A DNA stretch of 44,986 nt, taken from positions 1 to 44,986 of the IMG/VR virus record IMGVR_UViG_3300044667_000249, one strand, 5' to 3'. The position numbers and the translations under genes are program-made. Origin of the DNA: a virus (taxonomy: Duplodnaviria; Caudoviricetes). The notes under the pieces were generated by a model. It searched no databases, was not told the DNA's origin, and saw nothing but the letters and a program-made list of their open reading frames with translations. Positions 1-44,986 of this stretch are shown in pieces (the first letter of the stretch is position 1; each line of letters begins with the position of its first letter).

Positions 1-3000
1 ACCTGCCTTCACGAACCGCATAGCCTCATCCAGGTGCGGACCCCGCCGGTCGGCCGGTGCCTGAGCGAACAGTCTCAGGATTTCACGCTGCACCGCTGGG
101 TCCGCCGCATTCCATCTCAGGATCTCCGTTCCGCTCTGGTGCAGCCCGGCTGACACGCGGCTCGCGACTTGAGTGTTGGTCTGGTTGAAGGCGGTGGCGA
201 TGTAGAGCCGCCCGCGATCGGAGCGGGTGAGCGAGATGCCCACCAACTCGTAGTGGTCCTTGGCCCAGCGCATGACATTGAGTGCCTCGGGCTTGCCCTG
301 GTTCATCTTGATGTAGGCGAACGAGGGCTTCTCCAGGACGCGCCTGATGTGCGCCGCGACCTTCTCGGGTGAGTCGAGCAGGGGGATGAAGCGGGGCTCC
401 TGCTCCTTCAATTCGCGCTTGGCTGCGATGTGGGCGAGGTTGGCCGTGTACTCGGCCTCCGGCAAGCGGGTCCAGGCAAGGTGCGGGGTGGGAGCGAAAA
501 CGCCCGTCGCCTCCTTCCTGGACGCTGGCGATCCGCCGGCTGCGGCTGGCACCTCCGGTGCCTTGAGGCCAGGGATGGAGAGGGTCTTGCGGGGGGGCAA
601 GCCGGAGGGCTCGCGGGCGGCAAGCCGTCTCGGCTGCGGCGCCAGAGCGGCACGCAGGGCATCCACCATGAACTGCGCATCCTCCGGGTCCGAGAACCGG
701 TCGCGGTAGGTGCGGATTGCCTCCGCCGTGATGGCCTTGGAGTCGAGCCCGTTGTCCTCGATCACTGCCGCCGCCTTGCGCATCACGGCGAGTGCCGCAT
801 TGGCGCGGGCATCCACGTAGCCGTGCGGCAGCGGCAGGTCCGCAAGGAAGCGCTGGATGATGGCCGCCACCTCGGTCGGGTTCTGCTCCATGTCCTGGAA
901 CGTCCGCGCCAGACGATAGAGCGCGTCGGCGTCCTCGTAGACGGTATCGACATTGACGACGGCCTCTGCGGCGAGCGCCTCCCGCTCGGCATCGAGGGCA
1001 TCGGCTCGCGCGCCCGTCGCCCGCTCCGCTTCCCGGAACAGGCGCTGGAAGCGCTCCGCCCTGGCCCTGCCCTCGGGGCCGCCGCCGAAGGATGCCACCA
1101 AGTCATCAAACTCGCGCGTCCGCACGTCCTCTGCGGCCTGGGCAAGCGCGTTGGCGGATGGGGGGCCAACCTCGCCGCGCGCAATTCTTGCAATCGCGCC
1201 TTCCTCGTAGAGGCTCCGGGGGGGCTGCGGCTCGGTATACCCCTCTATCACATCGTCAAGGATGCCGGCCGCCTTCCGGCCCTCCGGCCCCATCTCATAC
1301 GAAACGCGAGCGCGCTCCAGCTCCATCGCCTCGCGCATATCGGGAGGCATAGAGCGGTCATTGTTCAGCCGGCCGCTCAGAATGTCGTACTGCGTCGACA
1401 GGTCCCCGCCGGCCTTGGCGATCTCGTATTGCCGCCCCATCAGCTTGCGGAATTCAGCCTCCTCCGGGAGCGAGCCATACTTGCCGGTGCGGGCTATCCC
1501 CGACGGCTCCCGCGCAAACAGCCTCTGCCCGAACCGGGAGACGTGGTCCTTGATCCTCTGCGGGAGCGGGAAGGCGTGGAACAGCACGGGACCGCCGCCT
1601 CCGCCAGCCGCCTTCCTCTTGTCGATCTCGGCCTTTGCCTCGGCCTCGGCTGCCGCCTTGGCCTGCGCCTCCACGTCTGCGCGCGAGGTGCCCTCGGCCA
1701 CGATGCCGTCGGCGACCTCGAACTTCCAGCGCTCGCGCGTAACGCCGCGCACCGTCTCCTGCTCGGAGTAGATGGTGCCCGCCATGCGGTCGTAGACCGC
1801 GTCCGTCTCCGCCTTGAGCGCCGCATCCCAGTCCGCCGACTTCAGCATGAAGGTGTCGCGCCCCGTCGCCGACTTGAGCGGCAGGCGCTCCACCTTCGGC
1901 TCGAGCCCGTCGGCCGTGATCGCCGCCTTCACCGCGGCCTTGTCCGTGTCGGAGAGGTCCGCGAAGTCCCTTGCGAAGCGCTCGCGCGCGTAGGCGTCCT
2001 GCAGGAGGGCGGTCAACTCCTCGGCATAGACCTTGGGATAGATGCCATCGTAGCTCCCGCGCATGCCCTCCGGGGTGCCCCAGCCGCGCTCGACGAGCAC
2101 CTGGGCCGGGATGACGGCGATCATGTCGGCGTTCGCGCCCGCCGCATGGTTGATGTGCTGGCGCACGAGCAGGCGGACGGAGGCGTCGGTGGTGTTGACC
2201 ATGGGGTGGCCGGGACGGGCGCCCTTGGCCTGGCGCAGCTCGCCCTCCAGCACGTCGGACTTGCGGGTGGCGCGCTCCAGGCGCGTCACCATCAAGGCGA
2301 CGTTGTCGGCCAGCCCCGCAAGCTCGCCGATCTTCGCACTGTCGCCGGCCCGGTTGGCCCGCCTCCACTCCGCCTCGAACCGCTCGACGCGCTGGAGCGC
2401 CCGGTCGAACTCCGTGCCGGCCCGCGACGGCGCCAGGCCCATCTTGTCAAGCTGGGCATTGACGCCTTCGGCGACCTTGTCGCGCTTGGTGTTCTCCTCG
2501 GCGAGGCGCTGCTCCAGGTCCGCGATCCTTCTGGGGTCGCGCACGCCGGCCGGCAATTCCCCGCGCCGGCGGGCGGCGTCGATGTCCCGGGACACCGCGG
2601 CCTTCTGGTCCTTGCCGAGGGCCTTCCACGCCCTGTTGAAGAGACGCCTCGCCACAGTCTCGCGCGTCTCGTCGCGGACCTTCTGCGCCTCCTGCGCCTG
2701 CACCTCCTCGGCTACGTCCACCACCTTGCCGTCATCGGTGCGGGCGAAGAACCCGCGCACCTGGCCCAGCTCGTTGGGCTCCTCGCCGAAGTGGGTGTCC
2801 TTCCACTCGCCCGCCTCCAACTCGCGCTTGAGCGCCTCGTAGCGGAAGGACAGCCACTGCTGGCGCTGGCCCGGGTGGGCCTTGCGCAGGCGGTCGCGCA
2901 CCGCCTGCTCGGCCTCCGCCATGTCGGCAACGGAGAACTCGCCGCGGGTGTCCCTGAACTGCACCAGGAGGGTGCCGTCCCCTTGCGGAGAGATTTCCGC

Positions 3001-6000
3001 GACCTCGACGCCATCGGGCGTGACAGCGGAGGTGGCGCTCGGGTCGGACGGCGATTCCCTGAACTCCACGGTGAGCGCCGGCGGCCGCCCAGGCCTGCGC
3101 CGCGCCGCATCGAGGGCCGCAAACTCGCGCTGGATGGCCTGCATCTCCGCCACGATCTCCCGCCCGCGCGGGTGCACCTGCCCCGGTGCCAGGCCCGGGA
3201 CCAGCTCCCATGCGGTGGGATCGCCGGGGGAGAGGGATTCCCCGGGGGTGGACCACTGCGCCGGGGCGCGGGCGCCTGCGGGGACCTCGGGCGGAGCCTC
3301 GTACTGCACATCGACCCGGGCGCCGCGGCGGCCGGCGTAGGCCCGCAGATCGGCGCGCGCATCGCTCTCGGCATCGAAGGGACCCGCCAGCACCGTGGTG
3401 GAGCCGTCGTCCTCGATGCGCACCACGTTCCAGGTGCCGGGGCGGCCCGCATAGAGGCTCTGCCCCATCGCCACCCGGTTGTCGTCGAGGTGGCGGAGCA
3501 CCTCGGCCCTGGTCACCTGCCGGGCCGGCGCCGCGGAAGCGGCGCCTTTCTTCGCTTCGGCGAGGGCCGCCTTGCGCTCCTGGGTGAGCCGCTGCAGCTC
3601 GGCCACCACCTCCGCCTTGCGGGCGCCTGCCGCCGTGCGTACCTCAGCCTGCAGCGCCTTGAATCGCGCCTGCGCGTCCTGCGACAAGGCAACGGCCGGC
3701 CTTCCCTGCGCCGCCTCGGCGAGGTATTCCCGCATGGGGCGGCCCAGCAGCATCAGGTCCAGCCCCGCCGCCTCGATCTCCGCCTGCTTGACGCCCGCCT
3801 CGGTGAGGCGCTCCAGCCACCGCTCCGGGGTGTCTGAGGCCTCCGCCGCGCCCTCCACCGCCTCCCTCAGCCGGGAGTACATGTTGAGCCCGTCCAGCAC
3901 GCGGCGCTGCAGCACGCCCTGCTGGCGCGCCGCGTCCCAGCCGGGAACCAGGCGGGCGGTGGTGCGGTAGCGCTCGGAACGGTACGCCGGAGAGGGGGCG
4001 CGCACCACCACCTCCTTCTGCCCCGCCGTGCGCAGGGACGGCTCCGCCCCCAGCGCGCGGGACATGTGGCCCTGGGCGCCGTCGAAATACTGGGTGAGGA
4101 TGTGGCGGATCGGCCCCAGGTCCTCCGGGCGGATGGCGCCCAGGTAGGCCAGCTGGAGCATGTGCATCACAGCTTCTTGATCCAGGATGTCGGGCTCGGC
4201 GCCTGCGTAGTTGTCACGGATGCGCAGGCGTGCGACACTGTCCGGGACCTGTCGCGGCTCGAAGTGGACCGCGCTGTGGAAGAGCGCGTAAGGCATGTCG
4301 AGAACGCCGAGGCTATGAGCATGGCTGACAAGAAGAGCGCGCACCTCCTCCGCAAGCCGGTCCCAGATCTGGTGCCCAAGCTCGTGAAGGCGAACGCCAC
4401 GGACGTAGTCGCCAAAGCTCCGGCTCGCGCGCAGCCACGATTCCCCTCCCAGCCCACGCCTGAGTACGTCGCCAAGCTGGCGGAGCGGATGGCTGCCGAA
4501 GGGCGGCTGCCCAGCGACGCCGAAGTCGCCCGCAGCCGGGAGGCGGGCCGCCGGCTGCTCGGCCACCTGATGCCCCCCAAAGATCAGGAGACCAACGTCT
4601 CCTGATTCCGGCGCATAGATGGCGCCGGAGTTCTTCGCCTGGTTCCACCACACCTCGATATCGAACGGCTGGCCGTCGAGGTCATTGAAGCGGATGCGCA
4701 CGAGCGTGTCGGGCTCGCCGTCGCGCAGGCCCTCGCGCACCTTCACCATGAACTCGGGGATGCCGGCCCGCCCCAGGCCGCCGCTCTCCTCGGTGAAGCC
4801 CCAGGCCTCGTCGAGATCCCGCAGCAGCGCCAATTCGCGCTTGAGCGCCACGTCGAACCCGGGCGCGGCATCCTCGAAGAAGTACGTGCTGCCGACCGCA
4901 AGGCCTTCCAGGCGGCTGTCGATCTCGGCCTTCGCCTCGCTGTTGGTGCGCTCGATCGCGCTGCGGCGCGGGCCCGGCTCGCCGCCCGCTCCCGGTGCAC
5001 CGTCACTAAGTGCACCGTCTCCTAGTGCACGGTCAGCCCCTTCTCGTCCCGGCTGTCCACGATCCCCTGCAGGACCACCTTCTCCAGCTCGTCCCTGCGG
5101 GCCTCCAGCAGCGCCCGCTCCTCGGGGCTCCAGGGCGGCCCCTTCTCCAGGAGCGCCCGTGCCTTCGCCACCTCGCCCGGGCTGAGCGGCGCCGGCACCC
5201 TCGCCGACGTCCTGCCCGCCGACGTCCTGCTCGCTGGCGGCTTGCTCGCGGGCAAGCCTTGCCTCGAGGGCGGCCCGGACCTCTTCCGCGCTCCGGGCTT
5301 GCGCGACGCCGTGCTTGACAAGGTCCGCCTCTACGCTGGCAACAGCCGGGGGCAATTTGCCCTCGGCCTCGGCCGGGAGCAAGCCCCGCGAGAAGCGCAC
5401 GAACTCCCAGGCGGCCACCAGCCTGTCGATATCCTGCGGCGTGAGGGGCTCGGCCGCGGCCCCTCCCGTTGCAGCGGCACCCTCCGTCTCGGCGGCGCGG
5501 GCCGCCTCGGCGCGTTCCTGCTCCCTGGCCTGCGCCTCGGCTTCAGCCTCGGCCCGCCTGACGCGCAGGTTCTCCCGCGCCTGGTCGACCGCGGTGGCCG
5601 CGTCCTCGCCCTCCAGGATCAGCCGCACCGCCTCCTGGCGCACGTCGGGCGGCACGGGCTCCATGCGCCCGCCGGACGCACTCCGCTCCGCCTCGAAGCG
5701 CTCGAACCACTGCTCGGCCACCCGGCGCTGCGACTGCGCCAATTGCGCCTGCAGGTCGGCCTCCAATTCCTCCACCTGGCGCCGCACCTCAGCGCCCCGG
5801 GGCTCGTCGATGCCCCGGCCCGGCACCAGCGGCTCGGGCTCGTACGGCTTGAGGGCGGCGAGACCGTCCGTCTCGAGCGCGGTGCGGATGCGCTCGGCAA
5901 AGCGCCTGCCCGCTGCGGTGCGCTCGCGCTGGCGCAGGCGCGGAGCGAGGCCGGACGTGGCCGCCTCCAATTCCCGCGCCGCCTCGGTGAGCCAGTCCCG

Positions 6001-9000
6001 GACCGGCCCCGGACGGGACGCCAGCGCCTCCAGCACCGCCTGCACCGTCGCCGACTGCAGCTCGCGGTCCGCGCTGGGATCGAGGCGGATGACGTTGCCC
6101 AGGGATTCGATGCGGGGCGCCTCCCGCACCAGCAGCGCGAAGATGCGCCGGTCACCCTTGAGGTGAGCGATGGCCCGGTCGAGGACCTGGGCGCGCCCGG
6201 GGATGAGGGCCCGGCCGGGATCGCCCCCCAGCATGATCTCCTGCACCCACGCCCGGGGGCCCTGCACCAGGTCGGCGATCATGGCCCGCACTTGGCCTTC
6301 ATTGGTTGGCCGGGCCTTGGCCATCACGTCGGCGATGGGGCCGTGCTGGGCCTTGTCCTGCACCAGGCGGCCGAGGATGGCGGCATGGTTGGGATCGATC
6401 TCACCCGCCAGCACCCGGGCCCAGGCATCGTCGGAGAGCTTCGCCAGCGCCATCGCCTGCCGCACGGCATGGCCGGTGCGCGGGATCGACGCGTCCATGA
6501 TCTGAGGATTGGAGCGGATGATGGTCGCCAATTCGATGGGATCGTTGACGCGGCCTTCCTGGATGTTCTTCTTGGCCGCCCGTGCGCGCACGTCGGCAAT
6601 GGTCCACCCGTCCGCCTCCCGGAACACCTCCGCCCAGATGTCGATGCCCTCGGCTGGGGCGCGGCCCTGCTGCTCGAGCCGGTGCGCGAGGCGGAGGCGG
6701 TTGTGGCCCTCGGCCACCACCATCTCGCCCCGCACCTCCTCGGGGCGGGCCGGGACCAGCACCTCGGCGATGGGCTTGCCGAGCTCGATGCGCGCGCCGC
6801 CGTCGAGACGGCTCACCGGCACCATGTTGAGGGCCGGCTCGCTGCGGTAGGTCACCTCGCTGCCCGGCACGATTCTGCGGTCGGCCGCCTGGCGGACCGC
6901 AATCCTGTCGGCGGTGGAGCCGAGCGACAGGCGGCGCCCCTCGCCCATCGCGCCCTTGAGCTTCTCGGCGTCGTCGATGGAGACGTAGAGAATCGGCTGC
7001 TCGGAGCGCGCGCCGCCGGCCAGGGTGGCGTGGCCCTCCTCGTCGATGCGGAACTCACCGTCGGCGGTACGGAAGCCCGGCTGCCTCGATACCGCTTCCC
7101 GCTCGGCACCCGTGGTGACCTCTGTGATCTTGTTGCCGAGGTGGATGCGACGGTACGCATCGCGGCCATAGACCGTCTCCTTGCGCCACAGCTCGACCGG
7201 CGACAGGCCGACGCGGGGCTCGGTCGTAACGGGGATGTTGCGCGCAGAAGGCGCGATGCCCCAGCGCGCATCGGCGTTGACCCGTGTCGCGACCGACAGG
7301 GTCCCGTCGCCGTGATCGACGATGCGGGCTTCGCCGCCCCCGTCCGGCAGCGCCAGACGCTGCGCCTCAGATTCCTCGATGTAGTAGGTGCGCTCTGTGC
7401 GCGGCTGCGGCCCCTGCTGGCCCTCATGGCCTGGATCGGAACGAGCCGCCTTGTCCCGTGTCGTCGTGCCGTCGGCGTGCACCTCGTAGGTGGAGCCGCG
7501 CGCGGTCCTGAAGCGGATGCCTCCGGTAGCCGATCCCACCGGCCGCCGCTCGAACACGTAGAACCCGTGGTCTGCCGCGAACGCGTCCCAGGCCGCCGCA
7601 CCGGCGAGGGTGTCGTCCCGGCTGCGGTTGGGCGGGAACGCGGCATCGTCGAAGCCGATGTCGCGCGTGTCGAGAAGGCGCGCGCGCACCCGCTTGCCGT
7701 CGACGATGTAGTCGGCCCGGGCCGAGGGCTGGTCGCCAAGGTCGCCGTGCCCCACCCTCACCGGCATCACCGGGTCCGGGGCGGCCGGTGGCGGATCATT
7801 GGCGGGATCCACGGCGTTGCGCAGGGCCTGCACCTGCGCCTCCAGCCGGTCGGCCTCATCCATGAAGGGGGAATCGGTGGCCTCCAGGGCCTCCTGCCGC
7901 TCCGCCGTCTGGCGGGCGCCGCGCATGTCGGGCCGGTCGGCCAATTCCCGATCGGCGTCGAGCAGCTCCTTCTGCGCGGCAACGTCGCCCTGCTGTGCCC
8001 GGCGGATCAGGTCGCCCTCGGGGCCCTGCATGCGGCGGGCCGCGTCATCGAGGCGTGCCTCGGCCTCGTCGTAGGACTGCGGCGGCGGGCGCTGGGGGCG
8101 CTCCGGCGGAGCGGCCGGGAGGTCCGTCTGCTGCTCTTGCCCGGCCGGCGGGCGCGTGGCGGGCCGCTCACGGGGCGCCCGGGCGGCATAGTCCTTGACG
8201 AACGCCGCCCGTGCGGCCTTGCTCAAGCCGTCGTAGTACTCGAGCGCCTCGCCGGCCTCGCGCCCCGTCTCCACGATGTAGCGCGCGAGCGCCGTGACAT
8301 GGGTGGCGGGGAGGTTGAGCGCCTGCCCCTCCTCCGCAACGTAGTCCTCCAATTCGGCGCGTGCCGCCGCCATGAGGTCGGCGTCCTCGGCTGCATCCGC
8401 TCCCGCGCCCTCGGGAAGGCGGGCGCCTGTGCCGCCGGACTCGGCCGCCTGTGCGGCGCCTTCGGTACGGCGTCCCGCCGTGCCGGCCGCCTCCTCGCCG
8501 GTGGGGAGCCGTGCGCCGGCCGCTTCCTCGCCTGTCCTGGCCTCCGCACCCGCCCGGCCAGCCTCGCCTGCAGCACCGACCCGTGCCCCCGTCGGCTGGT
8601 CCGGTGCGCGATACCGGTAGGCGGTGACCTGCCCCTTCTCATCGATGTCCGGCGCGAACGTGCGGCCGCGGGCATCGGCCCAGGCCTCCGCACCGCGGGC
8701 CGCCGGCCGCTCCCAGCCCTCCACCAGCCCGCGCTCATTGAGCAGGGGCACCTGCCCCAAGGCAGGACGTAGCAGGCGCGTGCCGCCGCGGATGCCCACG
8801 TCAGCCGCGAAGCCGAACCCGAACGCGGCAGCCAGGTTGAACGCCGCCGGTGACAGGCCGTACTCCAGGCCCGCCTCCCGCCGCCAGGCCTGCACGGCCG
8901 GCTGGATGGCCAGTTCCGAGGCGGCGTTGACCGCGCCGGTCTTGACGCCCATCCACAAGAGCTGCCGGGCGCCGAGGCCCACACGGCCCCAGGGTCCGGC

Positions 9001-9519
9001 AGCAAGGGACAGCAGGTTGATGGGGTCGTAGAAGGAGCCAAAGATGCCGCCGGAGAGGGAGGCTGTCCAGGTGGGGAGCACTCCACCGTAGCGCAGCTGC
9101 GCCTCGTTGGCGCGCTCCTCCGCAGCGCGGGCGCGCTCGCGGGCGTCCTCCTGCACGGAGCGGTCGAGGCGGAAGACATCCCGCCGTTCCGGGTGCTTCT
9201 GGGCCAATTCGTGCAGACGGCGGTCGAAGTCGGCCTGAGGGTCGAACCCGAGGTGCTCCATGGCCGCCTCGATGGAGACGGGCTGAAGACCCCTGACGCG
9301 GAACGGGTTGACGAGCCCGTGATCCTTGATGCCGGCCCGCTCGATGCCATCGATACGGTCATCGTACGCCCGCTCCAGCGCCACCTGCCGGGCGTTGGAG
9401 TTGTCCACCTCCCGCATGGAGTTGAAGGAGGCCTGGGCGGTCTCCCACCATCCCGTGGGGCCGCCGCCCAGCGCCACCGAGTTGTCGGTGGTGAAGGGTG
9501 TCTCGCCGATGTCGAGCAT
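1..9519 (-). CDS. Giant internal virion / polyvalent protein (>3173 aa, 3' end outside window) with ParB-like, HExxH zincin-like and BECR-like nuclease modules
   Basis: ATG at 9519 (MLDIGETPFTTDNS...). I translated the frame by hand to position 1 and found no stop. Motifs: hydrophobic N-terminal segments (DPINLLSLAAG; FNLAAAFGFGF), VAEGHNR (EGHNR at 6697-6711), HELGH (4372-4386), and LAHIAAKR...YIATAF (about 185-440). It follows the 1296-aa internal virion gene. Confidence 0.9.
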   Translation of the reverse strand, partial: MLDIGETPFTTDNSVALGGGPTGWWETAQASFNSMREVDNSNARQVALERAYDDRIDGIERAGIKDHGLVNPFRVRGLQPVSIEAAMEHLGFDPQADFDRRLHELAQKHPERRDVFRLDRSVQEDARERARAAEERANEAQLRYGGVLPTWTASLSGGIFGSFYDPINLLSLAAGPWGRVGLGARQLLWMGVKTGAVNAASELAIQPAVQAWRREAGLEYGLSPAAFNLAAAFGFGFAADVGIRGGTRLLRPALGQVPLLNERGLVEGWERPAARGAEAWADARGRTFAPDIDEKGQVTAYRYRAPDQPTGARVGAAGEAGRAGAEARTGEEAAGARLPTGEEAAGTAGRRTEGAAQAAESGGTGARLPEGAGADAAEDADLMAAARAELEDYVAEEGQALNLPATHVTALARYIVETGREAGEALEYYDGLSKAARAAFVKDYAARAPRERPATRPPAGQEQQTDLPAAPPERPQRPPPQSYDEAEARLDDAARRMQGPEGDLIRRAQQGDVAAQKELLDADRELADRPDMRGARQTAERQEALEATDSPFMDEADRLEAQVQALRNAVDPANDPPPAAPDPVMPVRVGHGDLGDQPSARADYIVDGKRVRARLLDTRDIGFDDAAFPPNRSRDDTLAGAAAWDAFAADHGFYVFERRPVGSATGGIRFRTARGSTYEVHADGTTTRDKAARSDPGHEGQQGPQPRTERTYYIEESEAQRLALPDGGGEARIVDHGDGTLSVATRVNADARWGIAPSARNIPVTTEPRVGLSPVELWRKETVYGRDAYRRIHLGNKITEVTTGAEREAVSRQPGFRTADGEFRIDEEGHATLAGGARSEQPILYVSIDDAEKLKGAMGEGRRLSLGSTADRIAVRQAADRRIVPGSEVTYRSEPALNMVPVSRLDGGARIELGKPIAEVLVPARPEEVRGEMVVAEGHNRLRLAHRLEQQGRAPAEGIDIWAEVFREADGWTIADVRARAAKKNIQEGRVNDPIELATIIRSNPQIMDASIPRTGHAVRQAMALAKLSDDAWARVLAGEIDPNHAAILGRLVQDKAQHGPIADVMAKARPTNEGQVRAMIADLVQGPRAWVQEIMLGGDPGRALIPGRAQVLDRAIAHLKGDRRIFALLVREAPRIESLGNVIRLDPSADRELQSATVQAVLEALASRPGPVRDWLTEAARELEAATSGLAPRLRQRERTAAGRRFAERIRTALETDGLAALKPYEPEPLVPGRGIDEPRGAEVRRQVEELEADLQAQLAQSQRRVAEQWFERFEAERSASGGRMEPVPPDVRQEAVRLILEGEDAATAVDQARENLRVRRAEAEAEAQAREQERAEAARAAETEGAAATGGAAAEPLTPQDIDRLVAAWEFVRFSRGLLPAEAEGKLPPAVASVEADLVKHGVAQARSAEEVRAALEARLAREQAASEQDVGGQDVGEGAGAAQPGRGGEGTGAPGEGAALEPRGAGAAGGPQGRAGEGGPAGDRGQPGREGADRALGDGALSDGAPGAGGEPGPRRSAIERTNSEAKAEIDSRLEGLAVGSTYFFEDAAPGFDVALKRELALLRDLDEAWGFTEESGGLGRAGIPEFMVKVREGLRDGEPDTLVRIRFNDLDGQPFDIEVWWNQAKNSGAIYAPESGDVGLLIFGGHQVAEQPAARLPAAGDFGVAGQPPFGSHPLRQLGDVLRRGLGGESWLRASRSFGDYVRGVRLHELGHQIWDRLAEEVRALLVSHAHSLGVLDMPYALFHSAVHFEPRQVPDSVARLRIRDNYAGAEPDILDQEAVMHMLQLAYLGAIRPEDLGPIRHILTQYFDGAQGHMSRALGAEPSLRTAGQKEVVVRAPSPAYRSERYRTTARLVPGWDAARQQGVLQRRVLDGLNMYSRLREAVEGAAEASDTPERWLERLTEAGVKQAEIEAAGLDLMLLGRPMREYLAEAAQGRPAVALSQDAQARFKALQAEVRTAAGARKAEVVAELQRLTQERKAALAEAKKGAASAAPARQVTRAEVLRHLDDNRVAMGQSLYAGRPGTWNVVRIEDDGSTTVLAGPFDAESDARADLRAYAGRRGARVDVQYEAPPEVPAGARAPAQWSTPGESLSPGDPTAWELVPGLAPGQVHPRGREIVAEMQAIQREFAALDAARRRPGRPPALTVEFRESPSDPSATSAVTPDGVEVAEISPQGDGTLLVQFRDTRGEFSVADMAEAEQAVRDRLRKAHPGQRQQWLSFRYEALKRELEAGEWKDTHFGEEPNELGQVRGFFARTDDGKVVDVAEEVQAQEAQKVRDETRETVARRLFNRAWKALGKDQKAAVSRDIDAARRRGELPAGVRDPRRIADLEQRLAEENTKRDKVAEGVNAQLDKMGLAPSRAGTEFDRALQRVERFEAEWRRANRAGDSAKIGELAGLADNVALMVTRLERATRKSDVLEGELRQAKGARPGHPMVNTTDASVRLLVRQHINHAAGANADMIAVIPAQVLVERGWGTPEGMRGSYDGIYPKVYAEELTALLQDAYARERFARDFADLSDTDKAAVKAAITADGLEPKVERLPLKSATGRDTFMLKSADWDAALKAETDAVYDRMAGTIYSEQETVRGVTRERWKFEVADGIVAEGTSRADVEAQAKAAAEAEAKAEIDKRKAAGGGGGPVLFHAFPLPQRIKDHVSRFGQRLFAREPSGIARTGKYGSLPEEAEFRKLMGRQYEIAKAGGDLSTQYDILSGRLNNDRSMPPDMREAMELERARVSYEMGPEGRKAAGILDDVIEGYTEPQPPRSLYEEGAIARIARGEVGPPSANALAQAAEDVRTREFDDLVASFGGGPEGRARAERFQRLFREAERATGARADALDAEREALAAEAVVNVDTVYEDADALYRLARTFQDMEQNPTEVAAIIQRFLADLPLPHGYVDARANAALAVMRKAAAVIEDNGLDSKAITAEAIRTYRDRFSDPEDAQFMVDALRAALAPQPRRLAAREPSGLPPRKTLSIPGLKAPEVPAAAGGSPASRKEATGVFAPTPHLAWTRLPEAEYTANLAHIAAKRELKEQEPRFIPLLDSPEKVAAHIRRVLEKPSFAYIKMNQGKPEALNVMRWAKDHYELVGISLTRSDRGRLYIATAFNQTNTQVASRVSAGLHQSGTEILRWNAADPAVQREILRLFAQAPADRRGPHLDEAMRFVKAG
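4321..4605 (+). CDS. Putative small antisense gene nested in the giant gene (94 aa, MADKKSAHLLRKP...)
   Basis: GAGG at 4309-4312 lies 8 nt before the ATG at 4321. Codons are GC3-rich, and 8 Lys in 94 aa is unlike the Lys-poor antisense shadow elsewhere. TGA at 4603-4605. Confidence 0.5.
   Translation: MADKKSAHLLRKPVPDLVPKLVKANATDVVAKAPARAQPRFPSQPTPEYVAKLAERMAAEGRLPSDAEVARSREAGRRLLGHLMPPKDQETNVS
5022..5321 (-). CDS. Putative out-of-frame nested gene within the giant gene (up to 99 aa, helical C-terminal half)
   Basis: GAGG 6 nt upstream of a TTG start. The C-terminal half (GEVAKARALLEKGPPWSPEERALLEARRDELEKVVLQGIV) uses preferred codons while the host frame degenerates to a Gly-rich linker. 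The start is uncertain. Confidence 0.45.
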   Translation of the reverse strand: MSSTASRKPGARKRSGPPSRQGLPASKPPASRTSAGRTSARVPAPLSPGEVAKARALLEKGPPWSPEERALLEARRDELEKVVLQGIVDSRDEKGLTVH

Positions 9520-9569
9520 GAGGTTAGGCTTATCCCGATCGTCCGTGCGGACGCTTGAGAGGGCTGGGA

Positions 9570-12500
9570 TCAGTCGTCTTCAAAGGGGAACCGCGCTTGC
9601 GCAGCCAAATCGATGGGCACCGTCACGACATTCGCGTTGCGGCGCCGCGGCGCCGCCGCCTTGATGCGACTGGCGGGTGACGTTGGGTCGATCGCGTAGT
9701 AGTCGTTCTGCGGCGATCCTGGGGTCCGATAGGCGTTGAAGGTTTGCGTATCCGCATTGTTGCGTACGGTCAGCTCGTTATAGAGCGCGACGATGATCTC
9801 GCCCTCCCTGCGCTGCTTGTCCGTGAGCCCTGAGCGGAACGCTCCCCGACTATTGACGTACTGCGTCATCGCCGCCTGCAAAATGATGCGTGCACGCCAG
9901 GAGTACATGTTGAAGAATTCGCCCCTGTTCTCTCTGGCGAGAGCTTCGGCCTCCTCGGGGTCGCTGGCTTCGCTTTGGCGCTGGACCATTCCGCTGAGCG
10001 CGCGTCTCGCTTCCTCCAGGGACGCCGCCGACGCGACGGCATTGGCAGCCCTGCGGATCGCCCGCTCGTTGCCGGTGGTGTCGCCATCAGCCTCCCAAAT
10101 GCGATCCGGAGGCACGACGGGGGCGGGACGGGCGGCAGTGCCGCCGTTGGACTCGGCGTTCCCCTCTGAACCCGCCGTCGTCGGCTCCGGCCTGCCAAAA
10201 ACCCTCTCGTAGATGCTGCTGGCGGCCTCGCGCACACGGTCCACAACCCCAGGCCCTTCAGCGCGGCTCGCCTGCGCTGCCTCTCCACCAGCGGGTGCCG
10301 CACCACCCGCTCCGCCCGTCGGCGGCTGCTCGTACACCCACTCCGGCGTGGCGCGTCCCGACGCCACCGCCCCGATGCGCCTTGTGGGCCGCAGGCGTCG
10401 CGTATCGGCTGCCGTGCCTTGCGGTCCGGTGACCGCTTGACGGTCCACCCGGCGCCCGAGAACGCTTTCCGGCGAGCGCACAACCGGCACCGGCTCCACG
10501 TAGCCGCGGTAGATCTCGGGGATGCGCTGACGCAGGGTCGGCTCCAGCTGATTGAGATCCAGCATGTACCTTCCGCCCCGCGAATCCATCACCCAGCGCG
10601 CCTGCCCACCGAGCGTCGGATCGCCCTGCGCCAGCGCGTAGCGGCCGCTGCCGACGTAGACGAGGGTGGCCTGCCTGAGATCCCGGTCGGAAATGTAGCG
10701 CCCGTCCCCGGTCACCGGACCAAAGCCCACATCGTCAATAAGGTCCTCGGGCCGCAGCACATCGAGGATGCGCGGGATCGCATCCTGGCGCATGTTGGAG
10801 GGCACGGGCACGGGGAGTCCTGCATCGCCCCCGAACCAGCCCCGGCGCTGGTGGTAGAGCCCGCCGTAGGTGACGTTGCGCTCAGTCGACTGGCCCAGCA
10901 CCTCCATGAGGCCCTGGCGCCAGATGACGGGATCGAACTGAGCCAGCCCGCGCTCGACCGCACGGCTCTGGTAGATGAGGTTCGCAGCCGCGACGGCTGC
11001 AGCCTGGGTCTGTGCCAATTCCTGGAACGCGCTTCCGAGCACGCTCGATGCGTCCCGCAGCTCCACCTCGGTCGGCTTGTACTGGTCCGCGAGCTTGCGG
11101 TAGTTCGGATCGCGCCTCGCCTCGATCTCGCGCGCAGCCCGCTCCACCGCCTCCATGCCGGCACCGTTGTTGCGCTGGGCGTTGGCGAACATCGAGCCGA
11201 TGGCGGCCAATTCGGGATCGTTGGGGGCGATCTCCGCGAGCGCTGTACGCGCATCCGCCCCCCAGTTGCGCACGATCGAGCCCAGCACCTGCAGCATGGG
11301 CTCTCCGCCCTGGCGCAGGATGCCCTGGGCTGCCTGCACCTGCTCGGGGGAGAAGAACCGGGGCAAGCGTCCCAGGTACCGCCCGACGGTGCGCGCCGCC
11401 TCGGCATGGGCGCGCATGGAGGCGTCATCCTGGAACGAGAAGCCGCGCGAGAAATCCACACCCATCTGCTCGGCCGCGCCGACACGCTGCGCCCAGCCGT
11501 TCTGATCGCGCTCCACCTCGGCCCGTGCGGTGTTGACCAGGGAGCGCAGATGATCGAGGCGCTTCTTGTCGAGGTCGGTGGCGCCGCGGGTCTGCTGGTT
11601 GCGCTCCTCAGCCTGGACGATGGCGTCCATCTCGTCCGGCCGCAGCCGGCGCATGGCCTGCACGGTGGCGGCAAGGCCCGGCCTGCCCTGCGGGAAGCGC
11701 TCTGAGGGCGGTGACCCCACCAGGAACTCGAAGTTCTCGGTAAGCTGGGGGTCGTTGAAGGACTCCACCTGCTCGCGCACCTGGGCCACCAGGGGGGCCG
11801 GCGGAGGCACGCCGTCGCGGGCGTTGGCCTCCCAGGTCTGGAACTGCTGCTGGATGCTGGTGCGAATCTGCGCCCGCCGGGCCTGCACCGCGTTGGCGAA
11901 CGCCCGGGCCTGGGGACCGGTGGTGGCGGTGAAGGCGCTGTCGCGCACCCCTTCCCCACGCTCCTCGGCGTCGAGCTGGGCCTGCACCCACTCCGGGCCG
12001 CCGACGCGCATGGGAGGGCCCGGCAACGCACCTGCTGCAGCGGGGTCGGCCGCATACCCCGCATCGGCCGAGCGGTCCTCTATCGGTCCGGAAGGCCCTT
12101 GCGGGCCGCCCAGCGCCGCCCGCCGGCCGGCTGCTGCCGGGGCGTTGGCAGCGCTTGCCGGACGCGCCCCGGCATCCGCCAGCACCCGCTCGGCAAGCGC
12201 CAGACGATCGGCGAACCCATGGCCGGACTCGGGATTGCCGCGCGTCCAGCCGGCCGGGCGGTGGTAGCCGATGGCCGCGGCCGTCGCGCCGCGGATGTCC
12301 TCGGCAGACCGCACGCCCGTGCCTGCCCGAGCCTCCGGCCCCTGCATCTCGTCCCACGCGAAGGCCAGCTGCGTCTGCAGGGGGATCAGCCGCCCGAGGC
12401 TGCGCACGTAGCCCACGTCGCGCAGGTCGCCCTCGGGGATCTCGATGCCCTGCCCCCTTGCAAACGCGATGAGCGCGGGGAGGCGGTCGTTCCACTGGCC

Positions 12501-13460
12501 GATGCCGAAGGAATGGGGGGAATTGGGCGAGTTGCGCCGGTTGTCGTTGGGATTGACGAGGTCGGCCCGACCGCCGCCCTCCCACGCCATGTTGCCGGCG
12601 ACAGCTGCGGCCTGGTGGGGCTGCAGACCCCGGCCCACGAAGTAGTCGTAGACCTGCCGGCCGATGGCCATGCGTCCCTGCGAAGCCGGGACGCCTCCCT
12701 CCGACCCGTCGAGGATGCGCCCGCCCCGGTCCCGGAGCGGGCGCCGGTCCGGGACCACGTGGCCGATCACGGCCTCCGCGGCACGGTCGGCGTCCTGGCT
12801 GGTCTGGATGCCCTGCAGGAGGGCGGTGCGCGCCTCCTCCTCGAGCTGGCGCAGAAACTGGCGCCGCATGGCCGGGCGATCGGCCCGGTCCAGCGCTGAG
12901 GTGGCGATCTGAATTTCGCCCAGCCTGCGCGCATCGGCCAGCCGACCGGGGTCGGCGCGCACCTCGGCCAAGCGTTCCTGCAGGCTGGTAAGGACGCTGT
13001 CGTGATTGAAACGGCGCTCCTCGTCCTGCTGGAACCGGTTGGCCCGCGAGTGATACGTCTCGCCGGCCCGCTGCAGACCGATGCTCAGGCGCGTGACAGC
13101 ACGCTCCGACAGCCCGTCGCGACGGGCCTGGTCGACGACACCGTCGGCGCCCTGGTCGTAGGACCGGCGCCAGTTCTCAGCAAAGCCGCGGCCGCCCTCC
13201 GCCATTTCGCGCCGCTGCTCTTCCAGGAGGCGCTCCTGCTCGCGCCCGTACAGCAGCACGCGCTTCTCGATCTCGAGCGCCTCGCGCTGGTCCTCCTCCT
13301 CCTTGCTCTTCTGCGCCAGCGTCGCGCCGAAACGCACGGCGGCCCGGCCCGCCTCCTGCATGCCTTCCCCGACCGCGCTCGTATCGACGCGGGCGATGGG
13401 CCGGCCGGAGCGGGCGTCGGGGAGGGCACCGAGGCTGTCGCGGGTCGGAAGCTTGGGCAC
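9570..13460 (-). CDS. Internal virion (ejection) protein with phage tail lysozyme-like domain
   Basis: 1296 aa, mostly helical. YDYFVGRGLQPHQAAAVAGNMAWE...SFGIGQWNDRL...QLAFAWDEM resembles the phage tail lysozyme family. Lies between the small and giant internal virion genes. Confidence 0.85.
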   Translation of the reverse strand: MPKLPTRDSLGALPDARSGRPIARVDTSAVGEGMQEAGRAAVRFGATLAQKSKEEEDQREALEIEKRVLLYGREQERLLEEQRREMAEGGRGFAENWRRSYDQGADGVVDQARRDGLSERAVTRLSIGLQRAGETYHSRANRFQQDEERRFNHDSVLTSLQERLAEVRADPGRLADARRLGEIQIATSALDRADRPAMRRQFLRQLEEEARTALLQGIQTSQDADRAAEAVIGHVVPDRRPLRDRGGRILDGSEGGVPASQGRMAIGRQVYDYFVGRGLQPHQAAAVAGNMAWEGGGRADLVNPNDNRRNSPNSPHSFGIGQWNDRLPALIAFARGQGIEIPEGDLRDVGYVRSLGRLIPLQTQLAFAWDEMQGPEARAGTGVRSAEDIRGATAAAIGYHRPAGWTRGNPESGHGFADRLALAERVLADAGARPASAANAPAAAGRRAALGGPQGPSGPIEDRSADAGYAADPAAAGALPGPPMRVGGPEWVQAQLDAEERGEGVRDSAFTATTGPQARAFANAVQARRAQIRTSIQQQFQTWEANARDGVPPPAPLVAQVREQVESFNDPQLTENFEFLVGSPPSERFPQGRPGLAATVQAMRRLRPDEMDAIVQAEERNQQTRGATDLDKKRLDHLRSLVNTARAEVERDQNGWAQRVGAAEQMGVDFSRGFSFQDDASMRAHAEAARTVGRYLGRLPRFFSPEQVQAAQGILRQGGEPMLQVLGSIVRNWGADARTALAEIAPNDPELAAIGSMFANAQRNNGAGMEAVERAAREIEARRDPNYRKLADQYKPTEVELRDASSVLGSAFQELAQTQAAAVAAANLIYQSRAVERGLAQFDPVIWRQGLMEVLGQSTERNVTYGGLYHQRRGWFGGDAGLPVPVPSNMRQDAIPRILDVLRPEDLIDDVGFGPVTGDGRYISDRDLRQATLVYVGSGRYALAQGDPTLGGQARWVMDSRGGRYMLDLNQLEPTLRQRIPEIYRGYVEPVPVVRSPESVLGRRVDRQAVTGPQGTAADTRRLRPTRRIGAVASGRATPEWVYEQPPTGGAGGAAPAGGEAAQASRAEGPGVVDRVREAASSIYERVFGRPEPTTAGSEGNAESNGGTAARPAPVVPPDRIWEADGDTTGNERAIRRAANAVASAASLEEARRALSGMVQRQSEASDPEEAEALARENRGEFFNMYSWRARIILQAAMTQYVNSRGAFRSGLTDKQRREGEIIVALYNELTVRNNADTQTFNAYRTPGSPQNDYYAIDPTSPASRIKAAAPRRRNANVVTVPIDLAAQARFPFEDD

Positions 13461-13538
13461 GTGTCACCAATGGCCGAAGCGGTGTGGAAGCGGGACGGGT
13501 GGACGCCCGAGCGAAGAGAACGCGGGGGGGGGACGGCC

Positions 13539-14216
13539 TCAGCCGTAGCTCACGGACGTGCGCCAAGGCCCGATGGCATCGGTGTGCCGCGTCCCGCCCG
13601 ATCCGTAGTAGGTGCCGTAGGAGGAGCCCGCATTGGAGACCTGCCGGGTCGGATTGTACCGGTCAGCCAGCGTGCTGACGCCGGACAGCACCGTGCCCAT
13701 GGCCTTGTACCTCGCTCCCTGCATGGCAGCCCGGCCCGTCATCCTGGCCGCCTCGGCCTGGGCCTTCCGCCCGGCCGCCCTCGAGGAGCCGCCGTACATG
13801 GCCATCTGCTCCTGCAGGGTGCCGTACTCCTCGATATCCTCCGCCAGGTTGAGGGCGGTGGGGTCGGTGGCGGAGAACCCGGATGCGGCGGCGTTGGCCT
13901 GCAGGGTGGACTGGGCCAATTCCTTCTTGCGGCGCAGCTGGTCGCGCTCGGCGCCGGCGGCGGCCAGCTCCTCCTTGCCCTGCATCTCCATCTGCTGGGC
14001 CTCGTAGTTGGCGGCGGCCTGGGCGGCTTTGCCCTGGGCCATGGCGCCCTGGTAGCCCAGGACCGTTCCGGCCACCGTGGCGATGGGCGCGATCACCTGG
14101 GCGGCGCTGGCGACAGCGGTGCCCATCGCTGCCAGCGTGACGGGGTCGTAGCAGACCTCCCCGCAGATGCCGACATCGGGCGCGAGGCCCCAGCGTGCAA
14201 GCGAGAACATGCCCAT
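13539..14216 (-). CDS. Small internal virion protein (T7 gp14-like position)
   Basis: CYDPVT followed by a hydrophobic Ala-rich helix and an Ala/Gln-rich coiled region, typical of podovirus pilot/ejection proteins. Exact start uncertain. Confidence 0.8.
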   Translation of the reverse strand: MGMFSLARWGLAPDVGICGEVCYDPVTLAAMGTAVASAAQVIAPIATVAGTVLGYQGAMAQGKAAQAAANYEAQQMEMQGKEELAAAGAERDQLRRKKELAQSTLQANAAASGFSATDPTALNLAEDIEEYGTLQEQMAMYGGSSRAAGRKAQAEAARMTGRAAMQGARYKAMGTVLSGVSTLADRYNPTRQVSNAGSSYGTYYGSGGTRHTDAIGPWRTSVSYG

Positions 14217-14219
14217 GGG

Positions 14220-14642
14220 TCAGCGTGTCCGGACGGATGAAGGGGGCGTGCGCGGCCTCGCCGCGCTCCAGCGCCACCAGTGCTGCGATCTGTGGTCGAG
14301 CTCGAATCCGAGGCTCTCCAGCCACGCCTGCGCTCCGGGCTCGGCGGGCGAGACCTCGGCGTGGATGTAGCGGATGCCGGCGGAGCGCATGGCCTCCAGG
14401 AAGCGGATGGCGGAGCGCATGATGGTCATCTTGTGGGGCCGCGCCTCGTCGGCGACATCGATGAAGGCGAACCAGTTGCCCCGCCGGAAGGCGATGCCGC
14501 CGATGCCGACGATCACCCCGTCCTTCTCGCCGACCCAGGCCGATGCCGTCGGCACGCCGCCTTCGGGAGCGCCCAGGCGGACGGCGAGGGCGGCGATGTC
14601 CTCCGCCGTCGCCGGACGGATGACGATGGGGCTACCGCTCAT
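14220..14642 (-). CDS. GNAT-fold protein (T7 gp13-like position)
   Basis: IRPATAEDI, VGEKDGVIVGIGG and AQAWLESLGF motifs; immediately downstream of tail tubular B. Confidence 0.75.
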   Translation of the reverse strand: MSGSPIVIRPATAEDIAALAVRLGAPEGGVPTASAWVGEKDGVIVGIGGIAFRRGNWFAFIDVADEARPHKMTIMRSAIRFLEAMRSAGIRYIHAEVSPAEPGAQAWLESLGFELDHRSQHWWRWSAARPRTPPSSVRTR

Positions 14643-17600
14643 GGGTCACCACCGTGGGAATGGCCGCCAGCACGGTGGCCGGCCGCGGCGCCCGGGCCTC
14701 GATGACCAGACGCGTGTCTGGGTGCCACGTGGACGGCATCGGCACGGCAACCTTGTCCAGGGTGTCGAAGATGGCGTCGGCGTCCACCGCGGCGCCTGCG
14801 ATATTGCGCGGCAGAGGATCGAGCCGCCCCGTGTCGGAGCCGAACCGGATCGCCGCGTTGTGGGTGCGGTAGAGCGACAGCGCCAGCTGCGGGGCACGCT
14901 TCTGCTGCGCCAGGGCCGTCCCCATCTCGGCGGCGTAGGCGAGCTTGCTGCTCCTCCAGCGGGCGCGGTACGGCAGCCCCACCACCGCATGGTGCACGGA
15001 CTCGCCCAAGGTGATGTTGCCGGCGCCCGTATCCACCGTGTAGGTCGTCTGCACCCCGTCCACGTCGGGGGAGAGGTCCTTGCCCGCATCGGGCCAGTGC
15101 GGGTTGGCCGAGGCCGCGCCGGTGTCGTCGGCCCACACGATCACGTCCTCGCCGGCGAGATGGGAGAGCCCCGGAATGGTCGCCGTGCGCCCCGTGTCGG
15201 TGTAGGCGACCGCGCAGTCCGCCAGCCAGGAGAGCCCGGTGTCGCCCTGGCACTCCGCCTCCATCGCCCACTTCTCGAGGTAGCGCCTCGTGGTGCCGTT
15301 GATGGTGCGGCGGATGTGGTAGTAGACCGCGTCCTCCGAAAGGCCCGGGAGCACCATGGCCCGCTCCACCCACCCCGTGCGGCTCTCGGGGTCCGGGTTG
15401 CCGGTCACCCAGGTGAACCAGCAGATCACCTCCTCGTTGGGCTCGTAGGTGAGGATGGCCACCGTCCCGTCGCCCAGCACGCAGTGCAACCGGGTGTCTG
15501 GCTGGCGCTGGACGGCGACCGAGCGCACCCCAGCCTTCAGGAGGTCCGGCACCAGCAGGGTGAGGTCGAACACCTCGTAGTCGGCGATGGTGTTCTGGGC
15601 CGGGCCCACCACGTAGACCCTGACCCCAGAGCGCTGCACCATCAGCGCGCGGGTGTCCATCTTGAGCGCGCGGATGTTGGCCGAGCCCTGGGTGGAGACG
15701 GCCGCCACCGAGGAGTTGGAGGGTGTCAGCGGCTCATCGAGCGAGGAGGCGCGCGCGGTCAGCTCCGCCCCGGAGGTGCCGATGAGGAGCCGCAGGAGCG
15801 AGACCAGATAGCGGATGCGGTCGACCGGGCCCGACCCCAGGGTGCGGATGATGGGCCCGGCATCGCCCTCCACGTCCTCGTTGAAGGATTCGTAGTCGTC
15901 GGAGACGGACAGGAACAGGCTCCCGCCCTGGGCATGGCCGAGGCGGCCGCCATGCAGGGCGACGGCCGTGGGGTGCCCTCGCGCATCCGACCAGTAGCCC
16001 TCCTGCCAGTTGTCGGAGAACCCCGTGTCGGAGAAGCGCGACAGCGTCTCGGCTTCCACGCTCATGTTGGAGTTGTAGCCCGTGATGCGGGCGATGCCGG
16101 TCTTGCCGCCGCCGGCGTAGCGGATATGCACGGCTGCGGTGCCGGACGCCCACGACACGACACGTGCGCGATACCAGACCCGCAGATTGTCGTCGGGATC
16201 GTCGATGGTGGCCGTGAAGGTGCCGGTGTCGATGGCGTCCGTAACGAGGCCGGTGTCGTTTCCAGAGAAGAAGGACCTGTTGGGCACCGGCTTGAAGCCG
16301 GTGGCCTCACCGTCGATGGACCGCTCGATGGCGACCGAGCCGGAGTAGGTCCCGGACACCTCGAAGACGATGCGGCGCTCTGCATTGTTTTCCGGCGTGC
16401 CGGTATCGGAGATGCCCGTCACCTGCACCGGATCGGTGACCGCATCCGCCTGGCCCAGGCGCCCGAACCAGCGCTGCCCGGTGTGAAAGATGCGAAAGAG
16501 GGCGCCCACGTGGGTCGGCCGGAAGAACGGGATGTCGGAGGTGATGGTGATGTTGCCGCCCGCGATGGATGAGGGGCGGAGCTTGGCGGACGAGGACGGC
16601 GCCGGCAGGAACGGCCCGTCGTTGGGCTCGTAGTTGACGACCGACCAGGAGCGACCCGTCCCGCGCCGCTCGACCTTGGATGAGCGCACGCCGTCGCAGT
16701 CGATGTACACCACGTCGGCCGACTGGTCGTAGCGGATATTGTCGAGATCGTCGTGTGCCCACGGGGCGGTCAGCACAACAGGGCCGGAGTCGCCGATGGA
16801 GAGCGATGAGACGATCCTGTCGACAATCGCATCCGACTGGAACGTGATCCAGAAGTTGCCTTCCGGCGTGAAGGCGAGGCTGTGGTGGCCCGTCCCCAGC
16901 ACGCTCTCGCGGATATAGTCGTCATCGCCGGCCGTCGACCCGACGCGGAGGGCAACGGGCCCGCGGCCAATGTTGATGACAAGCGAGTGCTCCGTCCCTG
17001 TATCGGAGACGATGACGCGCTTGCGCGCGACCGCTCGCGAGCCGATGGCGGACGCATTGAGGATCCGCGCGCCCCCCTGAAGCCTGACCTGCTGGGCAAC
17101 GGTCGCATCGAACAGCTCGATCTCGGGCAGGAAGACCTCGCCGCTTGCATCGCCGCCACCCGTGATCGCCGTGATGTAGAGACGCCAATGCCGCCGCGGC
17201 TCTACCGTGCCGGTATCGGCGTCCAGGCGCTCGAATGTGCGGCGCTCGCTGACGGCCCAGCCCACCTGGGCGCTGCGCTCGTCCGTCAGCGCCCACTTGC
17301 CGGTATCGATTGCATAGGTGCCGGTGTCGAAGTTGCTGGCGATCAGCCGCCACGCGGACGGAACGTTGTCGAGAGCATCGGCAAAGATCGGCGCCCGGAT
17401 CGAGTAGGACCTGACGGCCTTCCTGTTGCCGGTGTCCGCTCCGAAATCGACATTGATCCAGCTCGGAAGGTCGCCGCCCTTGGAGGCTCCGGTGTCGATC
17501 CACGCGGTCGTTGTGTTGTCATCGGCCGCCTGCCACGCCGCCCCGCCGAACCCGACGTTGCCCGGGTCCTGGGAGCTCGCCGTGATGGTGACGCCATTGG

Positions 17601-18024
17601 TCGTCGCCCCGGTCATGACAGGGATGAGATCCACGGCGGTGGTTGCGATTGCACCGCCAGTGCTCGCATTGCTCCACCCCGTGTCCGACAGAGAGACCAT
17701 CGTGTCGACTGGTGGCCGCGAGAGCAATTCCAGGGCGTGCGCGGCCTCCCCGAGCCGCACCCGCATCGCGCCGCTCGTCACCTCCAGCAGCGCCACGTCC
17801 TCGGTGGCGGCGACGAACTCGATGAACTCCGCCCCGGTGTCGTTGAGGGACGACCCGAAGTACTGCGTCCCCGGCCGGATCGACATCGGCCCCAGGGTCG
17901 AGGGCAGCCAGTTCTGGAGCATCTCGGCCGAGAGCCGGGTGCGGTCGAGGTCGACGCGCGCGAGGCCCCGGGGGGAGATGATTCCCCGGTTCCAGGACAG
18001 GAGCGGGACGTTCTGGCGGGCCAT
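14632..18024 (-). CDS. Tail tubular protein B (nozzle) with inserted discoidin/F5-8-type-C-like domain; 17 DTG motifs
   Basis: N-terminus SWNRGIISPRGLARVD...NW...GPMSIRPGTQY, plus IRYDQSADVVY, WQEGYWS...GHP and RRYLE motifs. I prefer the ATG at 18024 (purine-rich RBS) over 18084. Confidence 0.88.
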   Translation of the reverse strand: MARQNVPLLSWNRGIISPRGLARVDLDRTRLSAEMLQNWLPSTLGPMSIRPGTQYFGSSLNDTGAEFIEFVAATEDVALLEVTSGAMRVRLGEAAHALELLSRPPVDTMVSLSDTGWSNASTGGAIATTAVDLIPVMTGATTNGVTITASSQDPGNVGFGGAAWQAADDNTTTAWIDTGASKGGDLPSWINVDFGADTGNRKAVRSYSIRAPIFADALDNVPSAWRLIASNFDTGTYAIDTGKWALTDERSAQVGWAVSERRTFERLDADTGTVEPRRHWRLYITAITGGGDASGEVFLPEIELFDATVAQQVRLQGGARILNASAIGSRAVARKRVIVSDTGTEHSLVINIGRGPVALRVGSTAGDDDYIRESVLGTGHHSLAFTPEGNFWITFQSDAIVDRIVSSLSIGDSGPVVLTAPWAHDDLDNIRYDQSADVVYIDCDGVRSSKVERRGTGRSWSVVNYEPNDGPFLPAPSSSAKLRPSSIAGGNITITSDIPFFRPTHVGALFRIFHTGQRWFGRLGQADAVTDPVQVTGISDTGTPENNAERRIVFEVSGTYSGSVAIERSIDGEATGFKPVPNRSFFSGNDTGLVTDAIDTGTFTATIDDPDDNLRVWYRARVVSWASGTAAVHIRYAGGGKTGIARITGYNSNMSVEAETLSRFSDTGFSDNWQEGYWSDARGHPTAVALHGGRLGHAQGGSLFLSVSDDYESFNEDVEGDAGPIIRTLGSGPVDRIRYLVSLLRLLIGTSGAELTARASSLDEPLTPSNSSVAAVSTQGSANIRALKMDTRALMVQRSGVRVYVVGPAQNTIADYEVFDLTLLVPDLLKAGVRSVAVQRQPDTRLHCVLGDGTVAILTYEPNEEVICWFTWVTGNPDPESRTGWVERAMVLPGLSEDAVYYHIRRTINGTTRRYLEKWAMEAECQGDTGLSWLADCAVAYTDTGRTATIPGLSHLAGEDVIVWADDTGAASANPHWPDAGKDLSPDVDGVQTTYTVDTGAGNITLGESVHHAVVGLPYRARWRSSKLAYAAEMGTALAQQKRAPQLALSLYRTHNAAIRFGSDTGRLDPLPRNIAGAAVDADAIFDTLDKVAVPMPSTWHPDTRLVIEARAPRPATVLAAIPTVVTHER

Positions 18025-18144
18025 CTCTTCTCTTTCAGTCTTCCCGTTCAGCGCATCGCGGCGGAGCCGCCCTCTGTACCCCAACCAGCATGCGTGCTAT
18101 CTCCCGTCCCTCGTACTTCGCGGATTGACTGACGGGAGGGGGTC

Positions 18145-19215
18145 ATGTTGGCCAAGGCCGCCGGCGCCGCGCCGGCCAATGCGTTATTCCTGTGCGCGGA
18201 TCGCGCTATGTTCCCAGCCGCGGTGTTCGCCGCACACACCGCCCGCACATACGCTGGCGCCAATTCCTTCGCGATCTTCATGGCTGTCCCGGAGAATGCC
18301 GTCGAGCCTGCGTGGATCGATTGGGCCGAGGCCAATGCAGGCGTGCACGTGAAGGAGGTCGCCGGGCTCGAGCGACGGCTCGGCATGACGCGGACGGGCC
18401 TTGTCGGCATGCCTCTCTCCACCTGCCTCCGCTTCCTGTTCGACCTGGTCGTTCCGTCTGCGTGCAAGCGTTTGCTCTACCTCGACGCCGACGTGCGCGT
18501 GAGCGGCGACCTCTCGCGTCTCTTCGACCTCGACCTTGGCACCCACCTCCTTGCTGCCTGTCACGACGGACCGGTGATGACCATGGGGCGAGATGGGGAC
18601 ACCTGGTACGGGCGCTATATGTCCGAGGCCGGGCACGACCCGGATATCCCCTACTTCAACGCGGGCGTCATGCTGATCGACGCCGTCCGCTGGCAGCACG
18701 AAGGGGTGAGCGACAAGGTCCTCGCCAACATGCGCGACAACCTCGACCGCTACCGCCTCGCCGATCAGAGCGCGCTCAACGCCACGTTCCGCGGCGCCTT
18801 CCAGCCACTCTCTCCGGTCTGGAACTTCATGACCCAACTGTCACCAGGCGGGGAGCTGTCAGGCCTTGTCGAGCCGCGCATCATCCACTTTGCTGGCACC
18901 GAGAAGCCGTGGAAGGTCACCACCTGGAGCCAAGACGACACGGAGCCCGCGCACTACCGCACCTTCTTCCGGCAAACGCCGTGGCGGCACTTCTGCTCGC
19001 CCTGGTCTCAGTCGCCGACCTGGAAGCAGCTGCGGCGCTTCGCGAAGCGCCGCTTCAGGGAGCGCGTCCTGGGCACCCCGCCGCGACCTCGCTGGCTGCC
19101 CGGCTGCCGCGAGCCGATGCTGGCCCGCTACAGGGCGCACATTGGCACATTCGACTTCGCCGACGTGCGGCAGGGGCTGGCGCTGCGCGATGGTGGCGTG
19201 CTGCGCGCGGTCTAG
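18145..19215 (+). CDS. Glycosyltransferase family 8
   Basis: LLYLDAD (DxD), YFNAGVMLID, DQSALN, WNF and IIHFAGTEKPW motifs; GGGAGG RBS. Its stop overlaps the tail tubular A stop (CTAG at 19212-19215). Confidence 0.92.
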   Translation: MLAKAAGAAPANALFLCADRAMFPAAVFAAHTARTYAGANSFAIFMAVPENAVEPAWIDWAEANAGVHVKEVAGLERRLGMTRTGLVGMPLSTCLRFLFDLVVPSACKRLLYLDADVRVSGDLSRLFDLDLGTHLLAACHDGPVMTMGRDGDTWYGRYMSEAGHDPDIPYFNAGVMLIDAVRWQHEGVSDKVLANMRDNLDRYRLADQSALNATFRGAFQPLSPVWNFMTQLSPGGELSGLVEPRIIHFAGTEKPWKVTTWSQDDTEPAHYRTFFRQTPWRHFCSPWSQSPTWKQLRRFAKRRFRERVLGTPPRPRWLPGCREPMLARYRAHIGTFDFADVRQGLALRDGGVLRAV

Positions 19216-19856
19216 CCGATCAGGCTTCCCCGGCTCCCCCTATCCCGCCACCCCCGGGCCCCCTGCCACCTGGCCTGCGTCCACCCCGACGGCGGGGGAA
19301 ACTTGGGCTGGGCATCGTCCATGGCGTCCTGGTTCTTGGCGAGCCGCTTGGCCTTCTCCATGGCCTCCTCCACGTCCTTCTTGAGCGACCGGTTCTGGGT
19401 GAGCTTCATGCACACCCGGGAGGCCAGCTCCAGGGACACGTACCGGGTGAAGAGCGGCGTCCACCGGTCCATGTTCAAGCCCAGCCCCGTATCGTTGGAG
19501 GCATAGCGCACATAGATCGGCGAGTTGTCAGCCGACCAGAACCCCTGGTCGTCGTAGTAGCGGGTGAGGGGATAGGAGAAATACTCGTCCTCCGAGATGG
19601 CCACCGTGCGCACCCAGTCGGTGGGCTTGGCGAACACCTTAGGGTAGCCGAAGGCCGGGACGGTGCCGGTGTCCGCCTCGAGCTTCACCGTCTCGACGAT
19701 GAAGTTCCACGACGCGGCCGAGAGGCACTCCTCCACCACCTGGTCGTGCACGCGCGCCAGCGTGCGCCCGGCCTCCACCCCCTCCCCCGTGTCGGAGAGC
19801 GGGTCGACGCCGAGCTCGTCGACGAGGGCCATGTTCCAGAGGGTGAGCTTGTCCAT
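19212..19856 (-). CDS. Tail tubular protein A (adaptor); 3 DTG motifs
   Basis: LWNMAL...LG, SWNF, PAFGY...KPTDWVR, IYVRY, PLF...LELA and AKNQDAMD pattern; located between the head genes and tubular B. Confidence 0.85.
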   Translation of the reverse strand: MDKLTLWNMALVDELGVDPLSDTGEGVEAGRTLARVHDQVVEECLSAASWNFIVETVKLEADTGTVPAFGYPKVFAKPTDWVRTVAISEDEYFSYPLTRYYDDQGFWSADNSPIYVRYASNDTGLGLNMDRWTPLFTRYVSLELASRVCMKLTQNRSLKKDVEEAMEKAKRLAKNQDAMDDAQPKFPPPSGWTQARWQGARGWRDRGSRGSLIG

Positions 19857-19917
19857 TGGCGCCTCGGGTGGTGGGCAGAGAAAGAGGGAAGCCGGGAGTA
19901 GGGAGCAGCGGCGCGCC

Positions 19918-20448
19918 TCAGGCGGCCTCGGCCTTGGCCGGGCGGCCCTTCCAGACGCCGCCGGTCTTCACGTCCACCGCCCAGGCCCGGTTGTTCTCGG
20001 CGTCCCAGGCCGGGCCGATGCAGGTCACAAGGGCCGCATCCGCGGTGCCTTCCTTGTTGCGGCGCAGGGCGGTGACGACCACCTGGCCGTAGAAGGCGTT
20101 GTCGTCGGAGTGGATGTGGAAGATGGTGCCGAGCCTATCGTGCATGACGGAGGCGGCCACGTTGGCCTGCAGCCCCGGGGCGATCAGCGCCCAGAACTCC
20201 GGCTCCAGGGCATCGGTGAAGTCCCACCCCGCGGGGAGCATGGCCTGCTGGGGATCGGAGAAGTGGCCGATGGGCTTGAGGCGGGAGGTGGGGATGCGCT
20301 TCACCTGCGCCTGGCGCAGGGTCTGGGCGCGCCTGGTGGAGAGGTTCGCCTCGGCTGCAGGCGCGGCGGGCGTGCCGGATGCCGAGGCGGGCTGGCCATT
20401 GGTCGGGCCGGCCTTGGCCGGCGGCTTGGGGGCGGCAGGGTCTGCCAT
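19918..20448 (-). CDS. Hypothetical phage protein (176 aa)
   Basis: ATG at 20448 with AAGGA upstream; phage-like codon usage; DALEPEFWA core. Confidence 0.7.
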   Translation of the reverse strand: MADPAAPKPPAKAGPTNGQPASASGTPAAPAAEANLSTRRAQTLRQAQVKRIPTSRLKPIGHFSDPQQAMLPAGWDFTDALEPEFWALIAPGLQANVAASVMHDRLGTIFHIHSDDNAFYGQVVVTALRRNKEGTADAALVTCIGPAWDAENNRAWAVDVKTGGVWKGRPAKAEAA

Positions 20449-20497
20449 GACGGGTGTGTTCCTTGGATGGTTCGTTGAGCCCAGCGAGGGCATCTAC

Positions 20498-20533
20498 AAA
20501 TGGAAAGGGCCGGCGCCTTGCGGCGACCGGCCC
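20498..20533 (-). terminator. Intrinsic terminator
   Basis: Minus strand GGGCCGGTCGCC-GCAA-GGCGCCGGCCC followed by TTTCCATTT, downstream of the 20561 gene. Confidence 0.7.
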
Positions 20534-20560
20534 GTGCTCATCTTGCGACCCGATGAGCGC

Positions 20561-20896
20561 TTACGGAAGTTGAAAGAGCACGGCGACGCCGACACTGCTG
20601 ACGCCCGCACCAGCGAGCGGGCTGACCGCCCCTACGGATGGCATTGGGGTCGAGAAGAACTGAACGTCGGGCGCGGTCCTGTCATCGATCGGAGCGAAGT
20701 TCGTTGGGGAGATCTCGTTGCTCGCCCGCACCGCAACATTCCCACCGTTGAAATTGCCCCAATAGTGAATCGAAGCAATTCGCAACCCGGCCGAAGGGAA
20801 CGGCTGCCCATCGTCGTTGCCAGATAGGCCGGGCCACTCCACCTTGACGTGACGGGCCGCGAGATTGACTTCCGCAGTATAGTTGATCGTTGCCAT
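20561..20896 (-). CDS. Small beta-rich putative structural protein, lower GC
   Basis: The AAAGGAG RBS fits the ATG at 20896 (20902 is too close). Sequence includes VEWPGLSGNDDGQP...WGNFNGGNVAVRASNE. Confidence 0.75.
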   Translation of the reverse strand: MATINYTAEVNLAARHVKVEWPGLSGNDDGQPFPSAGLRIASIHYWGNFNGGNVAVRASNEISPTNFAPIDDRTAPDVQFFSTPMPSVGAVSPLAGAGVSSVGVAVLFQLP

Positions 20897-20925
20897 GAGC
20901 ATCTCTCCTTTGATGACTGCATCTG

Positions 20926-20962
20926 AAAAATGGCCCCGGCACGATTTTCGTGTGCCGGAGCC
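20926..20962 (-). terminator. Intrinsic terminator after the capsid / 88-aa genes
   Basis: Minus strand GGCTCCGGCAC-loop-GTGCCGGGGCC followed by ATTTTT. Confidence 0.75.
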
Positions 20963-20993
20963 GGTCTTGTCGTGCCGCCTTCAGCGGCGCTGA

Positions 20994-21260
20994 TCAGGCC
21001 GTATCGCTCACCGACGCGAACTGCACACCGGTGTCCTGCGCCTGCAGGGCATCGACGACGAAGCGCGCGGCATCGCCACCGTTGGCGTTGGTGAAGTAGA
21101 GAAGATCGCCGACCTTCATCCCCTTGGTCTTGCCGTCGGTGAAGAAGCCCGTCGCCACCGGCAGGTCGGTACGCACCGACCCGGTGTCCGAGTAGAACCA
21201 GATGCGCGGGCCGGCGATGGCCTGCGGCTGGAGGTTCAGCTTTTCCGTCTTGTAGGCCAT
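20994..21260 (-). CDS. Small capsid-associated (decoration-like) protein; 2 DTG motifs
   Basis: 88 aa, strong AAGGAG RBS, directly after the major capsid gene; GFFTDG..KGMKVGDL core. Function inferred from position. Confidence 0.75.
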   Translation of the reverse strand: MAYKTEKLNLQPQAIAGPRIWFYSDTGSVRTDLPVATGFFTDGKTKGMKVGDLLYFTNANGGDAARFVVDALQAQDTGVQFASVSDTA

Positions 21261-21359
21261 GAGAAGTCTCTCCTTGATGTCTGTTCCGGGCCTCCGAGCC
21301 CGAGCCCCGTCGCACCACTCAAGGGAGAGTGGCGGTCAGAGGCTCAGGATCGGGTCACC

Positions 21360-22193
21360 TCAGATGTTGGAGGCGTCGTGCCGGAACTGGACGATGCCGG
21401 CCTGCTGGAGGATCTGCGCTCCCGTGAACGACGAGGCACGGCAGTAGGAGTAGTCCTGCTCGTCGTTGTAGCCGACGGCCGTGTTGAGGCCCTCGCCCGA
21501 GTCGAACGCCGAGCCGATGGAATCGCGGTGGAAGAAGTAGCACTTCTCATCCGCGGTCCCCACGCCCGACAGGTTGGGGTGGAAGATCCAGTTGAAGCCC
21601 ATCCAGCGCATGGTGCGGCGGATCGGCCCCGTCAGGTACTTCATGTCGACGTAGTCGATCTTGGTGGCCTCGGGGATCATCGAGATGTACCCCTCGACCG
21701 CCGGCGTCGCGACGGCGAACATGTTCTCGATCTCCTGGGTGGGGACCTCGTTCTCACCCAGGGTCACCTTCGCCTTGGCCACCACCGACTGGGAGAACGT
21801 CGTCGGTGCACCGAGGTTGGCGGTCGCCGTATCGAGCTTGGTGATGACATCCGCGTCGATGCGGCGGTTCAGCACCTTGCGCGTGGTCGACTGCATCAGC
21901 GCGCGCTGGTCGCCCTGCGACGCGAAGATGTTGAAGCGGGTCTTGCGGGCAAGGTCATGCCACTCCGTGAGCGTCGCGACAGGCTGGCTCAGCGAGTCGT
22001 TGCGCGCCGGGATGAGACCGTTGAGGCCGCGGGTGGTGGCCTGCGCCCCGCCCGAGCCGCCCACCAGGAACGTCGCCTGGTTGCCCTTGATCACGGCCTC
22101 GGTGACCGTGGTCTGCCGCAGCCAGCTCATGCCCTCCTCGAAGGAGGCGACGAGCTGCTGCCGGAACTGCGTTTGGAATGCACTCTCTGCCAT
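21360..22193 (-). CDS. Major capsid protein
   Basis: AFQTQFRQQLVASFE...LRQT, NRRIDADVI and RWMGFNWIFHP motifs; AGGAG RBS; follows the scaffold gene. Confidence 0.9.
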   Translation of the reverse strand: MAESAFQTQFRQQLVASFEEGMSWLRQTTVTEAVIKGNQATFLVGGSGGAQATTRGLNGLIPARNDSLSQPVATLTEWHDLARKTRFNIFASQGDQRALMQSTTRKVLNRRIDADVITKLDTATANLGAPTTFSQSVVAKAKVTLGENEVPTQEIENMFAVATPAVEGYISMIPEATKIDYVDMKYLTGPIRRTMRWMGFNWIFHPNLSGVGTADEKCYFFHRDSIGSAFDSGEGLNTAVGYNDEQDYSYCRASSFTGAQILQQAGIVQFRHDASNI

Positions 22194-22233
22194 GTTGGCA
22201 TCTCCTGGATAGGTTTGGGGATGCCGTCGTTCC

Positions 22234-22407
22234 GGTTGACCCTTTCCGATGCGCGCGCGGGTTGACCCGCCCCATGACCCTTACGAACCCGGGGGGCAGG
22301 CGCCGCAGGCGCATCCAAGAGCGCTTCACGAACGGTGTGGTGCCGGGCAAGCCCGGCGGTGTGCGACCGCGCCTCTCCGGCGCCGGCCCATCGGGGCCGG
22401 GTTGACC
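22234..22407 (-). repeat. Three GGTCAACC copies in the capsid gene leader
   Basis: Plus-strand GGTTGACC at 22234-22241, 22260-22267 and 22400-22407, in a 300-bp intergenic region. Confidence 0.6.
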
Positions 22408-22494
22408 GGGTATCGCGTGGTCATTGGCTATCGAGCGCTTCCGCTCGATAAGGTGTCGGGCGGGTGACGCCCGAAGTGGTGTTGCGGCTTCCGA

Positions 22495-23679
22495 TCAGAT
22501 AGCCGGAACCTGTACGCCCGCCTTCTGCAGCGAGTCGATGAGCCTCAGCTCCTCCTGCTGGACCGCATCGCTGTTGTACTTCCGCGGATCGGTCTTGCGC
22601 AGCGCCCTCAGCTCCGCAAGCCGCGCCTCCGCCGACTTGGCGCTGCCCGCCCCGTCCTCGGTGACGGTGGCGAAGGGGCGGATGTCCCGCCGCCAGGCGA
22701 TCAGCTGGCGCACGAAGTCCGGATCGTTGCCCAGCAGCTTGCCGTCCTGGGTCCGTGCCAGGAGCATGCGCGCGTAGAGCGAGTTGGCGTTCTTGTCGTC
22801 CGCTCCGCCCGGCGCCTCGTTGAACATGCTCTTGAGCGCGGCCATCTCCCGGCGGAAGGCCGGGCCCAATTCCTCCCGGAACGTGGCGATGATGGCCTGC
22901 TTGGCCTCATCGTCCGCATCGGCCCGGTCGGCCTCGATCTTCGCCTGGTGGGCGTAGTACCAGTCGAGAGCCGCCTTCATCGCCTGCGGGGTGGCGCCGG
23001 CCTTGTGCATGGCGCCGGCGAAGCCCTCCACCAGCGGCTTGTCGGCCTCGCCGATCACCGCCCCGTTCTCCAGGGTCAGCCCCTCCAGGTAGCCCTCGGG
23101 CTTCTCCGGCACGCCGATGGCCTTGTTGTAGGCGGCGATCTCCTCGGGGCTCGCGTCCTTGCCGGGCACCTTGACGAGGCCCCCGCCGTTCAGCTTGTTG
23201 TCCAGCTCGCGGTAGCTGCCGTAGAGCTTGCGTACATCGTCGATGCGCTCCAGGCGCTTCAGCTCGCGCTCGAAGGCCTTCTTGTCGCCGGCCGCCACGT
23301 GCTCGGCGATGGCCTTGCGCATCTCGTCGGTGAGCTTCCAGGCCGGCGGCGTGGCGGCGGCCTTGGCCGCTGCAGCCTCGTCGGCCGCCTTCGTGTCGAC
23401 CTCCTCGCCGGACGCGGCGGCATCGATGGCGGTCTTGGCCTTGCCGGCGGCGCCTTTGTCGGCCTGGCCCTTGTCGCCCTCCGGCTTGTCCGTCCCAGCC
23501 GCCTTGTCGACTCCACCCTGCTCGCCGGCCTTGCCGGCGTCGACCGTCTTGTCGCCCGCCCCCTGGCCCGCTGCGCCGTTTGCCGTCGGCGCGCCCTCAG
23601 CCCCGCCGCCGCCCGTATTGGTCGCGGCTGCTGTCCTCGTCTCGTCGCCGGTCGCGGCGTTCAGGTCATCGGTTGGCAT
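22495..23679 (-). CDS. Capsid scaffolding/assembly protein
   Basis: Low-complexity N-terminus, then LYGSYRELD and VPGKDASPEEIAAYNKAIGVPEKPEGY; directly upstream of the capsid gene. Confidence 0.8.
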   Translation of the reverse strand: MPTDDLNAATGDETRTAAATNTGGGGAEGAPTANGAAGQGAGDKTVDAGKAGEQGGVDKAAGTDKPEGDKGQADKGAAGKAKTAIDAAASGEEVDTKAADEAAAAKAAATPPAWKLTDEMRKAIAEHVAAGDKKAFERELKRLERIDDVRKLYGSYRELDNKLNGGGLVKVPGKDASPEEIAAYNKAIGVPEKPEGYLEGLTLENGAVIGEADKPLVEGFAGAMHKAGATPQAMKAALDWYYAHQAKIEADRADADDEAKQAIIATFREELGPAFRREMAALKSMFNEAPGGADDKNANSLYARMLLARTQDGKLLGNDPDFVRQLIAWRRDIRPFATVTEDGAGSAKSAEARLAELRALRKTDPRKYNSDAVQQEELRLIDSLQKAGVQVPAI

Positions 23680-23721
23680 GCAGTCCTCTGCTCAGGTCCT
23701 GTTTGACTTGTGACTACGCGC

Positions 23722-24009
23722 TCAGCCCCACCGGCGCCTGAAGGTGCCGGCCTGCGCGTACTGCTCGTTGAAGGCGATGGCGTCGCGCTCGTTGCGGATG
23801 GAACGCACGCGCTCGATCATGGGCGCCGGGTCCGTGTAGCGGCCGAGCTGCATCATGATGTGGACATCGAACTGACACTCGCGCATGGCCGCCCGCAGCG
23901 GCTCCGGCAGCCGGTCGAAGGCCGCCATGCGCTCCCGGCGCTCACGGGCCTCGGCCTCGGCCGGGTCCTCGTCGACATAGGCGAGATGGTTGAAGCGCAG
24001 GTAGGACAT
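23722..24009 (-). CDS. Hypothetical protein (MAAFDRLPEPLRAA motif)
   Basis: 95 aa, co-oriented, fills the gap between neighbours with typical codon usage. Confidence 0.7.
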   Translation of the reverse strand: MSYLRFNHLAYVDEDPAEAEARERRERMAAFDRLPEPLRAAMRECQFDVHIMMQLGRYTDPAPMIERVRSIRNERDAIAFNEQYAQAGTFRRRWG

Positions 24010-24028
24010 GGGACACCGAGCCGGTATG

Positions 24029-24436
24029 TCAGATCTCGCGCGCCTTCAGCCTCTCGCCCTGCGGGCCCACCCCTTCCGCGTTGCGGGGCGTATCGGGATC
24101 GATGGCGGACACCTTCAGCACCATCAGCTTGGTGAGCTGCTGGCCGACCGAGCGCTTGCCGTCGATAAATGGGGCCATCTCCGGGTCGCCCACCATCAGC
24201 GCGATGTGGGTGGGGTTCTCGTAGGTCATGGCGGCCTTGTGGACGATCCAGTCCAGCACCCGCTTCACGTCGTAGGGCGTGGGAGCCGACGGCTCCTCGC
24301 CCGGCGGCCAGGGCCGCTCCGCACCCATGGCATAGAGGGCGAGCGCCTGGATGGAGCGCACGTCCTGGGCGTCGTAGTCCGCGAGGAGGAATCTCTCGCG
24401 CGTGGGCGCGGCCTTGCGTGCTGGTGCCTTGCGCAT
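24029..24436 (-). CDS. Conserved portal-adjacent protein (Bbp19-like)
   Basis: KRVLDWI...TY...F.DGKRSVGQQL pattern and position right after the portal gene. Confidence 0.7.
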   Translation of the reverse strand: MRKAPARKAAPTRERFLLADYDAQDVRSIQALALYAMGAERPWPPGEEPSAPTPYDVKRVLDWIVHKAAMTYENPTHIALMVGDPEMAPFIDGKRSVGQQLTKLMVLKVSAIDPDTPRNAEGVGPQGERLKAREI

Positions 24437-24450
24437 CGGATGCTACCGCC

Positions 24451-26373
24451 TCACGCCGCACGCCGCGGGCGCATCGGCGCCCTGTTGCCGGCGCGCCGGC
24501 CCTGGGTTGTAGCCATTGCCGCTGCGGGCGAGCCGGCCGCCGGCGGCGCGGCTCCGGAACCCGCTCCGGGGATGGCGCCCGGGACCAGGCCTGCGGCCAT
24601 GCCCGCTCCGATGTCCGGCCCCATGCCAGCACCGACACCCGTACCGATTCCGGCACCGACCCCGGGCATCATCATCTCAGCTCCCGCCTCCCCGCCCATC
24701 CCGGCCGGCATCAGGGCCTGCGCCCCGCGCCCGATCGCCTCCATGCCCTTGCCGGCCTGCTCTCCCACCGCGCCGACGGCAGCGATCTCCTCGGCCATCC
24801 GGGCTGCCTCGGCCTTGGCGGCCTGCTCCTCGCGCACGGCCTGCACCGCCTCCTTGGGCTTCAGCCACTTCGCCTTGAAGCCGGCCGAGCGGGCGGCATC
24901 GCGGGTGGCCGTCTCCCAGTCCACCGCGTCCAGCACGGTCGGGTCGATCTGGGCGGAGGGCACGATGATGGTGTCGCGCACCTCGATGAAGGTGGCGGCC
25001 TCGTTCTGCTCGGCAAGCTCATCGAGGGGCGAGCGGAACTTGAACTTGATGTCCCGGCCCTGCAGGGTCTCGGGCATCTGCTCGAACGGGAAGACGTTCT
25101 CCTCCCGGAGCAGCTGGAATACCCCGTCGCACAGGGGATTGTTGTAGGTCTGCTGGATCGGCTTGGAGATGGGGGCGGCCGCGCGGATGTGCTCCTGGAT
25201 GCGCCGGCGCACCTCCGTCGCCGTCATGGCCGAGGTGGTCTCGGGAAGCTGGATCTTGTCGAGGAAGAAGCCCGCGCGGATGTCCTGCTTGAGGGCCTCG
25301 GCGATCTCCACCCCAAACGGGAAGCCGCCCTTGTCCCGGGTGATGGGGCGCAGCACGTCGCCGATCTTGTTGTCGTACTCCGCGTCCGCCGTGGTGATGC
25401 CCCCGGGGTAGAGGGCGATGTCGGAGCGGATCATGTCCATCACCCCCACCATCGGGGGGTTGACGTGCATCTCCGCCGCCTCGCGCAGGGTGCGCATCAC
25501 CACCTGCAGCGTGCGCCCGTCGGGGAGCAGCACGTCGGTCGCCATGGAGGTGGCGAACACCGAGCCCGACACCTTCTGCCACTGCGGGATGATGTAGGGG
25601 AAGTGGGTGAGCCCCACCTCCTCCAGTACGGTCTCGGACTCGATCTCCACGTAGAGCGACACGAAGGGGAACTGCTTGCCGCCCTTGGTCTTGTAGTCGT
25701 AGAGCCGTGCGGGGAGCACCACATGCCGGCAGCGGAAGGGCTTGTTGGGGTCCTTGCCCGAGGACCCCTCCCCGGTCAGCCCGCAGGCGCGCCTCACATC
25801 CTGCGAGATGGTCTTGGGGAAGTGGTGGTAGAGCTGGCGCGCCGTGGGAGCCCAGTTGCGGTGGTTGCAGTCGATCCTGCCTTCCGCGTTCTCCGACCAG
25901 ATGTTGTCGACGAGGTGGTAGTTGCGGAACAGCAGGGCATCGCGGTTGACGTTGAGCCCGAACCACAGGACCCCCTGGCCGAAGGCGGCGAAGTCGTGGT
26001 TGGTCTGGCCCCGCGCCGTCACCAGGTTGGCGATGGGGTCCATCATGGCCCGGTACTGGATGTCGTCGAGGTGCTCCAGGAACGCCCGCTCGTAGTCCCC
26101 GGCGTCGAGGTCCTCATCGTCCACGTGGATGGAGAAGAACCGCTCCGGGAACAGGAACTCGTCCAGCATGTTGCCCAGTTCGCGCCGGGCCATGGACGGG
26201 TAGGACGAGAACAGGTGGTCGGCGTACTCGTCGCCCTCGTCGCGCTTCTCGGTGAAGGTGGCGCGCTTGGGATAGAAGTTGAGCGCGATCTCCTGCCACA
26301 GCGAATCCACGTTCCGCTTGCCGGAGAACATGGCGTCGCCGTTTTTGATCACGTCGCGGGCGCGTTGTTCCAT
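24451..26373 (-). CDS. Portal (head-to-tail connector) protein
   Basis: SLWQEIALNFYP, DFAAFGQG, FPYIIPQW, MTATEVRRR and FRSPL motifs; 640 aa including a low-complexity C-terminal tail. Confidence 0.92.
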   Translation of the reverse strand: MEQRARDVIKNGDAMFSGKRNVDSLWQEIALNFYPKRATFTEKRDEGDEYADHLFSSYPSMARRELGNMLDEFLFPERFFSIHVDDEDLDAGDYERAFLEHLDDIQYRAMMDPIANLVTARGQTNHDFAAFGQGVLWFGLNVNRDALLFRNYHLVDNIWSENAEGRIDCNHRNWAPTARQLYHHFPKTISQDVRRACGLTGEGSSGKDPNKPFRCRHVVLPARLYDYKTKGGKQFPFVSLYVEIESETVLEEVGLTHFPYIIPQWQKVSGSVFATSMATDVLLPDGRTLQVVMRTLREAAEMHVNPPMVGVMDMIRSDIALYPGGITTADAEYDNKIGDVLRPITRDKGGFPFGVEIAEALKQDIRAGFFLDKIQLPETTSAMTATEVRRRIQEHIRAAAPISKPIQQTYNNPLCDGVFQLLREENVFPFEQMPETLQGRDIKFKFRSPLDELAEQNEAATFIEVRDTIIVPSAQIDPTVLDAVDWETATRDAARSAGFKAKWLKPKEAVQAVREEQAAKAEAARMAEEIAAVGAVGEQAGKGMEAIGRGAQALMPAGMGGEAGAEMMMPGVGAGIGTGVGAGMGPDIGAGMAAGLVPGAIPGAGSGAAPPAAGSPAAAMATTQGRRAGNRAPMRPRRAA

Positions 26374-26435
26374 GGGAGGCAGGCCCTACACGTCTGTGCT
26401 GTCGGCCGCGCGAGCGCGCACGTGCCCGAAACGAC

Positions 26436-26642
26436 TCACGCCCCGAGCGTCTTGCCCGAGGAGCCCACCACGTCCCCGGTCGAATCGGTGAGCATGGTGG
26501 ACAGCCGGCCGCGCCGGGCCAGCGCCTTCTCGCGCGTGCGCATGCCCGCCGCCTCCACCTCCGGGTCGAGCGCCGCCGGCATGCGGACGGGCTTGGGCGG
26601 CGGGGGCACGTTGACCTTGGGCTTGGAGAACAGGCCGGACAT
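26436..26642 (-). CDS. Small pre-portal virion protein (T7 gp7.3-like position)
   Basis: MSGLFSKPK...PPPP...RRGRLSTMLT...TLG pattern; ATG at 26642. Confidence 0.75.
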   Translation of the reverse strand: MSGLFSKPKVNVPPPPKPVRMPAALDPEVEAAGMRTREKALARRGRLSTMLTDSTGDVVGSSGKTLGA

Positions 26643-26887
26643 GGGGGCTCGTGTCCTTCTCGAATCGGAGAACGGTTGGAGACGCTGCCGGTCAGTGGCC
26701 GGGACGCCGCTTGGCATTGGCGTAGGCCAGGTGCACCGTGGGCGCAGGGTGCTCGGGGAAGAAGTCGGCGCGCTGCTCGCCCGGGATCACCTCGGGCAGC
26801 CACTCCACCTCGGGGAGGGGAAGGGCCCTTGGCGAGCGGTTGGGGGAGCGGGTGGCGGAGCGGGCGGCAGCGCGTTCGATGGGGCGA

Positions 26888-28474
26888 TCAGCGCCGGCCG
26901 GCCGGCCGGAGCCCGTAGTGTCGCTTGGCATTGGCGTATCCCAGCACCACCTTGGGCGGTGCGCTGCGCGTCAGCGCGCGTTTCACGGCGGCATCGCCGG
27001 GAGCAAGGCACATCACGACAGCCTCGCCGCGGTCCGGCGAGCGGCCGATGCGCTCCTTGATCTTCTCCTTGTCCTCGATCTGGATGCCGTTGGGCTTCAG
27101 CATGAAGCGGAACGAGGCCAGGTCCGACTTCAACTCCGGGTCGGGCGGCAGAGCGATGGCCGAGCCGCCCTCCTGGGTCGGGTCGAGGGCTTCGCGGAAC
27201 TTCCAGATGGTCTCCGCCCGCTTGTTGACGAACCGCAGCTGGCCATCGCGCGTCGTGGCCGTCGACGGACCCACGCCCATGTAGGTGACGACGACGATGC
27301 CGTTGTCCTTGAGCGCGATGGAGGCATCGCCGCCCCAGCCGCCGCCGAGGTCCACCACGACCGGGCAGTTGTCGCGCCGGTGCGTGACCACCGCGGCGGC
27401 CGTCAGGCGCCCCGTCTTGTCCACCTCGCGCGCCACGTCGAGCGGCGGATACCAACCCCCGTAGCGGCAGGCGATGACTCGCTTGTCTCCCCCGCCCGGC
27501 GCCACGTCCACCGCCATGGCGGTCATGGCGTACCCCTGCGGCGGCTTGTCGGTCCACCTCTGCTGGGCGGCATCGATCCAGGCGGTGGGGATCACCTGCC
27601 ATTCGTCGTCCTTCAGCCCCAGCGTGAAGTCGCCGCCACGGTAGACCTTGCGCAACGCCTCCGGAAGGCTCTCCAGGCGGTCGCCGTAATCGGTCTCGGC
27701 AAGGTCCGGGTTGTCCTCCAGGCGCGAGCGGATGAAGGTGCGCGAGGTGGCCTTCACCGGCTTGCCGCGCACCTCGTGCGGGCCGGGCCCGTCGAACTCC
27801 ACGTCCTCATCGGCCACCCGGATGTACCAGCGCAATTCCCCGTCCTTGGCGGGGTTGGGGTGCTTGGGATCGAGCCAGGCCGCCCAGCGCTTGACGATCC
27901 ACATGCCCTCCGCCGTGGTGGGGCCGTTGGTGGCGCCGACGATGCGGCAGCGCTGGGCAGGATCGACGGAGCGGTTCCAGGTGTTGATGAAGACGTACTG
28001 GCTCTCCAGGAAGTCGGCCAATTCGTCATAGCCGATGAAGTCGCGCGCCTTGCCCTTGTAGCGCTGCTTGTCCTTTTCGAGCTCGCAGCCGCGGAACTCG
28101 ATCAGCTTGTTGTCTGCACCGCGCCAGGTCGGCGGGTGGCGGGTGAAGCCCTGGTCGGAGCCCAGCACCTCCAGGAGACGGTCGCCCAGCTCCACAGCGT
28201 CCTGGTTGATGCGGCGCAGGATGCGGGCGCGCTTGTGCTCGTTGAGGGCGAGCCCGATCAGCAGGTCCGACTTGCCGCCCCCAGCCTCGCCGCCGTACAG
28301 CAATTCGTCCGCATCGCAATAGTAGGCCGCCGTCTGCGGCCCCGGGTTCGGCTTCCACTTCCCGAGCCGGGGCTGCACCAAGGGATGGCTGGCGATCGCC
28401 TTCAGCTGCTCAGGCGGGAGCGCCCCGAGAAGGCGCTCGATCGCCTTCAGGTCGGCCAGGGTTGCTGTGGACAT
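26888..28474 (-). CDS. terL: Terminase large subunit
   Basis: Walker A YGGEAGGGKS, Walker B IGYDEL, GATNG coupling motif, nuclease AVDVA and C-terminal GRSPDRGEAV. Confidence 0.95.
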   Translation of the reverse strand: MSTATLADLKAIERLLGALPPEQLKAIASHPLVQPRLGKWKPNPGPQTAAYYCDADELLYGGEAGGGKSDLLIGLALNEHKRARILRRINQDAVELGDRLLEVLGSDQGFTRHPPTWRGADNKLIEFRGCELEKDKQRYKGKARDFIGYDELADFLESQYVFINTWNRSVDPAQRCRIVGATNGPTTAEGMWIVKRWAAWLDPKHPNPAKDGELRWYIRVADEDVEFDGPGPHEVRGKPVKATSRTFIRSRLEDNPDLAETDYGDRLESLPEALRKVYRGGDFTLGLKDDEWQVIPTAWIDAAQQRWTDKPPQGYAMTAMAVDVAPGGGDKRVIACRYGGWYPPLDVAREVDKTGRLTAAAVVTHRRDNCPVVVDLGGGWGGDASIALKDNGIVVVTYMGVGPSTATTRDGQLRFVNKRAETIWKFREALDPTQEGGSAIALPPDPELKSDLASFRFMLKPNGIQIEDKEKIKERIGRSPDRGEAVVMCLAPGDAAVKRALTRSAPPKVVLGYANAKRHYGLRPAGRR

Positions 28475-28478
28475 GGGA

Positions 28479-28982
28479 TCAAAGAGCGGCGAGTGCCGCG
28501 TAGTTCTCTCTCAGGCGCTCCAGGTCGCCGGCGCTCATCTCGTGGTCGATGAACCACTGCTCGCCCCAGGCCGGCGCCCACACATGGCGCGCCTCGCGCG
28601 TCACGGGTATCTCCGCGATTCCCATCGCCAGAGCACAAGCGACGCGGTGCGCTCCGCCGAGCAATTCCCCATCCGGGTCGATCGGCACGGCCCCTGCGGG
28701 CAGGAACCCTCTCAGCACCATGGAGGCGTAGAGGCCGCCGGCCGCCGCTACGTAGTGGTCAGTGTCCACTTTGCCGTCCATGCCGAGGCCGATGCTGGCG
28801 TTGGCGGCCTTGCGCCGTTCGATGTGCCAGCGGTAGACGCGCTCGGCGTCTGGGTCATTGCCACCAAGGAGGTGGCGAAAGAACCGGGTCTTGATCGCAA
28901 GGTCCCATCGTCTGGGTGTGACCAGCGACCTTGTAGCGATAGTCGCGGGGCAGCGACTGGTGCTGCTTGGCGGCGAACTCAA
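28479..28982 (-). CDS. ParB/Srx-like domain protein
   Basis: RWDLAIK...ASMVLRGF...VPIDPDGELLGGAHRVACAL (GxHR). There is no ATG near the expected start; TTG at 28982 or 29030 are candidates, and both overlap the kinase 3' end. Confidence 0.65.
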   Translation of the reverse strand: MSSPPSSTSRCPATIATRSLVTPRRWDLAIKTRFFRHLLGGNDPDAERVYRWHIERRKAANASIGLGMDGKVDTDHYVAAAGGLYASMVLRGFLPAGAVPIDPDGELLGGAHRVACALAMGIAEIPVTREARHVWAPAWGEQWFIDHEMSAGDLERLRENYAALAAL

Positions 28983-29634
28983 TGAGCTGGGCTCGCGCCT
29001 TGTCCACTGGTCCGCTGGTGTCCACTTCAAGGACCTCTACTCCCCTCTCCCGCAGCACCTCGACGGCCACCTCGATCGCCGGCTGCATCAGCCCCACCAT
29101 GTGGGCCCGATCCTCGTGCGCGGTGGCGGCCACAGTGCGGCGGACGTGATTGCGCTGCTCCACGATCTCCTGGGGGCACCGGGTCACCGCCACGCCCAGA
29201 GAGACGGGCATGAGGCGGAAGTAGTGCTTAATCTCCGCGAGGTCCTTGCCCATGTGGTTGAGGCGCCAGCCGAAGCCCAACCCGCGCTGGACGAGGCCGG
29301 TCTGGATGTAGGGCTTGGCGGGGTCACATGCGACCGTTTCCTTGGACACCGGCCCGCATGACTCCCACCCCCGAATAACGGTTGCAGGAACCACGCTCGG
29401 CATCCGCGCCACCGTCGCCATCTTCCGCACCGAGCGGTTCACCATCCGCAACGCGGCAGGGTAGGTGGGGTGCGGCTTGATGAGGTGGAAGAGGCGGGTG
29501 ATCTCGTTGAGGAAGTCGTGCCAAGCGGCAGGCGGCAGGCGGTCCTCGATCGGAAGAGCGTGCGGCCCCCAGAGAGGGTCACACAGCGTGGATTTGCCGG
29601 AGCCTGGGGGGCCGGCTACGTCGAGCCAGTTCAT
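28855..29634 (-). CDS. P-loop kinase-like protein
   Basis: N-terminal GPPGSGKST and a lid-like CPQEIVEQRN..R segment. Confidence 0.75.
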   Translation of the reverse strand: MNWLDVAGPPGSGKSTLCDPLWGPHALPIEDRLPPAAWHDFLNEITRLFHLIKPHPTYPAALRMVNRSVRKMATVARMPSVVPATVIRGWESCGPVSKETVACDPAKPYIQTGLVQRGLGFGWRLNHMGKDLAEIKHYFRLMPVSLGVAVTRCPQEIVEQRNHVRRTVAATAHEDRAHMVGLMQPAIEVAVEVLRERGVEVLEVDTSGPVDKARAQLIEFAAKQHQSLPRDYRYKVAGHTQTMGPCDQDPVLSPPPWWQ

Positions 29635-29855
29635 GTGGCTTTGCCCTTGTAGCGCAAGTCGGGCAAGCCGGCTTCATTGAGGATGGCATCCAACCGCTTG
29701 GTGCGCTCCTCTGACGGAAGAGCAAAGATGGTCCCGTCCGCGCAAGCCTGGTCGACGAATCCGCTCAATTGGTCGAGTCCCCACACCCGGTCCGCGATGA
29801 GGGCGATCAGATCCTGCTCTATGATCGTCCAGCCTGCAGGTCGCTCTGCCTTCAT
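29631..29855 (-). CDS. Hypothetical protein (74 aa)
   Basis: ATGA overlaps with both neighbours. Confidence 0.65.
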   Translation of the reverse strand: MKAERPAGWTIIEQDLIALIADRVWGLDQLSGFVDQACADGTIFALPSEERTKRLDAILNEAGLPDLRYKGKAT

Positions 29856-30265
29856 GTCACCACTCGCTGCAGCCTTTCACGCGAGAAGCGCTTATATCGT
29901 CGCACCGCTTCTCGTGAGAAGTTGTGCTCCTGGCACCCGTCATCCCACGCCGCGACGATATCGGTCTCGTTGCCGTCCACCACCGTCATCACCGGCCCGA
30001 CTCCACCGACCAGGGTGCACTCGTCCCCAACCTGCAGGGGCGGATCGTCGGGCGGCACCTGCTCGTCCCGCGCTACGTTGGCACTGGCGCGCATCAGCGG
30101 CTTGGAGAACGTCCGGTTCGGCTTGGTGGTCACCAGGTCGAGCGGCGGATCGTCGCTCATCTCACGCAGGCGCTTGCGCGCATGCAGCGCGATCACGGCG
30201 ATGAACAGGAGCACCCCACCGAGCGTGACAAGACCCATCAGCAATGCAAGGCTGTGCTTGCTCAT
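29852..30265 (-). CDS. Membrane-anchored protein with YodC/DUF2158-like C-terminal domain
   Basis: N-terminal hydrophobic helix; LQVGDECTL.GG.GPVMTV...AW...F pattern; ATGA-coupled. Confidence 0.65.
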   Translation of the reverse strand: MSKHSLALLMGLVTLGGVLLFIAVIALHARKRLREMSDDPPLDLVTTKPNRTFSKPLMRASANVARDEQVPPDDPPLQVGDECTLVGGVGPVMTVVDGNETDIVAAWDDGCQEHNFSREAVRRYKRFSRERLQRVVT

Positions 30266-30798
30266 CCCAGCGTCACATCCAGCTGCTTGTCCTTGGGCAG
30301 CCCCATCGCCCCATCCGCCCAGATGATGGCCGCAAGGTCCCCCTCCTCACCCCGCATGTCGGCGATGTAGTCCGACACCTGCTCCGCCGTCACCCGGTCC
30401 CCCTTCTTGTTCCGGGCGTACCCCTCCTTGTCGATGTAGAAGGGGTGAGGGATGACGACGGGCTTGGGGGCGTCCGGCACGGGGTCGACTGCTCCGTTCA
30501 ATGCCGCGCCGTTGCGCATGAACTTGCCGGGCGGGGCGGTCTGCAGCGGGTTGGGCGCCAGCATCTGGCCGGGCAGCGCGGGTGCGGCCCCATGCCCCTG
30601 GTGCGTGTCATGGCACTTGCACGCCAGCCGCTCCGCCGCATTCCCCCCGTACACGGTGCCGAAGGCCATGGCCATCATGTTGAGCCAGGCCAATTGCCTA
30701 TCCACGTCCCAGGCCTTGTCGGCCGGGGGGAGCTTGGCGATCATGGCCGCGAACAAGGGATCAGCCAGGGCAGAGGCGGATTTCTTGGGGCGGGGCAT
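30262..30798 (-). CDS. Hypothetical protein (178 aa)
   Basis: Translationally coupled on both sides; MIAKLPP...W...WL.M..MAF..VYG core. Confidence 0.7.
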   Translation of the reverse strand: MPRPKKSASALADPLFAAMIAKLPPADKAWDVDRQLAWLNMMAMAFGTVYGGNAAERLACKCHDTHQGHGAAPALPGQMLAPNPLQTAPPGKFMRNGAALNGAVDPVPDAPKPVVIPHPFYIDKEGYARNKKGDRVTAEQVSDYIADMRGEEGDLAAIIWADGAMGLPKDKQLDVTLG

Positions 30799-31517
30799 CA
30801 GACCGGCCTCAATTCGATGATCCGATAGTCCTCATCCGCCACCGCCCCCTTCGGGGTATCCTTGCCCCCCGGCACATCCCGGTGGATCGCCCACCCATCG
30901 AGCGCCCCCGTGATCACGTCATAGGGGCAGGCCACCGGGTGGTTCGCCACCCGCGCCGTGAGCACGATACGCTGCCTTGCGACCCGCTGCATCTCCTTCA
31001 GCATCGCCTGCACGCCCTCGGCCCCGTGCTCCCCCATGAGCCAGCGGGTGATGCGCACGTTGACGGCCACGTCCACGCTCTTGTCGTAGAGCGAGGTGCC
31101 CCGGACATCGCCCTGGGCGAACATCCACTGGGCCACGTCCCCCACCATGGCGTTGGGGTCAGCGACCTTCTGGGCCGCCAGCGTGATCATGTCGGCGGAG
31201 GCATCGAGCCCGCGCACGACGAAGCCCTTGGCCGCGTAGAAGTCGAAGAACCGACCCGTCCCGCACGGGGCATCCAGCACCCACATGCCCAATGGGAGGT
31301 CGGCGAGGAAGGACTCGACGGCCGCCTGCTCCACTCTCCACTTGGCGCTGCCGGAGCGCTTGGCGTCGTAGCCCTTGGCCACGTCACCCACGTACTTGTG
31401 GGGGCCGCCGGCGGCTGGCTGGGTCTCGGGCTGCCGGCCCTGCTGTGCCGCGCGGATGCGCTCCTGCGCCTTGGCGAGGTCGACCGGAGGCAGGTAGGAG
31501 ATGAGGGGGCGGTTCAC
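30798..31517 (-). CDS. Class I SAM-dependent methyltransferase
   Basis: VLDAPCGTGRF, GLDASADMI, QGDV and LKEMQRVAR motifs; GTG start at 31517 overlaps the upstream stop. Confidence 0.88.
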   Translation of the reverse strand: MNRPLISYLPPVDLAKAQERIRAAQQGRQPETQPAAGGPHKYVGDVAKGYDAKRSGSAKWRVEQAAVESFLADLPLGMWVLDAPCGTGRFFDFYAAKGFVVRGLDASADMITLAAQKVADPNAMVGDVAQWMFAQGDVRGTSLYDKSVDVAVNVRITRWLMGEHGAEGVQAMLKEMQRVARQRIVLTARVANHPVACPYDVITGALDGWAIHRDVPGGKDTPKGAVADEDYRIIELRPV

Positions 31518-32011
31518 GGGTTGGCGTTCCTCACAAGCTGCCACGCCTTCATGAGCTGGTCGTAGACATCCGGCGCTGCGGCGCGAACGGCGTCCCACGG
31601 CGACATCGGCCGGGCATCAATGCAGTCCTGCTCCTCGTCGTACCAGCAAAGGTAGATGCGGGGCGGCCTCACCAGATGGCCCGCGACCGTGCGCCTATCA
31701 TCCCGCGGATCAATGAGGAGCCACGGCACGGCATAGAGGATGATCGCATCGCTCGGCACAGGAAGCGCACCGCCCAGCGTCAGCTGGCCGGCAAGCTCCG
31801 CCGCTATGGTCTTGGAGAAAGGAGGCGACGATCGCCGGACAAGCAGGCGCAGCGCATCCGGAAATGCTGCAGGCGCGATCCGAGTGATCTCCCGGTTCGG
31901 CGCCTCCGGCATGTGCTGCCGGATCACCGCCTCGATCTCCTCCACCCTGGGGGAGCGCGGGGCGCTGTTGATGAGCGCGGAGATGGCTTGTGCGAGGTCC
32001 TTCATCGGCAC
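31514..32011 (-). CDS. Hypothetical protein
   Basis: Coupled to neighbours; alternative ATG at 32005. Confidence 0.6.
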   Translation of the reverse strand: MPMKDLAQAISALINSAPRSPRVEEIEAVIRQHMPEAPNREITRIAPAAFPDALRLLVRRSSPPFSKTIAAELAGQLTLGGALPVPSDAIILYAVPWLLIDPRDDRRTVAGHLVRPPRIYLCWYDEEQDCIDARPMSPWDAVRAAAPDVYDQLMKAWQLVRNANP

Positions 32012-32245
32012 TCAGGCCTTCTTCGTCGCGCACCAGGGGCAGCGGTGCACGGGCGGCTGGCCGATCCCAAAGTACGCCTTGGCGCCCTCCTGATCGGCCG
32101 GCAGATAGTGCACGAGCGCCGAGTGACCCTCGTTGTCCGTGCCCCACTCGTGCGCCTTCGCCCACGCCTCACAGCAGGGCTGCTTGACGGGGCGTCCGGT
32201 CCCTTCCGGCGCCTGGGGCGCCTCCGGCTTGGTTTCGTCGCTCAC
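32012..32245 (-). CDS. Small Cys-rich (CC...CPWC) protein
   Basis: 77 aa, ATGA-coupled, possible zinc-binding motif. Confidence 0.65.
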   Translation of the reverse strand: MSDETKPEAPQAPEGTGRPVKQPCCEAWAKAHEWGTDNEGHSALVHYLPADQEGAKAYFGIGQPPVHRCPWCATKKA

Positions 32246-32952
32246 CAGTAGTGCTCCTTGATCCAGGGATGCAGCGCCTGCGTCTCAGCCTGTGACGGCT
32301 CACGCGCCCCAGGGAAGCTCACGATGCAGGCGTTGTCGGGAAGCTCCGACCCGACGCCCTTCCCGCCCAGCCGCCCGGCGCCATAGACGCCGTCCCGCTC
32401 CGCGGTGAAGTGCGCCTCGTTCCACTCCAGCCGCTCGGAGAGCCAGGCCTGCTCCCGCCCGCCAAAGCGCCAGTTCATCCACTTGGGCGTCTCGGCGGGA
32501 TCGAAGTCTGCCCAGAGACCGGGCCGTGCGCCGGCTGAGAAGAGCTGCACCGACGACTGATAGAACGCCCGCTGGGGGGCGGGCCAGTTGGGATTGCGCC
32601 ATAGCACGATGTCCTCTGCCCGGGACACCAGCGCATCGAGGCTGCCCGTGATCACCACGTCGAGGTCGAGGGAGAGCACGCGCTCCCCGAGGTTCTGCCG
32701 GCACCAGTCCGGATTGTGCTGCATCAGGCGGATGCAGACCGTTCCGGGCACATGCTTGCGCCAGTCGAGCGGAACCGTCTCAATGTCCTCTATGGCCTCG
32801 TCGGCGACGCAGACGAAGCGATGGGGGACAGAGAGGTTGCGGCGGACCATGTTGCGGAGCACCCGCACATGGTCATGGTTGAAGGTGTAGCCGCGGCGCT
32901 GGCTGTCGCGGGCGGGATCGCGCCAGAGGTAGGTGGCGACGCACAAGGTCAT
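32242..32952 (-). CDS. GT-A-fold glycosyltransferase-like protein (paralog 1)
   Basis: TYLW...LRNMVRRNLSVPHRFVCVAD, VLSLDLDVVITG (DxD), YQSSV, EQAWLS and IVSFPG motifs; ATG at 32952. Confidence 0.82.
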   Translation of the reverse strand: MTLCVATYLWRDPARDSQRRGYTFNHDHVRVLRNMVRRNLSVPHRFVCVADEAIEDIETVPLDWRKHVPGTVCIRLMQHNPDWCRQNLGERVLSLDLDVVITGSLDALVSRAEDIVLWRNPNWPAPQRAFYQSSVQLFSAGARPGLWADFDPAETPKWMNWRFGGREQAWLSERLEWNEAHFTAERDGVYGAGRLGGKGVGSELPDNACIVSFPGAREPSQAETQALHPWIKEHYW

Positions 32953-33155
32953 TGCTCGACCGGTGAGGCTTGCAACGGCAACGGAACTTCCAGCCGCAGC
33001 GGTGGATCGCTGCCCGTCGGCACCATGATCCAACGCTGGCTGCCCATGTCGCCCTGCCAGAGCTGCTCCAGGACGCGATCGTACCTGATACCGACCACGG
33101 CCCAGCGCCAGCGCAGGTGCATCGTCGGCACGTAGTGCTCGGTCTCCTCGCTCAT
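32949..33155 (-). CDS. Hypothetical protein (68 aa)
   Basis: ATG at 33155 overlaps the upstream stop; LRW...VLEQLW...W..VP pattern. Confidence 0.6.
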   Translation of the reverse strand: MSEETEHYVPTMHLRWRWAVVGIRYDRVLEQLWQGDMGSQRWIMVPTGSDPPLRLEVPLPLQASPVEQ

Positions 33156-33469
33156 GCGGGCGCCGCCCAGTGCTCGAACCCGCCCTGCCGCGCTTCCTCC
33201 TGCAGGGCGACCAACTCGGCTGCAGTAACGTCCTGCAGCCACAGCTCCAGGTAGGTCCACTTCACCACCGTTAACGGTCCTACGATGATACGGCCGTCCG
33301 CCGTCTGCGGCGTGCACCAGTAGCAATCGTGGGCCGGCACGTAGCCGGCGCGCCAGTTGGCCTTGTTCGCCACCAGCTTGCCGTAGAACTCCTCGCCCAT
33401 CTCCCGGACGTAGAGGGAGAGGCGGGCCTCGGCGAGGTCGCGGAGCTTGTCTCTGGCCTCCTCGATCAC
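33152..33469 (-). CDS. Hypothetical protein (105 aa)
   Basis: GTGA/ATGA coupling with neighbours. Confidence 0.65.
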   Translation of the reverse strand: MIEEARDKLRDLAEARLSLYVREMGEEFYGKLVANKANWRAGYVPAHDCYWCTPQTADGRIIVGPLTVVKWTYLELWLQDVTAAELVALQEEARQGGFEHWAAPA

Positions 33470-34572
33470 GCCGCCGCCCTTTCCGACTGATTCGCGCCTG
33501 CGCGAATCATATCCACCGTCCGTCGTGCGGCATCAACCGCACAGGACAGCTTTCCACCGAAGATGCGGATCACCTGCTCGTCGATCTGCTCCACCATGGT
33601 GGGCCTGGCGTCGTCGTGGTCCCGGTCGGGCAGCACCGCCCGCACCGTGAACATGGACCCCACGTGCTCCGCCTCGGCGAGCGCCGGGATGAACCGCCGC
33701 CCGTCGTCCGCCATCACCCCGAAGCGGGAGTGCTCGGCGCACTCTGCCGCTGCGATCAAGCCCCGGTTGAGCCATGGGGCGAGGTGCGGCGGCACCCTCG
33801 GGCTGAGCCCGACGTTGCGCCAGTGGATGGCGTGCTCCACATGCCCCATGACATGCAGGCCGTCCGCTGTCCGCCCCCACGGGTCGATGCAGCAGAAGGG
33901 GCCGTCCATGATGACGACGCCCAGGCCCCGCAGGCGCTCGGGCAACCGCAGGATCGGCTTCTCCACCACCTCGAACTGGAGCGGCACGGTCGGCGCGCCC
34001 AGCTCGGCCGCCACCTCGTTGGTGGAGGCGTAGGCGGCAATGACGATGCGGTCGTATTCGGCCCTGAGGTCGGCCGTGGCCGCCTCGTAACGCACCTCAA
34101 CCCGTGCCTGCTCCAGGCGGTTGACCACGATGGCGCGCAGCCGGGCGAGATCGATGCGGTCCTCCGCAACGTTGAGCACACAATCGACTGCAGCCGGATC
34201 CACCAGCCAGCTCGTCTGCACCCCCATCAGGGCACGCCCGCGCAGGCCCGCCAGACGGCAGAAGGCCCCGTACCCGGCGGGTGTGACACGGCTACCCTCA
34301 CGTGCGATGGCGTAATACTGCCGCCCGGCATGGCCGATGACGGCCCGCCCGTACTCGGCCACGAACGAGCGCGCGCCGGCCTGCGCCTGCCGGGCCGTCT
34401 CGAGGGAGCGCGGGTAGTGGTAGCCCTCGTGCAGGCGGCCCTGGTTGATGCCGGACGCCGCTTGCATGAGGACGCCGGCGCGCTCGTAGAGCACCACGTC
34501 ATGGCGCTCGCGGGCGAGGTGGATGGCGGCGGTGCAGCCGAACAGGCCGCCGCCCACAACGGCGATGCGCAC
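33466..34572 (-). CDS. FAD-dependent oxidoreductase (DAO-like)
   Basis: RIAVVGGGLFG dinucleotide-binding motif, ASGINQGRLHEGYHYPRS, IMDGPF and GGK motifs. Confidence 0.88.
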   Translation of the reverse strand: MRIAVVGGGLFGCTAAIHLARERHDVVLYERAGVLMQAASGINQGRLHEGYHYPRSLETARQAQAGARSFVAEYGRAVIGHAGRQYYAIAREGSRVTPAGYGAFCRLAGLRGRALMGVQTSWLVDPAAVDCVLNVAEDRIDLARLRAIVVNRLEQARVEVRYEAATADLRAEYDRIVIAAYASTNEVAAELGAPTVPLQFEVVEKPILRLPERLRGLGVVIMDGPFCCIDPWGRTADGLHVMGHVEHAIHWRNVGLSPRVPPHLAPWLNRGLIAAAECAEHSRFGVMADDGRRFIPALAEAEHVGSMFTVRAVLPDRDHDDARPTMVEQIDEQVIRIFGGKLSCAVDAARRTVDMIRAGANQSERAAA

Positions 34573-34579
34573 AACCAGC

Positions 34580-35293
34580 CTACCTTCTGAACTCGGTTAT
34601 CCACGGATTGTGTGCCATCACCTCAGGCACCCACGGCTTGCGCTCGCTGGCGAAGGCCACGAGACGGGCATTGGCTGGCAAGTCTCCGTAGAACCCGACC
34701 CATGGGCGTCGCGGATGCGCAACGCGATAGATGCCGTGGCTCTCATCCCAGTAGGGGTTGTCCTTGCCGGCGTAGTCCGAAATCAGCCACTGGTCGTCCC
34801 TGGCGTGCGCAGGATCGAAGCTCTGCCAGATCACGCACATGGTCCCGGGGCTGTGCAGCATGACGGCCCCGTTGAACCAGGACAGCTTCTTGGCGTAGCC
34901 GACCTCAGGATAGGTCAGGAGCCATTTGCGCGGGTTGCGCCACAGGACGAGGCTCTCGTCGCGATCGACAATCGGCGTCAGGTCGCCGACGATCACGGTG
35001 TCCAGATCGAGCTGCAGGACGCGGTCACCCAGCACATCCCGCGCCCGTGGGTTGAAGGTGAACAGGCGCACGAAGCAAGTGCCCGGGACGTGCGTGGTCC
35101 AGTCGATAGGCACCGCCCGGATGGCGCTGTCGTCGGCGAACGCCTCCGGCCGGTCCGTCACCACCACGAACTCGTGCGGCATCGACAGATGGCGGGCGAC
35201 CTGGCGCTGGAGCAGGCGGGCATCGTCGGCCCGGTAGGCCGGGAACTTGCTGTTCTCGTCCGGCGCCCACAGGTAGGTCACGACCGACAGCAT
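34580..35293 (-). CDS. GT-A-fold glycosyltransferase-like protein (paralog 2)
   Basis: TYLW...LQRQVARHLSMPHEFVVVTD, VLQLDLDTVIVG (DxD), FNGAVM, DDQWLIS and KPW motifs; ATG at 35293. Confidence 0.85.
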   Translation of the reverse strand: MLSVVTYLWAPDENSKFPAYRADDARLLQRQVARHLSMPHEFVVVTDRPEAFADDSAIRAVPIDWTTHVPGTCFVRLFTFNPRARDVLGDRVLQLDLDTVIVGDLTPIVDRDESLVLWRNPRKWLLTYPEVGYAKKLSWFNGAVMLHSPGTMCVIWQSFDPAHARDDQWLISDYAGKDNPYWDESHGIYRVAHPRRPWVGFYGDLPANARLVAFASERKPWVPEVMAHNPWITEFRR

Positions 35294-35300
35294 CGGGCGC

Positions 35301-36005
35301 TCACCAGTTCGCCGCCGGCCGCTCGGCCAGCCTGGACTCCGGCGCCACCAGCACCTCGATGCCCCTGCGGCGCGCCTCCCACAGGAAATACTGTGTCCCC
35401 GGCCGCTGGTAGGCGTACTCGTTGTCGGACGACTGCAGGATGCCCCACAGCCCGATGGCCCCGATGCTCCTCGCCTCGCAGTCCACGATGGCCTTGGCCA
35501 GCATGTAGGCGATGGAGGAGGTGAACATCCACGGGCAGAACAGCCCATCGCCGACGGGCATGGGGATGGCCACGTCCTGGTAGACGCCCTCGGCCACCTT
35601 CTGCGTACCCCGCATGAGCGCGTCGGTGCCGTACATCTGCTGCTCGGGATAGGGACGGGCGCCGGGGAACAGGCCCGAGGCAAGCGCCCTCTGGTCGCGC
35701 ATCCACACCTTCGGCAGCTTGGCCACGTACTGCAGGTAGCCGTAGGGCCGGGAGTGGTGCTCGAGCGGGGCGTGGACCTCGAACCAGTCGTCCACGCGGG
35801 GAAGCTCGCGGGCCTCCTTGCTGGAGCCGAACGGGGTGTTGTCCGGGGAGCAGGCCCAGATCTCCCAGGCCGGATCGGCGAAGGGCGCCTCCATGGCGGT
35901 CGCGGGGTGCGAGCCGACGATGGCGATGCCCTTGATGGCGGCCTTGGGTGAGGACGCCGCGCTGGAGGCGCCGGCAGGGGTCACGTCGATGAGGTCGTCG
36001 AGCAT
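35301..36005 (-). CDS. Sialyltransferase/Maf-like (GT29/GT42/DUF115-type fold) putative glycosyltransferase
   Basis: IAIVGS...WEIWA, WFEVH and TSSIAYMLAKAI...IGLWGI...EYAYQR pattern; ATG at 36005. The fold call is from motif memory only. Confidence 0.6.
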   Translation of the reverse strand: MLDDLIDVTPAGASSAASSPKAAIKGIAIVGSHPATAMEAPFADPAWEIWACSPDNTPFGSSKEARELPRVDDWFEVHAPLEHHSRPYGYLQYVAKLPKVWMRDQRALASGLFPGARPYPEQQMYGTDALMRGTQKVAEGVYQDVAIPMPVGDGLFCPWMFTSSIAYMLAKAIVDCEARSIGAIGLWGILQSSDNEYAYQRPGTQYFLWEARRRGIEVLVAPESRLAERPAANW

Positions 36006-36102
36006 GCGTAAGCTGTGTCCTACTGGTGGGGTGAGGACGGGCGGCGCCGGTCCGATGGGCGCCGCCCGCCTTGGGTCACAAGGGCCGGGATCGCTGGCCC
36101 GA

Positions 36103-36930
36103 CTATTCGCCCGTGTCTCGCAGCGCGGAGACGTTGATCCAGTCGAGGTCGATGTTGTTGGCGCCGGCCTCCGAGGCGAAGGCGGAGAGCACAGGTACCA
36201 TCCCGCGGGTGGCGAGCACGGGGGACTGGATGCGGCCGATGGAGGCGCCGTTCTGGTAGAACGTCGCGACATTGCCGGCATCGTTGAGCGCCACCTCCAG
36301 CACGTCGTAGGTGTTGGCGACCGGGGCCGTGCCGGAGACGGGCGTCGCGTCCACGTCGGTGTTCACCGCCACCCCGCGCCAGACCTGGTTGGCCGGCGCC
36401 AGGGCCGCACCGCCGCCGAACAGCAGGCCCACCGCGTTGGAGGCCGGGGAGAGGATGCCGCCGCCGGTGTCGTAGACCGCCATCTGCCGCGCGCCGGTGT
36501 CGGCGAATCCGATGAACACGTTGGCGCCGGTGAGGCTGTCGATCTTGAGGCGGGCGGCGAGCCTCAGCTGGCCCTGGTTGGCCTTCCACTGCGGGAACAG
36601 GCCCGTGTTGAGCACCGCCGCACCGGCCGGCGTCTTGGCCGAGGTGGCCGACAGGGCCATGCGGAAGACGCCGTTGGTGAAGGGACGTACGCTGCCGCCC
36701 GCGCCGGTATCCGCCCCGGTGAAGGACCAGCGGTCGTCGAGGACATCGCCGAGGAACTCGTCCCAATCGGCAACATAGGCCGGCGAGCCCGGCAGGATGA
36801 TGTTGCCGCCCTGGCGGCCGACGGAGCGCTCGCCGCCGGCGGCGATGGCCGCGCGGCCGACGAGGATGTCCCGCGCCGTGAGGTAGGCGCGCTGGCCGTG
36901 CAGGGAGACCTGCTTCATGAAGTGAGACAT
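36103..36930 (-). CDS. Putative virion surface protein with beta-sandwich (ConA-like) domain; 4 DTG motifs
   Basis: 275 aa, AAAGGA RBS; DEFLG...W, ATFYQNG and IDLDWI strand pattern. Confidence 0.7.
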   Translation of the reverse strand: MSHFMKQVSLHGQRAYLTARDILVGRAAIAAGGERSVGRQGGNIILPGSPAYVADWDEFLGDVLDDRWSFTGADTGAGGSVRPFTNGVFRMALSATSAKTPAGAAVLNTGLFPQWKANQGQLRLAARLKIDSLTGANVFIGFADTGARQMAVYDTGGGILSPASNAVGLLFGGGAALAPANQVWRGVAVNTDVDATPVSGTAPVANTYDVLEVALNDAGNVATFYQNGASIGRIQSPVLATRGMVPVLSAFASEAGANNIDLDWINVSALRDTGE

Positions 36931-37028
36931 GGGGTGTCCTTTCCGATCCTCGGCTTGTTGGTGTGTGCTGGTGAGGAACGCTGTGGGCTACTGACAGTCG
37001 GGCCCCAAGCGGGGCCGACACGGGCCAT

Positions 37029-37253
37029 TCAGAGCGTGACGCGCTTCGTCACGTTGGCGGTGGGCACGCCTGAGATGCGCGGGGTGGCGATCACCTCGGG
37101 CTTCTCGCCTGTCGGCGGCGTGGGCGGCGTGTCAAAAAACCACGTCGTGCCCCACGCACCACCCCATGTCCCGCCCCAGGTATCGGTGCCGACCGATCCG
37201 GCCGACCCACCGGAGGCGCTTTGCGTGGTGACACGCTTGGTGACCGTGGTCAT
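37029..37253 (-). CDS. Small Thr/Gly-rich protein with WGxxWG repeats
   Basis: ATG at 37253 in a TGATG overlap; 74 aa; TWGGTWGGAWGTTW; VTKRVT at both ends. Confidence 0.7.
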   Translation of the reverse strand: MTTVTKRVTTQSASGGSAGSVGTDTWGGTWGGAWGTTWFFDTPPTPPTGEKPEVIATPRISGVPTANVTKRVTL

Positions 37254-38254
37254 CAGGTGCCCGGGTTCCAGCGGTTGTTGCCGCCGGTGTCGCCGGCCCC
37301 GATCACACGCACGTTGTTGACCTTGCGGATGTCGACCATGGCCCAGTTGCCGGTGTCGAACTGCAGCCGGCCCGTGCGCTCCTCGATCGCCGCCAGGCGC
37401 TCGTTCAGGCCGGTGTCGGAGATGGCTGTGAGCGTGCGCGAAGGCGAGGCCCAGATGCCCGTGTCGAAGGCGAAGGAGGTGAGCGTGCGGGCGCCCGCGG
37501 CCCAGACCGCGGCTGCATTCTCGGCCGCGCTCGGGTCGTTGAAGCCCGTGATGCCCGTGCCCTTGGCCAGGGCGATGTTGGTGCCGGCGGTCAAGGTGCG
37601 GCTGGCCGAGGCCCAGATGCCGGTATCGAACTGGAAGCCCGTGAGCGTGCGCGAGGCGTCCGCCACCCATACGGCACGGTTGATCTGCCCGGTGTCGAGC
37701 GCCACCGTGGCGGCAACCCCGAGACGCCCGCCGTCGAGATGGGCAGCCCCCGTGTCGCCCAGCACGGCCCTGAGGTCCACGTGCTGGCGGTAGGTGGGCA
37801 CCGTGGCGAAGGCCTGCTGCAGCTGGTTGGCTGCACCCGTGTCGCCGACGAGCCGGCGCACGTCGACCTGCGGGAAGCCGATCTCGAACTGCCCCGCCCA
37901 GAACCTAACCGTCTTGCCGTCGATGGTGACGGCGTCCACGGCCACCTGATACCAGGAGCCGGACTGATAGAAGCCGGTATCGTCGGAGGTGTTGAAGACC
38001 TGGATGGAAAAGCGGTTGAGCCCGACGCGGTCGCCCATCTGCCCGGTGTCGGAGATGAGGGAGTAGCCCGAGTCCGTCGCCCGGGCCGTCGGCTGTCCGT
38101 CGCGGAAGACCTCGATGTCCGTCACGGCAAAGCCGGACACGGCCTCGCTGTCGCCGCTGTCGTTGAACGCAGCGAACGGGAAGAACAGCGTATCGCCCGG
38201 ATTGGCCGCGGTGAGCCCGCCGGGGTTGCGCTTGCCGAGGTAGGGGACGGACAT
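37253..38254 (-). CDS. Putative fibre/appendage protein with W...RTLT repeats; 10 DTG and 2 DSG motifs
   Basis: 333 aa; duplicated AVW....RTLT.F.FDTGIWAS.SRTLT unit; TAATG-coupled to the upstream gene. Confidence 0.75.
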   Translation of the reverse strand: MSVPYLGKRNPGGLTAANPGDTLFFPFAAFNDSGDSEAVSGFAVTDIEVFRDGQPTARATDSGYSLISDTGQMGDRVGLNRFSIQVFNTSDDTGFYQSGSWYQVAVDAVTIDGKTVRFWAGQFEIGFPQVDVRRLVGDTGAANQLQQAFATVPTYRQHVDLRAVLGDTGAAHLDGGRLGVAATVALDTGQINRAVWVADASRTLTGFQFDTGIWASASRTLTAGTNIALAKGTGITGFNDPSAAENAAAVWAAGARTLTSFAFDTGIWASPSRTLTAISDTGLNERLAAIEERTGRLQFDTGNWAMVDIRKVNNVRVIGAGDTGGNNRWNPGT

Positions 38255-39174
38255 TACGCGGCAAGCCTCCGGTCAGGCGGGAGGATCAGGGCGGGGCGGC
38301 GCGCTGGAGTGAGGAGACCGCTGCGGTGCGCCGTCCAGCCGGCCATGGAGCGGCAAGAGCCGCGCACCAGCGACGGCCGGCGCAGATGCCGTCCCTCGAG
38401 CAGCCCGGCGCCAACCATGCGCCCGCCGCCCACCGGTGCCGGGGCGAACGCGGCGGCCAGATAGGTGCTCACGTCACCCGCCTCGGTATCGTTGAGCGCC
38501 CGGAGGTAGACGACCGCCTCATAGACCCGCCCCGCGAAGAAGCTGCCGGCCGCCGCGCGCAGCAAGGCGCCAAGCGCGAAGCGGTTGAACGTCGGCGTTC
38601 CCGACCGCACATAGTCCGGCGATCCGATGGCGGACTGCTCGGCCCCGTCGATCCACAGCGTCAGCGTGGTGCCGGTATCGACCACCCCCACAACATGGTC
38701 CGCGTTGTTGAACACCGCGGTCGTGGACAGATCGCCTGCCACGGTGGTGGCGGTGTGGAACATCACGGTGGCGCCGCGCACGAAGGCCGCCGCGCGGTTG
38801 CTTGTCGCCTGCCCCGACTGCAGCGGAGAATAGATCGGGCCGTTGTCTGCGCTGTTCCCCGCTGCGATGAGGCGGCGATCCGTGTTGGGATTGCCGCGCA
38901 CGGCAACGAACGCGGAGGTGGCGCCGGCCGCGAACATGCCAAGGTCGGCGTTGCGGAAGAAGTAGTCGTCGGTCCCGTCGAGGTTGACGTAGGGGATGCC
39001 GCTGTTGGCCTGGTACGTTGGGCCGTTGCCGACGGTGAGATGAAACGCATTGCCGCTCAGGTCATTCCAGCCGGTCGGCGTGCCGCCGTCGGCAGGAGAA
39101 CCCAACGAGGCGTGGTCGCGCGCCCGCACCCACAGGGCCAGGTTGGACAGGTCGGTCGGATCGTTGATGGGCAT
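38254..39174 (-). CDS. LamG/ConA-like lectin-fold putative fibre or receptor-binding protein; 1 DTG motif
   Basis: LALWVRA...WNDLSGN..H, LDGTDDY, LWIDG and FAGRVYEAVVY.RAL patterns. Confidence 0.75.
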   Translation of the reverse strand: MPINDPTDLSNLALWVRARDHASLGSPADGGTPTGWNDLSGNAFHLTVGNGPTYQANSGIPYVNLDGTDDYFFRNADLGMFAAGATSAFVAVRGNPNTDRRLIAAGNSADNGPIYSPLQSGQATSNRAAAFVRGATVMFHTATTVAGDLSTTAVFNNADHVVGVVDTGTTLTLWIDGAEQSAIGSPDYVRSGTPTFNRFALGALLRAAAGSFFAGRVYEAVVYLRALNDTEAGDVSTYLAAAFAPAPVGGGRMVGAGLLEGRHLRRPSLVRGSCRSMAGWTAHRSGLLTPARRPALILPPDRRLAA

Positions 39175-39206
39175 CGCGCGTCACCCCCGTCACGGGACAA
39201 AGGCCG

Positions 39207-39593
39207 TCAGCACCCCCGCACCCACACGTACAGCCGCCCCTGCAGCGCACCCCCGGAGGGCGTCACCCGGAGGCGCAACGCCTCCCGGTTGGCCACGAAC
39301 GGCTCCGGGCTGACGGGCGTGCCGGTATCCCCGTTGAGGTCGACGTTGCCACCCACGTCGTGCGTGGGCTGGCGCGGAGCCTTCAGCCAGCCGGGAGCCA
39401 GCAACCCGCAAGCCAGCACCGGGAAGGCCGGGCCGGTGTCGATGGCATCCACCATCAGGTCCAGCGCGATGGCCCCGCCCGTGTCGCCCCCCGTGTGGTG
39501 CCAGCGCACCTGGGCGATCTCCCCGTCCACGGGGGCGCTGCGCAGCTCGAAGGTGCCGGTATCGGTGACGACCGGGAAGACGTGGCGCTGCAT
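39207..39593 (-). CDS. Small putative structural protein; 4 DTG motifs
   Basis: 128 aa, AAGGA RBS, beta-strand pattern. Confidence 0.7.
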   Translation of the reverse strand: MQRHVFPVVTDTGTFELRSAPVDGEIAQVRWHHTGGDTGGAIALDLMVDAIDTGPAFPVLACGLLAPGWLKAPRQPTHDVGGNVDLNGDTGTPVSPEPFVANREALRLRVTPSGGALQGRLYVWVRGC

Positions 39594-39650
39594 GGATGTG
39601 TCCTTGGGTGTTGACCGCCGCCCAGCGCAGGTCGCTCGATTGAGGGACGC

Positions 39651-40133
39651 TCAGTTGAGCGCCGGCATCCTCTTGCCAGCCGCCGCCAGCAGCGACTCGA
39701 TCACCGGGCGCGGCACGTCGTACTCGCGGGTGACGTAGAACTCCTGCCGCTCGCCGGTTGCATCGGGGGCACCGATCCTGCGGCAGAACACCACCGCCAC
39801 CTTGCGCTCCACCGGGTAGACCTGCACCAGCACCCCCGATGGGTCGAGGCCGATGGCGGAGAGGGTGGCGACGCCCGGAAGCGTGGACGTGCGCAAGGTG
39901 CCGGGCATCAAGGTGACGGGGAGGACGGCGCCGGCCTTCTGGAAGGCCTCGGCCGCGATGGCTGCGGCGTCGTCGAAGATCTGCCGGCGCTTCTTGACGG
40001 GCCGGAACTTGCCCGGCGCGTCGAACTCCACCTCCACGTTGGACATGGCGGCGAGGTGGCGGTAGTCCACCACCACGTGCATGGAGCCTGCCAGGCCCTC
40101 GATCACCTCGCCGTTGACGCGATCCAGCGGCAT
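39651..40133 (-). CDS. Hypothetical protein (160 aa)
   Basis: ATG at 40133 just after the terS stop, with GAGGA RBS. Confidence 0.7.
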   Translation of the reverse strand: MPLDRVNGEVIEGLAGSMHVVVDYRHLAAMSNVEVEFDAPGKFRPVKKRRQIFDDAAAIAAEAFQKAGAVLPVTLMPGTLRTSTLPGVATLSAIGLDPSGVLVQVYPVERKVAVVFCRRIGAPDATGERQEFYVTREYDVPRPVIESLLAAAGKRMPALN

Positions 40134-40134
40134 C

Positions 40135-40911
40135 TCAGTCCTCGTCCTCCGGATAGTCCTGCGGCCCGCCATCAGCCCCACTGGCCGCCCCACTGGCCGC
40201 CCCGCCCGCGCCCCGGCCGGGCTCGCCGGCCGCCTCGTCACCCTCGGCCGCTGCGGCGCCGAGGGCGGTGCCGGCGACGGAGATCGTTCTTGCGAGCTGC
40301 GCCTCGGTGAAGATGCCGGCCAGCGTGCGGGCGAGGTCGCGGATGTCGGGCGCCAGCCCTTCCTTCAGGGCCTCGGCCTCGGCCTCGCCCTTCTGGCGGT
40401 TGTCCTTCTCGAACCACCCCATGTGCTTGCCGATCGCATCGAGCGCCGGCTGCTTGGGGTGGAAGCGCACCTCGAGGTTGCCATCCTTCGTCTGCTTCAG
40501 CGACTGGATCATCGCCAGCGCGTTGTCGGGGAGGTCCTTGCGCGCCTTGATGACGAGGCTCTGCCTCTCGCCGATGATCTCCTTGGTCTCCGGATCGCGG
40601 ATGACGATGGTCTCGCCCCAGTCCAGCACATCGTTGGACCGACCGAACGCGATCGCCGCCTGCTCGGCCAGCCAGCGATCGAGGCTGATCTCGTGCCTCT
40701 TGAGCTGCTTTGCCCGCAATTCATCGACGAGGAGTCGCACGGGAGTCCTGCGGAACACCTTCTTGGCTGATGCGTTGAGCGCGCTGCCCTTGAGCCGCGA
40801 CTTGGGGTAGCCCTTGCGGAAGGCATCGCTCATCGATGCCCCGGCGACGTAGGCCATGACGGCCACGCGCTCCTGGGGCGTGCACTCTCTCTCTGATCGG
40901 CGAGCGGACAC
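40135..40911 (-). CDS. terS: Terminase small subunit
   Basis: CTPQERVAVMAYVAGASMSDAFRKGY HTH-like start, LAEQAAIAF, IQSLKQTKDG and KQPALDAIGKHMGWF motifs; GTG at 40911 with TAAGG upstream. Confidence 0.85.
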   Translation of the reverse strand: MSARRSERECTPQERVAVMAYVAGASMSDAFRKGYPKSRLKGSALNASAKKVFRRTPVRLLVDELRAKQLKRHEISLDRWLAEQAAIAFGRSNDVLDWGETIVIRDPETKEIIGERQSLVIKARKDLPDNALAMIQSLKQTKDGNLEVRFHPKQPALDAIGKHMGWFEKDNRQKGEAEAEALKEGLAPDIRDLARTLAGIFTEAQLARTISVAGTALGAAAAEGDEAAGEPGRGAGGAASGAASGADGGPQDYPEDED

Positions 40912-41400
40912 GTGATGCGACCTTAGCGAGCAAGTGTGCGGGGTGAGGGAAGGAACGGCGCGCTCCCCGCCGCGCAACGGTGACTGCAGGCGATGGCCCG
41001 CCGGGAGGGTCGCCGACCGCCCCGCCAGCTCCTGGGACAAGGACCCGGCGGGGTAGCCCGATGGCAAGGTGTTGACAAACGAGCCCGCCTGCCGCGGCTG
41101 GGGATAGGGTCGAACGCGCCGTCCTTCACCCCTTCCGTGCTCACTCCAGAAACACGAAAGCCACCCGACTGGGGTGGCCTTTCCTACTCTCTCAGAGTGG
41201 GCAGCGAGGGCGGTCGGGCTACATGGCTGGGCTCCTGGTTCTGGTTCCGGATTGCTTGAGGCGCCAGCCGCCGCACTCGGCCTCGGCATCCCGAGGCCCG
41301 TTTGCCGTCACACCACGTCTTGCTTTCTGGGCTGAGTGGGGCGGCACGCAAGGCGGATCGCGATTCAACACAGCAGGAGGACCTGACTAGGCCTGCGAAT

Positions 41401-41430
41401 CATATAACCTATGCGATTCCTCCTGCGCAA
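41401..41430 (-). promoter_or_regulatory. Putative sigma70-type late promoter
   Basis: Minus strand TTGCGC-17 nt-TTATAT (or 18 nt-TATATG), in an AT-rich patch just downstream of the antiterminator stop and overlapped by a GAATC...GATTC inverted repeat. Confidence 0.6.
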
Positions 41431-41457
41431 GAGGTTCGATGGACGTAAGATCTCACC

Positions 41458-42096
41458 TCACACCGGCTCCAGGGCACCCACCGGCACCTTGACGGGGTGC
41501 AGCGCGTTGAAGAACGTGAGCAGCACCTCGGCCTTGCCGCGCCGGATCGCCACTAGCTTGGCTTCCTGACCGGCATAAAGCCCTCCACCGTCGTACCAGT
41601 CGGCGATGCGCACGGTCTCCCCGACCTTCACGCCGGCGTGGATCACGGTCTTGGCCTCCTCCGTCCCCTTGGCAGCAATGGCGCGCAGCTGGGCCATGTG
41701 CTCTGGGGTGAGCGCATAGGGCTCGCCGCGCACCTTCAAGCCGAGCAGGGCGAGCGGCCCCGTCACCTCCGGAAACCGCAGCAGGCGATGGTAGTCGTCC
41801 CAGGATTCGAAGCCGACGTAGACGTAGCCCGGGATCATCGCCCGCTTCTCCTCCACGGTGCGGGTCGGCTTCCCTGGCCGCGGCCGGCGCACCATGCGGA
41901 TGTCCGTCGGGGGATAGATGGTGGGCAGCCCGATCGGCTTGCCATCCTTGTCGTAGCCCCGGATGGGGAGCCCGTAGGGCTTGCCCTCCTTGCTCACCCC
42001 GCCCCTAATGAGATGGTCGACCTGCCACACCTTCTTGGTGGGGGAGATGCGCAAGGGGTAGTAGTCGATGCGCTCCCGCTCCGGGTCGTGTTGCAT
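41458..42096 (-). CDS. NusG-family transcription antiterminator (phage paralog)
   Basis: NGN-like MIPGYVYVGF...PEVTGPL and KOW-like VKVGETVRI...YAGQEAKL...AEVLLTFF...VKVP segments. Confidence 0.85.
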   Translation of the reverse strand: MQHDPERERIDYYPLRISPTKKVWQVDHLIRGGVSKEGKPYGLPIRGYDKDGKPIGLPTIYPPTDIRMVRRPRPGKPTRTVEEKRAMIPGYVYVGFESWDDYHRLLRFPEVTGPLALLGLKVRGEPYALTPEHMAQLRAIAAKGTEEAKTVIHAGVKVGETVRIADWYDGGGLYAGQEAKLVAIRRGKAEVLLTFFNALHPVKVPVGALEPV

Positions 42097-42105
42097 GGGA
42101 CATCC

Positions 42106-42300
42106 TCAGCTCTTCTCAGGTGGCAGTTTCCACTGCTCCCGCTTCACCGGCTCGCGCTTGCCCGTCGCTGGGCTGAGCCACGTTGCGCCGACCTTCCCGG
42201 CGGCAAGCCAGGCCTTTATCAGCTCCACCGCCTCGTCCTCGGTGCAGCCCTCCCGGTGCATGACGAAGCGGATGGCGTCCTCTATGGATATGTCGCTCAT
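42106..42300 (-). CDS. Hypothetical protein (64 aa)
   Basis: AGGAG RBS before the ATG at 42300. Confidence 0.65.
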   Translation of the reverse strand: MSDISIEDAIRFVMHREGCTEDEAVELIKAWLAAGKVGATWLSPATGKREPVKREQWKLPPEKS

Positions 42301-42311
42301 CGGCTCGTCTC

Positions 42312-42587
42312 CTAGACAGTGGGTTTCGGCGGAAGCAGCATCCAATGTGTGTACTTCCGATTGATGATGGTGCCCCGGTACGGAACCTCCATCAGGCAGC
42401 CTGGGTCATCAAGACCCCTGATCGAGAACCATTGCAAGATCACGGGCGCCTCCAGGCGCACACCTTTTCGCACCGGCACCTCGCCGTCCATGTACTCGTC
42501 GTCGAACTCGTCCACAGTATCCACTGCCCACCCAAGGAACATCGTGCCATCCTTCGGGCAGGTGCCTATCGGCTGCCACTCGCTCAT
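42312..42587 (-). CDS. DUF551-like phage protein
   Basis: MSEWQPI.T.PKDGT...THWM.LP..P signature; GAGGAG RBS. Confidence 0.8.
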   Translation of the reverse strand: MSEWQPIGTCPKDGTMFLGWAVDTVDEFDDEYMDGEVPVRKGVRLEAPVILQWFSIRGLDDPGCLMEVPYRGTIINRKYTHWMLLPPKPTV

Positions 42588-42599
42588 GGGTCGCTCCTC

Positions 42600-42827
42600 T
42601 CAATCCTTCGCTTTCGCTCTGGCATCATCCACCGCCTGCTCCGCCACAGACTTGGCGATGCAGATCGCCTCATGCGCATCAACGATGCGGTTCTTGGCGT
42701 TTTTCAGCTCCGAGAGGTAGACCCCAGGGTGCTCGTGAGCGTTGCGGGCGAGCGCCCGACCAAGCTCAGCGATAGCCGCAGCAAGCTGGTTGACACACGT
42801 GGCGGCATGGTCGCGGCTGCTCTGCAT
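42600..42827 (-). CDS. Hypothetical protein (75 aa)
   Basis: GGGAG RBS; tandem with neighbours. Confidence 0.6.
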   Translation of the reverse strand: MQSSRDHAATCVNQLAAAIAELGRALARNAHEHPGVYLSELKNAKNRIVDAHEAICIAKSVAEQAVDDARAKAKD

Positions 42828-42836
42828 CGGCTCCCC

Positions 42837-43034
42837 TCATTCTTCCGCAATGCAGTCTGCGCCAGCCGCCAAGTCCTCAGAGACAACATCGGCTGGTGAC
42901 AGGCCGTCGTCGTAAGCCTCACGCCATGTCTCGTCACCAACCTCTTCCACGTACATGGTGGCGTCGTCGAGCGTGTAGCCGGCTTGCCGCCTGTACTCAG
43001 CGACCACGGCTTGCTTCCAGTCTGTGAACGTCAT
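42837..43034 (-). CDS. Hypothetical protein (65 aa, acidic)
   Basis: MTF.DW...WREAYDDGLSP pattern; tandem arrangement. Confidence 0.65.
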   Translation of the reverse strand: MTFTDWKQAVVAEYRRQAGYTLDDATMYVEEVGDETWREAYDDGLSPADVVSEDLAAGADCIAEE

Positions 43035-43048
43035 GGCCGCGCCCCCGA

Positions 43049-43348
43049 TTACGTTCCAACCCGCACACGCGGGTTCTCAGCGCCGGCCAGGATACAGTTG
43101 CTCTTGTGCACCAAGTCCTCCGCGCACCCGGCGTATTCGTCGCGCGCCTCGCACAGGTCACACTCATAGGCGCGGTCGCCATCGTCATCCGCCCGCGACC
43201 AGACGACATGCGTGATCAACTCTCGCTGCACGGCGTAGAGCTTCTTTTTCATTGCCATGATCTTCCGCGCCATGGCTGCAGCATCGACAGTCACCGTCCC
43301 GCAGCCGTCGCTAGCGCCTACCGGCCTCGTGTAGCTTGGTGGTTCCAT
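43049..43348 (-). CDS. Hypothetical protein with CxxC...H...C motif
   Basis: GGGAG RBS; 99 aa. Confidence 0.6.
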   Translation of the reverse strand: MEPPSYTRPVGASDGCGTVTVDAAAMARKIMAMKKKLYAVQRELITHVVWSRADDDGDRAYECDLCEARDEYAGCAEDLVHKSNCILAGAENPRVRVGT

Positions 43349-43357
43349 GCCGCTCCC

Positions 43358-43510
43358 TCACTTCGTCTCGGGTTTCGGCAAAGGCCTCTTCAGGCAGTCG
43401 TCCCCGCCGCAGTACCAGTACCAGAGTTGCGGATGGGCATGATCGCCCGGCCGCTCGCCGCGCCACTTGGCCTTGTCGCCACAGCGCTGGCACTTGCCGT
43501 CCTCTGACAT
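43358..43510 (-). CDS. Small zinc-finger-like protein (50 aa, not in ORF track)
   Basis: GAGGAG RBS; MSEDGKCQRCGDK...WYCGGDDCLKRP; fills the gap between neighbours. Confidence 0.6.
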   Translation of the reverse strand: MSEDGKCQRCGDKAKWRGERPGDHAHPQLWYWYCGGDDCLKRPLPKPETK

Positions 43511-43517
43511 CGGCTCC

Positions 43518-43733
43518 TCAATGTGGCTTCGTAAACTGCATGGCGAACGCGCCGACTTCCTTGTCGCTGACTTCGCCGAACGTTTCGAGCGCCCATTGTA
43601 CGCCGGCCCGACGCTCCTCCTGCGTGAGGGCGTCCCGCAGTTGATGACGTGCCTCTTTCACGAACAGCGAGTCGCTTCTGAGATCGCGCCAGAGGCATCC
43701 GTAAGCCTTCTGGGCTGCTGTAGGTTCCGACAT
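43518..43733 (-). CDS. Hypothetical protein (71 aa)
   Basis: GAGGAG RBS before the ATG at 43733. Confidence 0.65.
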   Translation of the reverse strand: MSEPTAAQKAYGCLWRDLRSDSLFVKEARHQLRDALTQEERRAGVQWALETFGEVSDKEVGAFAMQFTKPH

Positions 43734-43743
43734 CTGTTGCTCC

Positions 43744-44004
43744 TCAATGTTCACCGCGTTGCGGGTTGCGGGTCCTAAGATCACGGGTGCCGTAGACCTG
43801 AACGGCCAACAGTTCGTTCGTCTCCATGTCGTAGCCGAGCGACACGTGGCGCGAATGCCAAACCCAGACGGTCGGGCAGTCTCGCAGCACCATGGTTGTG
43901 TGCCTCGGGTATTCCTCCTGGTAGGTGACGGACGGCTTGGACTCGACAGCCATGCAGCACTCTGGGAAGTCCATCGGGCATCCTTCGCACATGGGTATCG
44001 GCAT
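43744..44004 (-). CDS. Hypothetical Cys-rich protein (86 aa)
   Basis: GGGAG upstream of the ATG at 44004. Confidence 0.55.
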   Translation of the reverse strand: MPIPMCEGCPMDFPECCMAVESKPSVTYQEEYPRHTTMVLRDCPTVWVWHSRHVSLGYDMETNELLAVQVYGTRDLRTRNPQRGEH

Positions 44005-44089
44005 CGTTCTCTCCCGTTGCCCTCGTTTCTGGATTGCGAGGGCAACCGCTCCTCTCAATCCTTTGGCTTCGGCTTCGGGCGCGCGCCCG

Positions 44090-44986
44090 TCACTCCCCCG
44101 CCATCGCCTTCCCGCGCCGCACCTCCTCCACAGCCCGTGCGATCTCCGGCGCCAGCTGCTTCACGTGGAACCCTCGTGCGGGGTGGGCGGCCGCCCGCGT
44201 GAACACCGGCTTCACCGCCTCTCCCAGCGCCGAGACCTGACGGGCCTGCAGCGCAGACCGCTGCGCCTCGGCCTCCGCCTCCTCGGCCAGCATGTCGGCG
44301 CACACCTTCGCGAAGTGCACCCGCGCCCGCCCCTGGTGCTCCTTCACGGACCGCCGCATGGCGGCCTCAAGGAACGCCCTGAGACCTTCCTCGGACCATA
44401 CCCTGATCTTCAACGCCTTCGCGGCAGGGAGCACGTAGCGCTGCTCGAAGTAGTCGGGCGGCGTCCTGCGGTCGCGCCGCTCCTCCTCGAACAGCCACCC
44501 CGCATCGAAGTACCCGTGGGGCAGCTCGGTACGGTTGGGGGCCGCTGCGATGGCTCCCTTGAGCATGGTGCGCACCAGCCCCTCCAGCAGCCAGGCATCG
44601 TCCGACTGGTCGAGGCTGCGCGTCCAGATGCGCCGCTGCAGCGCCCAGCCCACGTAGGGGTCCCGGGGGAGGCGCGCCGTGATCCTGTCCCGCTGCCAGC
44701 CGGTGAGCCCGATAAGGACCGGCCACACGCCCTTGGGCCCGCCGTAGTCGGGCCGGTCGCCTCCGGTGGCATGGTCATACCAGCGCAGGGGATTGCCGCC
44801 GATCCAATCCTCCTCCTTCGCCACCATGGTCGCCCACGCGACCCTGACCTTGCCGATACTGTCGGGGCCGTAGTCGTCCCTGACACGGCGGAAGGACAGC
44901 TTGCCCACCGATACGGGCTGGACGGCGCTGGCAATCCACAGGGCCTGCGGTGCGAACAGCTCGAAGGCGGCCTTGAGGCCGCCCGC
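44090..44986 (-). CDS. Hypothetical protein, 5' end probably outside window
   Basis: The frame of the 44090..44908 ORF stays open to the window end with typical codon usage. Confidence 0.65.
   Translation of the reverse strand, partial: AGGLKAAFELFAPQALWIASAVQPVSVGKLSFRRVRDDYGPDSIGKVRVAWATMVAKEEDWIGGNPLRWYDHATGGDRPDYGGPKGVWPVLIGLTGWQRDRITARLPRDPYVGWALQRRIWTRSLDQSDDAWLLEGLVRTMLKGAIAAAPNRTELPHGYFDAGWLFEEERRDRRTPPDYFEQRYVLPAAKALKIRVWSEEGLRAFLEAAMRRSVKEHQGRARVHFAKVCADMLAEEAEAEAQRSALQARQVSALGEAVKPVFTRAAAHPARGFHVKQLAPEIARAVEEVRRGKAMAGE

Follow-up and report, generated by a model that had tools for sequence, protein, structure and literature searches.

Described glycosylation systems and the present locus

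The closest described precedent for a phage that glycosylates its own particle comes from mycobacteriophages (Che8, Rita and cluster O; Freeman et al. 2023; PMC11256854, PMC11600133, PMC12619734), in which, as far as the accessible text of these reports goes, phage glycosyltransferase genes clustered with a methyltransferase gene decorate virion proteins, the glycans being carried by the capsid and tail tube at C-termini. The locus considered here lies in a window of 44,986 nucleotides (the whole stretch of DNA that was analysed) from an uncultured soil phage, and clusters the same kinds of genes. Unlike the system portrayed in those parts of the reports, its clade leaves the capsid untagged (no Asp-Thr-Gly, or DTG, in clade capsid proteins), and displays as many as 35 sites within a single protein, all of them internal and all of this one tripeptide, which is purged elsewhere. 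Host group, morphology and enzyme folds also differ.

A second precedent is Maf (DUF115/MptE-like GT-A; 5mu5), the flagellin nonulosonate transferase that acts on Ser/Thr, and which moves Neu5Ac and Kdo directly onto these residues according to the accessible part of one preprint (bioRxiv 2020.06.03.131540). Together with CstI/CstII, it shares a predicted fold and an invariant Ser of a T-S-S motif with a 234-aa protein of the phage, whose homologs in sister phages are linked to Pse/Neu synthesis genes. Unlike Maf, the 234-aa protein is a stand-alone domain with its G-x-D acid replaced by M/L, next to which stands Gln, and no flagellin is present; characterised Mafs have no known sequon in the available portion of PMC11339370, and the DTG clade has no donor pathway.

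In Bacteroidota O-glycosylation, Asp precedes the acceptor Thr/Ser of a D(S/T)x sequon as it does in DTG, and Tannerella permits Gly in third position. In contrast, the third residue of the present tag is Gly without exception, and the Bacteroidota system is host-encoded and export-dependent, in so far as its published description was accessible. The analogy with this sequon drawn in the sequence-only reading of the window is weak, because DTA, DTL, DTV and DTI are depleted.

Siphoviral head-tail glycan cassettes (L387-L395 and G045; Tetraselmis viridis virus S20, NC_020840) all contain an ortholog of a GT8-like gene of the phage, and the metagenomic records among them also have methyltransferase, kinase and 100-aa protein orthologs within the virion module, along with a sialyltransferase-type gene. 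They differ in possessing another MptE/Maf-like gene that retains G-x-D, and in having neither DTG nor another dominant tripeptide, two comparisons that rest on records several of which are fragments. Set against these systems, DTG is likely a previously undescribed three-residue address for the attachment of sugar to Thr.

DTG in the proteins of the phage

The sequence-only reading had reported 41 DTG in seven proteins against a rough chance expectation of 1-2, with none in a set of named non-target proteins or in the enzymes. Its per-protein counts were reproduced exactly (41 DTG in 2,474 aa, 1.6 expected from composition), and both the non-target proteins (0 in 6,673 aa, 1.8 expected) and the enzymes again gave zero. 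Over 38 modelled minus-strand genes, DTG heads the ranking of tripeptides (41 against 4.1 expected, P 1e-26), and the second-ranked SDT (P 3e-6) is its by-product. Eleven codon combinations spell DTG, and GAYACNGG has 43 matches on the coding strand (41 in frame, 2 off frame) and 4 on the opposite strand; since nearly all are in frame, selection acts on the peptide rather than on a DNA site, as the varied codons had earlier suggested.

The main carrier is the tail nozzle (tubular B, T7 gp12-like; 14632..18024, minus strand; phrog_376, E 1e-122), with 17 DTG in 1130 aa. Its predicted model (pLDDT 85, pTM 0.81) matches the Carin-1 tail (8ck1, E 1e-36) and T7 gp12. The sites had been expected in exposed loops, and this model places 14/17 DTG Thr in coil and 3/17 in strand or helix, against 42/81 other Thr in coil; clade-specific insertions account for 248/1130 aa but contain 8/17 DTG. 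The tail tubular A/adaptor (19212..19856, minus strand; phrog_394, E 2.5e-33) has 3 DTG, and its clade orthologs 39 vs 1.1 expected. An 88-aa protein with 2 DTG (20994..21260, minus strand; phrog_18004; 39 DTG in the clade against 2.1 expected, and 0 in the 14 orthologs shown from sisters) is encoded directly after the major capsid gene, a position that makes it a likely decoration protein. The major capsid protein (21360..22193, minus strand; PF19821) has no DTG, and its single DSG, at residue 231, varies within the clade. The earlier proposal of a particle coating does not extend to the whole particle, since the major capsid protein carries no tag.

Four further carriers are encoded on the minus strand. 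A 275-aa protein (36103..36930; 4 DTG) lies directly upstream of the gene for the 234-aa protein; its family has 4-10 DTG in 106/120 homologs among the matches listed, at 11 site bins with turnover between sites. A 333-aa fibre-like repeat protein (37253..38254; 10 DTG), whose fibre role is putative and for which family profile searches gave no match, shows, across 10 homologs in the clade, 169 DTG where 6.1 are expected. The lone DTG of a LamG-like virion structural protein (38254..39174; PF13385, E 7.5e-8; phrog_8510), which had no tblastn match in 30 relative records, is not significant by itself (0.18 expected). A 128-aa clade-specific protein (39207..39593; 4 DTG; 49 across 11 clade records, against 1.4 expected) is the smallest natural DTG-bearing substrate candidate. 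The products of 36103-39593 are, like the 88-aa protein, likely outer-particle parts.

DTG across the clade

The DTG clade consists of temperate podophages. Their hosts are probably alphaproteobacterial, as suggested by a GcrA gene in two complete clade genomes (G003 and G007) and by relatives found mostly in Alphaproteobacteria, one DTG-poor relative (L222) lying in a MAG labelled Flavobacteriaceae. All 120/120 nozzle matches contain 7-20 DTG (1,764 vs 101 expected, 17x), while other third residues are scarce in these nozzles (DTA 0.3x, DTS 0.14x, DTL 0.17x, DTV 0.34x, DTI 0.52x). Loci with nozzle identity of at least 51% (36 loci) have 9-22 DTG, and those with 35-47% identity (38 loci) 0-1. 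The possibility, raised earlier, that relatives lacking the cluster would be enriched too was not borne out: none of 16 sister records rises above chance. Relatives located in bacterial genomes are without the tag (0-6 DTG at 29 loci).

The remaining proteins of the clade have been purged of DTG. Shared non-target core families contain 1 DTG vs 12.4 expected in the clade and 16 vs 11.2 in the sisters (Fisher P 3e-5), and DTG depletion ranks third of 4,624 tripeptides in the clade's other proteins, against 1,121 of 3,786 in the sisters. The hydroxyl of the middle position is kept: between a retained D and G, Ser makes up 69/77 of the non-Thr residues, against 636/1,964 at other Thr columns, these counts being drawn from aligned sequences that are not independent. 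DTG is thus under peptide-level selection, is found mostly in loops and in insertions peculiar to the clade, in proteins unrelated to one another, and is passed on together with a late-operon cassette. In one record (L421), portal and capsid fall outside the clade, yet the clade's cassette subtype and DTG are both present; apart from this record, the co-inheritance of cassette and tag is one event.

The cassette

The cassette (28.5-36 kb) is located among virion genes in podoviruses and siphoviruses alike. Its kinase, methyltransferase, GT8-like and Maf-fold genes occur in 14/14 DTG-rich records covering the region, and its core genes in 0/16 sister records. The co-occurrence anticipated in the sequence-only reading is therefore found within the podophages, but most cassette genes are also present in siphoviruses without DTG enrichment, so that having the cassette is not enough to predict the tag.

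The cassette genes described here are on the minus strand. The 100-aa protein (28479..28781), which presumably has a ParB-like look, clusters in 12/15 DTG-rich records and 0/16 sisters, and also occurs in siphoviral cassettes; neither it nor its relatives L164 and L151 gave a Pfam or NCBIfam match. The cassette further encodes a P-loop small-molecule kinase-like protein (28855..29634; 14/15 DTG-rich records vs 0/16 sisters), with AAA_33-type Atlas neighbours at 0.96, one of them fused to an oligosaccharide flippase, and a SAM methyltransferase (30798..31517; PF13649, E 6e-10; 14/15 vs 0/16). A FAD-dependent oxidoreductase (33466..34572; PF01266, E 6e-15; 10/15 vs 0/16) is not universal in the clade, with no match in the complete genomes G001, G003 and G008. 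Two GT-A glycosyltransferases with DxD complete this set: one at 32242..32952 (phrog_1962, E 9e-11), GT8-like by homology to the other, at 34580..35293 (phrog_1962, E 4e-10; nearest named Atlas cluster PF01501 at 0.95). In both, the DxD is invariant (DLD, D96/D98, in the 32242-32952 type), and neither has a Pfam or PDB sequence match. As kinase, methyltransferase and GT8-like genes are all found in unrelated, DTG-unenriched siphoviruses, their products are unlikely DTG readers. No enzyme that would provide a DNA hypermodification handle (thymidylate-synthase-like, TET/JBP) was detected in 141/189 proteins of two complete clade genomes.

The protein with a predicted Maf/CstII fold

The sequence-only reading had proposed phage-encoded glycosyltransferases, and predicted sugar-transferase folds were indeed recovered in the cassette, among them that of the 234-aa orphan (35301..36005, minus strand; model pLDDT 90), a predicted Maf/CstII sialyltransferase-type fold. 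The best structural match is Maf 5mu5 (Z 9.4, rmsd 4.0, 173 aligned), closely followed by CstI (Z 9.0), MptE-type HPPK (Z 8.4) and TPK (Z 7.8), and Foldseek returned CstII (prob 1.00, E 1.5e-3) with no E under 1e-3; for this model, the match to Maf is middling, tied with CstI and near MptE/thiamine pyrophosphokinases. The protein has no PF01973 match, no sequence match to solved members, and a negligible score against the siphoviral MptE-like family (hhalign P 0.6%); its gene has no match in nine siphoviral records searched, one complete and several fragments. This gene is present in one copy per record, its sequences group as a single clade set apart by a long stem, and in 13/14 records it comes immediately after a DTG-rich gene.

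The Ser of a T-S-[SG] motif is invariant in the family (S163), and may be mapped onto Maf/CstII (TSGVY...GIDF in CstII) by motif and spacing. The G-x-D acid expected about 23 residues further is absent from the DTG-clade enzyme (81/81 rows read G-x-[MLIVQ]-Q), and 13/14 non-DTG relatives retain D/E. By spacing, this acid would be the residue that Maf needs, so that the DTG-clade enzyme may be altered or inactive; GkMaf, which is active, has Asn at the matching position. Distant homologs (28-33%) occur in four DTG-poor sister records, so that a reading of DTG by this enzyme must assume a change of specificity. NeuB accompanies 3/4 of these sister homologs and is absent from 5/5 complete DTG-rich records; in sister record G021, PseI is over the cut-off, and no other transferase was found in the 40/51 proteins scanned. 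A PseF-like cytidylyltransferase also occurs alongside relatives of the gene.

Proposed function and alternative readings

Judged from these sequence patterns, DTG is probably a sequon for O-glycosylation by the phage's own cassette. That the Maf/CstII-fold protein primes it, as its modelled fold suggests, has about an even chance, and the two proposals taken together are just as evenly balanced. Assembly of virions, tail proteins included, is cytoplasmic. When the late genes are expressed, the 234-aa enzyme would transfer a CMP-activated acidic sugar onto the DTG Thr in the cytoplasm of the alphaproteobacterial host. The donor, Kdo or a nonulosonate, would be drawn from host supplies, no NeuB being encoded by the clade. 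Extension and decoration of this sugar would then fall to the DxD GT8-like enzymes, the methyltransferase, the kinase and the oxidase. The nozzle hexamer alone would bear about a hundred glycans, and DTG would have been purged elsewhere because this enzyme would act, at a cost, on any copy present in the cytoplasm. The tail apparatus would probably thereby be shielded or solubilised, or its surface interactions tuned. A more tentative extension is that a Maf-type transferase, from a wider undescribed phage family coating virions with pseudaminic or legionaminic acid, turned sequence-specific: having lost its own G-x-D acid, it would use the substrate Asp of DTG (substrate-assisted catalysis) to put a Kdo/sialic-acid-like sugar directly on Thr. 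If so, DTG would rank as the shortest portable tag for O-glycosylation in the cytoplasm.

With the same sequon and cassette, a GT8-like DxD enzyme (32242-32952 type) may instead prime Thr with a neutral sugar, the Maf/CstII-fold enzyme capping it like an ordinary sialyltransferase. Glycogenin and the Notch xylosyltransferases are examples of DxD GT-A enzymes adding sugars to hydroxyls of proteins, CstI/CstII, which tie with Maf in the fold comparison, act on glycans, GT8-like + MptE-like domain fusions occur in other viruses, and a GT8-like gene is present in all covering records and missing from the sisters. We nevertheless consider this order of events unlikely, given that copy number varies and that at least three subfamilies are interleaved with siphoviral orthologs without DTG enrichment, the cultured siphovirus S20 having an ortholog (E 6e-34) and only 3 DTG in 28 late proteins.

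What the cassette attaches to DTG could also be something other than a sugar: a phosphate, a methyl group or, with the MptE/TPK-like fold as its source, a (pyro)phosphoryl adduct. The constant presence of kinase and methyltransferase, the proximity to HPPK and TPK and the lost G-x-D acid would allow this. It is improbable, however: the siphoviral orthologs of both genes come without DTG enrichment and have beside them a sulfotransferase and weak matches to capsule-type GTs, proteins resembling the kinase occur in fusion with flippases, and relatives of the 234-aa gene keep company with NeuB and the PseF-like cytidylyltransferase. Enrichment, avoidance and loop location would also be expected of a non-covalent docking motif or protease site for a clade-specific assembly or decoration factor, but cleavage at seventeen sites would break up the nozzle, which is modelled intact, no protease is seen among clade-specific families, and the Thr/Ser exchange favours hydroxyl chemistry, which leaves this reading very doubtful. 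Modification by a host enzyme, for example of the Bacteroidota type, with the cassette incidental, is even less credible: DTG and DSG do fit the extended Tannerella motif D(S/T)(A/I/L/V/M/T/S/C/G/F) and one relative lies in a MAG labelled Flavobacteriaceae, but third residues other than Gly are depleted, the system requires export according to the accessible text of the same source (PMC8550257), unlike cytoplasmic virion assembly, GcrA and most relatives point to Alphaproteobacteria, and the tag is missing from relatives located in bacterial genomes. That DTG serves as a structural Asx/ST turn or a metal-binding loop is highly implausible, for although D-x-G turns are common and DTG Thr lie mostly in coil, orthologous folds manage without DTG, and a turn preference does not explain its appearance in unrelated proteins at once, its turnover between sites and its avoidance elsewhere.

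A private glycosyltransferase gene

One further gene, overlooked in the sequence-only reading, is private to this phage (no tblastn match in 30/30 relative records). Inserted antisense between the tubular A and B genes (18145..19215, plus strand), it encodes a GT8 glycosyltransferase (PF01501, 113.9 bits vs a cut-off of 24.3) with a DAD motif in its translation.

The DTG signal in tail proteins

The DTG (Asp-Thr-Gly) signal of this 45-kb podophage fragment, a virus record contained in runs labelled soil metagenome (no RNA run is listed among them), is strong and strange. As counted in the sequence-only reading, DTG occurs 41 times in seven proteins (2,474 aa, 1.6 expected) and is absent from the giant, internal, portal, terminase, scaffold and capsid proteins (0 in 6,673 aa, 1.8 expected); it is the top-ranked tripeptide over the 38 minus-strand genes modelled (P 1e-26). 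The accompanying claim of peptide-level selection also stands, since 41 of the 43 coding-strand matches to GAYACNGG are in frame and 11 codon spellings are used; the in-frame distribution rules out a DNA-level motif as the source.

The identity of the nozzle (tubular B, 14632-18024, minus strand, 1130 aa) is backed by its fold (8ck1, E 1e-36; T7 gp12), and that of tubular A (19212-19856, minus) by PHROG. The 88-aa (20994-21260), 275-aa (36103-36930), 333-aa (37253-38254) and 128-aa (39207-39593) proteins, all on the minus strand, are probably virion components; the labels "ParB-like", "decoration" and "fibre-like" are presumptive or given by gene position. The DTG-free giant protein (1-9519, minus) exceeds 3,173 aa and extends past the contig end, and the DTG-free 1296-aa protein (9570-13460, minus) has a phage tail lysozyme domain. 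A NusG-like transcription antiterminator (41458-42096, minus; phrog_6386), encoded upstream of the small-terminase gene, is likely to regulate the late operon. No tRNA genes were found in the window.

A trait of one clade

The 120 best nozzle matches (the window's included) hold 7-20 DTG apiece, 1,764 in total versus 101 expected; DSG is enriched 2.1-fold in them, and DTA, DTS, DTL, DTP, DVG, NTG and ETG are depleted. Among 74 viral loci, nozzles of at least 51% identity have 9-22 DTG (n=36) and those of 35-47% have 0-1 (n=38). The family size, 312 matches, comes from one search. Independent DTG lineages were sought with a three-DTG codon pattern in viral contigs (9 of 64 parts covered) and rejected: only two of 121 loci match any window gene, one by terL and the other by tubB, portal and terL, none matches a cassette gene, and the DTG-rich loci are mostly single proteins.

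The 29 related loci inside bacterial genomes contain little DTG, and most belong to Alphaproteobacteria. Genes for GcrA, an integrase and a repressor-type protein occur in two complete clade genomes, and DTG-clade phages are therefore probably temperate, with alphaproteobacterial hosts; no members were found among cultured phages or GTDB prophages.

Inheritance of the cassette

Fifteen DTG-rich records (the window and 14 others) were compared with 16 DTG-poor sisters, only two of them complete. The kinase, methyltransferase, GT8-like and 234-aa genes of the 28.5-36 kb cassette are present in 14 of the 15 (the fifteenth, G011, stops short of them), and the kinase, methyltransferase, GT8-like, oxidase and 100-aa genes in none of the 16 sisters, which upholds the proposed co-occurrence of DTG with this cluster. 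The DTG clade forms a single group in trees (the portal tree was built with FastTree), and co-inheritance thus represents one event. Locus L421 departs from this in part: its portal and capsid are of outgroup type and fall outside the clade, yet its cassette, judged by kinase and methyltransferase, is that of the clade, and its three tail-side proteins contain DTG. It is either a mosaic or a basal phage, and of the three DTG sites in tubular A it has just one.

A further GT8 gene (18145-19215, plus strand), overlooked in the sequence-only reading, is absent from all 30 relative records. It is an antisense insertion in the late operon that overlaps the tubular A stop, and no promoter or terminator match was found around it. 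From its weak NCBIfam match to an LPS galactosyltransferase, it could act in LPS conversion instead of on the virion.

Mechanism and alternatives

The Thr of DTG is probably glycosylated by the phage cassette: the Maf-fold 234-aa enzyme would prime this Thr, and the cassette would build the glycan. In 12 records of unrelated siphoviruses, genes of the GT8-like, methyltransferase, kinase and 100-aa families are found as well, mostly among head-tail genes; their neighbours include sulfotransferase matches and weak matches to capsule-type GT and MptE-like proteins. A similar block in cultured S20 comprises a GT8-like ortholog and annotated sialyltransferase and methyltransferase genes, with no DTG enrichment. 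Such a glycan-building cassette within siphoviral head-tail genes is seen at L387-L395, L405, L407 and L428, in the complete G045 and at NC_020840.1 (26950-32533). This setting supports a putative virion-glycan role of the cassette across two morphotypes. Priming by the GT8-like enzyme, itself co-inherited with DTG, is nevertheless rather unlikely, because siphoviral carriers show no DTG enrichment (12 versus 20.6 expected, rank 91 of 1,147; no clear avoidance), which speaks against any of these four genes being the DTG reader. The siphoviral result runs counter to the simplest form of the proposal of a phage glycosylation cluster behind DTG. No sequon is obvious in the siphoviruses; an alternative was rejected, [DES]SP reaching 46 versus about 39 expected with no dominant tripeptide.

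The DTG pattern behaves like an address read by an enzyme, in its avoidance, kept hydroxyl, location and turnover. Between kept D and G, the middle residue is T in 1,529 cases, S in 69 and another in 8, whereas at other Thr columns Ser accounts for 636 of 1,964 substitutions (the rows are related, so that a P value overstates the difference). A non-sugar adduct on DTG is improbable. In 11 families common to both groups, the clade has 1 DTG versus 12.4 expected and the sisters 16 versus 11.2 (Fisher P 3e-5). Among all clade proteins minus 85 DTG-rich ones, DTG ranks third in depletion among 4,624 tripeptides (17 versus 54.4 expected, slightly biased by the removal of DTG-rich families); its depletion rank in sisters is 1,121 of 3,786. 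A docking or protease site, which would be avoided in this way too, is quite improbable. Modification by a host enzyme, with the cassette merely travelling alongside, is very improbable. Predicted structure places 14 of the 17 nozzle DTG Thr in coil versus 42 of 81 other Thr (P 0.03), and 8 of 17 DTG lie within clade-specific insertions spanning 248 of 1,130 residues; of 120 homologs of the 275-aa protein, 106 contain 4-10 DTG spread over 11 site bins, and 14 distant ones contain 0-1. A mere structural turn, at home in coil, hardly fits such turnover and avoidance. The nozzle insertions lie at residues ~112-316 and ~540-594 (16288-17691, minus); in some homologs of the nozzle, Pfam recognises F5/8 type C or LamG domains. 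Capsid DSG was rejected as a tag, its position varying to Q, M, N and A.

A candidate reader

Chances are about even that the Maf-fold enzyme (35301-36005, minus) is the priming transferase of DTG glycosylation. The gene is an orphan with a confident predicted fold (pLDDT 90); its model best matches Maf (Z 9.4, rmsd 4.0, 173 residues), CstI (9.0) and MptE-type HPPK (8.4), with SteA, TPK and mammalian sialyltransferases ranked lower, and Foldseek gives CstII (probability 1.00, E 1.5e-3). PDB sequence searches with the 234-aa and GT families gave nothing useful. The 234-aa gene is single-copy, forms a single clade on a long stem, and in 13 of 14 records comes immediately after a gene rich in DTG. 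A search of nine siphoviral records did not find it; several of them have another, MptE-like gene instead (profile versus PDB: CstII, E 0.13 only).

According to bioRxiv 2020.06.03.131540, an Asp 23 residues past a conserved Ser is required in Maf, one active Maf having Asn there. In 13 of 14 relatives the motif is G-x-[DE], and in the clade enzyme it is G-x-[MLIVQ]-Q; this position probably corresponds to the Maf Asp, because relatives such as L045 show the same spacing. The clade enzyme may thus take another donor, rely on the tag's own Asp for substrate-assisted catalysis, or have lost activity. The sugar donor, like the purpose of the modification, we infer: NeuB was found in 0 of 5 complete DTG-clade records, and host Kdo, usable by Maf according to the same preprint, would be an option without phage NeuB.

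Known systems and significance

In the papers found, phage virion glycosylation is described for mycobacteriophages only, without a sequon, and PMC11339370 reports none in known Mafs. Compared with the systems described in PMC8550257, PMC11256854, PMC12619734, PMC13738210, PMC10877033, PMC11600133, PMC12014285 and bioRxiv 2023.12.03.569772, the DTG system would resemble mycobacteriophage virion and Maf flagellin glycosylation in working mode, but it lacks defining features of both, and of Bacteroidota O-glycosylation as well. The literature searched yielded no paper describing such a tag in phages; subscription papers, Freeman 2023 among them, may bear on novelty. With a tag written dozens of times in tail proteins and purged elsewhere, a virus would have evolved a post-translational address code of its own that can be read from genome data alone; a single small enzyme and a single substrate of 128 aa are named for direct test. 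If true, glycoengineers would gain a three-residue cytoplasmic O-glycosylation tag.

Distant relatives and nonulosonate genes

Distant homologs of the 234-aa gene occur in four DTG-poor sisters, with NeuB in G021, G027 and G034. In G021 there are also PseI above cut-off and genes of the PseB-like and WbuX kinds; in G027 a PseF-like cytidylyltransferase is encoded. No further transferase was found in 40 of the 51 G021 proteins (the other 11 mostly belonging to the virion core), as would be expected of an enzyme that acts directly on protein. The pathway stretches near Maf-fold gene and terminase (G021, L191:2213-7617; G027, L199:2794-18065; G034, L217:11133-15824; G024, L196:2041-8110) hold PseI/NeuB, PseB-like, PseF-like, WbuX, HisF and DegT genes; they are candidates for a virion sialic-acid-like coat, and the findings point to an unstudied phage class with pseudaminic-acid pathways beside virion genes. 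A Ser-Thr motif was weak in these sisters (G024, 21 versus 10.9; G027, 9 versus 10.2) and was rejected.

In siphoviruses and in Microcystis phage Mvi-Yong1342-1, other homologs come directly behind genes that are rich in Ser/Thr and likely encode decoration proteins; of 30 such upstream genes, many of them near-duplicates, 28 exceed the 75th percentile of S+T. Those in L045, L047, L051, L056 and PP496355.1 (34396-35584) mostly have long C-terminal extensions and lie, in unrelated phages, 3' of small Ser/Thr-rich virion-module genes; the PP496355.1 homolog, from a cultured phage, is annotated as a methyltransferase.
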